The notes under the pieces: model-generated
What the model saw: only the letters and a program-made list of their open reading frames with translations
Told to the model about the DNA's origin: nothing
The model's database searches: none
Position numbers and translations under genes: made by a program
Origin: Myxococcota bacterium
Lineage (GTDB): Bacteria > Myxococcota_A > UBA9160 > PR03
Reading direction: 5' to 3'
Assembly: GCA_041611735.1 (NCBI GenBank)
Contig: JBFIML010000004.1
Coordinates: 64,001 to 128,000, forward strand
DNA length: 64,000 nucleotides
Part shown: positions 1 through 64,000 of the stretch, piece after piece
Numbering within the stretch: the first letter of the stretch is position 1
How the letters are laid out: every line of letters starts with the position of its first letter

Positions 1-2
1 GC

Positions 3-1832
3 CTGACCGGGACCGTGATCCTGCTCTCCGGCTTCGCCACCCTCAGCTACGAAATCCTCTGGTTTCGAGCGCTTCGCTACCTGGTGGGCAACAGCACCTT
101 CGCGCTCACCATCATCCTCGTGGTCTTCCTGTTGGGGCTCGGCTTCGGGGCTCTGCCGCTGCGCCGGGTCGTCGCCCGCGGCCGGCCCGAACTCGACCTG
201 GCCCGCTGCCAGCTGGGCATCGCGGTGCTGGCGGCACTCGGCATCGGCGCCACCAGCCTGCTCGCCTCGTCGCCCGAGCTGAGCCAGGCCATCAGCGTGT
301 TCTCTCCCGCGGTCCAATCGCTGTCCTGGTGGTCGCGGCTCGCGATCCATGGAGGGCTGGCGCTGGTCCTGATGTTGCCCGCCACGTTGTTGATGGGCCT
401 CTCGTTTCCGCTGGCGAGCCGCCTGTTCCTGGGCGACGCCCGCCTGGTCGGGAGGCGCGTCGGCAGCGCCTACCTGCTCGCCAACGTCGGCAGCATCCTG
501 GGGGCGGTTTCGGCCGCGATGCTGCTCCTGCCACGCCTGGGCACGGTCGGAGGCACGCGCGCCGTCGTCGCCCTCAACTTCCTGCTGGGTGTAGCCGTGC
601 TGGCGGAGCTTCGCCTCCCGGCTGCGCGACCGTGGCGCAGCGTTGGGCTCGCCCTGGCGCTGATGGTGACGAGCACCGTGATCTTCCCGGAACGGATCCG
701 GTTCCCGGTCGAGGTGGAGATCGAGTTCGAGGAAGAGAACGACCTGGGCACCGTCCAGGTGATGCGCGATCCGCGCCAGCAACGGCTGAAGGCCATGGCC
801 ATCGATGGCACGATCATCGGCGTGAGCCGCGGCTGGCACCCTTCGATCTACAGCAAGCAGGTCCTGATCGCTCACCTGCCCATGGCCCTCGACGAACGGC
901 TGCGCAACGTGGTGCAGATCGGGCTGGGCTCGGGTGGGACACTGGATGCCCTGACGAGCTACGCGGCGCTCGAGCGCATCGACGCCGTCGAGATCAACCC
1001 GGCCGTCCTGCGCGGCAGCCGTTTGTTCGACGAGTCCCGGGCCGAAGCGGATCCCCGGGTACGGGTCGTCGTGGAGGACGCGATCCATTTCTTGCTGGGC
1101 AATCGGCATGCCTACGACCTCATCATCTCGGACGGCAAACAGAATGCCGATTTCTCGGGCAACTCGAAGCTGTTGAGTCGTGAGTTCTACCGGCTGGCGC
1201 TGTCCCGTTTGAGCGACCGCGGGCTCTTCGTGCAGTGGCTGCCCGCCGACACGCTGCACTCCGACTTTCGAATCATCCTGCGGACCGCTGCCGATGTCTT
1301 TCCCGAGCTGGAGGTATTCGTCGATCTTCCGGCGTCCGTCGTCGTGGTGGGGGCACGGCAACCGCTGGCGGGTCGTCCCCTGCGGTCCGCGGCGGGGTTC
1401 GCGCGGCTACGGGCGGCGCGGGATCTCGCTCCCTTCGGCATCCCGGACCTGGAGCAGCTGTTGCTGCGCTGGACGGCCAGCCGCCATGCGGTCCTGGCGG
1501 CCGTGGGACCGGGTCCCCTCAGCACCTGGAATCACTCGTCGGTCGAGTTCGGCGCGTACCGGGCGGACATCGAGGACCTGGGTCGCGCGACAGGCCGCAA
1601 CCTCTCGCTCCTGATCGAAGCCCATGACCGCCACCGCTCCGGGGAGGTTCCTGGCTTCGGAACGTTCGACGCCGCCACGCAGGAGGCTCACGATCTGGTG
1701 CGACGCGCCTACCTGAGCCTCTTCGAGCGCAACGCGTCGGAAGCCGAGCACCTGGTCCGCGCCGCCCTGGCCGTCCGCCCGGACGACCCGATGGCGAAGC
1801 GTGCCCTGGCGCTCTTCAGGACCCTGCGCTGA
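3..1832 (+). CDS. Fused MFS-like membrane domain / spermidine-synthase-like SAM-binding protein with C-terminal TPR-like helix pair (5' partial)
   Basis: Frame is open to the window edge. TM repeat motifs SGFATLSYEILW and YLLANVGSILG; SAM-binding IGLGSG...VEIN...VVEDA; LLSREFY...GLFVQW. Confidence 0.85.
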   Translation: MTGTVILLSGFATLSYEILWFRALRYLVGNSTFALTIILVVFLLGLGFGALPLRRVVARGRPELDLARCQLGIAVLAALGIGATSLLASSPELSQAISVFSPAVQSLSWWSRLAIHGGLALVLMLPATLLMGLSFPLASRLFLGDARLVGRRVGSAYLLANVGSILGAVSAAMLLLPRLGTVGGTRAVVALNFLLGVAVLAELRLPAARPWRSVGLALALMVTSTVIFPERIRFPVEVEIEFEEENDLGTVQVMRDPRQQRLKAMAIDGTIIGVSRGWHPSIYSKQVLIAHLPMALDERLRNVVQIGLGSGGTLDALTSYAALERIDAVEINPAVLRGSRLFDESRAEADPRVRVVVEDAIHFLLGNRHAYDLIISDGKQNADFSGNSKLLSREFYRLALSRLSDRGLFVQWLPADTLHSDFRIILRTAADVFPELEVFVDLPASVVVVGARQPLAGRPLRSAAGFARLRAARDLAPFGIPDLEQLLLRWTASRHAVLAAVGPGPLSTWNHSSVEFGAYRADIEDLGRATGRNLSLLIEAHDRHRSGEVPGFGTFDAATQEAHDLVRRAYLSLFERNASEAEHLVRAALAVRPDDPMAKRALALFRTLR

Positions 1833-4800
1833 GACCGGCAAGACGTTTGCGCAGGCGCGCGCGATCCGACGTGGCCGACCCGGACAGCGAGAGCGCGTCC
1901 AGGACCCGGACGATCTCGCGCGCCAGGGGCGAGTTCGGGGGGGCGGCCTGCGCGGCCTCGGCCAGGTTCGAGAGGGCCGCCACCGGAAATCCGGCGCACG
2001 CAGCGGCCCGGGCGCGCACGATCAGGTCCGGCACCGTGACCCAGACGCCCAGGCCGCGATCCACCACATCGAGGGCCTCGGCGCAGCGCGGCGCGTCGCC
2101 GCCCTCCACCCGCCAGCGCACCCGCAGCCGCGCCGCCGCCGGCTGGAGCGGATGACGGGGCGCGACGGCGCCCAGGCCATCGTCCAGCTCGCGCAGCCCC
2201 GGCCAGTCCCGGGCGGCCTCCCGCAGCCAGCCCTCCGCAACCGCGCGGCCCGCCGGGTCGAGCTCCCGCGCCCGGGAGCGGGCCGTGGGATCCCCGGCCC
2301 GGAGCGCGGCGCGCTGGGCCTCGAGCCAGCCGGCGCGCGCGTCGAGGGAGGCGGGGTCGCTCTCCAGGGCGCGCTCGAAGGCGCGCCGGGCCGGACCGGA
2401 ACGTCCCAGGGCGAGGGCCAGGAAGCCCCGCGCCGTCTCGCGCACGGCGGCGTCCGCCGTGGTCTCCATCAGCCGCTTGGCGCGGTCCGCCATGAGCTGC
2501 GCCACCAGGCGCCGCACCAGGTAGACGCGGTCCCCGGGCACTTCCTTCGCGAGCAGGGGATCGGAGTCCGCCAGCAGGCGCAGCAGTCCCTGCCGGGCCC
2601 GCGCATCGTGCATGAGCCGCGGGGAACGCATGGCCAGCTGGTTGTGATCGTCCGTGTTGAGGGGCGCGCCGGCGGCGAGGGTGCGCGTCGCGGCGCCATC
2701 CAGCACCAGGGCGGCGGCGGCGTCCTCGGGCACGCGCACGCCGAGCAGGGCCCACTCCTGGGGCGCCGACGCCACCACGCGCGGGATGCGCGCCTCCACC
2801 TCCAGGGGCTGATCCGAGGCGGCAAACAGGATCGCGGGCAGCATGGGCCGGTAGACCCGCACGTCCGCGAAGACGGCATGAAGCGTGGCCAGCAGGGAGC
2901 GCAGCAGGGCGTCGTCCAGGAACGAGAGGGCAATCCACTGCACGAAGACACCGTCCGGCTCGAGGCGGCGCTTTGCCAGCTCGAAGAACTCCCGCGTGTA
3001 GAGGTGGGCCGCTCCCGCCGTCCAGGGGTGGGACGGCTGGGAGACGATGGCGTCGTAGCGGCGCTCGGTCAGGAGCAGCGAGCCGCGCGCGTCGTTCACC
3101 GTGACCCGCACGCGCGGATCCGCCAGGGGATCGAGCATCCGCTCGGCGGCGATCACCCGGTTCGCCTCCACCACCTCGGGCTCGAGCTCGATCACGTCGA
3201 TGCGCTCGTACCGGGAGGGGAGGGCCTCCACCGCCTGGCCGCCCCCGAGCCCGATCACCAGCATGGAGCGCGCGTCCGGTCGCGCCATCAGCGGAAGGGC
3301 CCCGAGCCAGGCGGTGATCAGGAAGCGGGCGGGGCGGCCGCCGCGGGGCTGGATGGACGCCTCCGGGAGCCCGTTGGTGCGCAGCTCCCACTCGCCGTTC
3401 TCCTGGAGCAGCAGCACCGTGGCCGCCCGGCCCACAGCCAGGTAGGCGATCTCTCCGCTGCTCGGCGTCGGGTAGAAGGGCGACGAGCGCAGCAGGCGCC
3501 AGGGCGAGGTCGGCGGGGCCAGAACGAGCACCAGGAAGCCGCCGGCCACGGCCACCAGGGCGCGCCGGGGCAGCGGCCGCGCCAGGCCCAGGGCACCGAG
3601 GGCCAGCAGCAGGTTCGTGGCCATGCCCGCGCGCACGGTGCCCGCGTAGCCGAGCGCCGGGATCACCAGGAACCCGGCGGCGATCGAGCCGACGATGGCG
3701 CCCAGGGTGTTCCAGGCGTAGGCGCGGGCGCTCACCGGTCCGGCGTCCGCCTCGCTGCGCGCCAGCACGCGCACCACCAGGGGAAAGGTGGCCCCGATGC
3801 CGAGGGCGGCGGGCAGCAGCATCGCCGCGGCCAGCACCACGTCGCCGCCGAACGAAGCCGACACACCGGTGGAGCCCAGGCGCGCGGCCAGGGCGGGCAA
3901 TCGGTCCAGGCTCGCGAAGGCGGCGTAGGTGCACGCGGCAATCACTCCCTGGGCCGCCGCGAAGCCCAGCAGCGAGCCCTCCCGGGTGCGGGCGAAGCGG
4001 GACGCCACGGCGCTGCCCAGGGCGATGCCGGCCAGGAAGCTGGCCAGCATGGTGGCGAAAGCGTAGACGCTCCCCCCCAGCAGGTGGCCCAGGAGTCGGG
4101 TCCAGAGCACCTCGTAGGTGAAGGAGAGCACGCCGGACACGAAGAGGAGTGCGAGCAGCCAGCGGGTGCGGTCGCCTCCCCGGCGGAGCCCGGCTCGCGG
4201 GCCGGCCGAGACGACCGGTCGCGGCGGAAAGGCGCGGGCCAGGAGCGCCGCCACCCCGAAGACTGCCGCGTTGGTGGCGACGCCCACGAAGATGGTGTGT
4301 CGCAGGCCCAGGGCGGGCAGCAGCACGAAGGCGGCGGTCACCGTGCCCGCCACGGCCCCGATCGTGTTGGTGGCGTAGAGCTGACCGACCCGGCGCCCGA
4401 CCTCCGCGTCGCTGCGCACGGCGTGGCGCGCCAGGAGCGGAAGCGTGGCGCCCATCAGCGCCGTCGGTACCAGCAGGATCCCGAAGGAGGCCGCCAGGTA
4501 GAAGAGGGTCGTGGCGAGGCCCCCCTGGGCCGGCGGATCGGGGCGTCCCCCGAAGCCGAGCACGAGGAGCGACGTGGAGCCGTCGATGGCCCAGGGAACG
4601 GCCAGGGCCGCCGCGGCGATGCCGAGCTCGAGCAGCGCGTAGGCCAGCACCGGACGGGAGATGCGCGACACGAAGCGCCCCGCCACCCCCGCACCGAGGG
4701 CGAGCCCGCTCATGTACGCGGCCAGCACGGTGGCCACGGCCAGGTCCGACGTGCCGAACACGAAGGCGAACTCGCGGGTCCAGGCGGTCTCGTAGAGGAG

Positions 4801-4863
4801 CGCCGCGAAGCCCGACAGGAAGAAGCAGACGAGGACGCCCGCGTAGCCGAGCCGCGACGTCAA
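1816..4863 (-). CDS. Fused MFS-like (6+6+1 TM) / spermidine-synthase-like protein with C-terminal TPR region
   Basis: TTG start overlaps the upstream TGA (TTGA) with GGAGG ahead; alternative ATG at 4899. Duplicated TM halves SGFAALLYETAWTR / SGVLSFTYEVLWTR; IGLGGG, IELEP, NDAR, SQPSHPW, LYTREFF. Confidence 0.85.
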   Translation of the reverse strand: MTSRLGYAGVLVCFFLSGFAALLYETAWTREFAFVFGTSDLAVATVLAAYMSGLALGAGVAGRFVSRISRPVLAYALLELGIAAAALAVPWAIDGSTSLLVLGFGGRPDPPAQGGLATTLFYLAASFGILLVPTALMGATLPLLARHAVRSDAEVGRRVGQLYATNTIGAVAGTVTAAFVLLPALGLRHTIFVGVATNAAVFGVAALLARAFPPRPVVSAGPRAGLRRGGDRTRWLLALLFVSGVLSFTYEVLWTRLLGHLLGGSVYAFATMLASFLAGIALGSAVASRFARTREGSLLGFAAAQGVIAACTYAAFASLDRLPALAARLGSTGVSASFGGDVVLAAAMLLPAALGIGATFPLVVRVLARSEADAGPVSARAYAWNTLGAIVGSIAAGFLVIPALGYAGTVRAGMATNLLLALGALGLARPLPRRALVAVAGGFLVLVLAPPTSPWRLLRSSPFYPTPSSGEIAYLAVGRAATVLLLQENGEWELRTNGLPEASIQPRGGRPARFLITAWLGALPLMARPDARSMLVIGLGGGQAVEALPSRYERIDVIELEPEVVEANRVIAAERMLDPLADPRVRVTVNDARGSLLLTERRYDAIVSQPSHPWTAGAAHLYTREFFELAKRRLEPDGVFVQWIALSFLDDALLRSLLATLHAVFADVRVYRPMLPAILFAASDQPLEVEARIPRVVASAPQEWALLGVRVPEDAAAALVLDGAATRTLAAGAPLNTDDHNQLAMRSPRLMHDARARQGLLRLLADSDPLLAKEVPGDRVYLVRRLVAQLMADRAKRLMETTADAAVRETARGFLALALGRSGPARRAFERALESDPASLDARAGWLEAQRAALRAGDPTARSRARELDPAGRAVAEGWLREAARDWPGLRELDDGLGAVAPRHPLQPAAARLRVRWRVEGGDAPRCAEALDVVDRGLGVWVTVPDLIVRARAAACAGFPVAALSNLAEAAQAAPPNSPLAREIVRVLDALSLSGSATSDRARLRKRLAGLSAGS

Positions 4864-5795
4864 GGGCTTCCTCCCGGGGGGTGTGAGGCGGGACGGCATA
4901 GCGAAGCCTGCTCTCCGGCGCCTCCGGCGCGCCGCAGCGGACCGCCTGCTGCGCCTCCTCGCGCTCGTTTTCGCGCGGACACGTGCAGGCCCCACGAGGG
5001 CAGGCGGCCCAGGAGCCGCGCCTCGAGCCACAGCAGCCGGTCCACGGCCCGGATCGCCAGGGCGGCGGCCGAGCCCGCCGCCACCGGGTCCGACGCCCCG
5101 GCCACCAGGTCCCCGGTGGTGCGCGGCGCCGACCCCGCCATGCGTGCGGCGGCCAGAGCGAGGAAGACGCCCACGTCGGCCAGGTTTCCGATCACGTGCA
5201 GGCTGTGACGCACGCGCAGGATCTCGAACCCCTGCGCCTCGAGCAGGGCGAGGACCTGCCGGCGCCGGAAGTGCTGGACGTGCCCGGCCAGACGGCGCTT
5301 GAGCCCGCGCGGCCCGCCCTGGCCCGGAAGCCAGCGCCACAGGCTCGTCGGGTCGCCCTCGCAGGGCACGTGCAGGTGCAGCACGCCGTCCTGGGCGAGA
5401 ACGCGCCGCAACTCCGCCAGGATCCGCCCGGGGTCCGGCACGTGCTCGAGCACGTCGAGGCCGAGCACCGCGTCGAACTCGGCGTCGGCGGCGGGCAAGG
5501 CCGCGCCCGGCGAGGCGACGGCGCGCAGCTCGAGGCCGGGCGAGGCTGCGGCGGCCCGCGCGAGCGCCGCCTGGCTCAGGTCGACGCCGCACAGCTGCAG
5601 ACCGGGGCGGGCCCGGGCGACACCGCGCAGGAAACGGCCCGCCCCGCATCCCACCTCGAGCACGCGACCGCGCTCCGGCAGGAAGCGCAGCGCCTCCGCC
5701 AGGCGGAAGCCCGCGATGGTGCGCTCACCGGGGCGGACCGTCTCCAGGCCCCAGATCGCCCCCTCGTAGTCGAAGACCTCCGCCTCCCGGCTCAA
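4860..5795 (-). CDS. Class I SAM-dependent methyltransferase
   Basis: TTG start overlaps the previous stop (TTGA). Motifs VLEVGCGAG, GVDLS, FDAV..LDVLEHVPDP. Confidence 0.85.
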   Translation of the reverse strand: MSREAEVFDYEGAIWGLETVRPGERTIAGFRLAEALRFLPERGRVLEVGCGAGRFLRGVARARPGLQLCGVDLSQAALARAAAASPGLELRAVASPGAALPAADAEFDAVLGLDVLEHVPDPGRILAELRRVLAQDGVLHLHVPCEGDPTSLWRWLPGQGGPRGLKRRLAGHVQHFRRRQVLALLEAQGFEILRVRHSLHVIGNLADVGVFLALAAARMAGSAPRTTGDLVAGASDPVAAGSAAALAIRAVDRLLWLEARLLGRLPSWGLHVSARKRARGGAAGGPLRRAGGAGEQASLCRPASHPPGGSP

Positions 5796-7843
5796 AGCCT
5801 GCCGCCCTCCCCCCGGCGGCGCAGGATGCGGACCGAGCCGAGCTGCGTCTCGAGCACGTAGTGGGATTCGAGCCAGGCGAACACGGGCCGTCCCAGCACC
5901 ACCTCGTCGGGGATCTCGTCCACGCGCACGAAGTCGTCGTCCCACACCACGAAGCGCGGCGGCTTGCGTTTCAGGTCCCGGAGCACCTCGGCGCGCTGGG
6001 CCTCGGTGACGATCTGGTGGGAGAGCAGGAAGCGGATCGGGCTGGGCCGTTGGGTCAGGTAGTGGTAGGCGGCGTTGTTGGGCAGGAACAGCACGGGATC
6101 CGAGGGCTCCGTGTGGGCCACCACCCAGCGCTGCACGCGTCGCACATTGGAATCTCCGGGGGGCCGGATCTGGTTCTTCGCGATCAAGGTGAAGTTGCGG
6201 GCGGCACGGCGGAAGGAGTGGACGGCGTCGGCTCCGAGGAAGCCGAGGCCGCCCACCAGCAGGAGCCCCACCAGTACGGCCAGCCGCCAAGCCGCCAGGG
6301 CCCGCAGCGGTCGCGCGGCCAGGAGCGGGAGGCTCCGATCGAGCGCGACCACCAGCAACATCGCGGGTACCGCGAAGCCCGTGACGATGTGGTTCAAGTC
6401 GCTGCGACCCAGGGCCGTACGGAAGGCGAGAAGTCCGAACAGGGCCACCAGCGCCACCATGAAGCGCTGGGGATGCGTGGCCAGGTCGGCCCGCAGGGCG
6501 GCCAACGAGGCCAGCGGGCGTCGGGGATCGAGGCAGACAACGCGCAGCGCGACGAGCAGTGCGCCCACGCACACCCCCGGACCCAGATAGCCCAGGCGGA
6601 GCATCAGAGACGACGTGGAGTCCCCCAGCGGCGCAGCGAGGGGCAGCTGTCCCACCAGGGAGGGAAACGGCAGGTTGCCGTAGCCCGCCATCAGATAGCT
6701 CGGATAGGCCACCAGATCGCGCAGCATGGGGGCGAGCGCGCCCTGGACGGCGTAGTAGGCGAGCAGCGGCGTCGTGACCGCGGCCACCGCCGTCGCGAAG
6801 GCGAGTGCACCCCGGGCATCGAGGCGCACCGCCAGCGCCAGGCCCGCCACCAGCAGCAGGCAGAGCCCGTACTCCTGGCTGTAGAGGAGCGCGACGCCAC
6901 CCAGGGCGCCGGCCACCGCGTAACCGAGCGTCCCGCCCCCGGCGAGGCCCGCATGGAGCGCCCGCAGGCCGAAGAGTGCCAGGCCGAGGCGGAGATTCAG
7001 GGACGACCCCCACACCAGGAACGGCAGCAGCAGGACGACCGCCGTGCGGCGCACCAGCGCCGCCGCCAGGAGCATCAGCGCGAACAGGGCCGCGGCGAAC
7101 GAGAGTCGGTCGTAGAGATTCCAGACGGCGATCGACCGACCCAGAAGCTCCCACAGGCCCACCAGCGCCCAGTCGTACAGTGGACCGTAGAGACAGAAGA
7201 AATCGCGTCCGTGCAGCTCGCCGCGCCCGAGCCCCAGGGCCCAGGCCAGGTGCTGGCCCGACTCGGCGAAGAAGGCCCAGGTGCCGACGACGAGACGGTC
7301 GTCGGAGACCCCCGCGATCACCTGCGCGATCACCAGCGGTAAGGCCGGCGTGCGCAGCATCGCGATGGTGAGCAGGACGAGAATCCAGACCCCCAGCCGG
7401 CGGCGCACGGGCGTCGGGTCGTCTGCTGCCGTGGGCAGGGGTGCGGGCGCTACACGGAGCCCGAGCATCGCAGCGCCGGCCCCGAAGGCCGCGAGGGCCA
7501 GCGCCGCCAGGACGGTCGGAAGCGCGAGTGCTGCCACCAGGGTGGCGGCGCCGGCGACCTCCAGCACCAGGCCCGCACGCGGTGTCCAGGGGATGCGCAC
7601 GAGCCAGCGCGCCAGTCCCCAGGTGACTAGCGCAGCGCTCACCCCGGCGAACACGAACCAGAAGATCTCCTGCTCGACCGGATAGCCGGCCTGGGTGGTG
7701 CGACTCACGATCCCGAGCGCGTTCGGGTGGTACTCGAAGCGGATGGGCAGCGTGCGGGCGAGCAGCACAGTGGCGGCGGCGGCGGCCGGCAGGGCGGGCA
7801 GGATCGCCTGGGTCGCAGGGTCCGGCGGGGGGCGCGTCGCCAT
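5792..7843 (-). CDS. Polytopic membrane protein, putative GT-C-fold glycosyltransferase with C-terminal soluble domain
   Basis: Many TM segments. GRDFFCLYGPLY loop and C-terminal HTEPSDPVLFLPN..YHYLTQRP resemble ArnT/PMT-like proteins. Confidence 0.6.
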   Translation of the reverse strand: MATRPPPDPATQAILPALPAAAAATVLLARTLPIRFEYHPNALGIVSRTTQAGYPVEQEIFWFVFAGVSAALVTWGLARWLVRIPWTPRAGLVLEVAGAATLVAALALPTVLAALALAAFGAGAAMLGLRVAPAPLPTAADDPTPVRRRLGVWILVLLTIAMLRTPALPLVIAQVIAGVSDDRLVVGTWAFFAESGQHLAWALGLGRGELHGRDFFCLYGPLYDWALVGLWELLGRSIAVWNLYDRLSFAAALFALMLLAAALVRRTAVVLLLPFLVWGSSLNLRLGLALFGLRALHAGLAGGGTLGYAVAGALGGVALLYSQEYGLCLLLVAGLALAVRLDARGALAFATAVAAVTTPLLAYYAVQGALAPMLRDLVAYPSYLMAGYGNLPFPSLVGQLPLAAPLGDSTSSLMLRLGYLGPGVCVGALLVALRVVCLDPRRPLASLAALRADLATHPQRFMVALVALFGLLAFRTALGRSDLNHIVTGFAVPAMLLVVALDRSLPLLAARPLRALAAWRLAVLVGLLLVGGLGFLGADAVHSFRRAARNFTLIAKNQIRPPGDSNVRRVQRWVVAHTEPSDPVLFLPNNAAYHYLTQRPSPIRFLLSHQIVTEAQRAEVLRDLKRKPPRFVVWDDDFVRVDEIPDEVVLGRPVFAWLESHYVLETQLGSVRILRRRGEGGRL

Positions 7844-7926
7844 GGCAGGGAAGGATGTCCGCTGGGAGAAGGGGCGTCCACCGGCCTTGCGGCGCAGTCT
7901 GCGGCGGGTGCTGGTAGAATCGCGGA

Positions 7927-9198
7927 GTGCGACCGGCCCGCCCCAACCGCCGCTATCAGCTCGCCCTGGCCATCGACCGCTGGGCGGGGCGGCTGCTGTG
8001 CGGGGCGCTGCTCCCCTTGCGCCGTCTGCGCCGCTCGAGTGCACTGCCCCCGGCCGACGTGCGCAAGGTCCTGCTCGTCAAGCTGTGGGGGATGGGCAGC
8101 GTGGTGCTGGCGTCGCCACTCTTCGGCGAGATCCGCGCGCGGCACCCGCAGGCCCGCATCGACTTCCTGACCCTGCGCGAGAACCAGGCGCTGCTCGGCC
8201 TCTACCCGCAGCTCGGCCGCTGCTTCACCCTCGATCTCTCACGCGGGATCCTGGCCTTCCTCGGGCAGACGCTCCGCATCCTGTTCGCGGTGCGCCGCGA
8301 GCGCTACGACCTGCTGCTCGACCTGGAGTTCTTCACGCGCTTCTCCGCCATCCTGGCCTTCCTGGGCCGGGCCCGGCGCTCCCACGGCTTCAGCGCCAAG
8401 GGAAGCTGGCGGGGCAAGCTCCACGACGTGGAGGTCCCCTTCAACGTCTACCGGCACGTGGCCGCGAACTTCCTGGCCCTCCTGCGCGGCGAGCCCATCG
8501 ACGTGCCCGTGCGGCTCGACCTCGCGAGCCCGAGCGCCCTGCCCCGCCTGGCCGTCCCGCCCGCCGCCTGGCAGACGTGTCGGGAGACCCTGGCCCGCGA
8601 CCCGGCCTGGCAGGAGGCGCGTCCGCTCGTGGTGGTCAACCCGAACGCCGGCGACATGGCGCTCGAGCGACGCTGGCCTGCGGAGCGCACGCTGGAGCTC
8701 CTGGACGCGCTGCTGGCGCGGGAGCCGGTGAACCTGGTGCTCACCGGCGCGCCTTCGGAACGCCCCTACGTGGAGTCCCTGGTGGCGCGTCTGCAGCGAC
8801 CGGAGCGCGTGGTCAACCTGGCCGGCCGCATCGGCATTCCCGAGCTGGTGGCGCTGCTCGGGCGCGCGCAGGTGGTGGTCACCAACGACAGCGGTCCGCT
8901 CCACCTGGCCGCCGCCGCGGGGGCCTGCACGGTGGCGCTGTTCGGTCCCGAGACGCCGACGCTGTACGCGCCCCTGCGCGCCCGCGAGGGGCAGCGGCAC
9001 GCCGTCCACTACCTCCAGCTGCCCTGCTCGCCCTGCATGTTCGTCCACAACAACAAGGTGATCGACTGCTGGTTCGCCCAGGCCCGCTGCATGACCGGGA
9101 TCACGGCCGGTGACGTGCTGCGCTCGGTGGACCAGCTGCTGGCAGGGGAGAGAGGAGAGGCGGGCGCTCGGACCCGGCTTCGCGCGCTCGACTCGTGA
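7927..9198 (+). CDS. Glycosyltransferase family 9 (heptosyltransferase-like)
   Basis: KLWGMGSVVL, YDLLLDL, VVVNPNAG...RRWP, VTNDSGPLHLAAA...VALFGPE, C-terminal CSPC cluster. Confidence 0.9.
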   Translation: MRPARPNRRYQLALAIDRWAGRLLCGALLPLRRLRRSSALPPADVRKVLLVKLWGMGSVVLASPLFGEIRARHPQARIDFLTLRENQALLGLYPQLGRCFTLDLSRGILAFLGQTLRILFAVRRERYDLLLDLEFFTRFSAILAFLGRARRSHGFSAKGSWRGKLHDVEVPFNVYRHVAANFLALLRGEPIDVPVRLDLASPSALPRLAVPPAAWQTCRETLARDPAWQEARPLVVVNPNAGDMALERRWPAERTLELLDALLAREPVNLVLTGAPSERPYVESLVARLQRPERVVNLAGRIGIPELVALLGRAQVVVTNDSGPLHLAAAAGACTVALFGPETPTLYAPLRAREGQRHAVHYLQLPCSPCMFVHNNKVIDCWFAQARCMTGITAGDVLRSVDQLLAGERGEAGARTRLRALDS

Positions 9199-10052
9199 CG
9201 CAGGCGCCGTCGCGCTGCGTCGTCTGCGGCGACCGCCCCGAGCCGCGCCTGGACCTGCGTGCCTACCGCGTGCTGCGCTCGCCCGGCTGCGGACTCGAGT
9301 GGCGCGACCCCTTTCCCGACGAGTCCGAGCTGGCGGCGCTCTACGACTCCGGCTACTTCGCGCGCTGGGGCATCGACGGTCCCGAGGCGCTGGCGCCGGT
9401 GCGAGCCATGAAGCAGGCCTCCTTCCGGCACTTCCTGAGCCACCTGCCCCGGCAGGCGCGGCGCGGCCGCCTGTTGGACGTGGGCTGCGCCCTGGGCTTC
9501 GGCCTGCGCGCCGCGGGCGAAGCGGGCTTCGATGCCTGGGGCATCGACGTGAGCGCGGAGGCGATCGAACGCGCACGCCAGGAGTTCGGCGAACGCGTGG
9601 CGGTGGGCGCGCTCGGCCCGGACGTCCTCCCCGGACTGCGCTTCGATGTGATCACGCTGATCGACGTCCTCGAGCACCTGCCCGACCCGGCGGTCCTGCT
9701 CGCGGCGGCGCGGGGGCGCCTGGCCCCGGACGGCCGCATCCTGGCCGTGCTGCCCAACGCAGCCAGCGCCATGCGCTGGCTGCTCGGCCGGCGCTGGCCC
9801 CACTACGTACCCGAGCATCTGTTCCACTGGACCCCGGGGAGCCTGCGGCGCTTCCTGGCTTCCTCGGGCTGGCGCGTCGTCGAGCTCCGCACCGGCATCC
9901 GCAAGGTCTTCACGGCGCGCTACCTGGTCGCCTACCGGCGTCATCAGGGCCGCTGGATCCCTCCGGGCCTGGGGCTGCTGGGCGACCGGGTCCTGCGCGT
10001 CCCCACCGGCGAGATGCTGCTGGTGGCCACACCGGGCGGCGGAGGAGCCTGA
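9195..10052 (+). CDS. Class I SAM-dependent methyltransferase with N-terminal Zn-ribbon-like segment
   Basis: GTGA overlap with the GT9 stop. CVVC...SPGC; LLDVGCALG; FDVITLIDVLEHLPDP; PEHLFHW. Confidence 0.85.
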   Translation: MTQAPSRCVVCGDRPEPRLDLRAYRVLRSPGCGLEWRDPFPDESELAALYDSGYFARWGIDGPEALAPVRAMKQASFRHFLSHLPRQARRGRLLDVGCALGFGLRAAGEAGFDAWGIDVSAEAIERARQEFGERVAVGALGPDVLPGLRFDVITLIDVLEHLPDPAVLLAAARGRLAPDGRILAVLPNAASAMRWLLGRRWPHYVPEHLFHWTPGSLRRFLASSGWRVVELRTGIRKVFTARYLVAYRRHQGRWIPPGLGLLGDRVLRVPTGEMLLVATPGGGGA

Positions 10053-10070
10053 CTCAGGACGGGCCGCGCA

Positions 10071-12932
10071 TCAGCCGCCGGGATCCGCTTGCGCGGCCGC
10101 ACCCGGCCCCAGGGGCCCCACCCATGCCTCGGCGCGCACCCGGCCCGCAACGCAGCGACCGTTCTGGCTGCCCCCGTCCCGGCAGCGGCTCCAGAGGTCC
10201 GCCAGGACGGCGCGCTCGAAGGGCGCGCCGTGGTGGTAGTGGCTCACGTAGAGATCCGTGGCCTGCTGGGCGGCGAGCACGTCGAGCGGTGTGGCGTCGC
10301 CCGACGCGGGCCCGAGCAGCGCCGCCAGGGTCGCCAGGTGCGCGGGCGCCAGCAGCGGGCGAAGCTGGGCGTTGCGCTGGAGGCGCCCGAGCAGCCGGTC
10401 GCGCGCCGGGGACTCGGGCACCTGGCGGATCCAGCTCGCCACGAGCGTTGCGCACAGGTAGGGCATCTGCTTGCAGGCCTCCCCCACGATCTGCTCGTGC
10501 TCCGGGTCCGAGAGGCGGCCCCCGCGCTGCTCGGTCCAGCGCCGCAGCAGCGAGTTGCGCGCCCCCACCGCCGCCGCGGCGGGGCGCAGTGTCAGCGGCA
10601 GCGTCGCCGCCCGGCCGCGGAAGAAGGCATGCGCCGCGCGGTGGGCCAGGATCGGGTGGAAGATGCGGTGCACGTCGCCCTCGAAGCCGGCCGCCTGCAC
10701 CACACCGAGGGGCACCAGCTCGTGGGCCAGCAGCGCCGGGAAGCTCGCGATCCCCGCCCGGGCCAGGCCCGCCCGGATCGCCGGCTCCTGGGCGCGGCGC
10801 TGCAGCCGCTCCGGATCGAGGCTCGGCGGGCTCTCGAAGCCGAGCAGCAGCAGATCGGTCCCGAGCGTGTACCAGACGGCCACCTGGTCGAAGACCGAGG
10901 CGTAGGTGCGCAGGACCAGCTCCACCACGCTCGTGTCCGTCTCGTAGAGGTGGAACCACTGGGCGTAGACGCCGCCCGGGCGCAGGCGGTCGCGGGCCGC
11001 ACGCAGGAACTCCTGGCTGAACAGCATCTCGACGCCGGTCACCCAGGGGTTGCTCGGCTCCGAGGCGATCACGTCGTAGCGCTGGTCCGAGCGCAGCAGA
11101 GCCCGGTAGGCGTCGGAGACCACCACCTCGGTCTTGGGGTGGCCGAGGGCGCCGAGGTTCGCGTCCTCGAAGAAGCGCCCCGCCTCGATCACGCCCGGCG
11201 AGATCTCGGCCACCACCACCTTGCGCACCGAAGGCAGGGCGGCGAGCTCGCCCACGGTGACGCCGGTGCCGTAGCCGATCACGAAGGCCTGCTCCACCGG
11301 GTCGGCGAACAGCGCCGGCAGCAGCGCTGCCAGGGCCATGGTGGCGTAGTCGATCCGCACCGAGCCGTCGGCCTTGCCGTTGGTGAAGACCGCCACGTCG
11401 AACTGCCCGTCCGGGTAGCGGGTGCGCTGCACGGCCACCGAGTTGTTGGGGTCGTCGTCGTAGAACAGGACCTGGGTGGAGGTGCGGTAGTGGGAGAAGA
11501 AGGCCTCGGGACCCGCGTAGCTCGGCAGCTGGGGCTGGCGCATGCGGAACAGCCCCGAGGCCAGGCGCTCCGGCTGCCAGGCCGGGAGCAGCGCCAGGCC
11601 GAGCAGGCCCGGCACCAGCACGAAGGCAAGGGTCGCGCTGCGCGGCACCTCGAACAGCCGGATCGTGAGCAGGGTGGCGGCGACGATCACGGCGCCGACC
11701 CCGACCCGGTACACCTGGTGCAGATCCAGCCAGAAGAAGAGCAGGTAGCCGCCCAGCAGGGCGCCGAGCAGCGAGCCCACCGTGTTCCAGGCGTAGAGGC
11801 GGCCTGCCGCGTTGCCGAGGTCCCCGAACTCGCGGCGCAGCTGGTGGAAGAGCAGCGGGAGCATGGCGCCCGACAGCCCCACCGGGACGGCAAGCACCGC
11901 CAGGGCGGCACCGAAGACCAGCAGATGGAAGGGATAGAAGGCCGCGCCGTCGTCGCGGAACAGGCTGCGCAGGAGGTGGGCCCAGTAGGGCGCGTTCTGG
12001 AGCGCCGGGTAGAGCAGCAGCATGAGCCCCGCCAGGCTCCACAGGCTGCCGACCAGGAGCCCGGGCGGAATGCGCGGCAGCGCCGACACGGCGAAGGAGC
12101 CGAGCGCGATGCACAGCACGAAGACCGCCACCACCATGGAGAAGGTGAACTCGGAGGAGCCCAGGGAGAGGCCTCCGAGGCGGATCAGGACGGTCTGGAA
12201 GTCCATGGCCGCGAAGCCGACCAGCAGCGCCACCGCCGCGTAGACACCGAGCCGGAGCTGCGTGTGCTCCTGGACGCCGGTCCTCGGAAGCGCGCCCCGG
12301 CGCGTGCGGCCCAGGGCCACGAAGGCGGCGCCTGCCGCCAGGTTGATGGCGCCCATGGCCCACACCGCGCGCTCGAGCCCGAGCGCGGGCAGCAGCACGA
12401 AGCCCGCCGCCAGGGCTCCCGCAAAGGCGCCGGCGGTGTTGAAGCCGTAGACGAAGGCATGGAAGCGGGTGGCATCGGTCAGGCTGCGGGCCAGGGCCTG
12501 GGTCAGCACCGGGATCGTGCCGCCCATCAGCACCGTGGGCGGGAGGATCAGGAGCGCCGCCAGCGTCACGTCGAGCACGAAGCCCGGGCCGCCCACCTGG
12601 TGGGGGATCGCGAAGGAGAGCGCGCGCACGCCCCGGAACAGCAGCGGGAAGAGCAGCGCGTGGACGCCGATGCCGGCCTCCACGCAGCCGTAGAGCAGCA
12701 GCAGCGCCGGGGGCTCGCCGCGCCGGGCCGCGCGCTCCACCATCCCGCGCGTCACGCGCCCGAAGACGGCGTAGCCCAGGGAGAGCCCGCCCAGGAAGAG
12801 GGCCAGGACGGCGGCGGTGGCCTCGCTGTGGGAGCCGAGCAGCGTGGCCAGGTACTTCTGCCAGGCGACCTCGTAGACGAGCCCGCTGAAGCCCGTGAGC
12901 ACCGTGAGCGCCAGCGCAGCCGCCCGCACCAT
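10071..12932 (-). CDS. Fused MFS-like / spermidine-synthase-like protein
   Basis: TGFSGLVYEVAW, YGFNTAGA, YAWNTVGSLLG; TNGKADGS, IGYGTG, AEISP, SDAY, SEPSNPW, LFSQEF, YAQWFH. Confidence 0.88.
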   Translation of the reverse strand: MVRAAALALTVLTGFSGLVYEVAWQKYLATLLGSHSEATAAVLALFLGGLSLGYAVFGRVTRGMVERAARRGEPPALLLLYGCVEAGIGVHALLFPLLFRGVRALSFAIPHQVGGPGFVLDVTLAALLILPPTVLMGGTIPVLTQALARSLTDATRFHAFVYGFNTAGAFAGALAAGFVLLPALGLERAVWAMGAINLAAGAAFVALGRTRRGALPRTGVQEHTQLRLGVYAAVALLVGFAAMDFQTVLIRLGGLSLGSSEFTFSMVVAVFVLCIALGSFAVSALPRIPPGLLVGSLWSLAGLMLLLYPALQNAPYWAHLLRSLFRDDGAAFYPFHLLVFGAALAVLAVPVGLSGAMLPLLFHQLRREFGDLGNAAGRLYAWNTVGSLLGALLGGYLLFFWLDLHQVYRVGVGAVIVAATLLTIRLFEVPRSATLAFVLVPGLLGLALLPAWQPERLASGLFRMRQPQLPSYAGPEAFFSHYRTSTQVLFYDDDPNNSVAVQRTRYPDGQFDVAVFTNGKADGSVRIDYATMALAALLPALFADPVEQAFVIGYGTGVTVGELAALPSVRKVVVAEISPGVIEAGRFFEDANLGALGHPKTEVVVSDAYRALLRSDQRYDVIASEPSNPWVTGVEMLFSQEFLRAARDRLRPGGVYAQWFHLYETDTSVVELVLRTYASVFDQVAVWYTLGTDLLLLGFESPPSLDPERLQRRAQEPAIRAGLARAGIASFPALLAHELVPLGVVQAAGFEGDVHRIFHPILAHRAAHAFFRGRAATLPLTLRPAAAAVGARNSLLRRWTEQRGGRLSDPEHEQIVGEACKQMPYLCATLVASWIRQVPESPARDRLLGRLQRNAQLRPLLAPAHLATLAALLGPASGDATPLDVLAAQQATDLYVSHYHHGAPFERAVLADLWSRCRDGGSQNGRCVAGRVRAEAWVGPLGPGAAAQADPGG

Positions 12933-13044
12933 GCCGTCGGAAATCTCCCGCTTCCGCCCCCCTGGCGAGACGAACCGGGGAGTGTCGCGTGGCGTGCCGC
13001 ACCTTGCCAGCGCCCGTGGCGGAACCCAAGCTCTGGCCATCCCG

Positions 13045-14826
13045 ATGCGACGCTCCGACGCGATCCTGGCGGTAGGCGCGCTGGTCACGCTGGGGGTCAC
13101 GGCGGCCCTCTACGCCGGTCACCTGGACGGCCCCTTCTTCTACGACGACCACGTCTCGGTGGTGCGCAACCCGCGCATCGAGCGGCTGTGGCCCCCCACC
13201 TGGGCCTGGCACCAGGGCGAGAACCCGCTGGCCGCCCGTCCGCTGGCGGCCCTCACCCTCGCCCTGGACTTCTCCCTGCACGGCCGCTCGCCGCGCGGCT
13301 ACCGGATCGCGAATCTGCTGCTGCACGGCGCGAACGCCCTGCTCCTGCTCGGCGTGGCGCGACGGCTGCTGGGGCGTTGGCCGGCCCTGCGGATCTCCGA
13401 GGCGGAAGGGGCCGGGCTGGCCGTGGCCCTGGCCCTGCTCTGGGCCCTGCATCCGCTCCAGACCGATGCCGTGGTCTACGTGACGCAGCGGACGGAGCTC
13501 CTGGTGGCCTTCTTCTACCTGCTGACGCTGCAGGCTTCCCTGCGCGGCTTCGAGGCCGGCTCGCGGCGCGCCCGGCGCGGCTGGTTCGGGGTGGCGGCTC
13601 TGGCCTGCGCGCTGGGTGCGCTCAGCAAGGAGGTGATCGCCACGGCGCCGCTCCTGGTGCTGCTGGCGGACCGCGCCTTCGTCTCGTCCGCGTTCCGCAC
13701 CGCGCTGCGCCGGCACGCCGGCCTCTACGCGGGGCTCGCCGCCTGCTGGGTGATCGTCCTGGCCCTGCTGGTCACGGGCCCGCGCGCCGCCGCGGTCTCC
13801 CTGGGCCAGGACGTGTCGTCCCTGGACTACCTGCGCACCCAGGCGGGCGTGGTGGCCGAGTACGTGCGCCTGGCCGTGTGGCCCGACGGGCTGCGCATCT
13901 CCCACCCGCTGTGGACCGCGCGCAGCTGGAGCGACGTGCGCCCGGCGGGCTGGCTCGTGGCCGGCGGGTTCGCTGCGACGCTCTGGGCGTTGTGGCGCCA
14001 TCCGCGCCCAGGCTTCGTCGGGGCGTGGTTCTTCGGGATCCTGGCGCCGAGCTCGAGCTTCGTGCCCGTGGTGACGGAGATCGCGGCGCTGCGGCGCATG
14101 TACCTGCCCCTGGCCGCGTTGGCGGGCGCGACGGTGGTGGGGACGTTCGTTGCGCTGCGCGCGGCGGGGGAGCGGGCCGGCAGGCCCGGCGCCGGGCGCA
14201 GGGCGGCCATCGGTCTCGGCGCGGCCGCCGCCCTCGCCCTCGGCGCCCGCACGGCGGAGCGTCTTCCCGACTTTCGCAGCCGGGTCGCGCTCTGGAGCGC
14301 CGACCTGCGGGTCGATCCCGGGGACCCGGGCGCTGCCTTGAACCTGGCCGTGGCGCTGCTCGAGGAAGGAAGCGCCCACGAGGCGCTCGACTGGCTGGAA
14401 CGGGGCCGGGCTTCCCTGGCGCGCCTCGATCCGGACACGCGCACGGCGGTCCTGCGCGTCACGTCCCTCGACCTGATCGTGGCCGCCTACGACGGGCTCG
14501 GGCGCCCGGACCGGGCGCGCGACTTCCTGCGCGAGCTGGCGACCGCGTACCCGGACCACGCCCGGGTGCAACACGCCTACGGGCGCGCCTGCCTGCGGGC
14601 CGCGAGCCCGCAGCAGGCGCTCGGACCGCTGCGGCGGGCGGCGGAACTCGACCCGGGCGCCAGCGGACCCTGGCGGGACCTGGCCGACGCGGAGCTGCGC
14701 CTCGGCCGGCGGCCCCGGGCGATCGCAGCCCTGGACGAGGCGATCCGGCGTGCCCCGGAGCCGGAGCGGCGCGGGTTGCAGGCGCAGCGCGACGCCCTGG
14801 CCCGGGGCGCGGGGCCGAACCCGTGA
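13045..14826 (+). CDS. TMTC-like GT-C membrane protein with C-terminal TPRs (putative protein O-glycosyltransferase)
   Basis: FFYDD after TM1, RPL, NLLLHGAN, LHPLQTDAVVYVTQR, SKE, RRMYLP, then TPR helices. Confidence 0.75.
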   Translation: MRRSDAILAVGALVTLGVTAALYAGHLDGPFFYDDHVSVVRNPRIERLWPPTWAWHQGENPLAARPLAALTLALDFSLHGRSPRGYRIANLLLHGANALLLLGVARRLLGRWPALRISEAEGAGLAVALALLWALHPLQTDAVVYVTQRTELLVAFFYLLTLQASLRGFEAGSRRARRGWFGVAALACALGALSKEVIATAPLLVLLADRAFVSSAFRTALRRHAGLYAGLAACWVIVLALLVTGPRAAAVSLGQDVSSLDYLRTQAGVVAEYVRLAVWPDGLRISHPLWTARSWSDVRPAGWLVAGGFAATLWALWRHPRPGFVGAWFFGILAPSSSFVPVVTEIAALRRMYLPLAALAGATVVGTFVALRAAGERAGRPGAGRRAAIGLGAAAALALGARTAERLPDFRSRVALWSADLRVDPGDPGAALNLAVALLEEGSAHEALDWLERGRASLARLDPDTRTAVLRVTSLDLIVAAYDGLGRPDRARDFLRELATAYPDHARVQHAYGRACLRAASPQQALGPLRRAAELDPGASGPWRDLADAELRLGRRPRAIAALDEAIRRAPEPERRGLQAQRDALARGAGPNP

Positions 14827-15884
14827 GGCCGTCGCGGCGAGGGCTGCTGTTCGGCGCGCTGACCGCCGCCATCGCCCTGGGCCTGGCGGCAGCGGGTGCC
14901 GAGCTGGCCCTGCGCCTGGCGGGCTACGAGCCCTGGGCGCCGCTTCTCCTGCCTCCCGGCCAGCCCGTCATCTTCCAGCCGGACCCCGTGCTGGGCTGGC
15001 GGCACCGGGAGGGCGACTACCTCTTCCCGGCCTTCTCGCCCCGGGGCCAGGCGGTGCGCATGCGCTTCCTGGCCGACGGAAGCCGCGCGACCGGCGCTGC
15101 GCCCGGCGCCGGGGAGGGCCGCGTGCTCCTGGTGGGCGGCTCGTTCACCGAGGGCTTCGCGGTGTCCGACGAGGAGACCTTCGCCTGGAAGCTCCAGCAG
15201 CGCTTTCCGTCGCTCCGCTTCGCCAACCACGGAACCGGCGCCTACGGCACCCATCAGTCGCTGCTGCTGCTGGAGCAGCTGCTGGCGCAGGGCGAGCCGC
15301 CGGTGCTGGTGATCTACGGCTTCATGGAGGGGCACGACATCCGCAACGTGGCGACGGCCGAGTGGACGCGCATGCTGGCCCAGACGGCGCGCCGCCACCA
15401 GGCCGTGGCGGTGCCCCACGCGGACCTCGACGGCCAGGGCGCCGTGGTGCGCCGGCCCGCCGCGGCCTATCCGCTCTGGCCCCTGCGCGAGCGCTCGGCG
15501 GCGCTCGCGTTCCTCCAGCACGCCTGGGCCAGCTTCGCGGCGCGCTCCCGCAGCGCCGCCCGGCAGACCGTGACCGAGCAGCTCCTGTTGGAGATGCACG
15601 CCCTCTGCCAGCGCCACGGTACCCGGCTGCTGGTGGCCCTGCTCTACGCCAGCGACGCCAGGCGGCTGCGCACCGCCCAGTGGCTCGCCGCCCACGGGAT
15701 CGAGCTGGTGGACTGCTCGCATCCCCTCACGGCGGGCTTCTACGTGCCCGGCGACGGCCATCCGAACGACAGGCTCCATTCGGTCTGGGCCGCCTGCATC
15801 GCCCGGGGCCTGCGCCCGCGGCTCCAGGGCCGCGCGCCGCCCACCGCCCCGCCTACGGCCAGGCCGGCATCCAGTCGGCCATGA
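14823..15884 (+). CDS. Membrane-anchored SGNH/GDSL-family protein
   Basis: GTGA overlap. N-terminal TM ending ELALRL; PDPVLGW; VGGSFTEG; NHGTGAYG; DGHPN. Confidence 0.8.
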   Translation: MRPSRRGLLFGALTAAIALGLAAAGAELALRLAGYEPWAPLLLPPGQPVIFQPDPVLGWRHREGDYLFPAFSPRGQAVRMRFLADGSRATGAAPGAGEGRVLLVGGSFTEGFAVSDEETFAWKLQQRFPSLRFANHGTGAYGTHQSLLLLEQLLAQGEPPVLVIYGFMEGHDIRNVATAEWTRMLAQTARRHQAVAVPHADLDGQGAVVRRPAAAYPLWPLRERSAALAFLQHAWASFAARSRSAARQTVTEQLLLEMHALCQRHGTRLLVALLYASDARRLRTAQWLAAHGIELVDCSHPLTAGFYVPGDGHPNDRLHSVWAACIARGLRPRLQGRAPPTAPPTARPASSRP

Positions 15885-16932
15885 GGCCCGGCGTCTCGAA
15901 GCGGAGCCGGCCCTCCCGGTCGATCACCAGCAGCCGGGCATCCGCGTGCTTGGAGTCGCCGGGCTCGCGCTGGCGGGGCTCCGCCAGGATCACCAGCCAC
16001 TCGCCGTCGGGGGACCAGATCGGCGTGGCCTCCTCCACCTCCGGCGACCGGGTCAGGTTGCGCGGCTCCCCATCGGGCAGCTCCATCAGGAAGATGTCTC
16101 CGCTGCCGTCCCGATCGGAGACGAAGACGACCTCGTCGCGGGTGGGCGAGTGCTTGGCCGAGTGATCGTCGGCGCCGGGCAGGCTCGCGAAGAGCTCCAC
16201 CGGGCCGCCCTCGAGTCCGATGCGGGCCAGGTCGCCGGGTTCCTGCTGTCCGGCCCGCCGCGTGAAGATCACCGAGCGGCCGTCGGGGGTCGGAAAGGGC
16301 TTGGTGTCGAACACCTCGCCCGTGGTGAGGGGGCGCGGCGCGCGGCCCGGCGCGAGCACGTACAGGTGGGAGAGCGCGCCATCGCGCACACGACGCTGGG
16401 CCACCATGCGGCGGCCATCCGGCGTGAAGGACGGACGGAAGAAGAAGTCGCGCGGCCCCGCCTGGGCGACGAGGCGCACCGCGTGCGTGTTCACGTCGAG
16501 CAGAGCGATGCCCGACGCCTGCCAGCCCTGCCGGAAGGCGTAGGCCAGCTCGGGCGTCGTGGGAGACCACTCGGGCCAGCGCTCGTCGCGCCGGGGCGTG
16601 GGCGTCAAGGCGGTCTCCTGGCCGGTGGCCGGATCCCACAGGTGGAGGTCCGTGCGCAGGTCCGGGCCGTAGGGGCGCGCCTGGAAGACCACGCGCCGGG
16701 CGATGGGCGACCAGTAGGGCCAGCGCTCCTCGCGCCGGCGCGTGCGCACGATGCGGACCACGGCCCCGTCGGAGAGCCGGGCGCGGGCCAGGTCCGAGGC
16801 GCCGTCCGCCTCCTCGACCACGTACACGAGGCCCTCCGAGGCCGACCCCACGGTGCCAAGCCCGCCCTCGGAGCACGCCAGGACCAGGAGCGCCGCCAGC
16901 CCGGCCGCGCTCCCGCGGGCCGCGAGGGTCAG
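15853..16932 (-). CDS. TolB-like PD40-repeat beta-propeller lipoprotein (probable CTG start)
   Basis: Repeats PYWSP, PEWSP, PSFTPDG, PTPDG, HSPT, PIWSPDG. In-frame signal LAALLVLA-C lies upstream of the ORF-track GTG (16851). Confidence 0.75.
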   Translation of the reverse strand: MTLAARGSAAGLAALLVLACSEGGLGTVGSASEGLVYVVEEADGASDLARARLSDGAVVRIVRTRRREERWPYWSPIARRVVFQARPYGPDLRTDLHLWDPATGQETALTPTPRRDERWPEWSPTTPELAYAFRQGWQASGIALLDVNTHAVRLVAQAGPRDFFFRPSFTPDGRRMVAQRRVRDGALSHLYVLAPGRAPRPLTTGEVFDTKPFPTPDGRSVIFTRRAGQQEPGDLARIGLEGGPVELFASLPGADDHSAKHSPTRDEVVFVSDRDGSGDIFLMELPDGEPRNLTRSPEVEEATPIWSPDGEWLVILAEPRQREPGDSKHADARLLVIDREGRLRFETPGLMADWMPAWP

Positions 16933-18908
16933 GGGCGGCTCCCGCGCAGGTCTTCGTAGGCCCGGCGCAGCTCGGCGGAGGCCGGTGTCCGGTCCAGGGC
17001 CCGGGAGAGCAGCAGCTCGGCGCGGCTGCGGCGCCCGGCCCGGATCTCCGCCGCCGCCAGGCGCAGGGCCGCCTCCGGACGCAGCACCATCTCCTCAGCA
17101 AGCTGGCCGAGGAGCGGGCCGGCTGGCTCGCCGGCCTCGATGCGCAGGGCCGCCAGACGCCACAGGGCCTCCGGGCTCGCGCCGCGGCGCTCCGTGGCAC
17201 GCGCATAGAGCGCAGCGGCCTCGTCGAGCCGACCGCGCGCCTCGGCCACCCGACCGAGGCCCACGAGCGAATCCGCGGCGGCCTCGTCCAGCTCCTGGGC
17301 GGTCTGGAAGGCCCGGGCCGCCTCGTCGAGACGTCCCGCATCGAGGAGCGCCTCACCGAGGGCCACGTGCGCACCGGTCGACTGGGGCACCAGCGCCAGG
17401 GCCGCCCGGGCAGAGCGCTCCGCCAGGGCGGGCTTGCCCGCCCGCAGGGCCACCTCCGCGCGATGCAGCTCCAGGAGGAAGCCGCCACCCTCCAGGGGTT
17501 CGAGCAGCGCCAGTGCGTCGTGGGGGCGGTCCTCGGCGACGAGGCCGATGGCGTCCAGGAGTGCCTGCGCCAGGCCGAGGCCGTCCTTGGGATCGAAACC
17601 GCCGACCCGTCCGAGCTCGCCCTGCACCGCCGCGGCCCCGCCCACCACGTAGCCGAGCGCCTCCAGGCGTCCGCGCATCTCGGAGTCCGGCGCCAGGGTG
17701 GACACCACGGGGCGGGCCCCGCGCAGGAACGCGTCGAGGGCCGCGTCGAGCTCGGCCACCACTTCGGGTCGCTGGGCGGCCAGGTCGTGGGCCTCCTGGG
17801 CGTCCGCCACCAGGTCGTAGAGCTCCGGACGCGGAGCCCGGATGTACTTGAAGCTCCCGGAGCGTACGCCCAGCAGCGGGCTCCAGCCGAAGTCGAGCTG
17901 GGGGGAGAGGGTCTCCAGATAGGCCAGGCGCTCCGGCGCCCGGGCACCGTTCAGCGTCTCGCGCAGGTCCCTTCCGTCGATCCCCGGCAACGGGTCCAGG
18001 CGCGCCAGGGCCAGGATGGTGGGCGCCACGTCCAGCAGCCGCACGAGGGACTCGACCACCCGGCCCCGGGGCAGGCCGGCTCCCGCCAGCAGCAGCGGGA
18101 TGCGCTGGGTGGCGTCGTAGAGCGTGAGCGAATGGCTGAGCTCGCCATGCTCGCCCAGGCTCTCGCCGTGGTCGCTGGTCACCACCACCAGCGTCCGCTC
18201 CGGGTCCCCGCGCGAGCGCACGGCCCGGAGCAGGCGGCCGAGCTCCGCGTCCGCGAAGGCGATCTCCCCGGCGTAGGGATGGGTGGGGAAGCGCGCCTGG
18301 TACTCGCGCGGCGGGCGATAGCTCCCGTGCGGATCGTATAGGTGCAGCCACAGGAAGAAGCGCTCCGGCGCCACCCGCAGCCAGGCCAGGGCGGCGTCCA
18401 CCACCTGATTGGCGGTGCGCTCGGAGAACCCGAAGCGGCCCGCGCTGCGACGCGGCGCCATGTGGTCGTCGTAGATGTCGAAGCCCCGCGCCAGCCCGTA
18501 CTGGCGATCGAGCACCACGGCGCCCACGAACGCGGCCGTGGCCCAGCCTGCCGCGTGCAGGCGCTCGGCCAGCACGGGCACGTCCTCGTCGAGCCGGAAG
18601 GTCGAGTTGTTGCGCGCGCCGTGATGGGGCGGCGCCAGACCGGTCATGAGCGAGCTGTGGGAGGGAAGCGTGAGCGGCGTCGGGGCGATGGCCGTCTCGA
18701 AGCGGACCCCCTCGGCGGCGATCCCGTCCAGGGTCGGCGTCGCCACCCAGCTCGAGCCGTAGCAGCCCACGTGATCGGCTCGCAGCGTATCGATGGTGAC
18801 CAGGACGATGCGCTCCGGCACGGGCGCGCCGCCGCAGGCCAGGCCGAGGAGTCCGGCCAGCAGCACGCCGACGCGCCGCAGACGCTGGGGGGAGCTGCAT
18901 CCGGGCAT
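16929..18908 (-). CDS. Sulfatase-fold (alkaline phosphatase superfamily) lipoprotein with C-terminal TPRs
   Basis: Lipobox LGLA-C; TIDTLRAD; PLTLPSH; HLYDPH; SDHGE; ELYDL; LEALGYV followed by TPRs. Confidence 0.85.
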   Translation of the reverse strand: MPGCSSPQRLRRVGVLLAGLLGLACGGAPVPERIVLVTIDTLRADHVGCYGSSWVATPTLDGIAAEGVRFETAIAPTPLTLPSHSSLMTGLAPPHHGARNNSTFRLDEDVPVLAERLHAAGWATAAFVGAVVLDRQYGLARGFDIYDDHMAPRRSAGRFGFSERTANQVVDAALAWLRVAPERFFLWLHLYDPHGSYRPPREYQARFPTHPYAGEIAFADAELGRLLRAVRSRGDPERTLVVVTSDHGESLGEHGELSHSLTLYDATQRIPLLLAGAGLPRGRVVESLVRLLDVAPTILALARLDPLPGIDGRDLRETLNGARAPERLAYLETLSPQLDFGWSPLLGVRSGSFKYIRAPRPELYDLVADAQEAHDLAAQRPEVVAELDAALDAFLRGARPVVSTLAPDSEMRGRLEALGYVVGGAAAVQGELGRVGGFDPKDGLGLAQALLDAIGLVAEDRPHDALALLEPLEGGGFLLELHRAEVALRAGKPALAERSARAALALVPQSTGAHVALGEALLDAGRLDEAARAFQTAQELDEAAADSLVGLGRVAEARGRLDEAAALYARATERRGASPEALWRLAALRIEAGEPAGPLLGQLAEEMVLRPEAALRLAAAEIRAGRRSRAELLLSRALDRTPASAELRRAYEDLRGSRP

Positions 18909-18982
18909 GGCGCCCAACCGTAGCGCGCAGCCCGGGCTTTCTCCGTTGCAGGCCGCCCCGCGGACCGCGAGAGGATCGAAAG

Positions 18983-18996
18983 GGAAAGAGTTTTCC
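18983..18996. promoter_or_regulatory. Candidate enhancer-binding-protein site GGAAA-GAGT-TTTCC
   Basis: Palindrome 110 bp upstream of the -24 GG. The same motif sits at nearly the same distance upstream of the paralogous gene. Confidence 0.55.
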
Positions 18997-19053
18997 GTTC
19001 CGAGGGCACGCGGACATCCACCCGTCCCCCAGACCGAGAAATAAAATGAATAG

Positions 19054-19066
19054 AATCAAACACTTA
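19054..19066 (+). promoter_or_regulatory. IHF binding site
   Basis: AATCAA-ACAC-TTA is an exact match to WATCAANNNNTTR, preceded by an A-rich tract in otherwise GC-rich DNA. Confidence 0.7.
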
Positions 19067-19090
19067 TATTTTCCGGCTGCCGCGGGCCGC

Positions 19091-19107
19091 TTGGCATCCC
19101 GGTTGCA
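19091..19107 (+). promoter_or_regulatory. Sigma-54 (-24/-12) promoter
   Basis: TTGGCATCCCGGTTGCA with GG-N10-GC spacing, upstream of a PEP-CTERM gene. Confidence 0.85.
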
Positions 19108-19177
19108 GTTGGAACTGGAGGCCCGCAGGAGCGGACTGCCCGGGGTCCGGCCCGGCGCCCGAGGAGGCACGAGGACG

Positions 19178-19978
19178 ATGCGGAAGTGGCTCGGCATCGC
19201 GTTGGCGAGCGTGTTGGTGCTCGGCGCGGCGGAGGCCCGGGCCGCAGCCCTCGGCTTCACCGGCCAGCTCGTGCTCGGGATCGGGAACTTCCCGGCCGTG
19301 ACCGCGGTCGGAAGCGGAACCGCCAGCGTCACCGCCGACGGCGGCTTCCACCTGCTCTCCCTGGGCGTACCCGGCGGCACCTTCGGGCCCATCACCGCCT
19401 CGCTCCCCGCGACGGCCGACGCCACCGTGCAGTCGGTGCGCTTCACCGCGGCCCAGAACCTGGCGGGCAACTTCACGAACCTCTCCGGCGGGCCGCCGGG
19501 TGGCGGACCCATGGGTCTCGCGGGGCTGGCCCGGCTGTGCCTCGTGTTCGACCCGACCTGCAGCGGCATCTTCGTACCCCCGCTGCCCCTCACCCCCATG
19601 GCGGGCGTCGGCTTCGGCGTGGGGGGAACCCAGCTCGTGAGCGGGGCCGTGGAGCTCACCCTCCAGCACGCGCCCTGGAGCGTGGGCTCGCCCTTCGTGA
19701 CCATCCACAATCCCGGCAGCACGGTGAGCACGCCCACCGTGCCCATCGGCTTCGCCCACGGGCCGGCCTCCGGCACCTCCAGCACGGCGCAGCTCTCGGG
19801 CACCTTGCGCCTGGTGACCGTCACCCGGGTGCTGACCAGCCTGACCGGCACGCTCCCGGAGCTGCCGGTCTTCGGCCGGCTGACCCTGCACTTCGTGCCG
19901 GAGCCCGGGACGTTGCTGCTGCTCGGGTCGGCCGCACTCGGCGCCGCGTTGCTCGGGCGAGGCCGGCACCCCCGCTAG
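19178..19978 (+). CDS. PEP-CTERM sorting domain-containing protein (paralog 1)
   Basis: GAGGA-type SD; signal peptide MRKWLGIALA...AEARA; C-terminal VPEPGTLLLLG-TM-RGRHPR. Confidence 0.92.
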   Translation: MRKWLGIALASVLVLGAAEARAAALGFTGQLVLGIGNFPAVTAVGSGTASVTADGGFHLLSLGVPGGTFGPITASLPATADATVQSVRFTAAQNLAGNFTNLSGGPPGGGPMGLAGLARLCLVFDPTCSGIFVPPLPLTPMAGVGFGVGGTQLVSGAVELTLQHAPWSVGSPFVTIHNPGSTVSTPTVPIGFAHGPASGTSSTAQLSGTLRLVTVTRVLTSLTGTLPELPVFGRLTLHFVPEPGTLLLLGSAALGAALLGRGRHPR

Positions 19979-20181
19979 CTCGAGCGCAGCCGGCACCCCC
20001 GCGCGGACCGGGCCGGCTCCGGACGCTGGCTGCCCGCCGCCGGGGGTCGCTTCCCCCCCGACGGGGCTGCGCTAGGGTTCCGCGCTGGCCGGGATCCGGG
20101 ACGGGCCCGGGGTCGGCCGGCGCGCGCCACCTCGCCCCGCCCCGGTCCTCGCGCCGGCGGGGTTCGCCTGTCGGGAGCCCG

Positions 20182-21585
20182 ATGCTTCGCCGTCTGCTCG
20201 ATTCCCCCTGGACCTACTACGTGCTCGCGGGCGTGCTGCTCGTCGTGGCGGTCCTCTCCCAGTTCGAGTTCCGCCCGCCGGCGCGCCCCCCGGGCAGCGT
20301 GGACCAGCTGGCCACGCTCCGGGAGCGCGACGACTTGAACGTGCTGTTCATCCTGATCGACACGCTTCGCGCCGACCGCCTGCACGCCTACGGCTACCCA
20401 CGCGAGACCAGCCCCTGGATGGACGAGCTGGCGCGCACCGGCATCCGCTTCGAACGCGTGGTGGGACAGTCCACCTGGACCAAGAGCTCCATGGCCTCGC
20501 TGTGGACGGGCACCCACCCGGCCCGCAACGGCATCCTGCGCTGGGGACACGCGCTGCCCGACACGGTGCGCATGCCCGCCGAGGTCCTGCGCGAGGCGGG
20601 CTTCCGCACCACCGGCATCTTCCGCAACGGCTGGGTGTCGGCGAACTTCGGCTTCTCCCAGGGCTTCGAGACCTACGTGAAGCCCGTGCCCAACGTGGCC
20701 CCAGCCCCGACGCGCAGCCCCCGCGCCTACGAGAAGCTGCAGGGCAGTGACGAGGACATCACCTTCCCGGCCCTGGAGTTCCTGCGCACCTACGGGCGGG
20801 AGCGCTTCCTGCTCTACGTCCACTACATGGACGTGCACCAGTACACCTACGGCGACCACTCGGCCCTGTTCGGCACCAGCTACTCGGACGCCTACGACAA
20901 CGCCATCCACTGGACCGATCAGAACGTGGGGGTGCTGGTGCGGAAGCTCGACGAGCTGGGGGTACGGGACCGCACGCTGCTCGTGATCGTCTCGGACCAC
21001 GGCGAGGAGTTCCAGGAGCACGGCCGTGAGGGGCACGCCAAGAGCCTCTACCGGGAGGTGACGGAGGTGCCCTGGATCCTGAGCCTGCCCTTCCGGCTGG
21101 AGCCGGGCATCGTGGTGCCCGGGACGGTCCAGAACGTGGACGTCTGGCCGACGCTCCTCGACCTGCTGGGGCTGCCGGCCCTGGAGGAGACGGACGGGCG
21201 CTCGCTCCTGCCGGAGATCCAGGCGGCGGCGCGCGGCACCCCTCCCGAGGGCAACGGCCTGCCACCCGCCTTCGCCCAGCTGGACCGGCGCTGGGGCAGG
21301 CCGGAGCTCGACCCGGACCCGCTGGTGGCCGTCACCGAGGGCTCCTACCGGCTGATCCTGGCTACGGCGGGCGAGGAGCCGACCCTCGAGCTGTACGACC
21401 ACGCCTCCGATCCCCTGGAAGCCGAGAACCTGGCCACGGAGCAGCCGGAGGTGACGGAGCGCCTGCGCGCCCGGGTGGACACGTACCTGGCCCAACCCGC
21501 CACGGCCTGGGGCCAGCCCCTGGAGGTCGAGATCAGCGACCTGGAACGCGGCCAGCTCCGGGCCCTCGGCTACGTCTTCCGCTAG
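20182..21585 (+). CDS. Membrane-anchored sulfatase-fold protein
   Basis: SD GGGAG; N-terminal TM; NVLFILIDTLRAD; WTKSSMASLWTG; HYMDVH; SDHGE; ELYD; C-terminal LRALGYV. Confidence 0.85.
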   Translation: MLRRLLDSPWTYYVLAGVLLVVAVLSQFEFRPPARPPGSVDQLATLRERDDLNVLFILIDTLRADRLHAYGYPRETSPWMDELARTGIRFERVVGQSTWTKSSMASLWTGTHPARNGILRWGHALPDTVRMPAEVLREAGFRTTGIFRNGWVSANFGFSQGFETYVKPVPNVAPAPTRSPRAYEKLQGSDEDITFPALEFLRTYGRERFLLYVHYMDVHQYTYGDHSALFGTSYSDAYDNAIHWTDQNVGVLVRKLDELGVRDRTLLVIVSDHGEEFQEHGREGHAKSLYREVTEVPWILSLPFRLEPGIVVPGTVQNVDVWPTLLDLLGLPALEETDGRSLLPEIQAAARGTPPEGNGLPPAFAQLDRRWGRPELDPDPLVAVTEGSYRLILATAGEEPTLELYDHASDPLEAENLATEQPEVTERLRARVDTYLAQPATAWGQPLEVEISDLERGQLRALGYVFR

Positions 21586-21631
21586 GGGCGTCGCCTCCTC
21601 GCGGCGCGGCGCGGACCGGACGCCAAGAGCC

Positions 21632-23617
21632 GTGCGCAGCCCGGGCGACGTGGCGGCCTGGTGCGCGGTCGCGCTGGCGGTGGCGCTGGCCCTGGGGCTC
21701 ACCGCGCACCGCATCGCCTTCTCGCCCGCCGGGATCGTGATCCTCCCAGACCCGCAGGCGCCCTGGATCCAGGCGGACGCGCCGGTCACCGCCCTGCTGC
21801 AGCAGTGGGGACGGGAGGAGGCGCCGGTCACGCGCTTCTTCACCTCGTTCTCCCTGGAGCGGCCAGCGGCCCGGGCGGAGCTCTCGGTGCGCGCCTTTGG
21901 CCCGGCCCAGGTCACCCTGAACGGCGAGCCCGTCTCCTTCGCTGCGAGCCCGCCCGGGACGTCGGACTGGAAGCGCTTCCGCCGCACCGAGGTGGGCCTG
22001 CGGGCCGGCAGCAACACGCTGCACGTGGACGTGGCGAACCGCCGGGGACCGGCGCTCCTCGCCCTGCGCCTGGCGGGCGACGGTTTCGCGCGGACCACGG
22101 GCCCCGACTGGCTGGCCCTGGCCGACGACGGCACGACGCGGCGCACGCGCCCGGCCAGCGACCGGCGCCGGCACCCGGACTCCTACGCGAGCGAGCGCCC
22201 GCTCGCCGCCCTGGTCGAGATGGGCAGCGCGGTCGCGCTGCTGGGCGGACTGGCGGCGACGGCCTTCCTGGTGGCGCGGCGCCGGGCGGTCGGGGCTCCA
22301 TCCTGGCTCCCGGCCGCCGCTGGGGGCGGCGTCGTCCTGGCCTGGGTCGTCCTCCTGGCCGTGAAGCTGCGTCACCTGGGCCTCGACGTGGGCTTCGACG
22401 CCGGCAACCACCTGGACTACGTGGAGGGGCTGCGTCGGGACGGGCGCCTGCCCCGGGCCACGGAGCACTGGTCCGCCTACCACCCTCCCCTCTTCTACCT
22501 GGCGAGCGCCGGGCTGGATGCCCTGGCGGGAGCCCTGGGCGCAGTCCGCAGCCACTCGCTGGCCCTGAAGGGGGTTCCCTTCCTGGCGGGCCTCGGGAAC
22601 GTGGCCCTCGCCGGGGCGCTCGCCCGGCGCCTCGTGCCCGAGGACCGCGTCGCCCGCGCCCTGGCCATCGTCTTCGCCGGCTTCCTGCCCGTGAACCTCT
22701 ACGTGGCGGCCTACTTCTCCAACGAGGGCCTGCACGCCTTCCTGGCCGGCCTCGCCCTGGTGCTGGCGGTGGGGCTGCTGCGGGCCGACCGGGTGAGCCT
22801 GCGCGGCGCGGCGCTCGTCTCCCTGGCCCTCGGCGCGGCGCTGCTCACCAAGTTCACGGCCGTGCTGGTGGCGGGGCCGGTGCTCCTGGCCCTGGGCGCG
22901 AAGATCCTGGTGGTCGAGCGCGGGCGGCCCGGGGCGGCGGGCGGGCGCCTCGCCGCCCTGCTGCTCCCGCTGCTCGGGGTGGCCGGCTGGTTCTATGTGC
23001 GCAACGTCCTGGAGTACGGGCGCCCGCTGGTGGGCAACTGGGACCTGCCGGACCCGCGCCGCAGCTGGTGGTCGCCGCCGGGCTTCCACACGCCGGGCTA
23101 CTACCTGCACTTCGGCGAGGCGCTGCTGCGTCCCTACTTCGCGGGCTTCGTCTCGTTCTGGGACGCGCTCTACTCCACCTTCTGGGGCGACGGCTTCGTG
23201 GGCGGCCGCGCGGGCGTGCGCTGGCGTCACCCGCTCTGGAACTACACGTTCATGGCCGCGGGCTACCTGCTGGCCCTGCCCGCCACGCTGCTGCTCGGAG
23301 CCGGCTTCGTCGGGATCCTGGGCGCCGCGTGGCGCGACCGGGATGCGCGCCGCCGCGCCGCCTTCGGCCTGCTCGGGCTCGTGTGCGCCGCCATGGGCTT
23401 CGCCGTCTTCTGGGCCACCCTGGCGCTCCCCTACCACGGCCAGGCCCGGGCCTCGTACCTGCTCGCCCTGGTCCCCGTCTGGGCGCTCTGCTTCGCCCGG
23501 GCGACGAGCGGGCTCGAGCGTCGGCTCGCCGCCCGGGGCTGGACGGCGGCGCGCGCGCTCCTGGTCGCCTGGCTCGGCGCGCTCTTCGGCGTGCTCTACC
23601 TGGGCTTCGCGGGCTGA
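21632..23617 (+). CDS. GT-C (ArnT/PMT-like) glycosyltransferase with N-terminal beta-rich extracytoplasmic domain
   Basis: GFDAGNHLDY, YHPPLFY, SNEGL, LLTKFT, GWFYVRN, QARASY. Confidence 0.7.
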   Translation: MRSPGDVAAWCAVALAVALALGLTAHRIAFSPAGIVILPDPQAPWIQADAPVTALLQQWGREEAPVTRFFTSFSLERPAARAELSVRAFGPAQVTLNGEPVSFAASPPGTSDWKRFRRTEVGLRAGSNTLHVDVANRRGPALLALRLAGDGFARTTGPDWLALADDGTTRRTRPASDRRRHPDSYASERPLAALVEMGSAVALLGGLAATAFLVARRRAVGAPSWLPAAAGGGVVLAWVVLLAVKLRHLGLDVGFDAGNHLDYVEGLRRDGRLPRATEHWSAYHPPLFYLASAGLDALAGALGAVRSHSLALKGVPFLAGLGNVALAGALARRLVPEDRVARALAIVFAGFLPVNLYVAAYFSNEGLHAFLAGLALVLAVGLLRADRVSLRGAALVSLALGAALLTKFTAVLVAGPVLLALGAKILVVERGRPGAAGGRLAALLLPLLGVAGWFYVRNVLEYGRPLVGNWDLPDPRRSWWSPPGFHTPGYYLHFGEALLRPYFAGFVSFWDALYSTFWGDGFVGGRAGVRWRHPLWNYTFMAAGYLLALPATLLLGAGFVGILGAAWRDRDARRRAAFGLLGLVCAAMGFAVFWATLALPYHGQARASYLLALVPVWALCFARATSGLERRLAARGWTAARALLVAWLGALFGVLYLGFAG

Positions 23618-23619
23618 GC

Positions 23620-25245
23620 GTGCAGCGGACGACCCGGCGGCGGGCGGTGCTGTGCGTGGCGCTGGTCGCCGCCCTGGCGGCGCTCGCCGGGAGCCGACTG
23701 GAGCTCCCGGGTCCCTACTACGACGAGGTGGTGCAGGCCGTCCCGGCCGCCGAGTTCCTGGATGGGCGCATCCGCGGCGCACCGCTGCCGGGCTCCCAGG
23801 CCCTGCACCTGGCCGGACGTCCGTTTCCCTGGCTCACCCAGGCCTACATGGGGGCGCTCAAGAGCCAGCTCCTGATTGCCTCCTTCGCCCTGGCGGGAGA
23901 GCAGGTGGCGGTGCTGCGCGCCACGACGCTGGTCTGGAGCACCCTCGGCCTGCTGGCTGCCCTCGTCTTCGGCTGGCGCGCCCTCGGCGCCGGGGCGGCC
24001 GCGCTGGGCGGCCTGCTGCTGGTCACCGATCCGAGCTTCGTCTTCCTGAGCCGTCACGACTGGGGCTCCTTCGCCCTGGGCTTCGCCCTGCGCTGCGGCG
24101 CCCTGGCCGCGGCCGTGCTCTGGTGGGACAGCGGGAAGGCACGCTGGGCGCTGGCGGCCGGCGCCGCCCTCGGCCTGGGCGTCTACAACAAGATCGACTT
24201 CGCGGTGTTCCCCGCCGCGGCCCTCGGCGCGCTGCTCGTCGCCGGGCGGGGCACCGTCGCGGCGGCCCTGCGCCAGCGACGGGCGCAGGTGCTGGGCGCC
24301 GCGGCGCTGGCGGGGCTCCTGGCGCTGCCCATTGCCGTTTCCCTCTTCACCCTGGCGGGCGAGGCGGGCCGGCTGGCCGAGCAGGTGGCCTTCGCCGAGA
24401 AGTGGCGCGCGCACGGGGCCGTGCTGGACGGCTCCTACTTCCTGCGCCTGATGCGCGCCGGGGGGCGCTTCGACGTCCTGTTCGCGGAGCCGGCCCCGCG
24501 CGGCGGCCTGGGCCTGGCCGCCGCCGTGGCCGCCCTGGGTCTCGGGGCGGCTCTCCTGCGCCGCCGCGCCCCGCGCGGGAGCGCCTTCGTGCTGGTGTGC
24601 GGAGGCCTGACGCTCGCCCTCCTGCTGCTGGCCCCCGGTGCGGCGCGTGCCCACCACGTGATGAATGCCTGGCCCTTTCCGCACTGGATCCTGGCCCTCG
24701 GTCTCCTGGGCCTGTGGGGTCGGGGCGGGGGGCGTGCGTTCTGGCTGCGCCGGACGCTCGCCGTGGCGGTGCTGGCCGGCGTGGTGGGCGCGAACCTGCG
24801 CGTGGTCGAGCGCACCCACGCGGAGATCCGGGCCAGCGGCGGACGCGGCTTCTGGAGCGATGCCATCTCGACCTTCGCCGCGCAGGCGCGGGAGAGCCCG
24901 GGGCTGCGCGTCGTCTGCCTGGACTGGGGCTTCCACACCCAGATCGCCCTGCTGGCGCCCGGGGTCCGCTCCCTGGACGCCATCTGGGCGGCGCGGCGCG
25001 AGCTGGCGCGGGGGCGCGCCTGGGTCCTGGAGGGCGACGCCCGCACCATCTACCTGGTGCACGCGCCGCCCTACGACCTGTTTCCGCTGGGCAGCGCCTT
25101 CCGGGACGCCCTGGACGAGCGCCCCGCGGCGGACGTGACGGTTCGCCGCTACCGCGACCGGCTGGGCCACGAGGCGTTCCGGGCCGTGCGCCTGGCCGCA
25201 CCCCACCGGCTCGGCTACGACGGCGCGTCGCTGCGGCTGGACTGA
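23620..25245 (+). CDS. GT-C (ArnT/PMT-like) glycosyltransferase
   Basis: PYYDEVVQ after TM1; YMGALKS; LRA; GLGVYNK; multiple TMs then a soluble C-terminal domain. Confidence 0.7.
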   Translation: MQRTTRRRAVLCVALVAALAALAGSRLELPGPYYDEVVQAVPAAEFLDGRIRGAPLPGSQALHLAGRPFPWLTQAYMGALKSQLLIASFALAGEQVAVLRATTLVWSTLGLLAALVFGWRALGAGAAALGGLLLVTDPSFVFLSRHDWGSFALGFALRCGALAAAVLWWDSGKARWALAAGAALGLGVYNKIDFAVFPAAALGALLVAGRGTVAAALRQRRAQVLGAAALAGLLALPIAVSLFTLAGEAGRLAEQVAFAEKWRAHGAVLDGSYFLRLMRAGGRFDVLFAEPAPRGGLGLAAAVAALGLGAALLRRRAPRGSAFVLVCGGLTLALLLLAPGAARAHHVMNAWPFPHWILALGLLGLWGRGGGRAFWLRRTLAVAVLAGVVGANLRVVERTHAEIRASGGRGFWSDAISTFAAQARESPGLRVVCLDWGFHTQIALLAPGVRSLDAIWAARRELARGRAWVLEGDARTIYLVHAPPYDLFPLGSAFRDALDERPAADVTVRRYRDRLGHEAFRAVRLAAPHRLGYDGASLRLD

Positions 25246-26846
25246 GCCGGGCCGACGCGCTGCCACACCACGAAGGAGGCCCAGGGGCGCGTCTCCTCCC
25301 AGAGCGGCCGGCGCGCCCACAGGCCGCGGGCCGCGTCCCCGGTCACGAAGCTCACGCTGCCGTCCGGCCGGAACGGGGTGGCCGCCACCAGCCGGTAGTC
25401 CGCCTCCACCAGCTCCCGGAGCCCGCGGCGCAGATCGGGCGCCGTGTCGGGATGCTCGAGCAGGGACGTCTCCAGGAACGTGGCGACGATGAAGGCGGGC
25501 CGGGCCGCGCGGACCTGGCGCAGCGCCTCCTGCTGACGCTCCCGCACGCCGGGAAAGGGAGCCAGCAGGGGATACACGAAGATGTAGCGGGTCGCGCTGC
25601 GGCGCCGGGCGTAGAAGAGCACCTGCGGCTCCGAGCCGAACACGAACAGGCGATCCGTGGCGGTCGAGTGCCGGGCCACCCAGTCCGCCACCGCCAGGGA
25701 CTCCACGAAGGGGTTGTTGGCGTAGAGGCGGCGGCACTTCGCCGCGGGATCGCCCGGCAGGTAGTACCAGGGCGCGCTCCATACCGCGTGCAGCACCAGG
25801 ACCGCCGCGCCGGCTACGGCCAGCAGGCGGGTACGCGGGTCCCGACCCAGTCGCCGGGCGGCCTCGTCCAGGCCGGCGCCCGCCAGCAGCGCCAGGGGAG
25901 GCGCCACGAACATGAAGTAGTGGTTCCGGAAGTACCCGCCGGCGGAGGCCGCCAGGCACGCCGCCCCGAGCCAGGCCAGGCTCCAGGCGAAGCCCCGCCC
26001 CGGGGCGGCACCCGGCGCGCTCCCGGGCCGGAGGCGGAGCGCCAGGCCGGCGGCGGCCACGAGAACGAGGGGCGCCAGGCTCGGCAGGAGCTCCCCCGCC
26101 TGGAGGCGCAGGGACGCCCAGTAGGCGGAGAACGGCAGCGAGGTCCCGTACGCCAGGTTGTACCGCACCGTGGCATCGAAGAAGGGCTGCCACGCGCCGG
26201 CGGCCACGAAGTAGGCGACCCCCGCTGCCCCCGCGCCGAGCCCGCCCGCGGCGTAGGCGGCCAGGGGCGCGAGCCGCCCGCGCGTGCCCCACGCGATGCG
26301 GGCCGCTGCGACGGCCACCACGGGAGCCGCCACGGGCTTGAAGCTGAGGGCCGCGGCACCGGCCAGGCCGGCGGCGAAGGCCCAGCGAGCGGCCGGCCCG
26401 GCCACGCTGCGCTCCGCCGCCAGCATGCCGGCCGCCAGGGGCAGGAGGGCCAGCAGCTCCGTGTTGGCGGCGTTGCCGAGGAAGACGGGATCCACGGTGA
26501 GGAGCACCAGCAGCAGACCGGCGGCGAGCGCGGCGGGAGCCGAGAACCAGCGCCACCCGAGAGCCAGGACGCAGGCCAGCGTACCCAGGGTCCAGAGCTG
26601 GGCGCCCCAGTGGATGGCCCCCGGCGTGGCGCCAAGGGTGCGCAGGATGCCGGCATAGACGGCCACTGCGCCGGGGGGCTTCTGGAGGAAGCTGTCGCGG
26701 TAGGGCACGTCGCCCGCGAGCCAGGCCCAGGCGGTGTAGGCGTACTCCCCTTCGTCCCGCTCCAGGGGCACGTCGGCCACCGTGGCGCGAAGTCCGAGCG
26801 CCAGCGCGCCCACCAGGCCGGCGGCCAGCAGGGGCGTGGCCCTCAA
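25215..26846 (-). CDS. GT-C (family 39/ArnT-like) glycosyltransferase
   Basis: TTG start in a TTGA overlap. ERDEGEY, PYRD...KPPG, ANTE, FKP, NHYF, FGSEPQVLFYA. Confidence 0.8.
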   Translation of the reverse strand: MRATPLLAAGLVGALALGLRATVADVPLERDEGEYAYTAWAWLAGDVPYRDSFLQKPPGAVAVYAGILRTLGATPGAIHWGAQLWTLGTLACVLALGWRWFSAPAALAAGLLLVLLTVDPVFLGNAANTELLALLPLAAGMLAAERSVAGPAARWAFAAGLAGAAALSFKPVAAPVVAVAAARIAWGTRGRLAPLAAYAAGGLGAGAAGVAYFVAAGAWQPFFDATVRYNLAYGTSLPFSAYWASLRLQAGELLPSLAPLVLVAAAGLALRLRPGSAPGAAPGRGFAWSLAWLGAACLAASAGGYFRNHYFMFVAPPLALLAGAGLDEAARRLGRDPRTRLLAVAGAAVLVLHAVWSAPWYYLPGDPAAKCRRLYANNPFVESLAVADWVARHSTATDRLFVFGSEPQVLFYARRRSATRYIFVYPLLAPFPGVRERQQEALRQVRAARPAFIVATFLETSLLEHPDTAPDLRRGLRELVEADYRLVAATPFRPDGSVSFVTGDAARGLWARRPLWEETRPWASFVVWQRVGPAQSSRSDAPS

Positions 26847-28165
26847 CGGGGGGCCTGCGCCCGGGCTGCGACGACCCGCGCGATCTCCGTGGCGACCCGC
26901 TGGTAGCCCCGCGGCGTGTAGTGGCAGCAGTGGTCCTTGTAGATCTCGCCGGGCTCGTCGCGGAAGAGGCCGGTCAGATCGTGGAAGGCGATGCCCGCCC
27001 GGGCCAGCTCCGCCCCCGCCGCCACCAGGCGCGGGTAGCCGAGCTCGGCGCCCTGGCGGTAGCGATCGCGGGCCGGACTCCGGGCCGTGGCCCGCTCCCG
27101 GGGCGTCAGCGCCTTGGAGCCCGCCAGGTACTGGTTGGGCTGGAGGAAGTGGAGATAGAGCATGCCGTTGGCCTGCGCGAGGTGCGCCATCTCCCGGGAG
27201 GCGGCCTGCCAGGTACGCACCAGCGCCTCGAGCAGCGCGGCGTCGGTGGCGGGGGCGTCGACGGGGCCCGTCAGCTCGGGACCCGGCCCCGCCTCCTCCT
27301 GGAGGAGGCTGCGCAGCTGCGCCTCGAGACGCGTCTGCTCCGAGAGGTAGCGGCGATGCAGGGCGTGCCACACCAGGAGCGCGAAGCCGCTCTCGCGCCA
27401 CGGGGCCGCCGCGAAGCGCGCGCGCAGCGTCTCGATCTGCTCCCGCTCCGCGGCCAGCCGCCCCACCAGGATCGTCGTGTCCACGGACTGCACCCGGGCG
27501 GCGTAGGCCCGCCAGCTGCGCGGGTAGTCGGACGCCACGTGCAGGCGCGCGTTCTCCGCGAAGGGGAGCGCCACCTCGTTGTAGCCGTCGAGATTGACCA
27601 CCGCGTCGAAGCGGGCGCCCCGGGTCAGGAGCCAGGCCAGGGCCAGCAGCTGCTGGGGCTGCTTCATGCCGTCCAGGGCCAGGCAGACGATCTCGATGCG
27701 CCGGGCGGCCAGGGTGACGTCCGCCGCCAGCTGACGCTCGAGCACCGCGCGAGCCTCGAGGAAGAGCTCCAGGGCCACGGAACCCCCGAAGAGCGCGACG
27801 CGGAAGGCGAGTCCGGGACGTTGCACCAGGGGATCCGGGCCGAAGAAGCCGTAACGGTTCACGGCCACGTGGACCGGGATGCCGTTCAGACGATGCTCCG
27901 CCAGGGCGGGATTGCGCACGAAGCCCAGGTAGGGATGCAGGATGTGGTCCTGCATCCAGGGCGGGGCGGGCCGCCGCCCCTCCGGGCCCGGGGCCCGCGC
28001 CTCCGGGGTCCGCGCCGGCAGCTCGAGGCTGGCCTGGACCTGGGCGCGGCTGGCCCAGCGGTCCGAGAGCAGGCCCAGCAGGGCGCGCGAGCCGAGCTCG
28101 AGGAGCACTGCCGTCACCAGCACCACGCCGAGGGCGACCGCCGAGGTCCGGATGGCGCGCCGCAT
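26843..28165 (-). CDS. Membrane-anchored SGNH-fold protein
   Basis: TM ending LELGSR; HPYLGF; FGGSVA; KQPQQL; LDGYNE; LQPN; DHCCHY. Confidence 0.7.
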   Translation of the reverse strand: MRRAIRTSAVALGVVLVTAVLLELGSRALLGLLSDRWASRAQVQASLELPARTPEARAPGPEGRRPAPPWMQDHILHPYLGFVRNPALAEHRLNGIPVHVAVNRYGFFGPDPLVQRPGLAFRVALFGGSVALELFLEARAVLERQLAADVTLAARRIEIVCLALDGMKQPQQLLALAWLLTRGARFDAVVNLDGYNEVALPFAENARLHVASDYPRSWRAYAARVQSVDTTILVGRLAAEREQIETLRARFAAAPWRESGFALLVWHALHRRYLSEQTRLEAQLRSLLQEEAGPGPELTGPVDAPATDAALLEALVRTWQAASREMAHLAQANGMLYLHFLQPNQYLAGSKALTPRERATARSPARDRYRQGAELGYPRLVAAGAELARAGIAFHDLTGLFRDEPGEIYKDHCCHYTPRGYQRVATEIARVVAARAQAPR

Positions 28166-29802
28166 CACGGCGTGAGCGGTGCGCCGTGGGCCCGGCGCTC
28201 GGCGAGCCGGGCCCGCACCGCGGCGAGCTCGCCGCGCACCGCCTCGTCGAAGCCTCCCCCGAGACGCAGCGCCTGCTCCAGCAGCGCGGCCGCCTCCTCC
28301 AGCTCGCCGCGCACGTAGTGGGCGTGGGCTCGAACGCGCAGGTCCGCCTGGGTCTGCCGCGGCCGGTCCCGCGTGGCCTCGATCCAGGCGCCGGCCATGT
28401 CGGCCAGCACGGCCTGGAAGCGCGGGTCCTCGCGAACGGCCGCGAAATCCGGCACCTCGTAGAAGTACATGAAGCGGTGGAAGCCCCGCTCGAAGGCGCG
28501 GCGCGCCGCCCCCGCCGCCACGGCGGCGTCGCCGCGCCGGGCGGCCCGGCTGGCCGAGACCACCTGGGCGGCCAGGCCGTCGGGGTAGTGACGCACCGTG
28601 GCCAGGGTGAGCGTGGCCTCGGAGCGCCAGATGCGGGCCTGCGCGTGGCTGCGCACGGCGAAGACGGCGGCCAGCACCAGCACCGCCGCCGTGGCCACGC
28701 GGGCCGGGGAGAGGGCGCCGGGCCGGGCGGCGCGGGGCGCGAAGCGCGCCCGCACATCGCCCGCCACGCACAGCGCGGCGCCCAGCAGACCTGGCAGGAT
28801 CGTGTAGAGGTAGCGGTCCGCCATGGGATACAAGAACGGCAGCGCCTGGGAGACCGGCGCCCAGGCGGCCGCCGCCCACACCCACCAGGCCGCCTCCTCG
28901 CGCCGCCGGGCCAGGGCCCAGACCACCCGGGCGGCCAGCAGGCCCCCGAGCGCCAGGCCCGCCAGCCACCAGGGATCGAGCCAGGAGAGCGCCGGGGGGG
29001 GCTCGTGGAAGGGCGCCACCCCCCAGGAGGTGGCGGCCATCACCAGGTAGCGGGCGCCGATGGCGACCGCGGTGCGCACGTGCACCCAGGGGTCCGGGTG
29101 CAGCCCCTCGGCCAGCATCCCCTGGCGGCCGAAGCTGAACAGCGCGGGGGCGGCGTAGAGCGCGAACAGCCCCCCCCACACCAGGAGCCAGCGCGCGTGG
29201 CGGCGCCAGCCGTCGGCCGGGTCCCGGGCGTTCCAGGCGAAGACCGCCGCCACCGGCAGTGCGAAGGACGTGGACGCCTTGCTGAGCAGTCCCGCGGCGA
29301 AGAGCACCGCGGCGAGCAGCGGGCGGGTCGGGAAGGCCAGCAGGGCCCCGACGCCCAGGGCCAGGCAGGCCAGGGTCTTCAGCTGGAAGATCCAGGCCAC
29401 CGTCTCCACGTTGGCCGGGTGCACCAGGAAGACGAGGCCCGCCAGCCCGCTCGCCAGGGGCGGGAAGCCCCGCCGCACCAGGAGCGCCACCAGCAGCGCC
29501 GTGGCCAGCGCGTGCAGCACCACGTTCACCACGTGGTAGCCCGTCGTGTCCGGACCCCAGAGCGACCACTCGAGGGCGTGGGCCAGCAGGTGCACGGGCG
29601 CCCAGTTCGCAGTGTAGAGCGCCGGCTCGCCCCAGGGATCCAGCAGCGCCCGCAGGTTGTCGAGGCTGAGCGCGTGCACGTAGGGATTGGTGACGATGTA
29701 GCCGAGGTCGTCGGAGAGGAAGCTCCCGTGCAGGGCCGGGGCGAAGACGGCGAGGGCGATCAGCGTGAAGCCGACGGGGAGCGCCACCGGGACGAGCCGC
29801 AT
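28165..29802 (-). CDS. TMTC-like GT-C membrane protein with C-terminal helical/TPR region
   Basis: FLSDD, YHVVNVVLH, HPANVETVAWI, LLSK, MADRYLY, W.SE..L. Confidence 0.75.
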   Translation of the reverse strand: MRLVPVALPVGFTLIALAVFAPALHGSFLSDDLGYIVTNPYVHALSLDNLRALLDPWGEPALYTANWAPVHLLAHALEWSLWGPDTTGYHVVNVVLHALATALLVALLVRRGFPPLASGLAGLVFLVHPANVETVAWIFQLKTLACLALGVGALLAFPTRPLLAAVLFAAGLLSKASTSFALPVAAVFAWNARDPADGWRRHARWLLVWGGLFALYAAPALFSFGRQGMLAEGLHPDPWVHVRTAVAIGARYLVMAATSWGVAPFHEPPPALSWLDPWWLAGLALGGLLAARVVWALARRREEAAWWVWAAAAWAPVSQALPFLYPMADRYLYTILPGLLGAALCVAGDVRARFAPRAARPGALSPARVATAAVLVLAAVFAVRSHAQARIWRSEATLTLATVRHYPDGLAAQVVSASRAARRGDAAVAAGAARRAFERGFHRFMYFYEVPDFAAVREDPRFQAVLADMAGAWIEATRDRPRQTQADLRVRAHAHYVRGELEEAAALLEQALRLGGGFDEAVRGELAAVRARLAERRAHGAPLTP

Positions 29803-29834
29803 GGGGCGATGCTACCGCGCCACTTGCCGGCCGT

Positions 29835-31883
29835 TCAGCGCCACCCGTAGCGCTGGGAGAGCATGTACTCGTACAGGCCCCGCGAGCGGGGGTCGTCGGG
29901 ATCCGACTCGTACAGCTCCCGGGCGAGGCGCTCCGCGTCCTGCACGCGGCGCTGGCGCAGGAACGTGTTGGCCAGGCGGCGGCGCGGCTCGCGGGCCTCG
30001 GGGCGCAACGCGAGGGCCGCCTCGTCCGCCTCCACCTGGGCCTCGAACTCGCCGAGCAGCCACCAGGTGTTGGCCAGCTGGTGGAGGGCGCGGTCGCGCA
30101 GCCCCGGGTCGGGGCTCGACGCCTGCGCCTCCCAGCGCGCGAAGCCCGGCTCGATCAGGCCCTGCTCGATCGCCCAGGCGGGGGCGGCGCGCACCACCTC
30201 CCGGGGACGCAGCCCCGCCTCCGGGTCGAAGGGGATGCCGCGCTCCCGGTAGTACGCGCCCACGCGCCACAGGTTGATCCCGTTGCGGGCGTTGCGGCGC
30301 AGGTAGATCGCGTGATCCATGCTGCGGAAGACGAGCACCCAGCCCGGCGCGTCGCGCAAGAGCTCCACGGTGTAGAGGTTCGCGTAGTAGCCGTCCGGCA
30401 GGCCGGCGCCCAGGAAGAGATCGACGCCGTAGTCGTCCAGCAGGGCCAGGGTGTCGTCCCGCCGGTCCAGGCGCGCGGCGGAGCGGACGATGGCCAGGTA
30501 GTCCTGCATGACCTGGGGCGCGTAGTGCTCGGTGCGGCCGTCGATGAAGGTGCGCAGCTGGGGAGCCAGCTGCCGGCCGGCGTAGCCGCCCACGTGGTAG
30601 GGGTTGAAGAGCCGGCCCTCGAGCCCGGCGTCCTGGAGGAAGCGGATCCCGGGCCCCAAGTAGCGGCGGGAGAGGTGCGAGGCCGCGTAGCCCCCGGGCT
30701 CCCGCACGATCTCGCCGACGAAGCCGTGCCACTCGGGCAGCCGTGCGAAGCCCAGGGTCAGCACGAGACAGGCCGCCGCCAGGGCCCAGTCCAGGCGACG
30801 CGCGGCCCGCGCGCGCCCGCTGAGGCCCTCGCGGTCCGCGTGGAGCAGGAAGAGCAGCACGAAGAAGCCCATCCAGAGGAAGCGCAGGGAGATGGCGATG
30901 GCGCAGGCGGCGGCACAGGCCAGGGCGCCGCGCAGCGGATCGGCCAGGCGCAGCCGCTGGGCCGAGGGCCGGCGCAGGAAGCCGAAGCCGGCGACCACGG
31001 CGGTGCCGACGAGCAGCAGGCCGAGCGCGTCGGCGGTGGCCCAGGAGACCGGGTCGATCCCGGCCGCCCCCTCGCCAGGCGGGTCCAGCGGCCGGAACGG
31101 CGCCCACTCGTCGCGCACCTTCCAGATGGCCGCGTCGCGCGAGGAGCTGAAGAACGTCAGATGCTGGGCGATCCCGCGCGGGTTCACCAGCGAGGCGAGG
31201 GCACCGAGCCCGAGGGCCGCCGCCACGCGGCCCGGCCGCGGCCCCGGCGCGGCCGGCGGGCTCCCGGGAAGACGCGCCGCGAGAGCGCGCCGGGCCCCGA
31301 GGCCCAGCAGGCCCGCCCCGCCCAGGGCGAGGCCGGCGCCGAACAGCGAGTGCAGGTTGGCCCACAGGCCGAAGCCCAGCGCGACGGCGGCCACGCGTCG
31401 CCAGGACGGTCCGCCCGGCACGGCGAAGAGCAGCCGCCAGAGGGCAATGGCGGCGGCGATCGAGACCAGGTCGGGCCGCAGCTGGAACAGGCGGCGCCAG
31501 GAGAGGATCCCGAAGGCGACCGTGGCGGCCACCGCCGGCAGCGCGCCGCGGCTCTCGCGGCGGAAGCTCGTCCAGACCAGGACGCCGATCCCGAGCACGG
31601 CGAGCCCGTGGACGACGCGCAGCCCCTGGAGGCCCAGCCCGCGCTCCAGGCCGAAGACCAGCGCGCCGAAGCCCCACTCGTGCTGGACGGGCGCGCGGCC
31701 GCCCGCCGTATGAAGCAGCGGGTCCTCGGAGGGCCACAGCGTCCCGGTGGCGTAGACCTCGCCCAGCGCCAGGTGGAACCAGAGATCGTCCGTGGCCAGG
31801 GGGCGGCCTACCAGGAAGAGCAGCAACAGGATCAGGAGGGCCAGAGCCACGAGGGCGAGCCCGAGCGGAGCCCGATCCCTCAC
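29835..31883 (-). CDS. Polytopic membrane protein, putative GT-C glycosyltransferase with C-terminal TPR
   Basis: GTGA overlap. TDDLWFHL..GE, HEW, LRPDL, LWANLH, NPRG, EW, FIDGR. Confidence 0.7.
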   Translation of the reverse strand: MRDRAPLGLALVALALLILLLLFLVGRPLATDDLWFHLALGEVYATGTLWPSEDPLLHTAGGRAPVQHEWGFGALVFGLERGLGLQGLRVVHGLAVLGIGVLVWTSFRRESRGALPAVAATVAFGILSWRRLFQLRPDLVSIAAAIALWRLLFAVPGGPSWRRVAAVALGFGLWANLHSLFGAGLALGGAGLLGLGARRALAARLPGSPPAAPGPRPGRVAAALGLGALASLVNPRGIAQHLTFFSSSRDAAIWKVRDEWAPFRPLDPPGEGAAGIDPVSWATADALGLLLVGTAVVAGFGFLRRPSAQRLRLADPLRGALACAAACAIAISLRFLWMGFFVLLFLLHADREGLSGRARAARRLDWALAAACLVLTLGFARLPEWHGFVGEIVREPGGYAASHLSRRYLGPGIRFLQDAGLEGRLFNPYHVGGYAGRQLAPQLRTFIDGRTEHYAPQVMQDYLAIVRSAARLDRRDDTLALLDDYGVDLFLGAGLPDGYYANLYTVELLRDAPGWVLVFRSMDHAIYLRRNARNGINLWRVGAYYRERGIPFDPEAGLRPREVVRAAPAWAIEQGLIEPGFARWEAQASSPDPGLRDRALHQLANTWWLLGEFEAQVEADEAALALRPEAREPRRRLANTFLRQRRVQDAERLARELYESDPDDPRSRGLYEYMLSQRYGWR

Positions 31884-33262
31884 TCCGCGTAGCCCAGGGC
31901 CTCGAGACGCTGCCGCAGGGCTTGGGACACGTGGTGCGCGGTCTCGTAGCGCGCGATCCCGTCCTGCCGGGGGTCCGGGCGCTGCGCGCGCAGGGTCGCC
32001 TCGAGACGCATGCGCTCCGCCTCGCGCGCCTCGGCCAGGTTCTGCGACTCCCGGGGGTCCGCCTCGAGATCGTAGACCTCGAGCGCCGGCTCCAGGGGGA
32101 AGGCGTTGCGGATCAGCTTGTAGCGTCCGTCGCGCACGGACTCCTTGAAGATCCGGTCCCCCCGGCGCACGATCCGGGCGTAGGCGGGGCGGGCGGACGC
32201 CTCCTCACCCCGCAGCAGGGCCGCCAGGCTGCGGCCCTCCCCTTCCGGCGCCGGCGCGACGCCCAGGAGATCCAGCACCGTGGGCATCACGTCCACCAGC
32301 CGCACCGGCCCCGGCACCCGCGCGCCGCCCCGCTCGAGGCGCGGGTCGAGGACCAGGAGCGGAATCCGCAGCAGCTCGTCGTACAGCGTGTGACCGTGGG
32401 TGCCGGGCCGCAGCGGCTCCCGGTCCCCCAGGTCCTCGCCGTGGTCGCTGGTCACCACCACCAGGGTGCGCTCCGCCAGGCCGAGCTCCCGGAGAGCGGC
32501 CCGCAGCTCGCCCACCTGGCGGTCCGCCTCCGCCACGCCGCCGTCGTAGAGCGCGCGCACGTAGGCGAGCTCGCGCGGGCCGAGCAGGTGCGGATCGTTC
32601 GCGAAGCGGCCGACGTCCGGGGTCTCGAAGGTCTCCGAGAGGTTCCCGCGCTCCAGGGCGGCCGCGTACGCGAGGCGCCGATAGGGCGTGTGCACCTCGT
32701 AGGTGTGGACCAGCAGGAAGAAGCGCTCGGATGCACGCTCCGCCAGCCAGGCCCGGGCCGCCGCGAAGGTCTCCTGGATGCCGCCCCCGGCCGGCTGCTG
32801 CAGCGCCACCCCGCCGATCTGGAGCGCCACCGCGCCCTCCTGCTCCACGAAGGACTGGAAGCCGCGATCCAGACCGAAGTAGCTCGAGACGAAGCCGCCC
32901 TCCGTCACCGCGGCGGTGCGCAAGCCGGCGTCGCGCAGGCGCTCCACCAGCGAGACGCGCAGCTCACCGTCCATCACCCGGGCGGAGGGATAGCGGCCGG
33001 AGAGCAGGCCCACGAAGCCCGGCAGGGTGGAGCTCGCGTGGCTCGTGGCCTGCTCGAAGAGCACGCCCTCTTGGGCCAGGGCGTCCAGGTGGGGCGAGGT
33101 GCGGCGCGGATTGCCGTAGGCCGAGAGCCCGTCCGCCCGCAGCGTGTCGAGCACGATCACGACCGCGCCCTGGAGCTCGCGGTCCCGGGGTGCGCCGCAG
33201 GCCACCCCGATCCCGACGGCGGCCAGCAGCAGCAGGGCGCACCGCCGGGGTCCCGAGAGCAC
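31880..33262 (-). CDS. Sulfatase-fold lipoprotein
   Basis: Lipobox GVA-C; VLDTLRAD; SSTLPGF; HTYEVH; SDHGE; C-terminal LEALGYAE. Start position approximate. Confidence 0.82.
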   Translation of the reverse strand: MLSGPRRCALLLLAAVGIGVACGAPRDRELQGAVVIVLDTLRADGLSAYGNPRRTSPHLDALAQEGVLFEQATSHASSTLPGFVGLLSGRYPSARVMDGELRVSLVERLRDAGLRTAAVTEGGFVSSYFGLDRGFQSFVEQEGAVALQIGGVALQQPAGGGIQETFAAARAWLAERASERFFLLVHTYEVHTPYRRLAYAAALERGNLSETFETPDVGRFANDPHLLGPRELAYVRALYDGGVAEADRQVGELRAALRELGLAERTLVVVTSDHGEDLGDREPLRPGTHGHTLYDELLRIPLLVLDPRLERGGARVPGPVRLVDVMPTVLDLLGVAPAPEGEGRSLAALLRGEEASARPAYARIVRRGDRIFKESVRDGRYKLIRNAFPLEPALEVYDLEADPRESQNLAEAREAERMRLEATLRAQRPDPRQDGIARYETAHHVSQALRQRLEALGYAE

Positions 33263-33347
33263 GACGGTGCAGGGTACCGGCGACGCCTCCGCGCGACAAC
33301 TTCCGCCCGGGCAGCCCCGCGGCGGGACGCGATACCCTCTCGCGCCC

Positions 33348-35024
33348 ATGCCGCGCCCCCGCACCCGTCGGACGCCCACCCGTCCCGCCCCGACGCGAAG
33401 CGGGCGCGCCGGGGGGACCAGCTTCCTGGCCCTGCTCGGGGCCTTCGCCGTGGCGTCGCTGCTGGTCTACCGCCCGGCCCTCGACGGACCCTTCCTGTCC
33501 GACGACGTGCCCTACATCACCATGAACCCCTACGTGCAGGCGCTCTCGGGCGAGAACCTGGTGGCGATCCTCGACCCGAACGGCCCCGCCGTTCCCCTGG
33601 CCGCCAACTACAGCCCCGTGCACCTGCTGCTGCACGCCCTCGAGTGGCGGGTGTTCGGCAGCGACGTGCGCGGTTGGCACGTGGTGAACGTGCTCCTGCA
33701 CGCCCTCGGGGCGGCGCTGCTGGTGGCCCTGCTGCGCAGCTCGCAGGTCCCCCTGCCCGCCGCCGTGTTCGGCGGCGTCTTCTTCCTGCTGCACCCGGCC
33801 AACGTGGAGGCCGTGGCCTGGATCTCGCAGCTCAAGACGACCGCCGCCTTCTGCCTGGCGCTCGGCGCACTCCTGGCGCACCCGCGACGTCCGGCGCTGG
33901 GGGCGCTGCTGTTCGCCCTGGCACTGCTGGCCAAGCCCCAGGCCGCCTTCGCGCTCCCGGTCCTGGCGCTGCTCGACTGGACCCGCAGCGGCCGTCTGCG
34001 CTGGGGCTGGCTCGCGGTGTGGGCCGCGGCCTTCGCGGCGCTGGCGGCGGTGGAGGTGGGCGTCTTCCGCAAGTTCGGGCTCGAGTCGCGGCCCCTGGAC
34101 TCGGACCCCGGGACCTGGGCGCGCACGGTGGTGGCCCTGGTCGCCCGTTATCTGGTAATGGCCGCCAGCTCCTGGGGCGTCTCGGCGTTCCACGAGCTGC
34201 CGCGGGCGCGCGGCTGGCTCGACCCCTGGTGGCTGGCGGGGCTCGCCGCGCTGGGGGCCCTCGGCTGGCGCTCGCTCGCGGCCCTGCGCGCGCGCCGGGA
34301 GGAGGCGGCCTGGTGGGCCTGGGCGGCGGTGTCCTTCGTGCCCGTCTCCCAGCTCTTCCCCTTCGACTTCGCCATGGCCGACCGCTACCTCTACTTCATC
34401 CTGCCGGGCCTGCTGGGCGGCACGTTGCTGCTGGCCACGCAGCTCTGGCGCCGCCAGGTGCCCGAGGACGTGGCGCGCCGGCCGGCGCTGCGGGGAGCGG
34501 TCCTCGTGCTGGCCGTGGCCGTGGCCGTGGGCTTCGCGGTGCGCGCCGGCGAACGCGCGGCGCTGTGGCGCTCCGTCGCGCTCCTGTCCCACGACGCGGA
34601 GCGCCACTACCCCGACGGCCGCCAGGCGCACCTGAACGCCGCCCGGCGCGCCGCCCGGGCCGGCGACCGGGACGCCGTGGCGCTGCACCTGCGCGCCGCC
34701 GTGGAGCGCGGCTACGACTACCTGAACGCGCTGGTCGGTGACCCGCTGTTCGCGGGCGCGCGCGCACACCCCGCCGTGGAGGCGGTCTACCGGGACCTGG
34801 CCAGCAGCTGGATCCAGCGAGTGGAGCGCCTGGCGGCGCCGAACCAGGCGGAGCTCAACCTGCTGGCCGTGGCCCACGAGACGCGCGGCGAGTACGCGGC
34901 GGCGGTGCGCGCCCTGGAGCGGGCCCTGGCGGTGGGAGGCTTCGAGGACGATCTGGTGCGCGCGCGGCTCGGCCAGGTGCGCTCGCGCCTGGCCCGCCAG
35001 GGCGTCGGCAACGCGCCGGAGTAG
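33348..35024 (+). CDS. TMTC-like GT-C membrane protein (paralog of 28165-29802)
   Basis: FLSDD, WHVVNVLLH, HPANVEAVAWI, LLAK, MADRYLY. Confidence 0.75.
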   Translation: MPRPRTRRTPTRPAPTRSGRAGGTSFLALLGAFAVASLLVYRPALDGPFLSDDVPYITMNPYVQALSGENLVAILDPNGPAVPLAANYSPVHLLLHALEWRVFGSDVRGWHVVNVLLHALGAALLVALLRSSQVPLPAAVFGGVFFLLHPANVEAVAWISQLKTTAAFCLALGALLAHPRRPALGALLFALALLAKPQAAFALPVLALLDWTRSGRLRWGWLAVWAAAFAALAAVEVGVFRKFGLESRPLDSDPGTWARTVVALVARYLVMAASSWGVSAFHELPRARGWLDPWWLAGLAALGALGWRSLAALRARREEAAWWAWAAVSFVPVSQLFPFDFAMADRYLYFILPGLLGGTLLLATQLWRRQVPEDVARRPALRGAVLVLAVAVAVGFAVRAGERAALWRSVALLSHDAERHYPDGRQAHLNAARRAARAGDRDAVALHLRAAVERGYDYLNALVGDPLFAGARAHPAVEAVYRDLASSWIQRVERLAAPNQAELNLLAVAHETRGEYAAAVRALERALAVGGFEDDLVRARLGQVRSRLARQGVGNAPE

Positions 35025-35088
35025 AGGAGCCCGCCCACCCCTCGCCCCGACACTCGGGCACCCATCGCTGCGCGACCCGACGATCGGG

Positions 35089-36258
35089 CTAGGGATTCGC
35101 GGGCGCGGGGCGGGGTGCGCGCAGCTTGCGGTCCGCCGAGTGGGGCGCGATCCAGCCGAGGCGGCAGCGCACCAGGCGCAGGTCCCGGATCTCCTCGAGG
35201 GCCACCGGCCGCCAGTAGAGCAGCCGGGGCGCCAGCGTGACGGCCGCGGTCCCGCACCACAGACCCGCCCCCAGCAGGAGCCAGGGCGCCAGGCGCGGCC
35301 GCGTGGCCGCGAGGACGCCCGCCGCCACGCAGGCCGGCAGCGCCAGCACCGAGAGGCCACGGTCCAGGGTCACGGTGGTGGACATCTGGAAGGGTGCCAG
35401 CCACAGCTCCTGGAGGTAGAGGGCGAGCGACGCAGCGCACAGCACCGCCACGGCCCGCCAGCGGCGCCAGGTGGCAGGCGCGCCGAACAGCGCGGCGACG
35501 AGGATCGGCGGGCTCGCGAGCGCGAGGATCAGGGGCCAGCGGTGGAAGCTGTGGCGGTGGGTGGCCACGTGCAGGTAGTCGCCCTCCCCGAAGAGCAGCG
35601 CCTGCTGGAGGCTGCAGCCGGCCGCCAGGTGGGCGCCCAGCAGGGGAAGCGCACCGAGCGTGCCCAGGGCCAGGGCCCCGAGCGCGCGCCCGTCGCGGCG
35701 CGCCAGGGCCAGCACTCCGCACGAGAGGCCGAGCAGCAGCGCCGACGCGGTGTGCAGCCAGAAGCTGCCGCCCACCAGCAGGGCGAGCAGCCCGTAGCGG
35801 CGCCGCAGCAGGGTGGCGAGCGCCAAGTACACCCCGGCATAGCCCGCCACCTCGACCTTGGGCAGGGACCAGGAGAGGGTGAAGTGGTAGGGCCAGAGCA
35901 CGAACAGGATCGCCACCGCGTCGGGCAGCCCGGCGCTGCGCTGGAACGCGCGGAAGGCCACCAGGGAGAGGGCGGCGGCCGCCACCGCGAAGAGCTTGGG
36001 ATAGGCGGCGAGCCCCACCAGCGGCGCGACGAGCGCCCCGAGCACGTGGTAGCCGGGCGCCAGCACGTTGCGCAGCGCCGGCTCCTGGGCCATCAGCTCG
36101 ATCAGGCGCAGGTGGGGCAGCAGGTCACCGCCGCCGTGCAGACCCGGCGACGCCCCGAGGCGCACCGCGTGCAGCCCGAGCGCCGCGCCGGCCACGGCCG
36201 GGAAGGCCCAGCCCGGCAGCGCACCGGGCTCGCGCGCAGGCGCGGCGGGGGCCGGCAC
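35089..36258 (-). CDS. Polytopic membrane protein, possible GT-C family
   Basis: About 10 hydrophobic segments; GGDLLPH and PGYH after TM1; co-oriented with the TPR genes. Confidence 0.55.
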   Translation of the reverse strand: MPAPAAPAREPGALPGWAFPAVAGAALGLHAVRLGASPGLHGGGDLLPHLRLIELMAQEPALRNVLAPGYHVLGALVAPLVGLAAYPKLFAVAAAALSLVAFRAFQRSAGLPDAVAILFVLWPYHFTLSWSLPKVEVAGYAGVYLALATLLRRRYGLLALLVGGSFWLHTASALLLGLSCGVLALARRDGRALGALALGTLGALPLLGAHLAAGCSLQQALLFGEGDYLHVATHRHSFHRWPLILALASPPILVAALFGAPATWRRWRAVAVLCAASLALYLQELWLAPFQMSTTVTLDRGLSVLALPACVAAGVLAATRPRLAPWLLLGAGLWCGTAAVTLAPRLLYWRPVALEEIRDLRLVRCRLGWIAPHSADRKLRAPRPAPANP

Positions 36259-36272
36259 GCGGTCCGCCCGGC

Positions 36273-38789
36273 CTAGGAGGCGGGCGGCTTCTCCGCCGCG
36301 CGCGCCGCCTCGAGCTCGCGGCGGGCGGCCTCCGCGTCCGGAAAGTTCGGATCCACGGCCAGCGCCTTCTCGAACTCCTGGGCGGCCTCCGCCTCGCGGC
36401 CGAGGGCGCGCAGGGCGAGCCCCAGGTGGTAGCGGAGCAGGGCCGGCGCCTCCTGGCCCGACTCCTCGGCCAGGCTCACCGCGTAGCGCAGCTGCTCGAC
36501 GGCCGGGCCGGCGAGCCCCTTGCGCAGGAACACGAAGCCCAGCGTGTCCACCACGTTGGGATTCAGGCCGAGCTCCTCCTGCGCCTCCTGGGCCAGGCGC
36601 AGGGCGCGGTCCAGGTCGTCGCCCTGACGGGCCAGCAGGTAGGCCAGGTCGTTCTTCGCCACCGCGAGGCCCGGGTCCTCGCGCAGGACGGCCTCGTACA
36701 GCACGCGGGCGCGGTCGAGGTCACCGAGGGCGAGGTGGAGCTGGCCGAGCAGGGCCCGGTTGCGCGTGGTGAGCAGGCCCGCCTGCTCGGTCTCCTCGAG
36801 CTGGCGGACGGCCTCGTCGAGCTTGTCCTGGGCGCGGTAGAGCGAGAGCAGCAGCGGGAGGGCGCCCGGCACGTCGGGATCCTGCTCGAAGGCGGCGCGG
36901 GCGTCGCGCTCGGCCTGCTCGAAGCGCTCGGCGCGCGCCAGGGTCTGGGCGCGCAGCAGGAGCAGGCGCGCGTTGGTCGGGTTCGCCTGGAGGGCGCCGT
37001 CCAGGCGGGCCAGGGCGCGGTCGAGGCGGTCGCGGCGCAGGTCGAGGCTCGTGGCGGCCAGGATCAGGCGCAGCTCCCCGGGCCGGCGCCCCAGCGCCTG
37101 GTCCACCACCTCGGCGGCCCGCGCCGGATCGCTCGGGCCCTCGTTCAGGGCGTAGGCCACCGCCACCTCCACCGAGGCATTGCCCTGGGCGAGCAGCTCT
37201 TCGAGCAGGGCGCGTCCGGCCGGGGCCTGGTCCAGGGCGTAGAGCGGCCGCACCAGGAGCAGGCGGTCCCGGGGCGTGAGCGTCGCGCCGGCCCGCCGCA
37301 GCGCACGCATCGTCGCGATCACGGCGCTCCAGTCCTGGGCCTGGTGGTGGATGTACGCCTTGAGGCGCAGCGTCTCCGCATCGGCCGGCGCCAGCTGCAC
37401 GGCGCGGTCGATCTCCTTGGTGGCCGCCGCCAGGTTGCGCCCGCGCAGCTCGGCCATGGCCAGCAGCCGGTGGGATTCGGCGCTCTCCCGCACGTCGTTC
37501 ACGCGGCGCAGCAGCTCGGCGGCCTCTGCCAGCCGCGCGGCCTGGAGGGCGAGGCGCGCCTCGGCCATCAGCGTGCGCGGATCGCCGGCGTGGTCCTTGC
37601 GGGTCCGCTCCAGGTAGGCGCCGGCCTCCGGCACCTTGCCGGCCAGGAGGGCGAGCCGCACCGCCTCGTCCAGGAGCTGGGGCGGATCGACGCCCCGTGC
37701 CGCGCCCTGGTCGAGCCGCGCCAGGGCGTCGTCCAGGCGACCCTGGGCGGCCAGGAAGCGTGCGTGGAGCACGTGCAGCTCCGCGTCCTCGGGACGCCGC
37801 TCGAGCAGACGCTCCAAGACCGCCTCGCCCGCCTGCTTCTCCTGCTGCTCGAGCTGGACCAGCTCGAGCCAGGCCTGCCGGAGCTGGGGGCTGAAGTCCG
37901 CGTTCTCCGTCACCACCGCGGCCTCCGCCAGGGCTTCCGGATCGATGGCGAAGAGCCGCTCGAGGGCCCAGCGGAGCAGCTTCGGCTGGTTCGTGCCGCG
38001 TGCCCAGCTGCGCGCCTCCTCGGCGGCGGCGTACTCGAGGCCCAATCTCTCCTGCCGGGCCGCCAGCTCCACCGCCGAGCGATAGGCCGCCGCGGCCTCC
38101 TCCCGGTGGCCCTCCCAGCTCGCCAGGATGCGCGCGCGCTCCAGGCGGGCCGGCACCGAGCCGGGCTCCCGGTCGGCGCGCTCCAAGGCCTCGAGGGCGG
38201 AGCGGAACAGCTCCTCCGGGGGCTCCTCGTCGCGCAGCCGGTGCTCGCGCACCCGGGCGCGCTGCACCACGGCCAGGTTCAGGCTCGACTCCACGTCCTC
38301 GGGATCCAGCTCCAGGGCGGTCAAGGCCGCCGCCAGGGCCTGCTCGGTATCCCGCTGCAGGAGCGCCAACTCCGAGTGGCGCCGGTGCACGCGCGGATCG
38401 CCCGGGGCCCGCTCGAGGGCCTGCTCCACCAGCTCCACGGCGCGCGCCCCGTCCACGCCCGCGATGAGCGGGATCTCGGCCAGCAGCGGCTCGATGCGCT
38501 GGGGATCCAGACGCTGGGCCTCGCGGTAGAAGAAGACCGCCTCCTCGTAGCGACCGCGCTGCCGCAGCACGTCCGCGATGCGCTCGTTCACCTGGGCGCT
38601 CTGGGGCCGCAGCTTGAGGGCGCTGCGCAGCTCGATGAGCGCCTCGCGGGTCTGGCCGGCCTCCGCGTATTTCTCGGCCTCCGCCAGGTGCCGGTCGAGA
38701 CGCTCCTGCTCGGAGGCGCACGCGACCAGGAGGGCGGCGGGCAGCAGGAGGGCGAGCAGCAGCGCGCGGAGTCCGGCCTGTCGGGTCAT
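36273..38789 (-). CDS. PrsT-like TPR-repeat lipoprotein
   Basis: Lipobox LLVA-C; EALIELRSALK; long TPR array; C-terminal KNDLAYLL...DTLGFV...YHLGLAL. Confidence 0.85.
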   Translation of the reverse strand: MTRQAGLRALLLALLLPAALLVACASEQERLDRHLAEAEKYAEAGQTREALIELRSALKLRPQSAQVNERIADVLRQRGRYEEAVFFYREAQRLDPQRIEPLLAEIPLIAGVDGARAVELVEQALERAPGDPRVHRRHSELALLQRDTEQALAAALTALELDPEDVESSLNLAVVQRARVREHRLRDEEPPEELFRSALEALERADREPGSVPARLERARILASWEGHREEAAAAYRSAVELAARQERLGLEYAAAEEARSWARGTNQPKLLRWALERLFAIDPEALAEAAVVTENADFSPQLRQAWLELVQLEQQEKQAGEAVLERLLERRPEDAELHVLHARFLAAQGRLDDALARLDQGAARGVDPPQLLDEAVRLALLAGKVPEAGAYLERTRKDHAGDPRTLMAEARLALQAARLAEAAELLRRVNDVRESAESHRLLAMAELRGRNLAAATKEIDRAVQLAPADAETLRLKAYIHHQAQDWSAVIATMRALRRAGATLTPRDRLLLVRPLYALDQAPAGRALLEELLAQGNASVEVAVAYALNEGPSDPARAAEVVDQALGRRPGELRLILAATSLDLRRDRLDRALARLDGALQANPTNARLLLLRAQTLARAERFEQAERDARAAFEQDPDVPGALPLLLSLYRAQDKLDEAVRQLEETEQAGLLTTRNRALLGQLHLALGDLDRARVLYEAVLREDPGLAVAKNDLAYLLARQGDDLDRALRLAQEAQEELGLNPNVVDTLGFVFLRKGLAGPAVEQLRYAVSLAEESGQEAPALLRYHLGLALRALGREAEAAQEFEKALAVDPNFPDAEAARRELEAARAAEKPPAS

Positions 38790-38796
38790 GGGCGGC

Positions 38797-41196
38797 CTAC
38801 GGCTTCGCCAGGCGGTCGAGCTCGCGCCGGGCTGCCTCCGCCTCGGGGAAGGCGCCCGCGTCGAGTGCCGCGCGGAAGGCGCGGCTCGCGCCCTCCGCGT
38901 CGCCGAGCCGGGCCAGCGCCACGCCCAGGTGATAGCGGGTGGAGGGCGCGTCGGGCTGGGCGGCGAGGGCGCGCTCGAAGACGGCGGCCGCCCGCTTGGG
39001 CTCCTCGCGCTTCAGGTGCACGTAGCCGAGCGTATCCAGGATGGCGGGCTGCGGGTCGAGGCGCACCGCCTCCTTGGCCAGCGCCAGGGCGCGGTCCAGG
39101 TCCCCCCCCGAGTCGGCCAGCAGCCAGGCCAGGTCGTTGCGGGCCCCGGCCGCTCCCGGATGGCGGTCCGCGATCTCGCTGAGGCGCCGCTGCGCCTCCT
39201 CCCGGTTGCCCGCCGCCAGCACGAGCTGGGCGGCTGAGTAGGCCGGCTCCCAGTTGTCGGGGTCCGCCGTGGCGGCCCGATCGAAGAGCGCGACGGCGCG
39301 CTCGCGGCGACCGTCCAGGGCTTCCAGCGTCCCGAGCCCCGCCAGGGCCGTGGCGTTCTCGGCGTCCAGCTCGAGGGCCCGTTCGAGGGCGCGCCGCGCC
39401 GCCGCGGCGTCGCCCCGACGCGCCTGCACGCTGCCGAGGATGGCCTGGTGGGCCGCCGAATCGGGATTGGCGCGCGCCGCCGCCTCGGCCCGGGTGCGCG
39501 CCTCCTCGGCGCGCCCCAGGGCGATCAGGTCCTCGACCGCCGAGCGTAGCGGCGCCTGGTGGGCGGCCTCGGTCAGGTCGAGGCCGCTCTTCTCGATCAC
39601 GGCCAGGGCCGCCGCCGGCCCGTCCTTCTCCCGGGCCAGGTGCGCCCGCTCCACGGCGGCCTCCACCGGGAAGCCGCGCTTCGCCAGCTCGTCCACGGTC
39701 TCCGCCGCGAGCTCCGGCCGCTTCGCCGCCAGGAGCGCCCGGGCCCGCAGCACGTAGCCCTCCGGCCGCTCCGCGTTGCGCCGGTCGAGATGGCTCTTGG
39801 CGAAGCGGGCCGCCTCCTCGGGCTCGCCCCGCTCGAGGTACAGGCGTGCCAGGAGCAGCGAAGCGTCGGTGTCCCCGGCACCGCTGCGCACCGCCTCGCG
39901 CAGGTGGGCCACGGCCCGCTCGGCCGCGCCGGAGCGCAAGGCGGCCATGCCGGCCAGGAAGCGCGCCCCGGGATTGTCCGGCCAGTTCTCCACGGCCGGC
40001 TCGAGCACGCGCAGGGCGGCGGCCGGATCGTCCCGCATGAGCAGGATGCGTCCCTGGAGGAGCTGGCGGTAGATCGGGTCGTCGATGTCCGCCGCCACCT
40101 TCTCCGCCTGCTCGATGCGCTCCGCGTCGAGCAGGGCGTCGGCGTAGGTGAAGCGGCCGTCGTCGTTGTGGGGACCGCCGGTCTCGGCGATCACCTCCTC
40201 GATGGCCCGCAGGGCCGCCTCGGCGTCGCCTCCGCTGCGGTGGAACTGGGCCAAGGCCAGCCGCTCCGCCATGCCCCCCGTCACCTCCACCGCCTCGCGC
40301 ATCAGGGCCTCGGCCTCGTCGCCGTGCCCGTCGTTGCGCAGGCGGTTGGCCAGGGCCACGCGGCGGGCGAGGTCGCCGGGGTTGGCGTCGTAGTAGCGCC
40401 GTGCCAGGGCGAGGGCGTCCGGGCGCCGCTCGCTGCGGTCGTACAGGTCGAGCATCTGCCGCACCACGAAGGAGTCGTCGGGATGCCGGGCCAGGCAGCC
40501 GAGCAGCTCCTGCTCGCCGCGCGCCGCGTCCTTGGCGTAGTCGCGATAGTGGAGGGCCAGGGCGGTGCAGGCACGCGCCTCGAGACCCGGCTGCTCCGAC
40601 TCCCGCGCCACCTCGAGGAAGCGCCGGTGTGCCGCCTCGGACTCCGCCACCCGGCCGAGCTCCCCGAGCGCCACCGCCCGGGTGTAGAGCGCCTGCAGGT
40701 CCTCCGGTGCCAGCTCGAGCACGCGCTCGAGATCCGCAAGCGCGGCCGCCTGGCGCTTCGCCTCGAGGTTGACCTTGGCGCGCAGGGAGAGCGACTGCGT
40801 GTGCTGGGGCTCGCGCTCGAGCACGCGGTCGAGGGTGGCCAGGGCGCGGTCGTAGTCCTGGAGCGTCAGGTAGAGGGTCGCGAGCGCGTAGTTGGCCGGG
40901 ATCGCGAACTGCTCCGTCTCGGCGGCGCGCTGCAGCGGCCAGACCGCGCTGTTGTTCTGGCCGACCCGGGAGAGGGCCAGACCGAGCCGGTAGTTGGCCT
41001 CGGCGTGCTCCGGCGCCTCGGCCAGGATCTCGCGCAGCGGCGCGATGGACTCGCGGAACTCGCCCACGTCGTGCATGGCCTGCACCTCCGCGAGCCGGTC
41101 CTCGAGGCTCGCGCGGCAGCCGGCTCCGACCAGGAGCAGGCACGCCAGGGCGGCGGGGACGAGCCGGGCAACGAGGCGAAGACGGGGGGCGGACAT
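38797..41196 (-). CDS. PrsT-like TPR-repeat lipoprotein
   Basis: SD GGAGGT; lipobox GAG-C; TPRs; RNDLAWLL...DTLGYV...YHLGVAL. Confidence 0.85.
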   Translation of the reverse strand: MSAPRLRLVARLVPAALACLLLVGAGCRASLEDRLAEVQAMHDVGEFRESIAPLREILAEAPEHAEANYRLGLALSRVGQNNSAVWPLQRAAETEQFAIPANYALATLYLTLQDYDRALATLDRVLEREPQHTQSLSLRAKVNLEAKRQAAALADLERVLELAPEDLQALYTRAVALGELGRVAESEAAHRRFLEVARESEQPGLEARACTALALHYRDYAKDAARGEQELLGCLARHPDDSFVVRQMLDLYDRSERRPDALALARRYYDANPGDLARRVALANRLRNDGHGDEAEALMREAVEVTGGMAERLALAQFHRSGGDAEAALRAIEEVIAETGGPHNDDGRFTYADALLDAERIEQAEKVAADIDDPIYRQLLQGRILLMRDDPAAALRVLEPAVENWPDNPGARFLAGMAALRSGAAERAVAHLREAVRSGAGDTDASLLLARLYLERGEPEEAARFAKSHLDRRNAERPEGYVLRARALLAAKRPELAAETVDELAKRGFPVEAAVERAHLAREKDGPAAALAVIEKSGLDLTEAAHQAPLRSAVEDLIALGRAEEARTRAEAAARANPDSAAHQAILGSVQARRGDAAAARRALERALELDAENATALAGLGTLEALDGRRERAVALFDRAATADPDNWEPAYSAAQLVLAAGNREEAQRRLSEIADRHPGAAGARNDLAWLLADSGGDLDRALALAKEAVRLDPQPAILDTLGYVHLKREEPKRAAAVFERALAAQPDAPSTRYHLGVALARLGDAEGASRAFRAALDAGAFPEAEAARRELDRLAKP

Positions 41197-41321
41197 GGAC
41201 GAGCGGACCTCCGGATGGACGGCGAACGCGGAACTATAAGTGAGTCGCTCGGGCCCCGCATGGGCGACGCGGAAGAGGCCCGCCGTCGTGCTTCGCGCTC
41301 CCCAGGGGAGAGGGGGGAGGT

Positions 41322-41358
41322 GGAAGGGATTTTCCTCCAAGGAAGGAAACGCCCTTCC
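41322..41358. promoter_or_regulatory. Tandem candidate enhancer sites GGAAG-GGAT-TTTCC and GGAAA-CGCC-CTTCC
   Basis: Two 14-bp imperfect palindromes whose starts are 23 bp apart. The proximal one is 108 bp upstream of the -24 GG. Confidence 0.55.
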
Positions 41359-41416
41359 GTCCTGCGTAGACCTCCCCCTGGGGAATCTTCCGTGATCGAG
41401 AAAAAACTCGTATAAA

Positions 41417-41429
41417 CAGATACTTGATA
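41417..41429 (-). promoter_or_regulatory. Probable IHF binding site
   Basis: TATCAA-GTAT-CTG on the minus strand (one mismatch to WATCAANNNNTTR), inside an AT-rich patch. Confidence 0.55.
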
Positions 41430-41450
41430 GAGAGAGGGCAGGAAGTCTGC

Positions 41451-41467
41451 TTGGCACCGCGGTTGCA
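41451..41467 (+). promoter_or_regulatory. Sigma-54 (-24/-12) promoter
   Basis: TTGGCACCGCGGTTGCA with GG-N10-GC; differs from 19091-19107 at only 2 positions. Confidence 0.88.
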
Positions 41468-41562
41468 TTGGGTTGGTTGCGTTAGGCGGAAGGTGGGAAC
41501 GGCAGGGTGCCACCCCAACTGGCTCCGCCAATCGAAATCGACTCGAAACAGGAGACTTCGAA

Positions 41563-42369
41563 ATGCGGAAGTTGATCGGCATCGTAGCTGCCGGGTTCCT
41601 GGCCATGGGTGCCGGGACCGCCAGCGCGGCCACTCTGCCTTTCTCGGGCTTCTTCTCCCTGGGCCTCGGAACCCTTCCGGGCATCATCGACTTCGGCGGC
41701 GGTTTTGCGTCGGTGAACGGCTCCCTGGGCGGCGGCCACTTGAACAGCCTCAACTTGGCCGGCGGGACCTTCGGCCCGATCACGGTGAGCCTGCCGGTGA
41801 CGGCCAGCGCCACCGTGCAGTCCGTGCGCTTCACGGGCATCAAGAACCAGGCCGGGGCCTTCGCCTCGCTCTCCGGCGGGCCCCCGGGCGGCGGCCCCAT
41901 GGGCTTGGCGGGCCTCGCGAAGATCTGCCTGGTCTTCGACTTGACCTGCCAGTTCGTGAACGTGCCGGTGCCCTTCACGCCCATGGCCGGCGTGGGCTTT
42001 GGCGTGGGCGGCACCCAGCTCGTGGCCGGCGCGGTGTCCCTGACGCTGAAGCATGCGCCTTGGACGAGCGGCCAGCCGGTCCTCAATATCCACGTCCCGG
42101 CCTCCACCGTGACCACGCCGATGCTGCCGGGCGGGTTCGCGCACGACGCGGCTTCGCTCACCTCCAACACGGCGGCCAACTCGGGGACCGTGCAGCTCGT
42201 GACCGCGTCGCGGGTCTACACGAGCCTGACCGGGGCCTTCCCGGAGCTGCCGGTGTTCGGCATCATCCAGCTGCACTTCGTGCCGGAGCCGGGGACCCTG
42301 CTGCTGCTCGGCTCGGGTGTGGCGGGGCTCGCGATCCTGGGTCGCAGCCGGCGCAACAAGCGCTCGTAG
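41563..42369 (+). CDS. PEP-CTERM sorting domain-containing protein (paralog 2)
   Basis: SD AGGAGA; signal peptide MRKLIG...TASA; C-terminal VPEPGTLLLLGSGVAGLAILGRSRRNKRS. Confidence 0.93.
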   Translation: MRKLIGIVAAGFLAMGAGTASAATLPFSGFFSLGLGTLPGIIDFGGGFASVNGSLGGGHLNSLNLAGGTFGPITVSLPVTASATVQSVRFTGIKNQAGAFASLSGGPPGGGPMGLAGLAKICLVFDLTCQFVNVPVPFTPMAGVGFGVGGTQLVAGAVSLTLKHAPWTSGQPVLNIHVPASTVTTPMLPGGFAHDAASLTSNTAANSGTVQLVTASRVYTSLTGAFPELPVFGIIQLHFVPEPGTLLLLGSGVAGLAILGRSRRNKRS

Positions 42370-42400
42370 CGCCAGACAAGACACCTGGTCTTAGCCTGTC

Positions 42401-42436
42401 GGCGGCCACCTCCTCGGAGGTGGCCGCCCCTTTTTT
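42401..42436 (+). terminator. Rho-independent terminator
   Basis: 12-bp stem GGCGGCCACCTC / GAGGTGGCCGCC with a CTCG loop, followed by CC-TTTTTT. Confidence 0.88.
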
Positions 42437-42754
42437 GGGGGTCCTTTGCGGTGTCGCCGCGGCCCTCGAGCGCGTGGCTGATCGGCTCGAGGTCCGAGGG
42501 ACGGCCAATCCCCTGCACGCGCCGTCGGACCCACGCCGCCGCCACCGCCGGTCGATTGGCCCGGCAGCGAGGCCCTGGACGAGCTTTCCGGCGTCTCGAT
42601 CCCGAGCCGCGGCGCGCCGGTGCCCCAGCTGGACCGGCTCGAGCTTCGCGGCGCGCTTCCCCTCCCTGGGCCACCGCTCTCGCGCATCGGTCCAGGGGGG
42701 GACTCCACGACGGGCGGAGCGGGACGAGGAGCGGCCCGCTCCGAGTCGGCCGTC

Positions 42755-45052
42755 TCAGCGCTCCGCCAGCCGCGCCATCTCTGCTCGCGCGGCCTCGGCG
42801 TGGGACGACGGCCCGGCCGCCAGGGCCTTGCGGAAGGCCTCGAGCGCCGCGTCGCGCTGGCCCTGCTGGACCCTCGCCAGGCCCAGGTGGTACCAGGCGC
42901 CGGCCAGCTGGGGGTCCAGGGCGAGGGCCCGCTCGAAGGCATGGATGGCGGGCTCCAGCTGTCCCGAGCGGAGCGCGACCCAGCCGCGGGTGTCCAGGAT
43001 CTCCGCCGTGGGCGCCAGACGCGCGGCGCGCTCGGCCAGCTCCGCCGCCAGCTCCAGCTCCTCACCGGCGTCCGCCAGCAGGTAGGCCAGGTCGTTGCAG
43101 GCGAAGGCGTTGCCCGGGTCGCGGTGGACCACGTCGCGCAGGCGCGCGCGGGCCTCGTCGGTGCGTCCCCGCTCCAGAAGGAGCTGCGCCGCCCGGTAGG
43201 AGGGCGCCGTGTTGGCGGGGTCGGCGGCGGTGGCCGCGTCCCAGCGGGCCAGGGCGGTGGCCACGTCGCCGCGGTGCGCGGCGATCTCGGCCAGGCCCGC
43301 CAGGGCGACGGCGTTGCGCGCATCCCGGGCCAGGACGCGCTCGAAGCTGCCACGCGCCGCGTCCGTGCGTCCGGCCTGGAGCAGCACGGAGCCCTCCAGG
43401 CTCTCGAGGCCGGCGTCGCCCGGACGGCGCGCGCGGGCCTCTCGCACCCGGGCCAGGGCCTCGTCGCTGCGGCCCAGGGCCACGAGATCGCCGACCAGGC
43501 TGCGCAGGACGGGCTGGCCGGCCGGCGTCGAGAGGTCGAGGCCGCTGGCGTCCACCACGTCCACGGCGGCGGCGGGGCCGGCGGCCCGGCGCTCCACCCA
43601 GGCGCGGGTCAGGACGCCCCCGGTGCCCAGGGGCCGGAGCTTGGCGAGCTGGTCGAGGGTGGTGCGGGCCGCCTCCAGCTGGCCCGAGGCCGCCAGGGCG
43701 CGCACCGTCACCAGATGGGCCTCGATCCCAGACAGGGGACGCACGGCAGCCTGCTGCTGGGCCATGCGGACGGCCTCGGCGAAGCGACCGCGGGCCAGGT
43801 ACTGGCGCGCCAGGACGAGGGCCGCGTCGGTGGCGGCCGGATCCGCCTGGAGGGCCACTTCGAAGGCGGCGAGCGCCGCGTCGGCCTGGCCGCGGGCCAG
43901 CAGGATGCGCCCGCGAGCGAACTCCCGGTGGGCGGGAACGGCGAGGGCGGGCAGCAGCGCCTCGGCACCCGCCAGGTCGCCACTGTCCACCAGCAGCTCG
44001 GCGCGCTGGAAGCGGACGGGCTCGGCCTCCGCTTCCGGGAGCCGCTCCAGGGCCTGCCCGGTGGCCCGGAGGGCGGCCGGGGCGTCGCCCAGCTGGCGCT
44101 GGAAGTTGGCGAGCAGGAGCCAGGCCGCCGCCGACGGCTCGCGCTCCGCAGCCTCCACCAGGACCCCCTGGGCCTCTCCCGCCTTTCCTTCGGCCACCAG
44201 GCGGGTGGCGAGCCCCGCCCGCAGCGCCAGCTGGGAGGGCTCGCGCTCCACCGCACGTCGCCACGCGGCGGTGGCCGCCGCGGGCTCCTCCAGCCGGTCG
44301 TAGAGCTGGGAGGCCCAGGAGAGGGCCAGCGGGTCGGCGGGGCGCGCCTCCAGGCAGTCGTCGACCACGCGGCGGGCCCGGGCGGCGTCGCCGCGCCGGT
44401 CGGCATAGAAGGAGGCCAGGGCCAGGCAGGCCCGCGCTGCCGCCGCGGGAGGGCCGTCGGCCGCGGCCTCGCGCAGCCCCTGGTAGGCCGCCTCGCAGTC
44501 CGCCCAACGCTCGAGGGCGCACAGGGCGGCCGCCCGCAGCAGGAAGCCGTTCTCCGCGTCCGGGCGCAGCGCGAGCATGCGCTCCGCGTCGGCCAGGGTG
44601 GCCTCGGGACGGTTCGCGGCCAGGCTGGCCTGGCCCCGGGTATAGAGGGCAGCGCTGCGCGCGGGGTCGATCTCGAGCACCCGCGAGGCCGCCTCGACGG
44701 CGCCCTCGGCGTCGTTGGCGCGCAGGCGCGAGCTGGCCAGCAGGATCCCGGCTGGGATGGCGAGCTTCGCGGAGCGGGCCGCCTTCTCGAGGGGCGCCAC
44801 CGCCAGGCCCACGTGCCCCGTCATGGCGTAGCAGACGCCCAGCAGGTGGTTGGCCTCGGCGTCCTCGGGATGCTCGACGAGGACGGGGCCCAGGGCCTCG
44901 ATGGCCTCGCCGTAGCGTCCCTCCTCGACCAGGGCCCGGGCCGCGTCGAGACGCGGGTCCACCGAGCTCGGGCAGCCGAGGGCCGCGACGACGAGCAGGA
45001 CGGCGAGGACGCGGCGCCGGGCCGCGCCCGGCGCAGGCAGAGCGGAAGCCAC
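42755..45052 (-). CDS. PrsT-like TPR-repeat lipoprotein (paralog of 38797-41196)
   Basis: GGAGGT upstream of GTG; lipobox ALG-C; TPRs; CNDLAYLL...DTRGWV...YHLGLA. Confidence 0.83.
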   Translation of the reverse strand: MASALPAPGAARRRVLAVLLVVAALGCPSSVDPRLDAARALVEEGRYGEAIEALGPVLVEHPEDAEANHLLGVCYAMTGHVGLAVAPLEKAARSAKLAIPAGILLASSRLRANDAEGAVEAASRVLEIDPARSAALYTRGQASLAANRPEATLADAERMLALRPDAENGFLLRAAALCALERWADCEAAYQGLREAAADGPPAAAARACLALASFYADRRGDAARARRVVDDCLEARPADPLALSWASQLYDRLEEPAAATAAWRRAVEREPSQLALRAGLATRLVAEGKAGEAQGVLVEAAEREPSAAAWLLLANFQRQLGDAPAALRATGQALERLPEAEAEPVRFQRAELLVDSGDLAGAEALLPALAVPAHREFARGRILLARGQADAALAAFEVALQADPAATDAALVLARQYLARGRFAEAVRMAQQQAAVRPLSGIEAHLVTVRALAASGQLEAARTTLDQLAKLRPLGTGGVLTRAWVERRAAGPAAAVDVVDASGLDLSTPAGQPVLRSLVGDLVALGRSDEALARVREARARRPGDAGLESLEGSVLLQAGRTDAARGSFERVLARDARNAVALAGLAEIAAHRGDVATALARWDAATAADPANTAPSYRAAQLLLERGRTDEARARLRDVVHRDPGNAFACNDLAYLLADAGEELELAAELAERAARLAPTAEILDTRGWVALRSGQLEPAIHAFERALALDPQLAGAWYHLGLARVQQGQRDAALEAFRKALAAGPSSHAEAARAEMARLAER

Positions 45053-45127
45053 GAGGGGCGTGAACCTCCGGAACCAGACGAACCGGGCAGGATATGGCGC
45101 TGCGCCGCCTCCCACCAGGGGTGCGGC

Positions 45128-45877
45128 TCAGGAAGCGGGCGTCGCGCCGTCGGGAACGCGCCGGCAGGTGGCGACCAGCGAGAGCCCGAACGGGGGAGGC
45201 ACGCGCGCTTCCAGGGCGCGCGCCACGGGCAGGATGCGGTTCATGGCGCCGTACTGGTTCTCGCCGTGGATGGAGCGGCGCAGCAGCCGGTACTGCACCC
45301 ACCAGCCCAGCGCCCCGGCGGCGTTGAAGTAGCGCATGCGCAGGGCCTCGAAGGGCGTGTGGCGCAGGATGGTGCGCAGGTAGGCCTTGCTGTAGCGCCG
45401 GTAGTGGCCGTCCACGGCGTCGTAGGGTCCGTAGAGGGCCAGGTGCGCCGGGACCAGCAGCGCCAGGATCCCGTCGGGCTCGAGCAGCTCGGCCAGGGTC
45501 TGGAGCGCACCGATGTCGTCGCGCACGTGCTCGAGCACGTTGATGGCGACCACGCTGTCGAAGCGCTGGGCCCGCAGCTCGGCCCGCAGCTCGGGCCCGA
45601 GTTCGCCCACGTCGGCGGCCACGAAGCGGCAGCCCGGCCGGTCGGCGAAGCGGCGGGCGGCGTAGCCGATCACCTCCGGGTCCACGTCGAGGCCGCACAC
45701 GAGCTCGGCCCGCCCGGCCAGCAGCTCGACGATCCCGCCCACCCCGCAGCCGATCTCGAGGATGCGCCGCCCGAGGTGCGGCTCGAACTGCTCGAGCTGC
45801 CAGCGCAGGTACGGCTGGTTGACGGCGTCGAAGCGCGCGTAGCGCTCGAGCCGGCTGGTGAGCGGGTCGCTCGAGAT
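45128..45877 (-). CDS. Class I SAM-dependent methyltransferase (probable ATC start)
   Basis: ILEIGCGVG, LDVD, FDSVVAINVLEHV, LLVPAH, DGHYRRY. Start inferred from GGAGG-N8-ATC. Confidence 0.8.
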   Translation of the reverse strand: MSSDPLTSRLERYARFDAVNQPYLRWQLEQFEPHLGRRILEIGCGVGGIVELLAGRAELVCGLDVDPEVIGYAARRFADRPGCRFVAADVGELGPELRAELRAQRFDSVVAINVLEHVRDDIGALQTLAELLEPDGILALLVPAHLALYGPYDAVDGHYRRYSKAYLRTILRHTPFEALRMRYFNAAGALGWWVQYRLLRRSIHGENQYGAMNRILPVARALEARVPPPFGLSLVATCRRVPDGATPAS

Positions 45878-45968
45878 CGGAGCTTCCTCCCGGCGCGAGT
45901 GCGTCGCGACGAGTCTACCCGCTTTCCGGCGGTGGCGCGGAGGTGATAGCCTGCGCGCCGGCGGGACC

Positions 45969-47462
45969 GTGCCGGATCCTCGACGACGAAGCCTCGAAGC
46001 CGGGCTGCTGGGCTTTCTCGCCCTCTTCGCCGCGGCCCGCGTGCTGGGGCTTGCGCTGGCGTTGCCCTTCTTCAACAACGTAGACGAGGTGCGTCACTAC
46101 GACGTCGTCCGCAAGCTCGCCCACGGCCGGCTCCCGCACCCGGACGCGCTGCGCTTCGACCCGGCCGTGCTGCGCACGGCATTGCTGTGGGGCTCGCCGG
46201 AGTTCCTGGCGGCACCCGGCGAGGCGGTCCCTGCGCCGCCGGGACGCGATCCCGCCGCCGCAGCGAGCCCCGGGTTCCGCCAGCAGATGGCGGAGCTCGG
46301 CCGGCTGCTGAACACCGCCGTGCAGCCGCCGGTCTACTACGCCCTGGCCGCCGGGTGGTGGCGCCTGGGACACGGGATCGGTCTGCGGGAGCCCGGGCTC
46401 GTCTACTGGACGCGGGGTCTCGGCGCCTTCTTCGCCGGCGGACTGGTGCTGCTGGCCCATGCGCTGCTGGCACGCAGCCACGGCGACGACGCCCTGCTGC
46501 GGCTCGGCGTGCCGGCGCTGCTGGCGGTCTTCCCCCAGGACGCCTGGCTCTCCATCACGAACGACGCCCTCTCGCCGCTCGCCTTCGGCGCAGCCTTCGC
46601 GGCGCTCTGCGCCGTGCGCACCGGCGAGGCGCGCTCGCTCCCCGCGGCGGCCGGGGCGGGCCTGCTGGTGGGGCTCACCTTCCTGGTCAAGTACACCAAC
46701 GTGGCCATCGTGGCGGTGGCCCTGTGGGCCTGGGGCGCGCGGTGGGCGGGCGCCACCCGCCGGCCCGAGCGCGCCGAGTGGCGCCGCGCGGCGCTGTTCT
46801 GGGGCTGCGCGGCGCTCCCGCTGCTGCCCTGGTGCGCGCGCAACGCCTGGCTCTTCGGGGAGCTGCTGGCGGCCTCGATCCCGCTCGAGTCCGCGGGCTG
46901 GATGCGCAAGCCCCTGGCCGACTTCCTTCCCCACCCGCTCTTCGGCCTGGGGGGTGCGCGGCACTTCCTCGAAGAGCTGGCCGTCACCTTCTGGCGCGGC
47001 GAGTTCGTCTGGTACGGCGAGCGGCTCCAGGTCGCCTGGGCCGACGTCGTCTACCGGCTCACGAGCGGCGCCTGGCTCGTCCTAGCGGGCCTGCACCTGG
47101 TGCTGCGCCGGGAGCCCACCCGGCCCCGACGCGTGGAAGGGCTTGCCGCCGTGGCGGTGCTCGCCGCCGTGGCGACGCTGGTCGGGCTCACGCTCGCCTA
47201 CCGCTTCCCGGAGCATGGGGTGCCCACCCGGGACGATCCCTACGTGGTCCTCGGGCGCTACGTGGGGGGCGCGGTGCTGCCGTTCCTGATCCTCTATGTC
47301 CGGGGGATCCGCGTCCTGGCGGAGCGCCTGCCGGCGTCCGCCCGGGAGCCCGTGGCCTGGGGCCTCTTGCTGGCCACGGCCGCCACGGCCCTGGTCTCCG
47401 AGGCGCTCGTTCACGCGCCCGTGCTGGCCAGCCCGTACAACGCCTTTCACGGCGGGCCGTGA
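45969..47462 (+). CDS. DUF2142-like GT-C membrane protein
   Basis: PFFNNVDEVRHY, QPPVYY, ITNDAL, LVKYT, RN, GRY. Confidence 0.7.
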   Translation: MPDPRRRSLEAGLLGFLALFAAARVLGLALALPFFNNVDEVRHYDVVRKLAHGRLPHPDALRFDPAVLRTALLWGSPEFLAAPGEAVPAPPGRDPAAAASPGFRQQMAELGRLLNTAVQPPVYYALAAGWWRLGHGIGLREPGLVYWTRGLGAFFAGGLVLLAHALLARSHGDDALLRLGVPALLAVFPQDAWLSITNDALSPLAFGAAFAALCAVRTGEARSLPAAAGAGLLVGLTFLVKYTNVAIVAVALWAWGARWAGATRRPERAEWRRAALFWGCAALPLLPWCARNAWLFGELLAASIPLESAGWMRKPLADFLPHPLFGLGGARHFLEELAVTFWRGEFVWYGERLQVAWADVVYRLTSGAWLVLAGLHLVLRREPTRPRRVEGLAAVAVLAAVATLVGLTLAYRFPEHGVPTRDDPYVVLGRYVGGAVLPFLILYVRGIRVLAERLPASAREPVAWGLLLATAATALVSEALVHAPVLASPYNAFHGGP

Positions 47463-48646
47463 GCATCCTGCGTCAGGGCCGGACCCAGGGCCTCGGCCAG
47501 CACGCGCGCCACCACCTCGGCGCCGAGCGCGTTCAGGTGCGTGTCCCCGACCCCCATGTACGGGAGGCGCCCGGCGCCCGCTTCCTTCTGGAGCTCCGCC
47601 GTGGCGTCCACCACGGCGACGCCCCGTCGCTCGGCCAGGTCGCGGATCCAGACCGGGAGTCGGCCCGGTTGCCAGTCCACGAAGCGCGGCTCCGCCTCGG
47701 CCGTGAAGCGCAGGTGGCCGTGCAGCACGCTGTGCTTGGTGGGGAGGTAGAGCAGCCAGGGCCGCATCCCGAGGCGCTGCGCGGTGCGGGCCCAGCCCTC
47801 GAGGGCCTGGGCCAGGCGCAGGCCCACGGGGCCCGGCAAGGCAGCGGGTTCCGGGGGCGCATAGCTGATGGTGACCGGCACCGGGCCGCCGGGGGTCTCG
47901 AAGAAGGCATTCGGCACCAGAGCCGGCTCGCTGCGGCCGAGGCTCGCCACGAGCTTCCACAGCGCCTTCACGAACGACGACTGGGGCACGATCTGATCCA
48001 GGCGGGTGCCGGAGACCACCGGTGGAAGCCCGGCCTGCGCGCGTCGCCGGGCCGCCTCCAGGAGATCCGCCTCCCGGTAGGTGTCGTCCAGGTCGTTGCC
48101 CTCGAAGAAGGCCAGCACCGCGTGCCGGGCGCTCGGCGCGCGCCCGTAGGACTCGAGATAGGTGGTCTGCGAGAAGGGTCCCGTCCAGCTCACGCCCAGG
48201 TTCTTGACGCGCACGCCCAGGCGCACGCCCAGGCGCGTGGTGAAGAGCTGCTCGTCCGGCAGGTGGCCGAGCTCGGTGAACGAGTCGCCGGCCACCACCA
48301 CCGTCCAGTCGTCGAGCCCGACGGGATTGCGGAAGCCCCCGGCGTCGTAGCGCACCGTGATGGGGGCCTCCTCCGGCAGGTAGGCCTCCGGGACTCCGTG
48401 CCGGCGCAGGTACGGGGTGAGGACGCGACCCTCCCAGCGGTCCGGCCCCGGACGCCGGAACAGGCCGTTCGGCAGCGGGACGATCGGCTGGCGGTAGAAG
48501 ATCGGCAGCCGCTCGAAGGCGCGGTGCCGGAAGTCGAAGTCGAAGCGCGCCCGGCGGAAGGCCACCTCGAGAACGCCCACCGAGACCGCGAGCGCCGCGG
48601 CGGCCAGGCCGAGGGCGGCCAGGCGGCCCCGGGCCGCCCGGCTCAT
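47447..48646 (-). CDS. AlgX/AlgJ-like SGNH protein (putative O-acetyltransferase/esterase)
   Basis: ATGA overlap; N-terminal TM; AGDSFTE; NLGVS; FEGND; PTK; DTHLN. Confidence 0.8.
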   Translation of the reverse strand: MSRAARGRLAALGLAAAALAVSVGVLEVAFRRARFDFDFRHRAFERLPIFYRQPIVPLPNGLFRRPGPDRWEGRVLTPYLRRHGVPEAYLPEEAPITVRYDAGGFRNPVGLDDWTVVVAGDSFTELGHLPDEQLFTTRLGVRLGVRVKNLGVSWTGPFSQTTYLESYGRAPSARHAVLAFFEGNDLDDTYREADLLEAARRRAQAGLPPVVSGTRLDQIVPQSSFVKALWKLVASLGRSEPALVPNAFFETPGGPVPVTISYAPPEPAALPGPVGLRLAQALEGWARTAQRLGMRPWLLYLPTKHSVLHGHLRFTAEAEPRFVDWQPGRLPVWIRDLAERRGVAVVDATAELQKEAGAGRLPYMGVGDTHLNALGAEVVARVLAEALGPALTQDAHGPP

Positions 48647-49809
48647 CGCCGGTTCATGCCCAGGATGCTGACGAAGAAGCTCGAGAGCACGGTCTGGAAG
48701 CCCAGGGCCGCCAGGGTCACGCCGGGGATCACCAGACGCATGGTGGCCGCGTAGTCCAGGGCCCCAAAGTCCACCGCCCGCCAGCGCAGCACGGCCAGCA
48801 CCAGCAGCACCACGCCGACCGCCAGGGCCAGGCCCCCCAGCGCGAGGCCCCGCTCCAGGTTCATGAGCTGGTAGAAGCGCGTGATGCGCGGGTCCTCGGG
48901 CAGCAGGCCCACGTGGACGGCGAAGGTCTTGGAGAAGACGGCGAACAGGATCGCCTGGTAGCCGAGCAGCAGCGCCAGGCTGGCGAAGAGCAGCGTATGG
49001 GCGTCCAGGGTGACGGCGCCGATGCGCGCGGCGGGCAGCGCCAGCGCGTAGCCCAGGAGCCCGAGCGCCACCATCACCAGGCCCGGGATCAGGAACAGCC
49101 AGCGCGGGCTGTACAGGAAGAAGAAGCGCACGGTGCGCCAGCCGTCCCGGAAGGTGCGCAGGTGGGGACGGTGGGCGCGGCGGCCGTCGGGGTGCAGTGT
49201 GATGGGTACCTCCTCGATGCGCTCGCCCGAGAGGCTCGCCTTGACGATCATCTCCGTCGCGAACTCCATGCCCGTGCAGAGCAGGTTCAGGCGCTCGTAG
49301 AAGCTCTTGCGGAAGCCGCGCAGGCCGCAGTAGGCATCGTTCACCGGGGAGCGGAACATGCGCCGGGCCATGGCCGTGAAGAGCGGGTTGCCGATCCAGC
49401 GGTGCAGGGTCGGCATGGCGCCCGGCCGGATCGTGCCCCCCCCGGACGGCAGCCGGCAGCCCTGCACCAGCGCCGCTCCGGCCCGCAGCCGCTCCACGAA
49501 GCGCGGGATCTCCGCGAAGTCGTAGCTGTCGTCGGCGTCGCCCATCACCACGAAGCGGCCGCGGGCCGCGGCGATGCCGCCCATCAAGGCGTTGCCGTAG
49601 CCGCGCTCCGCCACGGCCACGACCTGCGCGCCCAGGCGGCGGGCGATCTCCGGCGAGCCGTCGCAGCTGCCGTTGTCGGCCACCACCACCTCGCCGCGGA
49701 TGCCGTGCTCGGCCAGGGCGCCCTGGGCCTTGCGGATGCAGCGCTCCAGGGTGTCCGCCTCGTTCAGGCAGGGCATCACCACGGACACCTCGATCTCGCC
49801 GGCATCCAT
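48643..49809 (-). CDS. GT2 polyprenyl-phosphate-sugar (DPM1-like) synthase with C-terminal TM domain
   Basis: SVVMPCLNE, ADNGSCDG, GYGNA, MGDADDSY, GMEFATE, LRTFRDGWR, then TM helices. Alternative ATG at 49866. Confidence 0.88.
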   Translation of the reverse strand: MDAGEIEVSVVMPCLNEADTLERCIRKAQGALAEHGIRGEVVVADNGSCDGSPEIARRLGAQVVAVAERGYGNALMGGIAAARGRFVVMGDADDSYDFAEIPRFVERLRAGAALVQGCRLPSGGGTIRPGAMPTLHRWIGNPLFTAMARRMFRSPVNDAYCGLRGFRKSFYERLNLLCTGMEFATEMIVKASLSGERIEEVPITLHPDGRRAHRPHLRTFRDGWRTVRFFFLYSPRWLFLIPGLVMVALGLLGYALALPAARIGAVTLDAHTLLFASLALLLGYQAILFAVFSKTFAVHVGLLPEDPRITRFYQLMNLERGLALGGLALAVGVVLLVLAVLRWRAVDFGALDYAATMRLVIPGVTLAALGFQTVLSSFFVSILGMNRR

Positions 49810-49862
49810 CGGCCCGTCCCCGTGGCAGGCGCGCGCCAGTGTATCGCCGGGGCCCGGTCGGC

Positions 49863-52253
49863 TCATGGCAGCGCAACGCCCAGGCGCTGGGCGAGACGCT
49901 GGCGCTCGGCGAGCCAGGGCGCCGGGGCCTCGTCCTCCCGCAGCGCGAGGGAGCGCTCGAGCGCGCGGCGCGCCTGGGCCGGGCGCCCGAGGGCGGCCAG
50001 GGCGGCGGCGCGCAGGTAGAGCAGACGCGCCGAGGCGGAGCCGACCGCAAGCGCCCGATCTGCGGCGGAGAGGGCCGCCGCCGGCTCGCCCCGGACCAGG
50101 TGCAGCTCGGCCAGGGTGTCGAGCACGTTCGGCTCGTCGCCGCTGCGCCGGGCCGCGGCCTGGGCGAGACCCAGGGCCCGGTCCAGGTCGCGCCCCAGGC
50201 GCAGCAGGGTCCACGCCACGGCGTTCTCGAGGGCCGCCACGTCGGGGGTCCGGGCGAGCGCCTCCTCGCGCACGCGCAGGGCCTCCTCGAGCTGCCCGTG
50301 CTTCTCGAGCAGGCTCGCCTGGGCCAGGGCCAGGGCCGGGGCGTCGGGATGACGCCGCCGCGCCTCGCGCAGGCGCACCCCGGCCTTGGCCCCCCGGCCG
50401 GCGTTCTCCTCCGCCAGCGCGAGACGCAGGGCCGCCGCGGGCTCGAGCTGGGCCTCGATGGTGAGACCCTCGAGCAGGGGATCCGCTTCCGCCGCACGGC
50501 CCTGCTCCAGGCGCAGGGCGGCCAGCCGCCACACGGCCTCCGCGCCGCCGTCGGGAAGCGAGCGCGCCTGCTCGTAGTGCGGCGCGGCGGCGTCCCGGTC
50601 GCCGAGGGCCTCCTCGCTGCGGCCCAGGCCGAGCCGCGCCGCCGCCGAACGCGGCGCCAGGACGACCGCCTGGCGATACACGGCTCGGGCCTCCTCCCGC
50701 TCGCCGAGGGCCTCGAGGGCCACGCCGAGGGTGAGGGTCGCGTCGATCCGGCCGGGAGCCTGGGCCAGCGCTTCCCGCGCGTCGCGCCGGGCCGCGGCCG
50801 GGTCACCGGCGCGCAGGGCGGCGACGGCCCGCAGGGCCAGGACCTGGGCGCCCGGGTCTCGGATCTCCGCCAGCCGGGCCAGCGCCTCCGCCGCCCGGCC
50901 CGCCGCGACCAGCGCCTCCGCCTGGCCCAGCTCCACGATCAGCCCGAGCTCGTCCTTGGGATCGGGCCCGCCCACACGCCCGAGCTCCTCCCGGGGCGGG
51001 AGCACCGCCGGGACCACGTAGCCCAGGGCCTCCAGGCGCTGGCGCTCCGCATCGCTCAGGGCCAGCAGCTCGGCGGGCGGCGCCGTGGCCTCGGCCAGGC
51101 GCGCCTCGAGTCGGGCCTCGAGCTCGTGCAGGCGCGCGGCGTCCTCCCCGGCCAGGTTGCGCTCCTCGGCGGGGTCCGCCGCCAGGTCATAGAGCTCCGG
51201 GCGCGGCGCCCGCACGTACTTGAAGCGCACCGTGCGCAGGCCGAGCAGCGGGCTCCAGCCGAAGTCGAGCTGCGTGGCCAGGGTCTCGAGATGGGCGGCG
51301 CGCTCCGGGAGCGTGCCGCCGGTCAGCAGCGGGGTGAGGTCGCGCCCGTCCAGGGATCCGAGGGCCGCAAGGCCCGCGAGCGCGGCGAGGGTGGGCGCCA
51401 CGTCGGCCAGGGCGACCGGCTGCGCCACCACGGCACCCGCCGGGAGCCCGGCCCCCGCCAGGAGCAGCGGCACGCGCTGGGTCGCCTCGTAGAGCGTGTA
51501 CGAATGGGTGGGCTCGCCGTGCTCCCCGAGGCTCTCGCCGTGGTCGCTGGTCACGACCACGAGCGTGCGGGGCCCGTCGAGTGCCTGGAGCAGGCGTCCG
51601 AGCTCCCGGTCCACGAAGGCGATCTCGCCGTCGTAGGGGGCGCCCCGGAAATCCGCGGCGAAGGGCGGCGGGGGCCGGTAGACCGCGTGGGGGTCGTAGA
51701 AGTGGACCCACAGGAAGAAGCGCCTCGGCGCCTCGGCGAGCCAGGCCAGGGCGCGCTCCACCACCTGGTCGGCGGAGCGCTCCGAGTAGCCCACGAAGCC
51801 CGATTGCTCGCCGCCGATCTCGTCGTCGTAGTGCGCGAAGCCGCGCTCCAGGCCGTGGCGGCGCTCGAGGACCACGGCGCCCACCACCGCCGCCGTGTCC
51901 CAGCCGGCCGCGGTGAAGTGCTCCGCCAGGGTCGGGATCGAGGCGTCCAGCCGGAACACCGAGTTGTGCCGCACGCCGTGGCGGGGCGGGTCGAGGCCGG
52001 TGAGGAGCGTCGCGTGGGAGGGCAAGGTGAGGGGCGTCGGGGCCACGGCCGTCTCGAAGCGCACGCCCCGGGCGGCGAGGCCGTCCAGGGTGGGGGTGCG
52101 CGCCCGGGCGTGGCCGTAGGCCCCGACCCGGTCGGCGCGCAGCGTGTCGATGGTGACGAGCACGACGCGCTCGGGCCCCGCGCCGCCCCGGCCGCAGCCG
52201 GCCGCCAGCGCGACGAAGGCCAGCAGCGCGAGCCGCGCCGCGGACCCTCGCAT
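49863..52253 (-). CDS. Sulfatase-fold lipoprotein with C-terminal TPRs (paralog of 16929-18908)
   Basis: Lipobox AAG-C; TIDTLRAD; PLTLPSH; HFYDPH; SDHGE; LEALGYV; TPRs. Confidence 0.85.
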   Translation of the reverse strand: MRGSAARLALLAFVALAAGCGRGGAGPERVVLVTIDTLRADRVGAYGHARARTPTLDGLAARGVRFETAVAPTPLTLPSHATLLTGLDPPRHGVRHNSVFRLDASIPTLAEHFTAAGWDTAAVVGAVVLERRHGLERGFAHYDDEIGGEQSGFVGYSERSADQVVERALAWLAEAPRRFFLWVHFYDPHAVYRPPPPFAADFRGAPYDGEIAFVDRELGRLLQALDGPRTLVVVTSDHGESLGEHGEPTHSYTLYEATQRVPLLLAGAGLPAGAVVAQPVALADVAPTLAALAGLAALGSLDGRDLTPLLTGGTLPERAAHLETLATQLDFGWSPLLGLRTVRFKYVRAPRPELYDLAADPAEERNLAGEDAARLHELEARLEARLAEATAPPAELLALSDAERQRLEALGYVVPAVLPPREELGRVGGPDPKDELGLIVELGQAEALVAAGRAAEALARLAEIRDPGAQVLALRAVAALRAGDPAAARRDAREALAQAPGRIDATLTLGVALEALGEREEARAVYRQAVVLAPRSAAARLGLGRSEEALGDRDAAAPHYEQARSLPDGGAEAVWRLAALRLEQGRAAEADPLLEGLTIEAQLEPAAALRLALAEENAGRGAKAGVRLREARRRHPDAPALALAQASLLEKHGQLEEALRVREEALARTPDVAALENAVAWTLLRLGRDLDRALGLAQAAARRSGDEPNVLDTLAELHLVRGEPAAALSAADRALAVGSASARLLYLRAAALAALGRPAQARRALERSLALREDEAPAPWLAERQRLAQRLGVALP

Positions 52254-52267
52254 GGACCGCCCGGCCC

Positions 52268-53287
52268 TCAAGAGCTCGCGCGCGCCCAGACGTAGCGCAC
52301 GACGCCGCCCGGCAGGACGGGCACCTCGCCCGTCGCGCCGAAGCCCGCCTCCGCCAGGGTCCGGTGCAGGCCCGCCAGGTCCGGCAGGCCGAAGACGCCG
52401 CGATTCATGCGCAGCACCAGGTCCAGCAGCGCCAGGCTGGCACGCAGCCCCAGCAGGTCCGCCAGGGGTCCCTCGACGAGCACGGGAGTCTGCACCGCCA
52501 CCACGCCCCCGGCGGCGAGTCGCCCGGCCGCGCGCCGGAACAGCGCCTCGTGCTCGGCGGGTGGAAAGCGGTGCAGGTTGTGGTTCAGCAGCACCAGATC
52601 GAAGCTCCCCTTCGCGAGCTCGAGGGTCATGAAGTCGCCCACGCGCACCTCGGCGCGGCGTGAGACCTCCGCCTCGCGCAGGCGGCTGCGCGCGTCCTCC
52701 GCCGCCCGGGGATCCGCCTCCACGCCCAGGGCCTGGGTGTCCCGGCGCCAGGCCAGCAGCTTCGCCAGGAAGCCGCCCCGGCCGCAGCCCACCTCGAGCA
52801 CCCGGCGCGGGCGGTCCGCGCCGGGGATGCGCCGCAGCGCGTGCACGGCCCGCCCCTCCGCCATGCCGGAGATCGCGGCCACCCGCTGCGCCTCCTGGTA
52901 GGGGTCGAGGGGTGGACGCTCGGCGCCCTTCAGCAGCTCGGGCAGCTCCAGGAGCTGCCTCCCGAGGGTCTCGGCGGCGAGATCCACCAGGGCCTGGAGC
53001 GCCCCGGCGGCCGGCGAGTCGAGCAGCCACGCCACGGTCGGAACGATCTCGTAGGCGTCGTCGCGCCGCCGCAGCCAACCCTGGGCGTGCAGGGCCTGGG
53101 CCCAGGACGCCACCAGATCCGGGGCCAGGGCGAGGCGCTCGGCCAGGGCCCCGGCGCTCTGGGGCGTGCGCAGCGCCTCGAACAGGCCCAGGCGCAGGCC
53201 CGCCCGCAGCAGCGGGAGGCGCGCGGACGCGTCCAGGGCGGCGGCGAGCCGGCGCGTGTGGCGGACCTGCTCGTAGGCGGACGCCAC
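52268..53287 (-). CDS. O-methyltransferase-like SAM-dependent methyltransferase with N-terminal helical/wHTH domain
   Basis: LGLFEAL...ALAERL N-terminus; VLEVGCGRG; VGDF; FDLVLL..NLH. Confidence 0.8.
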   Translation of the reverse strand: MASAYEQVRHTRRLAAALDASARLPLLRAGLRLGLFEALRTPQSAGALAERLALAPDLVASWAQALHAQGWLRRRDDAYEIVPTVAWLLDSPAAGALQALVDLAAETLGRQLLELPELLKGAERPPLDPYQEAQRVAAISGMAEGRAVHALRRIPGADRPRRVLEVGCGRGGFLAKLLAWRRDTQALGVEADPRAAEDARSRLREAEVSRRAEVRVGDFMTLELAKGSFDLVLLNHNLHRFPPAEHEALFRRAAGRLAAGGVVAVQTPVLVEGPLADLLGLRASLALLDLVLRMNRGVFGLPDLAGLHRTLAEAGFGATGEVPVLPGGVVRYVWARASS

Positions 53288-53291
53288 CGGC

Positions 53292-55462
53292 TTAGACGGG
53301 CTCCAGGTTGGCGAAGCGCACCAGGATGGTCTTGACGCCCACCCGGTCGAAACGGATGCGGAGCTTCTGGCCGGGGCCCCGCCCGCTGGCCTCGAGCACG
53401 CTGCCCTCGCCGAAGACGGGGTGGCGCACGCGCAGGCCGCGCACGGCGTCCGGCACCTCCCCCTCCGTCTGGCTGACCGAGTAGTCGAGGGTGCGCTCCG
53501 ACTGCGGGCCGCGGGCCGCGGGCACGGCGCCCGCCAGCAGCGAAGACGGGATCTCGCCCAGGAAGCGCGACGGGACGCCCCAGGTGCGGGAGCCGAAGCG
53601 GCGCCGCTCCTCGGCCCAGGTGAGCACCAGGCGGTCCATGGCGCGGGTCATGCCCACGTAGAAGAGGCGCCGCTCCTCTTCGAGGCCGGCCTCGTCCCGG
53701 GAGGAGGCCGTGTGCGGGAAGATCCCCTCCTCGAGCCCCACCAGGAAGACCACCGGGAACTCGAGCCCCTTGGCCGAGTGGCCGGTCATGAGCGCGACCC
53801 GCTCGGCCCGCGACTCCCAGCCGTCGAGGTCGCTCACCAGCGCCACCTGGTCCAGGAAGAGCTCGAGGGCGGAGCGCTCGTCCTCCTCCCCGGCGTTGGC
53901 GGCGGCAAAGTCCTCGGCGGCGGAGAGGAGCTCGCGCAGGTTCTCGAGGCGGGTCTCCGCCTCCGGCGTGCCCTCGCGCTCCAGCTGGCGCAGGTAGCCG
54001 CTGCGTTCCAGGGCGAGGGCGAGGGCCTCGGCCGGCCGCAGCCCCCGTACCGTGCGGGCGAGCTCCTCCAGGAGCGCCAGCAGCTCGCGCACGCGCGGCG
54101 CGGCGCGGCCCCGGGCCTGGGCGGCGAAGCGTTGCAGCCCCACCCACAGCGGCGCCCCGTCCGCCTCCGCCAGCGCGGCGGCCCGCTCCAGGGTGGTGCG
54201 CCCGATCCCGCGCGGCGGCGCGTTCACCAGGCGCTGCAACGCCTGGCCGTCCGCGGGGTTCACCAGCACCCGCAGCCAGGCCAGCGCGTCCTTCACCTCG
54301 GCCCGCTCGTAGAAGCGGACGCCGCCCACCACCACGTAGGGGACGTCGTACTTGAGCAGCTCCTCCTCGAAGGGACGCGACTGGGCGTGGGTGCGGTAGA
54401 AGACCGCGAAGTCCCCCAGCCGCCGCCCCTCTTCGCGCACGGCGCCGAGCAGCTCGCGCACCACGAACTGCGCCTCGTCGCGCTCGTCGGCCGCCTCGTA
54501 GAGCCGGATCGGCTCGCCGTCGCCCCGCTCCGTGCGCATGCGCTTTTCCTTGCGCGCGCGGTTGCGGGCCACCACCGCCGAGGCGCCGTCCAGGATCGGA
54601 CGGGTGGAGCGGTAGTTGCGTTCGAGCTTGACCACCCGGGCGTGCGGGAAGTCGCGCTCGAAGTCCAGGATGTTGCGCACGTCGGCACCGCGCCAGGCGT
54701 AGATGGACTGGTCCGGGTCGCCCACCACGCACAGATTGCGGTGCTCGCCGGCGAGCTGGTTCACGAGCCGGTACTGGACGCGGTTCGTGTCCTGGTACTC
54801 GTCCACCAGCACGTACTGCCAGCGCCGCCGGTAGTGCCCGAGCACCTCGGGGAAGCCGTCGAACAGCTCGGTGGTCTGGAGGATCAGGTCGCCGAAGTCG
54901 AGGGCGTTCGCCTCGGCCAGCAGGCGCTGGTAGGTGGCGTACAGGTCGGCGGCGGTCTCCGCCTCGGCGTCGTGGGCCGCCTGCGCCACCCGCGCCGGCA
55001 GCCAGCCGGCGTTCTTCCACTGGTCGATGCGCCAGCGCAGCCGCCGGGGGTCGTGGAGCTTGGGGTCGAAGCCCCGGCGCCTCAGGGCCTCCTTCACCAG
55101 GCCCAGGCTGTCGGCGTCGTCGTAGATCACGAAGCCCCGCGAGAGGCCCAGGTGGCCGGCTTCGCGGCGCAGGATGCGCACGCAGCTCGAATGGAAGGTG
55201 GAGATCCACAGGCCCTCCGCCTCGGGGCCCAGCAGCTTCTGCACCCGCTCGCGCATCTCGGCGGCCGCCTTGTTGGTGAAGGTCACGGCCAGGATCTGTT
55301 CGGGGGGGATACCGCAGACGCCGATCAGCCAGGCCACGCGGTGCACGAGGACGCGGGTCTTGCCGCTCCCGGCGCCGGCCAGCACCAGCAACGGGCCCTC
55401 GGTGGTCTCGACCGCCTCCCGCTGCTCGGGATTCAGTCCCTCCAGAATGGAGTCGGCGAGCA

Positions 55463-55463
<1 letters not shown>
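53292..55463 (-). CDS. pcrA: ATP-dependent DNA helicase PcrA/UvrD
   Basis: LNPEQ, AGAGSGKTRV, TFTNKAA, VDEYQDTN, GDPDQSIYAWRGA, HSAKGLEF, EERRLFYVGMTRA, C-terminal VRHPVFGEG domain. Confidence 0.93.
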
Positions 55464-57298
<1,835 letters not shown>

Positions 57299-57308
57299 GG
57301 CTTCGCTC

Positions 57309-58646
57309 CTACTCCGACTCGGGCTTGCCGGGCCGGCGGCGGCGCCAGCCTTCCACGTTGCGCTGGCGGGTCCGGGCCACGCCGAGGGCGTCCTCCGGGA
57401 CGTCCTGGGTGAGGGTCGAGCCCGCGGCCACGAACGCGTTGCGCTCGATCTTGATGGGGGCGACCAGGTTCGCGTTGCAGCCGATGAAGGCGCCCTCCTC
57501 CACCGTGGTGCGGTGCTTGCGGACCCCGTCGTAGTTCACCACGACCGAGCCGCAGCCGAAGCTGACGCCGTCGCCCACGTCGGCGTCCCCGATGTAGCTC
57601 AGGTGGTCCGCCTTCACCCCCTCGCCCAGCACGCTGTTCTTGACCTCGACGAAGTTGCCGATGCGGGTGCCGCGACCCAGGCGGGTCCCGGGACGCAGGT
57701 GGGCGCAGGGACCGACCACCGCGTCGTCCCCGACCTGGCTCCACTCGATGGTCGAATGGGCCTTCACGTGCACCCGCTCGCCGATCACGGTCTCGCCGCG
57801 GATCACACAGCCGGGCTCGATCACCGAGTCCCGGCCGATCTGGACGTCCACGTCCAGGTAGGTGGCCGCGGGGTCCACCAGGGTGACGCCCGCGGCCATC
57901 AGGCGTTCGGCGGTCTGGCGGCGCAGGCCGGCCGCCGCCCGGGCCAGCTCGGCCCGCGTGTTGACCCCGAGCGCCTCCTCCGGGTCGTCCAGCACCAGGG
58001 CCTCGACCCGGCGGCCCTCGGCCACGGCCCGTTCCACCACGTCGGTCACGTAGATCTCGCCCTGGGCGTTGCGGTCATCCACCGCGTCGAGCGCCTTCCA
58101 CAGCAGCTCCGCATCCACCCCGTAGACGCCGGTGTTGCCCTCCTCGAGGGCCCGCTCCTCGGGGCTGGCGTCGGTCATCTCCACGATGCGCGCCACGCGC
58201 CCCGCCGCGTCGCGCACCACGCGGCCCGGCAGCGGGAGCCGGGCCGAGAGCAGCACCAGGTCGGCGTCTCGGGCCGCCTTGACCTCGCGCATGCGCCGCA
58301 GGGTCTCGCCGCGCAGGAGCGGCGTGTCGCCATAGAGGATGAAGACCTCGCCGGCGAAGTCGCGCAGGGCCTCGCGCGCGCAGAGCACCGCGTGGCCCGT
58401 GCCGCGCTGCTCCGCCTGCTCCACGAACTGCGCGCGCCCTGCGAAAGCCTCTCGCACCCGGGCCCCGTCCCGCCCGATCACCACCACCAGGCGTTGCGGG
58501 TCGAGGGCGGCGGCCGCTGCGAGCGCGTACGCCAGCATGGGGCGTCCGGCCACGTCGTGGAGGACCTTCACGAAGCTGGACTTCATGCGGGTTCCCTGGC
58601 CGGCGGCCAGGATCACGACGGCCGGTGCCCCCGCGCTGCGCCCCAT
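57309..58646 (-). CDS. glmU: Bifunctional UDP-GlcNAc pyrophosphorylase / glucosamine-1-P acetyltransferase
   Basis: SD AGGAGG; ILAAGQGTRMKS, GTGHAV, YGDTPL, GNFVEVKNS, HLSYIGDA, NYDG. Confidence 0.97.
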   Translation of the reverse strand: MGRSAGAPAVVILAAGQGTRMKSSFVKVLHDVAGRPMLAYALAAAAALDPQRLVVVIGRDGARVREAFAGRAQFVEQAEQRGTGHAVLCAREALRDFAGEVFILYGDTPLLRGETLRRMREVKAARDADLVLLSARLPLPGRVVRDAAGRVARIVEMTDASPEERALEEGNTGVYGVDAELLWKALDAVDDRNAQGEIYVTDVVERAVAEGRRVEALVLDDPEEALGVNTRAELARAAAGLRRQTAERLMAAGVTLVDPAATYLDVDVQIGRDSVIEPGCVIRGETVIGERVHVKAHSTIEWSQVGDDAVVGPCAHLRPGTRLGRGTRIGNFVEVKNSVLGEGVKADHLSYIGDADVGDGVSFGCGSVVVNYDGVRKHRTTVEEGAFIGCNANLVAPIKIERNAFVAAGSTLTQDVPEDALGVARTRQRNVEGWRRRRPGKPESE

Positions 58647-58833
58647 GTCTCCTCCTGTTTCGGCGCGCCGTGCGGCGGCGTTGACGGGACGTCCGACGCC
58701 GGGGGTGGCGAGCCAGGGAGGGTACCCTCCCGGACGCCGGAACCGAAGAGCGGGCCCCGACCCCGCGGGCCCGGATCCCGGTCGCGGTAGACGTGCCCCG
58801 TGGGGACGCGAGGGGCCCGGAGGCCGGATCGGC

Positions 58834-58863
58834 TTGCGGGCGTCGACGAGGGTCTCATACATT
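58834..58863 (+). promoter_or_regulatory. Putative sigma-70-type promoter of hflX
   Basis: TTGCGG-N18-TACATT. Confidence 0.45.
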
Positions 58864-58896
58864 GGAAGGCATCCCCCCACCCCGGAAGGAGCTGCG

Positions 58897-61583
<2,687 letters not shown>

Positions 61584-61626
61584 CCCATGCCGCGTCGCGT
61601 CTAGCGGGCATTCCCCCCGGGCGCAA

Positions 61627-61652
61627 TTCGATTCGTAACGGATCGAATCGAA
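61627..61652. repeat. 9-bp perfect inverted repeat TTCGATTCG-N8-CGAATCGAA
   Basis: Seen directly in the fabH / phasin-like intergenic region. Confidence 0.7.
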
Positions 61653-61680
61653 ACCGTTTTCGCTGCCCCCGCGGGCTCCC

Positions 61681-61708
61681 TTGACGCGATAACGCGCCGT
61701 GTTATATT
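61681..61708 (+). promoter_or_regulatory. Sigma-70-type promoter with overlapping ATAAC-N7-GTTAT palindrome
   Basis: TTGACG-N16-TATATT with a TG extension; palindrome at 61689-61705. Confidence 0.65.
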
Positions 61709-61776
61709 TGGGCTGGATCGCCGCAACCGTCATTCCCCTCCGGAGGGCGGTCGCGACCCCCAGGAGGAGAGCAGAT

Positions 61777-62130
61777 ATGGCCCAGAACGTGAGCGTGATC
61801 GAAGCCGGCATCGACCAGATCCAGGAGGCGATGCGGCTGGTGGACCGGCGCTTCCGCAGGCTTCAGCGGGATCTCACCACCCGGCGCCGCCGGCTCGAGC
61901 GGCAGGTGGCGTCGCGGCGGCGCGCCTTGGAGCGCACCGCCCGACGGCAGGTGACCCGGCTGCGCAAGGTCGGCCTCGTGCAGCGCGCCGAGGCGCTGCG
62001 GGAGGAGGCGGGCCGCCAGGTCGGGCAGATCTTCGAGTCGCTGCCCCTGGCCACCAAGGGCGAGCTACGCCGCATCGACCGCAAGGTGTCGGCCCTGAAC
62101 CGCAAGGTCCGCGAGCTCGAGCGGGCCTGA
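61777..62130 (+). CDS. Small basic coiled-coil protein, phasin (PHA granule-associated)-like
   Basis: SD AGGAGGAG; helical heptads; C-terminal LPLATKGELRRIDRKVSALNRKV resembles PhaF/PhaI tails. Confidence 0.6.
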   Translation: MAQNVSVIEAGIDQIQEAMRLVDRRFRRLQRDLTTRRRRLERQVASRRRALERTARRQVTRLRKVGLVQRAEALREEAGRQVGQIFESLPLATKGELRRIDRKVSALNRKVRELERA

Positions 62131-62168
62131 CCCCCCGACGCAGGGGGCCGGGGAAGACCCGGCGGAAC

Positions 62169-62206
62169 GGAGCCCGGTGGCCAAGCGCGCCGGGCTCCTC
62201 ATTTTT
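62169..62206 (+). terminator. Rho-independent terminator
   Basis: GGAGCCCGG...CCGGGCTCC stem followed by TCATTTTT. Confidence 0.7.
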
Positions 62207-62222
62207 CGGCTAGGCTGTCGCC

Positions 62223-63389
62223 GTGGCGGACTTCGGCGGCGTGGACTTCCTGCTGCTCGACGAGCTGCTCGCTGAAGAGGAGCGCCTGGCCCGGGACAGC
62301 GTGCGCGAGTTCGTCGGCAAGGAGTTCCTGCCCCGGCTCCAGGAGCACTTCCGCCGCGACGGCTCCTTCCCCACGGAGCTCGTGCCCCGCCTGGGGGACC
62401 TGGGCCTGTTCGGGGCCAACCTGCACGGCTTCGGCTGCGCCGGCATGAACAACGTGGCCTACGGCCTGGTCATGCAGGAGCTGGAGCGCGGCGACTCGGG
62501 GCTGCGCTCCTTCGCCTCCGTGCAGGGCGCTCTGGTCATGTACCCGATCCACGCCTTCGGCTCCGAGGCCCAGAAGGAGCGCTGGCTGCCGGAGCTCTGC
62601 GCCGGCCGCGCGATCGGCTGCTTCGGGCTCACGGAGCCGGACTTCGGCAGCCACGTGTCCGGCATGCGCACCCAGGCCACCCGGAGCGGGGACGGCTGGA
62701 TCCTGAACGGGACCAAGCGCTGGATCACGAACGGGACCTTGGCCCACCTGGCGCTGGTGTGGGCCCAGACCGAGGCCGGCGTGCAGGGCTTCCTGGTGGA
62801 GACCGACCGCCCGGGCTTCGAGGCGCGCGACATCAAGGGCAAGATGTCCCTGCGCGCCTCGGTCACCTCCGAGCTCTTCCTGCACGACGTGGAGGTGCCC
62901 GACGCGAACCGGCTGCCCGGGGTGAGCGGGCTGCGGGGCCCGCTCGCCTGCCTGACCCAGGCCCGCTACGGCATCGCCTGGGGCGCCATCGGGGCGGCCA
63001 TGGCCTGCTACGACGAGGCGCTCCGCTACAGCCGCGAGCGCAGGGTGGACGGGGGGCCGCTGGCCGGCAAGCAGCTCACCCAGCAGAAGCTCGTCTTCAT
63101 GCTGACCGAGATCACCAAGGCGCAGCTCCTGGCCTGGCGGATCGGGCGCCTGAAGGACGCCGGCCGCCTGCACCACGCCATGGTCTCCCTGGCCAAGCGC
63201 AACAACGTGGACGTGGCGCTGCGCATCGCCCGGGAGGGCCGTGACCTGCTGGGAGCCAACGGCATCGTGGACGACTACGTCTGCATGCGACACATGCTGA
63301 ACCTCGAGAGCGTACGCACCTACGAGGGAACCCACGACATCCACACCCTGATCCTGGGCGAGCACGTGACGGGGCTGCGGGCGATCTGA
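62223..63389 (+). CDS. gcdH: Acyl-CoA dehydrogenase, glutaryl-CoA dehydrogenase-like
   Basis: ELERGDSGLRS, GCFGLTEPDFGS, WITNG, SLRASVT, LGANGI, TYEGTHDIHTLILG. Confidence 0.85.
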   Translation: MADFGGVDFLLLDELLAEEERLARDSVREFVGKEFLPRLQEHFRRDGSFPTELVPRLGDLGLFGANLHGFGCAGMNNVAYGLVMQELERGDSGLRSFASVQGALVMYPIHAFGSEAQKERWLPELCAGRAIGCFGLTEPDFGSHVSGMRTQATRSGDGWILNGTKRWITNGTLAHLALVWAQTEAGVQGFLVETDRPGFEARDIKGKMSLRASVTSELFLHDVEVPDANRLPGVSGLRGPLACLTQARYGIAWGAIGAAMACYDEALRYSRERRVDGGPLAGKQLTQQKLVFMLTEITKAQLLAWRIGRLKDAGRLHHAMVSLAKRNNVDVALRIAREGRDLLGANGIVDDYVCMRHMLNLESVRTYEGTHDIHTLILGEHVTGLRAI

Positions 63390-63437
63390 CGTCCCGACGC
63401 CCCGGTCCCCGGGCGGACTACCCTGCCGCGATTCGAG

Positions 63438-64000
63438 ATGCCGAGAACCGTCGCCGTCTGCATCGGAACCCGCCCCGAGGCCATCAAGCTGATGCCCGTG
63501 CTCCACGCCCTCGCCCGGGCGGACATCTCCTACCGGGTGCTGCTCACGGGCCAGCACGCCGAGCTGCTGGAGCCGATCCTCCAGGAGCTCGGGATCCGGG
63601 TGGACGAGAACCTGCGCCTGATGCAGGCCGACCAGTCGCTCTCCGGGCTCTCGGCCCGGGTGCTGGAAGCCTTCGAGGCCCTGTTGCGCCGCGAGCGGCC
63701 CGAGCTCCTGCTCGTGCAGGGCGACACCACCTCCGCAGCCATGAGCGCGCTCGCCGCCTTCTATCGCGGGGTTCCCGTCGCCCACGTGGAGGCCGGGCTG
63801 CGCACCCAAGACCTGCGCAATCCCTTTCCCGAGGAGCTGAACCGACGCCTGATCGGCTGTCTGGCCAGCCACCACTTCGCCCCGACCGACCGCGCCCGCG
63901 AGAACCTGCTGCGCGAGGGCGTGACCGAGCAATCCATCCACGTGGTGGGCAACACGGTGATCGACGCGGTGCTCCACGCCCGCGACGTGCTGCTGCCCCG
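63438..64000 (+). CDS. wecB: UDP-N-acetylglucosamine 2-epimerase, non-hydrolysing (3' partial)
   Basis: Absent from the ORF track because there is no stop in the window. GTRPEAIKL, TGQH, VQGDTTS, HVEAGLRT, PFPEE.NR, VGNTVIDA. Confidence 0.95.
   Translation, partial: MPRTVAVCIGTRPEAIKLMPVLHALARADISYRVLLTGQHAELLEPILQELGIRVDENLRLMQADQSLSGLSARVLEAFEALLRRERPELLLVQGDTTSAAMSALAAFYRGVPVAHVEAGLRTQDLRNPFPEELNRRLIGCLASHHFAPTDRARENLLREGVTEQSIHVVGNTVIDAVLHARDVLLP

Follow-up and report, generated by a model that had tools for sequence, protein, structure and literature searches.

In the genome of an uncultured marine Myxococcota lineage (a myxobacterium), two genes for PEP-CTERM proteins lie among genes for membrane glycosyltransferases, methyltransferases, and secreted enzymes. 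Is this locus organized around the PEP-CTERM proteins, as a sequence-only reading had proposed, and what may it do?

Gene content and chromosomal setting

The window (i.e., the whole 64,000-nt stretch of DNA analyzed) has a GC content of 69-78%, and genes were therefore called by codon usage. The 40 genes found were annotated by Pfam and NCBIfam scans plus two structure predictions. This annotation largely recovered the families listed in the sequence-only reading, so that its inventory is real, with corrections. That list omitted g5 (a GT9) and g10 (a PD40 propeller), and four methyltransferases are present rather than three (g3, g6, g27, and g32, the last located just beyond the end given for the island). 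The reported absence of Wzx/Wzy/Wza genes agrees with our scans, which gave no such family match among the 40 called genes.

The block spans ~54 kb, or 1.32% of the genome, and contains 10 of the 12 GT-C loci, all three SGNH loci, three of the four TPR-lipoprotein loci, 4/18 sulfatase-fold loci, 3/11 MFS-fusion loci, and 2/8 PEP-family loci of this genome (tblastn). This clustering exceeds chance. Its chromosomal slot is conserved, with ddl on one side and uvrD-glmS-glmU on the other; therefore, the block is inherited rather than imported.

Our best explanation, which taken as a whole is tentative and somewhat short of an even chance, is an inherited cell-envelope locus made of two interleaved layers. 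The core consists of a sigma-54-dependent gene for a PEP-CTERM protein of ~260 aa, then a membrane-anchored g13-type enzyme whose nucleophile is Thr, and, upstream, one or two genes for TPR lipoproteins of ~800 aa. The shell consists of ten GT-C-type transferases, one GT2 of the polyprenyl-phosphate-hexose synthase type, one GT9, four methyltransferases, three MFS/SpdS fusions, the remaining three Thr-type enzymes, and the SGNH proteins, also three in number.

PEP-CTERM genes and the conserved core

The PEP-CTERM protein encoded by g12 (19178..19978, + strand; 266 aa) is secreted and rich in Gly/Thr/Ser. It scores 24.0 bits against TIGR02595 (cut-off 16 bits) and is 0.1 bit short of the Pfam PEP-CTERM cut-off; a signal peptide and the C-terminal tail VPEPGTLLLLGS...GRGR can be read directly. 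Its paralog g25 (41563..42369, + strand; 268 aa; 64% identity) is a single-gene unit and exceeds both cut-offs (PEP-CTERM 26.1 bits, cut-off 20.7; TIGR02595 26.5 bits). PEP-CTERM proteins are described in one report as enriched in glycosylation-associated residues (PMC12188702).

The upstream regions of g12 and g25 have a conserved promoter block in common, and each carries a sigma-54-type -24/-12 element: 19092..19106 (+ strand), ending 71 nt before the g12 start, and 41452..41466 (+ strand), an exact consensus ending 96 nt before the g25 start. These are the only two matches in the window with up to one mismatch allowed. Of the 16 strict matches in the whole genome, 5 are located upstream of a PEP-CTERM gene, and in relatives the element was found at 16/70 family genes vs. 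7/350 random segments. Downstream of g25 is an intrinsic-terminator-like hairpin with a U-run (42404..42436, + strand; fold z-score -2.68, equalled by 1 of 200 shuffles). No significant fold was detected between g12 and g13.

Three TPR lipoproteins are encoded around g25, namely g23 (36273..38789, - strand; 838 aa; lipobox LVAC), g24 (38797..41196, - strand; 799 aa), which is divergent from g25, and the g24 paralog g26 (42755..45052, - strand; 38% identity), whose start was corrected and whose lipobox AALGC follows an upstream GTG start. Their number is as previously proposed, but the label "PrsT-like" is not matched by their scores against the PrsT model TIGR02917 (186.8, 220.9, and 182.3 bits, respectively; cut-off 312.2), and no PrsK or PrsT above the model cut-off was found in the genome. 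One report has proposed TPR proteins as adaptors for covalent modification (PMC1569441).

The core is conserved in relatives. At 41 of 70 assessable species loci, the g13 ortholog is preceded on its own strand by a g25-family gene whose end is no more than 700 nt away (38/70 when a PEP tail is sought by regex). Of 80 g13-family loci, 54 contain a gene homologous to the g23/g24/g26 group, in most cases on the other strand. The gene directly 3' of the g13 ortholog is ddl in 19 of 53 loci; among the 34 others, 23 come from the island's own families (8 PEP-CTERM, 5 sulfatase-fold, 7 GT-C-like, and 3 MFS fusions). TMTC-like genes and MFS fusions occur within 4 kb of the core at 6/80 and 13/80 loci, respectively (tblastn). 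The linkage of GT-C genes to PEP-CTERM was judged from one tracked gene, g14, which in only 2 of 18 relatives lies 10 kb or less from a member of the g25 family; PEP-tail regex matches around g14 loci reach 21.7 per Mb vs. 14.2 per Mb genome-wide. The comparison thus splits the block into a tight core and a looser shell of GT-C, GT2, methyltransferase, and MFS-fusion genes, and the description "PEP-CTERM-centred" therefore holds for the core. The expected co-occurrence with PEP-CTERM in relatives was seen for g13 and the TPR lipoproteins, whereas GT-C genes, judged by g14, are tied to PEP-CTERM only loosely.

Within this genome, six of the eight PEP-family paralogs lie outside the block, away from the block's enzyme families. 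Outside the island, neither sulfatase-fold nor MFS-fusion genes, each family taken alone, lie significantly close to PEP-CTERM genes. When the families are pooled, 6 were observed within 10 kb vs. 2.35 expected, a value reached in 48 of 2000 shuffles. The four exosortases are all on contigs other than the block's. Exosortase occurs in 41/41 genomes of the order, which makes phylogenetic profiling uninformative at that level, and at the phylum level profiling is confounded.

Sulfatase-fold and SGNH proteins

All four sulfatase-fold enzymes of the block have Thr at the formylglycine position. The core enzyme g13 ("AP13"; 20182..21585, + strand; Sulfatase E 1.7e-44) is a predicted N-terminally anchored periplasmic member of the alkaline-phosphatase superfamily, in which the motif W-T-K-S-S-M replaces C-x-P-x-R. 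The other three are lipoproteins: g11 (16929..18866, - strand; Sulfatase E 4.5e-41; motif T-L-P-S-H), with a TPR arm (TPR_16) and a Thr that, on alignment with a sulfatase of known structure, occupies the formylglycine position; its paralog g31 (49863..52253, - strand; Sulfatase E 1.8e-41; same motif; 57% identity), with a long TPR arm; and g20 (31880..33262, - strand; Sulfatase E 6.6e-43; motif S-T-L-P-G-F). Unlike known phosphoethanolamine/phosphoglycerol transferases, these enzymes lack a multi-helix membrane domain.

For the anchored SGNH proteins, the assignment is solid for the AlgX-like g29 (47447..48646, - strand; Lipase_GDSL_2 36.7 bits, cut-off 32.9; ALGX 33.9 bits, cut-off 26.5; motifs GDS and GDTHL). 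It is weak for g9 (14823..15884, + strand; NF047474 E 8.7e-7; Lipase_GDSL_2 E 0.007; motifs GGS and GDGHP) and for the AlgX-like g17 (26843..28168, - strand; ALGX E 0.016; motifs GGS and DHCCH). A signal peptide, lipobox, or anchor was read in the sequences of g9, g11, g13, g17, g20, g23, g24, g26, g29, and g31, consistent with the extracytoplasmic location previously proposed for the sulfatase-fold and SGNH proteins. Judging from fold, these enzymes may carry out acylation and phospho-/sulfo-decoration; our analysis identified neither a flippase nor an acyl-donor membrane protein.

Glycosyltransferases

Predicted folds place g4 and g14 in the GT-C class. The g4 protein (5792..7843, - strand; AF2 pLDDT 88.9) belongs to a family without a Pfam model, and its best Foldseek matches are ArnT 5f15 (E 6.7e-6), DPY19, AftA, and STT3. 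It has 102 homologs, none functionally named, and the displayed taxon names are Myxococcota or Deltaproteobacteria. For g14 (21632..23617, + strand; AF2 pLDDT 79.3), the matches are STT3, AglB, Pmt4, ArnT, and Emb (E 4e-7 to 1e-5), and its N-terminal beta-sandwich (lectin/rhamnosidase-N-like) domain matches rhamnosidase and lectin. The spacing of g13-g14-g15 is operon-like (gaps of 46 and 2 nt), and g15 (23620..25245, + strand; DE at 35-36 after TM1) passes the PMT_2 cut-off (27.9 vs. 26.1 bits).

Five proteins are GT-C-like by sub-threshold clan matches and a DD/DE pair after TM1: g8 (13045..14826, + strand; PMT_2 22.5 bits; DD at residues 34-35), which has a C-terminal TPR arm (TPR_19 49.3 bits) and a TMTC-like build; g16 (25215..26846, - strand; PMT_2 E 0.0013; DE at 31-32); g18 (28165..29802, - strand; DD at 31-32), also TMTC-like with a TPR end (TPR_END_plus 31.7 bits); its paralog g21 (33348..35024, + strand; 49% identity; GT87 E 0.008; DD at 52-53), again with a TPR end; and the DUF2142-type g28 (45969..47462, + strand, start corrected; 25.5 bits, cut-off 30.1), with DE following TM1. 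The polytopic g19 (29835..31850, - strand; C-terminal TPR, TPR_19 E 3.8e-4) has no GT-C family match, and its class was thus assigned from topology and the DD at 21-22 after TM1. The 7-TM protein g22 (35089..36258, - strand), 14 nt downstream of g23, is counted among the ten, but is doubtful: the family scan gave no match at E up to 5. A g22 paralog with 54% identity adjoins an MFS fusion on contig C8. Overall, the DD/DE pair is present in seven of the ten, at a position described as catalytic in TMTC, ArnT, and PMT (PMC7801869), and four carry TPR arms, a build like that of animal TMTC enzymes.

The GT2 encoded by g30 (48643..49809, - strand; Glycos_transf_2 84.2 bits) is of the polyprenyl-phosphate-sugar synthase type. 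Its best NCBIfam models, all sub-cut-off, are AglJ, dolichyl-phosphate hexose transferase, and PpgS, and hydrophobic stretches at 229-375 form its putative C-terminal membrane helices. With the ten GT-C-type proteins, this gene supports the earlier proposal of periplasmic sugar transfer from lipid carriers, and lipid-linked glycosylation in the periplasm is well supported. Glycolipid or polysaccharide synthesis would also fit with the GT9 in the block (g5; 7927..9198, + strand; Glyco_transf_9 99.2 bits, cut-off 22; heptosyltransferase II/III models 119 bits, sub-cut-off) and with glmS, glmU, and wecB adjoining the block.

Methyltransferases, MFS fusions, and PD40 propeller

The soluble SAM methyltransferases are the class I enzyme g3 (4860..5795, - strand; Methyltransf_23 76.6 bits), which overlaps g2 and g4 by 4 nt each; g6 (9195..10052, + strand; Methyltransf_23 89.9 bits); g27 (45128..45742, - strand; Methyltransf_12 46.2 bits), whose motif I precedes the first canonical start codon, with the true start further upstream and uncertain; and the block's final gene g32 (52268..53287, - strand; Methyltransf_25 62.3 bits), whose ortholog adjoins uvrD in genome G013. 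Three fusions of an MFS-like membrane domain and a spermidine-synthase-like (SpdS-like, SAM-type) domain score well above the NF037959 cut-off of 40 bits: g1 (1..1832, + strand; 88.3 bits; 5' end 724 nt before the window, full ORF 851 aa; motif GLGSG without the acidic residue), g2 (1816..4863, - strand; 1015 aa, including a helical extension at the C terminus; 140.3 bits; motif GLGGG), and g7 (10071..12932, - strand; 953 aa; 94.9 bits; motif GYGTG). Orthologs of g2 with 48-53% identity were found in G003, G009, G013, G025, and G028.

The soluble enzymes have no export signal, and for the SpdS-like part of the fusions the positive-inside rule favors a location in the cytoplasm. The periplasmic methylation previously envisaged is therefore unlikely, and methylation is probably cytoplasmic. 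The PD40/TolB-like beta-propeller g10 (15853..16851, - strand; PD40 59.1 bits) has an uncertain start, with an in-frame lipobox-like stretch upstream that has no canonical start codon.

Proposed function

From the observed gene content, folds, motifs, promoter elements, and conserved gene order, we infer the activities, donor sugar, acceptor, and step order of a putative pathway. On the inner side of the membrane, the GT2 would put a sugar onto polyprenyl phosphate; methyl groups, if any, would be added on this side too. The lipid-linked sugar would then be flipped, and GT-C enzymes would transfer single sugars in the periplasm to protein acceptors chosen by their TPR arms and the TPR lipoproteins. 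Thr-type enzymes may add or remove phosphoester groups, and SGNH proteins may add or remove acyl groups. The preferred acceptors would be the secreted PEP-CTERM proteins, which are plausible glycan acceptors and would then be processed by exosortases encoded elsewhere. A two-layer locus that decorates PEP-CTERM proteins is a possibility to which, as a complete account, we give somewhat less than half of our confidence. The block is a concrete but hypothetical candidate for the apparatus decorating exosortase-sorted surface proteins.

Gene Content and Genomic Setting of the Block

Because the GC content is 69-78% across the whole window, a plain ORF listing (173 ORFs) was useless. Genes were called by codon usage, with training on the clearest frames, and this gave 40 genes (g1-g40) with few gaps. 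The block of interest, g1-g32, spans 54,011 bp, or 1.32% of the host assembly (4.09 Mb in 118 contigs), in which the window is C4:64001-128000. According to tblastn, it holds 10 of the genome's 12 paralog loci for GT-C-type glycosyltransferases, all three for SGNH proteins, three of four for TPR lipoproteins, 4 of 18 for sulfatase-fold enzymes with Thr at the nucleophile position (Thr-type enzymes), 3 of 11 for fusions of MFS and spermidine synthase-like (SpdS-like) domains, and 2 of 8 for the PEP-CTERM family. This clustering exceeds chance. Pfam and NCBIfam scans recovered nearly every class named in an earlier, sequence-only reading of this DNA. However, that reading counted three soluble methyltransferases where four were called in the block (g3, g6, g27, and g32), and it did not list the heptosyltransferase-like GT9 gene (g5) or the PD40 propeller gene (g10). 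Its remark that Wzx, Wzy, and Wza are missing was borne out: the same scans found no flippase, polymerase, co-polymerase, outer-membrane export protein, ABC-exporter, or synthase among the 40 genes. No Rfam family was matched in the window.

The left neighbor of the block is ddl, and the right neighbors are uvrD-glmS-glmU-hflX-fabH; wecB also flanks the block. The right flank also adjoins the homologous block in two relatives (G025 and G040), and uvrD together with g32 does so in a third (G013). These kept flanks and the even GC rule out an island imported by horizontal transfer and indicate an inherited chromosomal slot. Several genes inside the block form paralog pairs (g12/g25, 64% identity; g11/g31, 57%; g18/g21, 49%; g24/g26, 38%), and the gene order of the homologous blocks is shuffled from relative to relative. 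Both observations favor a view of the block as a hot spot of duplicated, lineage-specific envelope paralogs with no common pathway. We consider this very improbable, given that genes of different families are joined by short gaps and 4-nt overlaps, that the same families are found together again across several families of the order, and that a core trio of genes (see below) is kept in most loci examined.

Several other features were observed in and around the window. The frame of g10 (window positions 15853-17094, minus strand) extends upstream into a signal peptide-like stretch closed by a lipobox (LVLAC). An ATG, GTG, or TTG start is missing ahead of this stretch, which suggests that the gene uses a rare start codon or that the sequence contains an error. 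The gene g38 (61777-62130, plus strand), located between fabH and an acyl-CoA dehydrogenase gene, encodes a 117-aa coiled-coil protein with weak phasin-like/DUF1664 matches (E 0.005-0.09). In the HflX GTPase gene (58972-60579, plus strand), about 180 residues precede the first Pfam domain as called; the start may have been called too early, or the protein may have an N-terminal extension. Just past the window (C4:128001-138064; stretch L039), genes of the same families appear again after the housekeeping stretch: the rest of a UDP-GlcNAc 2-epimerase gene, a GT2 gene, genes for a 544-aa protein, a 727-aa SpdS-like fusion, and a 598-aa protein, a MutS2 gene, and a second GT2 gene. About 3.7 kb before the window, a gene for an Alginate_exp-type outer-membrane barrel (L038:14736-16274, corresponding to G000:C4:58736-60274, plus strand; 110 bits) lies among housekeeping genes, near genes for a HEAT-repeat protein and a 1119-aa protein without a family match.

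PEP-CTERM Proteins and TPR Lipoproteins

The proteins g12 (266 aa) and g25 (268 aa) have a signal peptide (MRK...A-x-A), a Gly/Thr/Ser-rich body, and a tail with VPEPGTLLLLGS followed by an Arg-rich, basic end. Their scores against TIGR02595 are 24.0 and 26.5 bits, respectively (cut-off 16), and g12 lies 0.1 bit below Pfam's own PEP-CTERM cut-off. Based on these matches, we assigned both to the known class of PEP-CTERM exosortase substrates (TIGR02595/PF07589). The cargo family of g25 has 989 cluster representatives at E up to 1e-10; a PDB sequence search with the profile of the PEP-CTERM family gave 0 matches at E up to 1. In one relative, a g25-type gene occurs five times in tandem upstream of the g13 ortholog (L045; G020:C25:153001-173000), such that the cargo gene is amplified and the enzyme stays in single copy.

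PEP-CTERM genes have been described as single-gene units with large intergenic regions and a sigma-54 motif at a mean distance of 71 nt from the start (Haft et al., 2006; PMC1569441). The only two matches to TGGCAC-N5-TTGC (up to one mismatch) in the 64 kb lie on the correct strand upstream of g12 and g25, ending 71 and 96 nt before the respective start, and both are inside a sequence block conserved between the two upstream regions. It is the placement of these matches that matters rather than their count, which is not above chance (2, compared with a shuffle mean of 3.4). The whole genome has 16 strict matches, and 5 of them are followed by a PEP-CTERM tail at a distance of 740-924 nt. In relatives, an element occurs within 260 nt for 16 of the 70 family genes, compared with 7 of 350 random segments. 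Moreover, g25 stands as a single-gene unit, with a large intergenic region before it and a terminator-like hairpin with a U-run after it (z -2.68); no significant fold was found in the g12-g13 gap. In these respects, g12 and g25 behave like classical PEP-CTERM genes. Six of the eight PEP-family paralogs in this genome lie apart from the enzyme families of the island. Within 10 kb of the PEP-CTERM genes outside the island, neither sulfatase-fold genes (3 observed, 1.5 expected) nor MFS-fusion genes (2 observed, 0.64 expected) were significantly enriched.

The three TPR lipoproteins (g23, g24, and g26; 735-838 aa) have lipoboxes and TPR repeats. They had been described as PrsT-like, and both the count and the resemblance stand, with scores of 186.8, 220.9, and 182.3 bits, respectively, against the PrsT model TIGR02917. 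However, these scores are all below the equivalog cut-off of 312.2, and by this model the proteins are not PrsT. Of 14 control genomes, 9 give a match to this model as well. No protein in the whole genome is over the cut-off for PrsT (TIGR02917) or PrsK, and a PrsR-like regulator on contig C5 scores 390.9 bits (cut-off 502.6).

Candidate Glycosyltransferases and SGNH Proteins

About ten GT-C-like proteins had been proposed (g4, g8, g14, g15, g16, g18, g19, g21, g22, and g28), and the support differs among them. Only g15 passes a cut-off of the Pfam GT-C clan. For the two least annotated candidates, g4 and g14, structures were predicted. The g4 model (pLDDT 89) matches ArnT (the top match), DPY19, AftA, and STT3, and the g14 model (pLDDT 79) matches STT3, AglB, Pmt4, ArnT, and Emb at E 4e-7 to 1e-5. 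With TM-scores of 0.3-0.5 and a probability of 1.00 against solved GT-C enzymes, the models indicate a GT-C fold for both proteins. The g14 model also has an N-terminal beta-sandwich resembling rhamnosidase N-domains and lectins, and the g4 family comprises 102 homologs without a functional name or a Pfam domain.

An acidic pair follows the first transmembrane helix in seven of the ten candidates (DD in g8, g18, g19, and g21; DE in g15, g16, and g28), whereas only one Asp is seen in g14 and g22, and no such residue in g4. A DD or DE in the first extracytoplasmic loop marks the catalytic position in TMTC, ArnT, and PMT enzymes (PMC7801869). After the GT-C-type domain, g8, g18, g19, and g21 have a C-terminal TPR region, which is the build of TMTC proteins. 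The DUF1736/TMTC Pfam models did not match any candidate even at E up to 5, and these four proteins are best described as TMTC-like in build and not filed as TMTC members. The assignment of g19 was made solely by motif and topology, and g22 is doubtful as a GT-C. When g4, g19, g22, and g16 were compared singly with the g14 profile by hhalign, no signal was found (probability at most 6%).

The single GT2 protein, g30, matches PF00535 over the cut-off (84.2 bits). Its top NCBIfam matches are AglJ, dolichyl-phosphate hexose transferase, PpgS, and ArnC, all below the equivalog cut-offs. These best matches to polyprenyl-phosphate sugar synthase models agree with its earlier description as DPM1-like, and the presence of g30 suggests a putative polyprenyl-phosphate donor for the GT-C candidates. 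Among the three SGNH proteins proposed, g29 is a solid SGNH/AlgX-type match, and g9 and g17 are weak.

Sulfatase-Fold Enzymes With Threonine at the Nucleophile Position

In all four sulfatase-fold enzymes of the block (g11, g13, g20, and g31), a Thr is found in place of the formylglycine Cys/Ser, as had been noticed from the sequence. A scan of 18 distinct paralog loci across the genome found Thr at the nucleophile position in 17. The DTLRAD and SDHGE blocks are kept in all four enzymes, a T-L-P-S-H motif occurs in g11 and g31, and the Pfam Phosphodiest matches range from E 1e-12 to 1e-15. An identity as S1 formylglycine sulfatases was rejected for all four, as the C/S-x-P-x-R motif is absent and Thr is present instead. 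Their T-x-P-[SA]-H motif resembles that of nucleotide pyrophosphatases (NPP), and these sequence features place them in the predicted Thr-nucleophile branch of the alkaline phosphatase superfamily (NPP or phosphoform transferases).

Protein- or glycan-directed phosphoform transferases of this superfamily, namely, Neisseria PptA, Campylobacter EptC, BcsG of cellulose, and OpgB, have a periplasmic catalytic domain of the sulfatase/alkaline phosphatase fold with a Thr nucleophile, as well as a multi-helix membrane domain. The island enzymes share this fold and the Thr nucleophile, and in the region of the SDHGE metal site, g13 partially matches the NCBIfam models for EptA, CptA, and MCR. In contrast, no multi-helix membrane domain of the EptA/LtaS type was found in g11, g13, g20, or g31, which have a lipobox (lipid anchor) or one N-terminal helix only; two of them have TPR arms. 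Their best sequence matches also differ, being S1 sulfatases, minus the C-x-P-x-R motif.

Thr-type genes were also seen at a second exosortase locus of this genome (C43:1-20000; L040). There, a gene for a 506-aa XrtD/XrtW-like exosortase is flanked by three Thr-type sulfatase-fold genes, a beta-helix protein gene, and a GT2 fragment. One of these Thr-type proteins has 1001 aa, with a long N-terminal extension.

Predicted Membrane-Fused and Soluble Methyltransferases

The three fusion proteins expected, g1, g2, and g7, are all over the cut-off of 40 bits for NF037959, the annotation family of fused MFS/spermidine synthases, with scores of 88.3, 140.3, and 94.9 bits, respectively. In spermidine synthase-type domains, the acidic residue of GxG(D/E)G binds decarboxylated SAM, and its loss is the criterion for the fungal methyltransferase NHMT (PMC10349129). 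This residue is missing in g1 (GLGSG), g2 (GLGGG), and g7 (GYGTG); we rejected these proteins as spermidine synthases (aminopropyltransferases) on this ground, and by the NHMT criterion they are predicted to be of the methyltransferase type. NHMT itself is a seven-helix membrane protein fused to an SpdS-like methyltransferase, and it methylates secreted LPMOs (PMC10349129). The island fusions likewise have a polytopic membrane domain followed by a spermidine synthase-fold domain without the acidic residue. However, in this comparison by description only, their membrane part is longer, with about 12 hydrophobic blocks, and MFS-like by NCBIfam.

Single-sequence topology counts, which are crude, were unstable for these fusions. 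A 17-sequence consensus of hydropathy and K+R content gave 12 helices with both ends inside, provided that one ambiguous 43-residue block is one helix. On this profile, the SpdS-like domain leans cytoplasmic, which is another difference from NHMT. The four soluble methyltransferases have no export signal. Because of this and the inward-leaning topology of the fusions, methylation is probably cytoplasmic, contrary to the periplasmic methylation proposed earlier. As a separate observation on g27 (45743-46093, minus strand), the first plausible canonical start falls downstream of the SAM motif I (ILEIGCGVGG); apart from two TTG codons in a low-complexity, basic stretch, no earlier start is available.

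Exosortases and a Conserved Three-Gene Core

Four exosortase genes over the PF09721 cut-off were found in the genome, with two on contig C5, one each on C7 and C43, and none on the contig of the block. One passes the XrtA model (210 bits; cut-off 208), and contig C5 has a classical XrtA-like locus with EpsI, the PrsR-like regulator, and an export protein. Phylogenetic profiling against exosortases, a check suggested with the sequence-only reading, was run and is uninformative within the order, where all 41 sampled genomes have an exosortase and there is consequently no variance to profile. Among 201 genomes at the phylum level, 73 have an exosortase and 21 have the g14 family; each of these 21 is exosortase-positive (one weakly). 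This overlap is confounded and not independent evidence, since 20 of these 21 genomes belong to one order.

For a census of gene neighborhoods, an alignment of four g13 orthologs was used to collect 80 loci from species-representative genomes. The upstream DNA was long enough for assessment in 70 loci. In 41 of these, the g13 ortholog is preceded on the same strand by a g25-family gene whose end is no more than 700 nt away, and a regular expression for the tail finds a PEP-CTERM gene there in 38 of the 70. Of the 80 loci, 54 have a homolog of the TPR lipoproteins, mostly on the opposite strand. In the window itself, this core is split into g12-g13 and g24/g23-g25. The gene directly downstream of the g13 ortholog (n = 53) is ddl in 19 cases, a PEP-CTERM gene in 8, GT-C-like in 7, Thr-type in 5, an MFS fusion in 3, a TonB receptor gene in 3, and another gene in 8. 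Thus, island families (PEP-CTERM, Thr-type, GT-C-like, and MFS fusion) account for 23 of the 34 non-ddl neighbors.

The tight association of PEP-CTERM, g13-type, and TPR-lipoprotein genes, while other families vary, could mean that the core serves sorting or anchoring. In this case, g13 would make, trim, or transfer a phosphoester head group that serves as the exosortase acceptor, or would release the protein from it, and the TPR lipoproteins would act as periplasmic escorts. Exosortases have been proposed to join the new C terminus of their substrates to an unidentified compound, and rhombosortase links its cargo to a moiety containing glycerophosphoethanolamine (PMC7468200). In this genome, a Thr-type gene lies within 10 kb of three of the four exosortase genes (0.23 expected; 7 of 5000 shuffles). 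However, the proximity fails in relatives, where 3 of 20 main loci have such a gene in about 20 kb compared with about 1.6 expected, counting the best-scoring exosortase per genome only. Additionally, g13 has a single anchor helix and not a lipid-binding membrane domain, and its chemistry is a prediction from sequence. We consider a function limited to sorting or anchoring improbable.

The remaining families form a looser shell around the tightly conserved core. The g14 family is found in 27 of 41 sampled relatives, with this genome included. In the stretches fetched around 18 g14 loci from 18 genomes, TMTC-like genes were found in 10, MFS fusions in 9, Thr-type genes in 8, GT2 genes in 8, and TPR lipoproteins in 4. 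Six of the 18 stretches include a g25-like gene (4 by tblastn and 2 more by position), and only 2 have one within 10 kb of g14. A mini-module of g14, GT2, and methyltransferase genes recurs without PEP-CTERM genes in G010, G012, and G036. The earlier picture of an island centered on PEP-CTERM proteins is therefore upheld for the core (41/70 and 54/80) but not for g14 (2/18).

These patterns may also indicate that the shell makes or decorates a non-protein envelope glycan, such as the LPS core, an O-antigen-like polymer, an exopolysaccharide, or a periplasmic glycan, and merely shares a slot with the core. The rarity of g14 near PEP-CTERM genes, the mini-modules, and the ddl-side slot that holds the core alone in many species (19/53) all agree with this, as do the heptosyltransferase-like g5, the flanking glmS, glmU, fabH, and wecB, and the fact that lipid A is the target of ArnT, the top structural match of g4. 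We regard this as a real possibility that we lean against. No Wzx, Wzy, Wza, ABC-exporter, or synthase gene is present in the window, and the TPR arms on four GT-Cs and two Thr-type enzymes represent a build known among protein-directed enzymes (PMC7801869). Furthermore, the PEP-CTERM gene g12 is followed by g13-g14-g15 with short gaps here, and most non-ddl genes directly after the core (23/34) belong to island families.

A Working Model and Its Relation to Known Systems

The reading that we prefer, although tentatively, is that the block encodes a periplasmic lipid-linked glycosylation line with PEP-CTERM proteins as the favored acceptors. In this model, g30 would charge polyprenyl phosphate with a sugar at the cytoplasmic face, and after flipping, the GT-C enzymes would add sugars singly outside. 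The TPR arms and TPR lipoproteins may select the protein acceptors, with phosphoester groups handled by the Thr-type enzymes and acyl groups by the SGNH proteins. The sigma-54-controlled PEP-CTERM proteins would be the favored acceptors before exosortase processing. The folds, motifs, signals, promoter elements, and gene order were observed, and gene neighborhood is the sole basis of the candidate pathway. A more specific version appears rather unlikely in full: an ER-like periplasmic line in which TPR-guided GT-Cs would build O-glycans on secreted PEP-CTERM proteins one sugar at a time from a polyprenyl-phosphate donor, Thr-type enzymes would add phosphoesters to either glycan or protein, and the g13-type enzyme would supply or process the exosortase anchoring handle.

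The block can be compared with the XrtA/PEP-CTERM system and its PrsK, PrsR, PrsT, and EPS loci (PMC1569441). The shared features include the signal peptide, PEP motif, helix, and basic tail; g25 as a single-gene unit; the sigma-54 spacing (71 nt for g12 and 96 nt for g25, compared with a mean of 71); an associated TPR lipoprotein gene; and exosortases in the genome, including an XrtA-like locus. However, the block is without an exosortase, PrsK, PrsR, or classical EPS gene, and its TPR lipoproteins are below the PrsT cut-off. Its GT-C, Thr-type, and MFS-fusion neighbors match no PEP-CTERM/XrtA-system model in the NCBIfam scan.

Similarly, animal TMTC1-4 and fungal or actinobacterial PMT enzymes share with g8, g18, g19, and g21 a GT-C domain, DD in the first extracytoplasmic loop, and a C-terminal TPR arm, and they use a Dol-P-Man synthase as donor supplier, for which the DPM1/AglJ-like GT2 in the same block is a candidate counterpart (PMC7801869). 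The differences are that no DUF1736 or PMT match is over the cut-off, except PMT_2 for g15, and that the setting here is a bacterial periplasm rather than the ER. A further comparison is with cargo attachment in type IX secretion, where PorU, the sortase, links the C terminus left after cleavage to an A-LPS amino-sugar (PMC7468200). Both systems remove a C-terminal sorting signal, and in both the proposed attachment site of the protein is an envelope glycoconjugate from a dedicated sugar pathway; the sorting signal, sortase, and secretion route differ.

Literature searches for this gene combination found no paper describing it. Exosortase/PEP-CTERM systems occur widely among environmental bacteria and are important for flocs and biofilms, and published accounts leave both the modification of the cargo and the exosortase acceptor undefined (PMC7468200; PMC12188702). 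As read from gene neighborhood alone, the locus is interesting and testable. The candidates that it supplies are a core of three genes kept in many uncultured Myxococcota species, a GT-C shell with TPR arms resembling bacterial counterparts of animal TMTC protein glycosyltransferases, and the large cargo family of g25, which has no name so far. If the more specific version of the model were true, the conserved trio would give direct access to the chemistry of the exosortase acceptor.

Follow-up and report, generated by a model that had tools for sequence, protein, structure and literature searches.

The gene at positions 1816-4863 (minus strand) of the window, that is, the whole 64,000-nucleotide stretch of Myxococcota DNA that was analysed, encodes a genuine protein, an ordinary member of the family NF037959 ("fused MFS/spermidine synthase") whose topology poses an interesting problem. 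In our preferred reading, to which we assign a probability of roughly 0.55, this family member combines a 12-helix transporter domain of the MFS type, a 13th transmembrane helix (TM13) and a predicted periplasmic, SpeE-like, SAM-dependent transferase. The relevant features of the window are given below, with the evidence for each in brackets.

3-1832, plus strand: paralog 1, truncated at the edge of the window and convergent with the gene at 1816-4863, the 3' ends overlapping by 17 nt (NF037959, 88.3 bits)
1816-4863, minus strand: the whole gene, 1015 aa plus stop, encoding the MFS domain, TM13, the SpeE-like domain and a TPR-like tail (GC3 frame plot, translation, NF037959, start context)
4237-4863, minus strand: N-lobe of the MFS domain, TM1-TM6, residues 1-209, with the TM1 motif SGFAALLYETAWTR, the TM3 residue E79 and, in TM5, the motif YATNTIGAVAG (hydropathy, AlphaFold, fold match)
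4162-4236, minus strand: central loop joining the two lobes, residues 210-234, which contains 7 Arg and is predicted to be cytoplasmic (hydropathy, K+R counts)
3580-4161, minus strand: C-lobe of the MFS domain, TM7-TM12, residues 235-428, with E251 in the TM7 motif (35% identity to the N-lobe, fold match)
3508-3567, minus strand: TM13, residues 433-452, RRALVAVAGGFLVLVLAPPT, with ARPLP just before it (AlphaFold helix 433-448, hydropathy)
2611-3507, minus strand: domain of the spermidine synthase fold, residues 453-751, consisting of an N-terminal beta domain and a Rossmann domain (PF01564, 1uir, Foldseek)
3235-3258, minus strand: motif I, VIGLGGGQ, residues 536-543, with Gly541 replacing the Asp of the SpeE motif GGGDG (alignment to 6qmm and 3o4f)
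3022-3057, minus strand: motif IV, YDAIVSQPSHPW, residues 603-614, with Q609 and H612 in place of the two catalytic Asp of SpeE (alignment to 6qmm and 3o4f)
1819-2610, minus strand: TPR-like tail, all-helical, residues 752-1015 (DSSP on the AlphaFold model, family profile)
4860-5795, minus strand: upstream class I methyltransferase without a signal peptide, its stop overlapping the start of the gene (Pfam Methyltransf_23/11/12)
5792-7768, minus strand: polytopic membrane protein of 658 aa without a family match, the first gene of an apparent three-gene operon
10071-12932, minus strand: paralog 2, 953 aa, of the same build, with the motif IV variant SEPSNPW (NF037959, 94.9 bits; hydropathy; AlphaFold)

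The GC3 frame plot gives values of 0.92-0.97 in the frame of the gene. Its start is the TTG at 4863, preceded by GGGAGGAAG, a ribosome-binding-like stretch; this codon overlaps the stop of the upstream gene in the form TTGA, and an alternative ATG start lies 39 nt upstream. The AlphaFold model of the gene product has a pLDDT of 92.4 and a pTM of 0.91.

With 140.3 bits against the curated cut-off of 40, the gene product belongs to NF037959, a family named for its architecture, in which a single chain joins a transmembrane unit to a SpeE-like domain behind it. This arrangement is found here with the transmembrane unit present twice, and both transmembrane halves as well as the SpeE part match the model. 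The NF037959 model (COG4262, "predicted membrane-bound spermidine synthase") has 480 positions that cover a single 6-TM unit, the extra helix and the SpeE part; compared with it, the gene product contains a second copy of the 6-TM unit and, in addition, the TPR-like tail of roughly 260 aa. Matches to the family amount to 30,667 representative clusters at E<=1e-3, of which 8,407 remain at the stricter E<=1e-30; all of the best 150 are full length, and 99 of the 151 sampled genomes of the phylum contain a match at E<=1e-30. A search of a protein atlas retrieved the same family alone, with all members bacterial, and the relatives bear the name "fused MFS/spermidine synthase" in NCBI and JGI records. 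Among the matches listed, the literature search found no paper on the function of any member of the NF037959 or COG4262 type, and the search on Rv2601 found no characterisation. The family is already named but uncharacterised, and the genome has about ten paralogs, the gene among them. Two of the paralogs lie in the window and, as the preliminary description held, they share the build of the gene product. Paralog 1, which is 32% identical to the gene, has its upstream transmembrane half before the window (G000:C4:63367-63930), and a second transmembrane half as well. Paralog 2 has 13 hydrophobic segments, and its AlphaFold model (pLDDT 92.2) contains the same membrane helices, with the 13th at H431-447. 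The variants of motif IV differ among the ten paralogs.

The membrane domain has the 12-helix fold of two similar six-helix lobes that is characteristic of the MFS. The homology of the two halves, noted earlier by eye, is borne out by an alignment of residues 1-215 with residues 230-434 (35% identity over 214 columns, E 4e-25), and the motif pairs quoted at the time, SGFAALLYETAWTR / SGVLSFTYEVLWTR and YATNTIGAVAG / YAWNTLGAIVG, are present. The proposed MFS fold was likewise recovered by structure comparison, in which residues 1-433 match whole MFS transporters, with VMAT2 at the top (9kqa; Z 31.5, rmsd 3.7, 359 aligned, spanning residues 4-429), NorA, OxlT, VAChT and SotB at Z 28-30, and Spns1 (Z 28.1) and LtaA (Z 24.6) also among the matches. 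The best matches are MFS antiporters of the DHA1/VMAT type (9kqa, 8xob, 7lo8, 6kki; Z 28-31.5), which, like the gene product, have acidic residues embedded in the membrane (E79 and E251 here) but share only 10-16% sequence identity with it; other MFS families score nearly as high (Z 23-29), so that no MFS subfamily can be assigned. By sequence, the match of residues 1-453 to Pfam MFS_1 (PF07690) is not significant (E 0.16, 11.3 bits, below the gathering score of 33.4), and a precomputed PF07690 match is present in 49 of 120 homologs among the matches listed. Motif A of the MFS, G-x-x-x-D-R-x-G-R-K/R, lies in the TM2-TM3 loop; the corresponding loop reads GAGVAGRFVSRISRP, which by eye is basic and Gly-rich, without the Asp of the motif. 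Across 151 diverged sequences, E251 is present in all, N166 and R256 in 150 each, and E79 in 149; the strict conservation of these and other polar residues argues that the MFS domain is more than an anchor.

The AlphaFold model also contains the 13 transmembrane helices that the preliminary description had expected, namely those of TM1-TM12, with two neighbouring pairs each fused into one long helix, and then H433-448 as TM13; beta structure starts at residue 471. A hydropathy scan at a threshold of 1.5 yields 12 segments in the gene product, to which TM12 (residues 410-428), of weaker hydropathy, is added through its homology to TM6.

The SpeE fold that follows TM13 is complete. PF01564 matches the gene product with E 2.2e-16 (60.4 bits against a cut-off of 22.9), residues 451-751 superimpose on the T. 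thermophilus aminopropyltransferase 1uir with Z 26.5 and 284 aligned residues, the Foldseek E value is 6.6e-10, and comparison of the family profile with SpeE gives E 2.4e-23. The whole fold is shared with SpeE (PF01564; 1uir, 3o4f, 6qmm), including the N-terminal beta domain, and so are the Gly-rich loop and the Glu and Asp that bind ribose and adenine, respectively. The domain carries the signature of class I SAM-dependent transferases: beside the GxGxG loop, beta-2 ends in an acidic residue, and a further acidic residue occupies the adenine-binding position; G538, G540, E559 and D591 are invariant in all 151 sequences. The earlier identification of a Rossmann domain of the SAM-binding type thus agrees with the predicted cofactor-binding residues, which are intact, and the invariance of the residues that would bind adenosine makes a SAM-type cofactor likely.

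In the active site, by contrast, the Asp of GGGDG and the catalytic D-x-x-D-P Asp pair of SpeE are replaced by Gly and then by Gln and His, and, unlike SpeE, the domain is fused to a membrane part and predicted to be extracytoplasmic. Position 541, the site of the dcSAM-selecting Asp, is occupied by G in 125 sequences, A in 20, T in 4 and S in 2, with D or E in none of the 151, and Q609, S611, H612, P613 and W614 of the QPSHPW stretch are invariant (151/151). According to a study of plant enzymes (PMC3725402), the GGGDG Asp binds the amine of dcSAM and repels the carboxylate of SAM; when it was replaced by Ile in plant SPDS, the enzyme lost its SPDS activity and transferred methyl groups from SAM, though weakly. 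The putrescine N-methyltransferase (PMT) described in the same text is derived from SPDS, retains the SpeE fold, uses SAM rather than dcSAM and has lost the motif I Asp; this soluble, cytosolic enzyme still has the putrescine site (PMC3725402), whereas the NF037959 family has QPSHPW. The gene product scores far below the cut-offs of the equivalog models for spermidine synthase (TIGR00417, 63.2 against 249.55; NF002010, 70.1 against 260; NF002956, 127.1 against 472). A search for AdoMetDC with PF02675 gave no match in the 95%-complete genome and was positive in 7 of 14 control genomes; the PF01536 search, which matched nothing in the controls, was uninformative. Given the loss of the dcSAM-selecting Asp and of both catalytic Asp, and no AdoMetDC found, the domain is not a canonical spermidine synthase, and dcSAM, which had been put forward beside SAM as a cofactor, is unlikely.

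The C-terminal tail is entirely helical over residues 752-1012 in the AlphaFold model (DSSP). With the family profile, designed TPR proteins are recovered at E about 5e-6, and PF14559 or PF13432 is present in a few homologs among the matches listed. No Pfam TPR was found in the gene product at E<=0.01, hence the "TPRs" of the preliminary description are better called TPR-like.

The topology is best read with the C-terminal part facing outward, as had been proposed on the ground that the extra helix would export the catalytic domain. With 12 helices, the MFS domain would have both ends in the cytoplasm, and TM13 would then take the chain across the membrane, so that the SpeE-fold domain and the TPR-like tail would be periplasmic and packed against the transporter. 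The predicted inside loops contain 20.0 K+R and the outside loops 7.4, with the inside value the higher one in 60 of 60 sequences; in a wider set, from which 7 of the 151 sequences that do not cover all 13 helices were left out, the counts are 18.2 and 6.5, respectively, with the same sign in 144 of 144. In the AlphaFold model, the sole beta-bridge residue within residues 1-453, and indeed before position 461, is residue 107, which belongs to the outside loop TM3-TM4; its partner must be at position 461 or beyond. Together, the positive-inside counts, the odd number of helices and this one contact predict that the domain lies on the periplasmic side. The flanks of TM13 are nearly equal in charge (2.2 K+R ahead of the helix, against 1.8 in the 15 residues that directly follow it), so that the direction of TM13 follows from the MFS rule and helix parity. 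In the AlphaFold model of paralog 2, no beta-bridge was found in any membrane loop and the contact between loop and domain is not repeated; conserved Cys pairs, looked for as a disulfide sign of export, were not found in the soluble part across the relatives.

Shorter homologs were also considered. Among the best 120 of the 248 short matches to the soluble domain, none is secure as a protein with a signal peptide or as a stand-alone domain; most either come from short contigs and are fragmentary or begin within the domain itself. In P0174, P0200 and P0233, a TM13-like segment is all that precedes the domain, and these may be miscalled or split genes; the short homologs in which the N-terminus resembles no more than a signal anchor look like fragments or cases of a wrongly called start. 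Among the best 120 of the 405 short matches to the MFS part, mostly 'partial' records, there is no convincing case of this part without the enzyme domain.

The opposite topology, with the C-terminal part in the cytoplasm, helix 13 re-entrant or lying on the surface, and the protein a synthase-exporter fusion that would export, for example, a modified amine, appears improbable. SAM is cytoplasmic, which suits such a fusion, as do the shortness of the TM13 helix (16 residues in the AlphaFold model), the similar charge of its flanks and the presence of the cation/amine exporters VMAT2, NorA and SotB among the nearest MFS structures. Yet TM13 lacks an amphipathic pattern (ALVAVAGGFLVLVLAPP in the gene product) and is hydrophobic in 142 of 151 relatives (17-residue window, hydropathy >=1.6), the helix count is odd with the N-terminus inside in 144 of 144 full-length sequences, the outside loop TM3-4 is contacted by the soluble part in the model, and only 3 residues separate the end of the helix from the start of the SpeE fold.

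Two further alternatives accept an outward-facing domain. We give little credence to the one in which the domain is not an enzyme but a module binding a nucleoside, polyamine or peptide that would gate or target the MFS part, or else an envelope scaffold. The loss of both catalytic aspartates of SpeE is what such a module would predict, the TPR-like tail suggests protein binding, and we know of no periplasmic source of the cofactor. It is difficult to reconcile with the invariance of Q609, S611, H612, P613 and W614 and of the adenosine-binding residues: with the replacement residues invariant, an active site with a new chemistry fits better than a decayed one. The other alternative, which we regard as doubtful, is an active outward transferase in which the MFS part carries the acceptor, or merely anchors the enzyme, and the cofactor arrives by another route. 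The acceptor might be a polyamine or another cation, or a lipid-linked or lyso-lipid compound as with the flippases LtaA or Spns-type MFS proteins; both of these lipid flippases are among the structural matches, the gene lies in a glycan and envelope gene cluster, and ten paralogs with varied motif IV fit different acceptors better than one cofactor. Against this, the near-invariant E79, E251, N166 and R256 fit a common ligand, and a separate SAM exporter is, to our knowledge, not known. Precedents for SpeE folds that are altered and nevertheless active as SAM methyltransferases, in further opposition to a non-enzymatic module, are found in the available descriptions of fungal NHMT (PMC10349129) and plant PMT (PMC3725402).

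Under the preferred reading of a periplasmic transferase, the SpeE-like domain, with the adenosine-holding residues kept and the S-Q-P-S-H-P-W motif where the aspartates were, would most likely catalyse a SAM-dependent transfer, probably by methylating an amine or a nucleophile of that kind. As target, a protein or glycan exported to the envelope may be envisaged, and it would be held by the TPR-like tail. For the MFS part, the leading idea is that it would carry the cofactor across the membrane, the alternative being the acceptor. We are aware of no SAM in the bacterial periplasm, of no SAM-dependent enzyme at work there and of no route by which SAM would enter it; the literature search likewise found neither a periplasmic or extracytoplasmic methyltransferase nor SAM export among the matches listed. 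We tentatively propose, at low probability, that the MFS part exports SAM, perhaps against SAH, and delivers it directly to the outward-facing SpeE-like methyltransferase to which it is fused, a widespread and undescribed periplasmic chemistry. Of the original interpretation as a whole, the MFS fold, the duplication, the 13 helices, the cofactor residues and the predicted outward domain are retained, and dcSAM is dropped.

By analogy with plant and fungal proteins, a transporter that would feed SAM to its own enzyme domain is plausible. The plant Golgi SAM transporters GoSAMT are MFS proteins and have reportedly been proposed to supply methyltransferases that lie across the membrane from the cytosol with SAM (bioRxiv 10.1101/2021.07.06.451061; PMC9946043); they differ from the gene product in being separate proteins without a fused enzyme. 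The fungal NHMT (A. nidulans AN4663) is described as a 7-TM protein with an SpdS-like domain; in the ER, it adds a methyl group to His1 of LPMOs that are secreted, with the TM part required and Ile at the D/E position (PMC10349129). As in the gene product, its TM helices are odd in number and precede a domain of the SpdS type without the D/E of the dcSAM motif, and the compartment of its substrate is topologically equivalent to the periplasm; the paper does not state on which side the NHMT domain lies. NHMT differs in being eukaryotic, in its 7 TM helices, which according to the authors are unlike known folds, and in having no TPR tail (PMC10349129); it is likened here to the gene product on the basis of the published description.

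In the surrounding cluster of glycan and envelope genes, lipoprotein signal peptides are present on the neighbouring sulfatase-TPR fusions and TPR proteins, and sulfatase genes adjoin the orthologs in 21 of 48 loci. Conserved operon partners among the window neighbours were rejected: they recur beside orthologs in 0-4 of 48 loci (the methyltransferase in 4/48, the 658-aa membrane protein and GT9 in 0/48 each). Elsewhere in the genome, AmmeMemoRadiSam genes are located on contig C70 and three strong PCMT genes on contigs C6, C58 and C1; no paralog of the gene was found on any of these contigs.

The NF037959 family is routinely annotated "spermidine synthase", which the active-site residues contradict, and correction of this annotation would change polyamine-pathway predictions in many genomes. 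If the predicted topology holds, this very common family raises the question of how SAM is supplied to the periplasm, with the fused transporter as the obvious candidate answer. Should the export of SAM prove true, NHMT would be the eukaryotic counterpart of this bacterial family, the seemingly exported isoaspartyl methyltransferase of the genome could also use periplasmic SAM, and the thousands of clusters in the family, with about ten copies in this genome, would mark such periplasmic modification.

The G+C content of the window (69-78%) accounts for its many long spurious open reading frames; the third-position G+C plot identifies a real minus-strand gene from 1816 to about 4900. The TTG start codon at 4863 follows GGGAGGAAG and shares bases with the stop codon of the upstream gene (TTGA); an alternative ATG lies 39 nt farther upstream. 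Three genes of the minus strand appear to be coupled, and this one comes third; its 3' end shares 17 nt (1816-1832) with that of a convergent paralog.

3-1832, plus strand: paralog 1, extending upstream beyond the window start, where its second transmembrane (TM) half is found
1816-4863, minus strand: the gene analyzed here, product of 1015 residues
4860-5795, minus strand: class I methyltransferase, gene 2 of the apparent operon
5792-7768, minus strand: 658-aa polytopic membrane protein without a Pfam or NCBIfam match, gene 1 of the apparent operon
10071-12932, minus strand: paralog 2, 953 aa

The preliminary description of the protein as a 13-TM fusion with two homologous six-helix halves is borne out. 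At a strict threshold, the hydropathy scan yields 12 segments, all N-terminal of residue 453, and the weaker segment 410-428, the counterpart of TM6, brings the total to 13 helices. Residues 1-215 align to residues 230-434 with 35% identity (E 4e-25), and the motif pairs quoted for the two halves are present where they had been placed; in ordinary MFS proteins, the identity between the halves is far lower. The AlphaFold2 model, built from an alignment of 60 sequences (pLDDT 92.4, pTM 0.91), contains the helices TM1-TM12, with two adjacent pairs each continuous as one long helix, followed by a helix at 433-448 and beta structure from residue 471. In a structure search independent of Foldseek, against 48,161 representative PDB chains, residues 1-433 match whole MFS transporters, with VMAT2 (9kqa) as the best named hit (Z 31.5, rmsd 3.7, 359 aligned) and NorA, OxlT, VAChT, MFSD10 and SotB at Z 28-30; from sequence alone, the match of the protein to MFS_1 is not significant. 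Residues 451-751 match residues 1-306 of the Thermus thermophilus aminopropyltransferase 1uir (Z 26.5), and the same SpeE fold is recovered by Foldseek and sequence searches. The tail (752-1012), described earlier as TPRs, is helical throughout in the model and matches designed TPR proteins at the profile level alone (E about 5e-6); the Pfam scan called no TPR there, so we denote it TPR-like. The claimed likeness of the paralogs also holds, with paralog 2 showing the same build and paralog 1 a second TM half.

The protein belongs to a known, named and very large family, of which it is an ordinary example. It scores 140.3 bits (cut-off 40) against NCBIfam NF037959, 'fused MFS/spermidine synthase', with both TM halves matching one and the same part of the model, and its relatives are named in NCBI and JGI 'fused MFS/spermidine synthase', 'spermidine synthase' or 'predicted membrane-bound spermidine synthase'. 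When 1.84 billion representatives were scanned in full, 30,667 clusters matched at E<=1e-3; 8,407 of them reached E<=1e-30, and the 150 best align end to end over about 1000 residues each. In the phylum sample, 99 of the 151 genomes contain a match at E<=1e-30, most of these spanning residues from about 10 to 750, the core made up of the MFS part, TM13 and the SpeE part. The 4.1-Mb genome itself encodes ten long frames of this kind (on contigs C4, C51, C68, C8, C35, C2, C87 and C98), of which three share a 13-kb stretch of the window, and an additional 261-aa soluble SpeE-like frame. The 95%-complete assembly has eleven SpeE-like open frames, yet S-adenosylmethionine decarboxylase (AdoMetDC, PF02675) was not found in it by a search whose control was positive in 7 of 14 genomes. 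Our literature search found no study of the fused family, no functional work among the papers listed for COG4262, and no characterization of Rv2601.

Judged by its sequence motifs, the spermidine synthase label on this protein is wrong. In the alignment to SpeE structures, Gly541 stands where the GGGDG loop has its Asp, and Gln609 and His612 take the places of the two Asp residues of the D-x-x-D-P catalytic motif; given these replacements and the negative PF02675 search, identity as a spermidine synthase was rejected. Among 151 sequences (the protein and 150 representatives), position 541 is G in 125, A in 20, T in 4 and S in 2, and never D or E, whereas Q609, S611, H612, P613 and W614 are invariant, as are the adenosine-holding residues G538, G540, E559 and D591. 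According to work on plant spermidine synthase (SPDS), the Asp equivalent to position 541 is thought to repel the SAM carboxylate; its change to Ile abolished aminopropyl transfer and conferred a weak SAM-dependent methyl transfer that rose with two additional changes (PMC3725402). Because of the Asp losses, the invariant adenosine residues, these mutants and the negative decarboxylase search, a SAM-type cofactor combined with new acceptor chemistry is more likely than aminopropyl transfer; decarboxylated SAM (dcSAM), entertained in the preliminary description, is an unlikely cofactor. The ten paralogs differ in motif IV (SQPSHPW, SEPSNPW, NTLHPW, DLFVPW, EPMPPY, DPAPPV and DGKQNA), and this variation suggests different acceptors.

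To our knowledge, both ends of all known MFS proteins are cytoplasmic. Here, an outward-facing SpeE-like domain is well supported as a prediction. Lys+Arg counts are higher in the predicted inside than in the outside loops in 60 of 60 sequences (means 20.0 and 7.4) and in all 144 of a wider set (18.2 and 6.5), from which 7 of the 151 sequences, with incomplete coverage of the 13 helices, were left out. The 13th segment is exclusively hydrophobic (ALVAVAGGFLVLVLAPP), with hydropathy of at least 1.6 in 142 of 151 relatives, and the SpeE fold begins three residues past the end of the TM13 helix. Before position 461 of the model, DSSP assigns strand or bridge to residue 107 alone, within the TM3-TM4 outside loop, and its partner must lie in the C-terminal part, which would place that part on the non-cytoplasmic face; the paralog 2 model contains no comparable bridge. 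The periplasmic location proposed earlier is favored by loop charge, TM13 and the model bridge; weaker points are that TM13 is flanked by similar charge on either side and that its helix is short in the model.

The surroundings include a large envelope gene cluster.

13045-53287: envelope gene cluster, with the four sulfatases, three PrsT-like TPR lipoproteins, PEP-CTERM protein, AlgX-like SGNH protein and GT2 named below, membrane proteins of the DUF2142 and PMT_2 types, and additional class I methyltransferases
41563-42369: PEP-CTERM protein

Within the surrounding 50 kb are a GT9 heptosyltransferase, several class I methyltransferases, PMT_2-type membrane glycosyltransferases (one TPR-fused), four sulfatases (two TPR-fused), three PrsT-like TPR proteins, the PEP-CTERM protein, an AlgX-like SGNH protein, GT2, GlmS, GlmU and UDP-GlcNAc 2-epimerase. 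The sulfatases and TPR proteins start with lipoprotein-type signal peptides, with clear lipoboxes in three of the four sulfatases, so exported enzyme-TPR fusions are a theme of the region. The cluster also contains seven coding-like ORFs of 368-682 aa (21632-23617, 25215-31883 and 33450-36195) with no significant Pfam and essentially no NCBIfam match, one having a sub-threshold end-of-group TPR hit. The neighbors that the gene has in the window are not conserved at its orthologs (0-4 of 48 loci, each at least 14 kb long; the 658-aa membrane protein in none). Recurrent neighbor types, identified by Pfam scan of one representative per cluster, are a sulfatase cluster (21), TPR proteins (15), TonB-dependent receptors (10) and STT3/PMT_2 (7). 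Sulfatase genes lie within 8 kb of the ortholog in 21 of 48 loci (L013-L091) from Myxococcota, Planctomycetota, Gammaproteobacteria and others.

Elsewhere, the genome has AmmeMemoRadiSam genes on contig C70, apart from the MFS/SpeE-like paralogs, and three strong isoaspartyl methyltransferase (PCMT) genes. One of the latter (contig C6, 61405-62151; locus L092), with no MFS/SpeE-like paralog adjoining, has a 44-codon N-terminal extension with coding-like G+C (GC3 0.84) that resembles a plausible lipoprotein signal peptide ending in ATAAC, MAPSPLRNRYASLLAWVALVGIATAAC; if this extension is real, a SAM-dependent enzyme would be exported.

In MFS proteins, TM1 and TM7 line the central cavity. Several polar helix residues of the membrane domain are nearly invariant among the 151 sequences (E79 in 149, E251 in 151, Y163 in 150, N166 in 150, N198 in 149, R256 in 150 and T386 in 149), and TM1 and TM7 each bear, at their outer ends, a copy of a repeated Y-E/Q-x-x-W-x-R motif; together these features suit a transport or binding site. 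The fungal NHMT (AN4663) is described as having seven TM helices and, after them, an SpdS-like domain with Ile at the D/E position of its dcSAM motif; this ER-resident enzyme methylates His1 of secreted LPMOs and requires its TM part, and its authors consider scarce ER SAM supply a possible limit on methylation yields (PMC10349129). The protein analyzed here likewise combines TM helices with a SpdS/SpeE-like domain lacking that D/E, and it shares the MFS with the plant Golgi SAM transporters cited by the same authors (bioRxiv 10.1101/2021.07.06.451061; PMC9946043). Given these precedents, a self-feeding SAM transporter, in which the membrane domain would supply the enzyme domain, is a plausible and testable idea.
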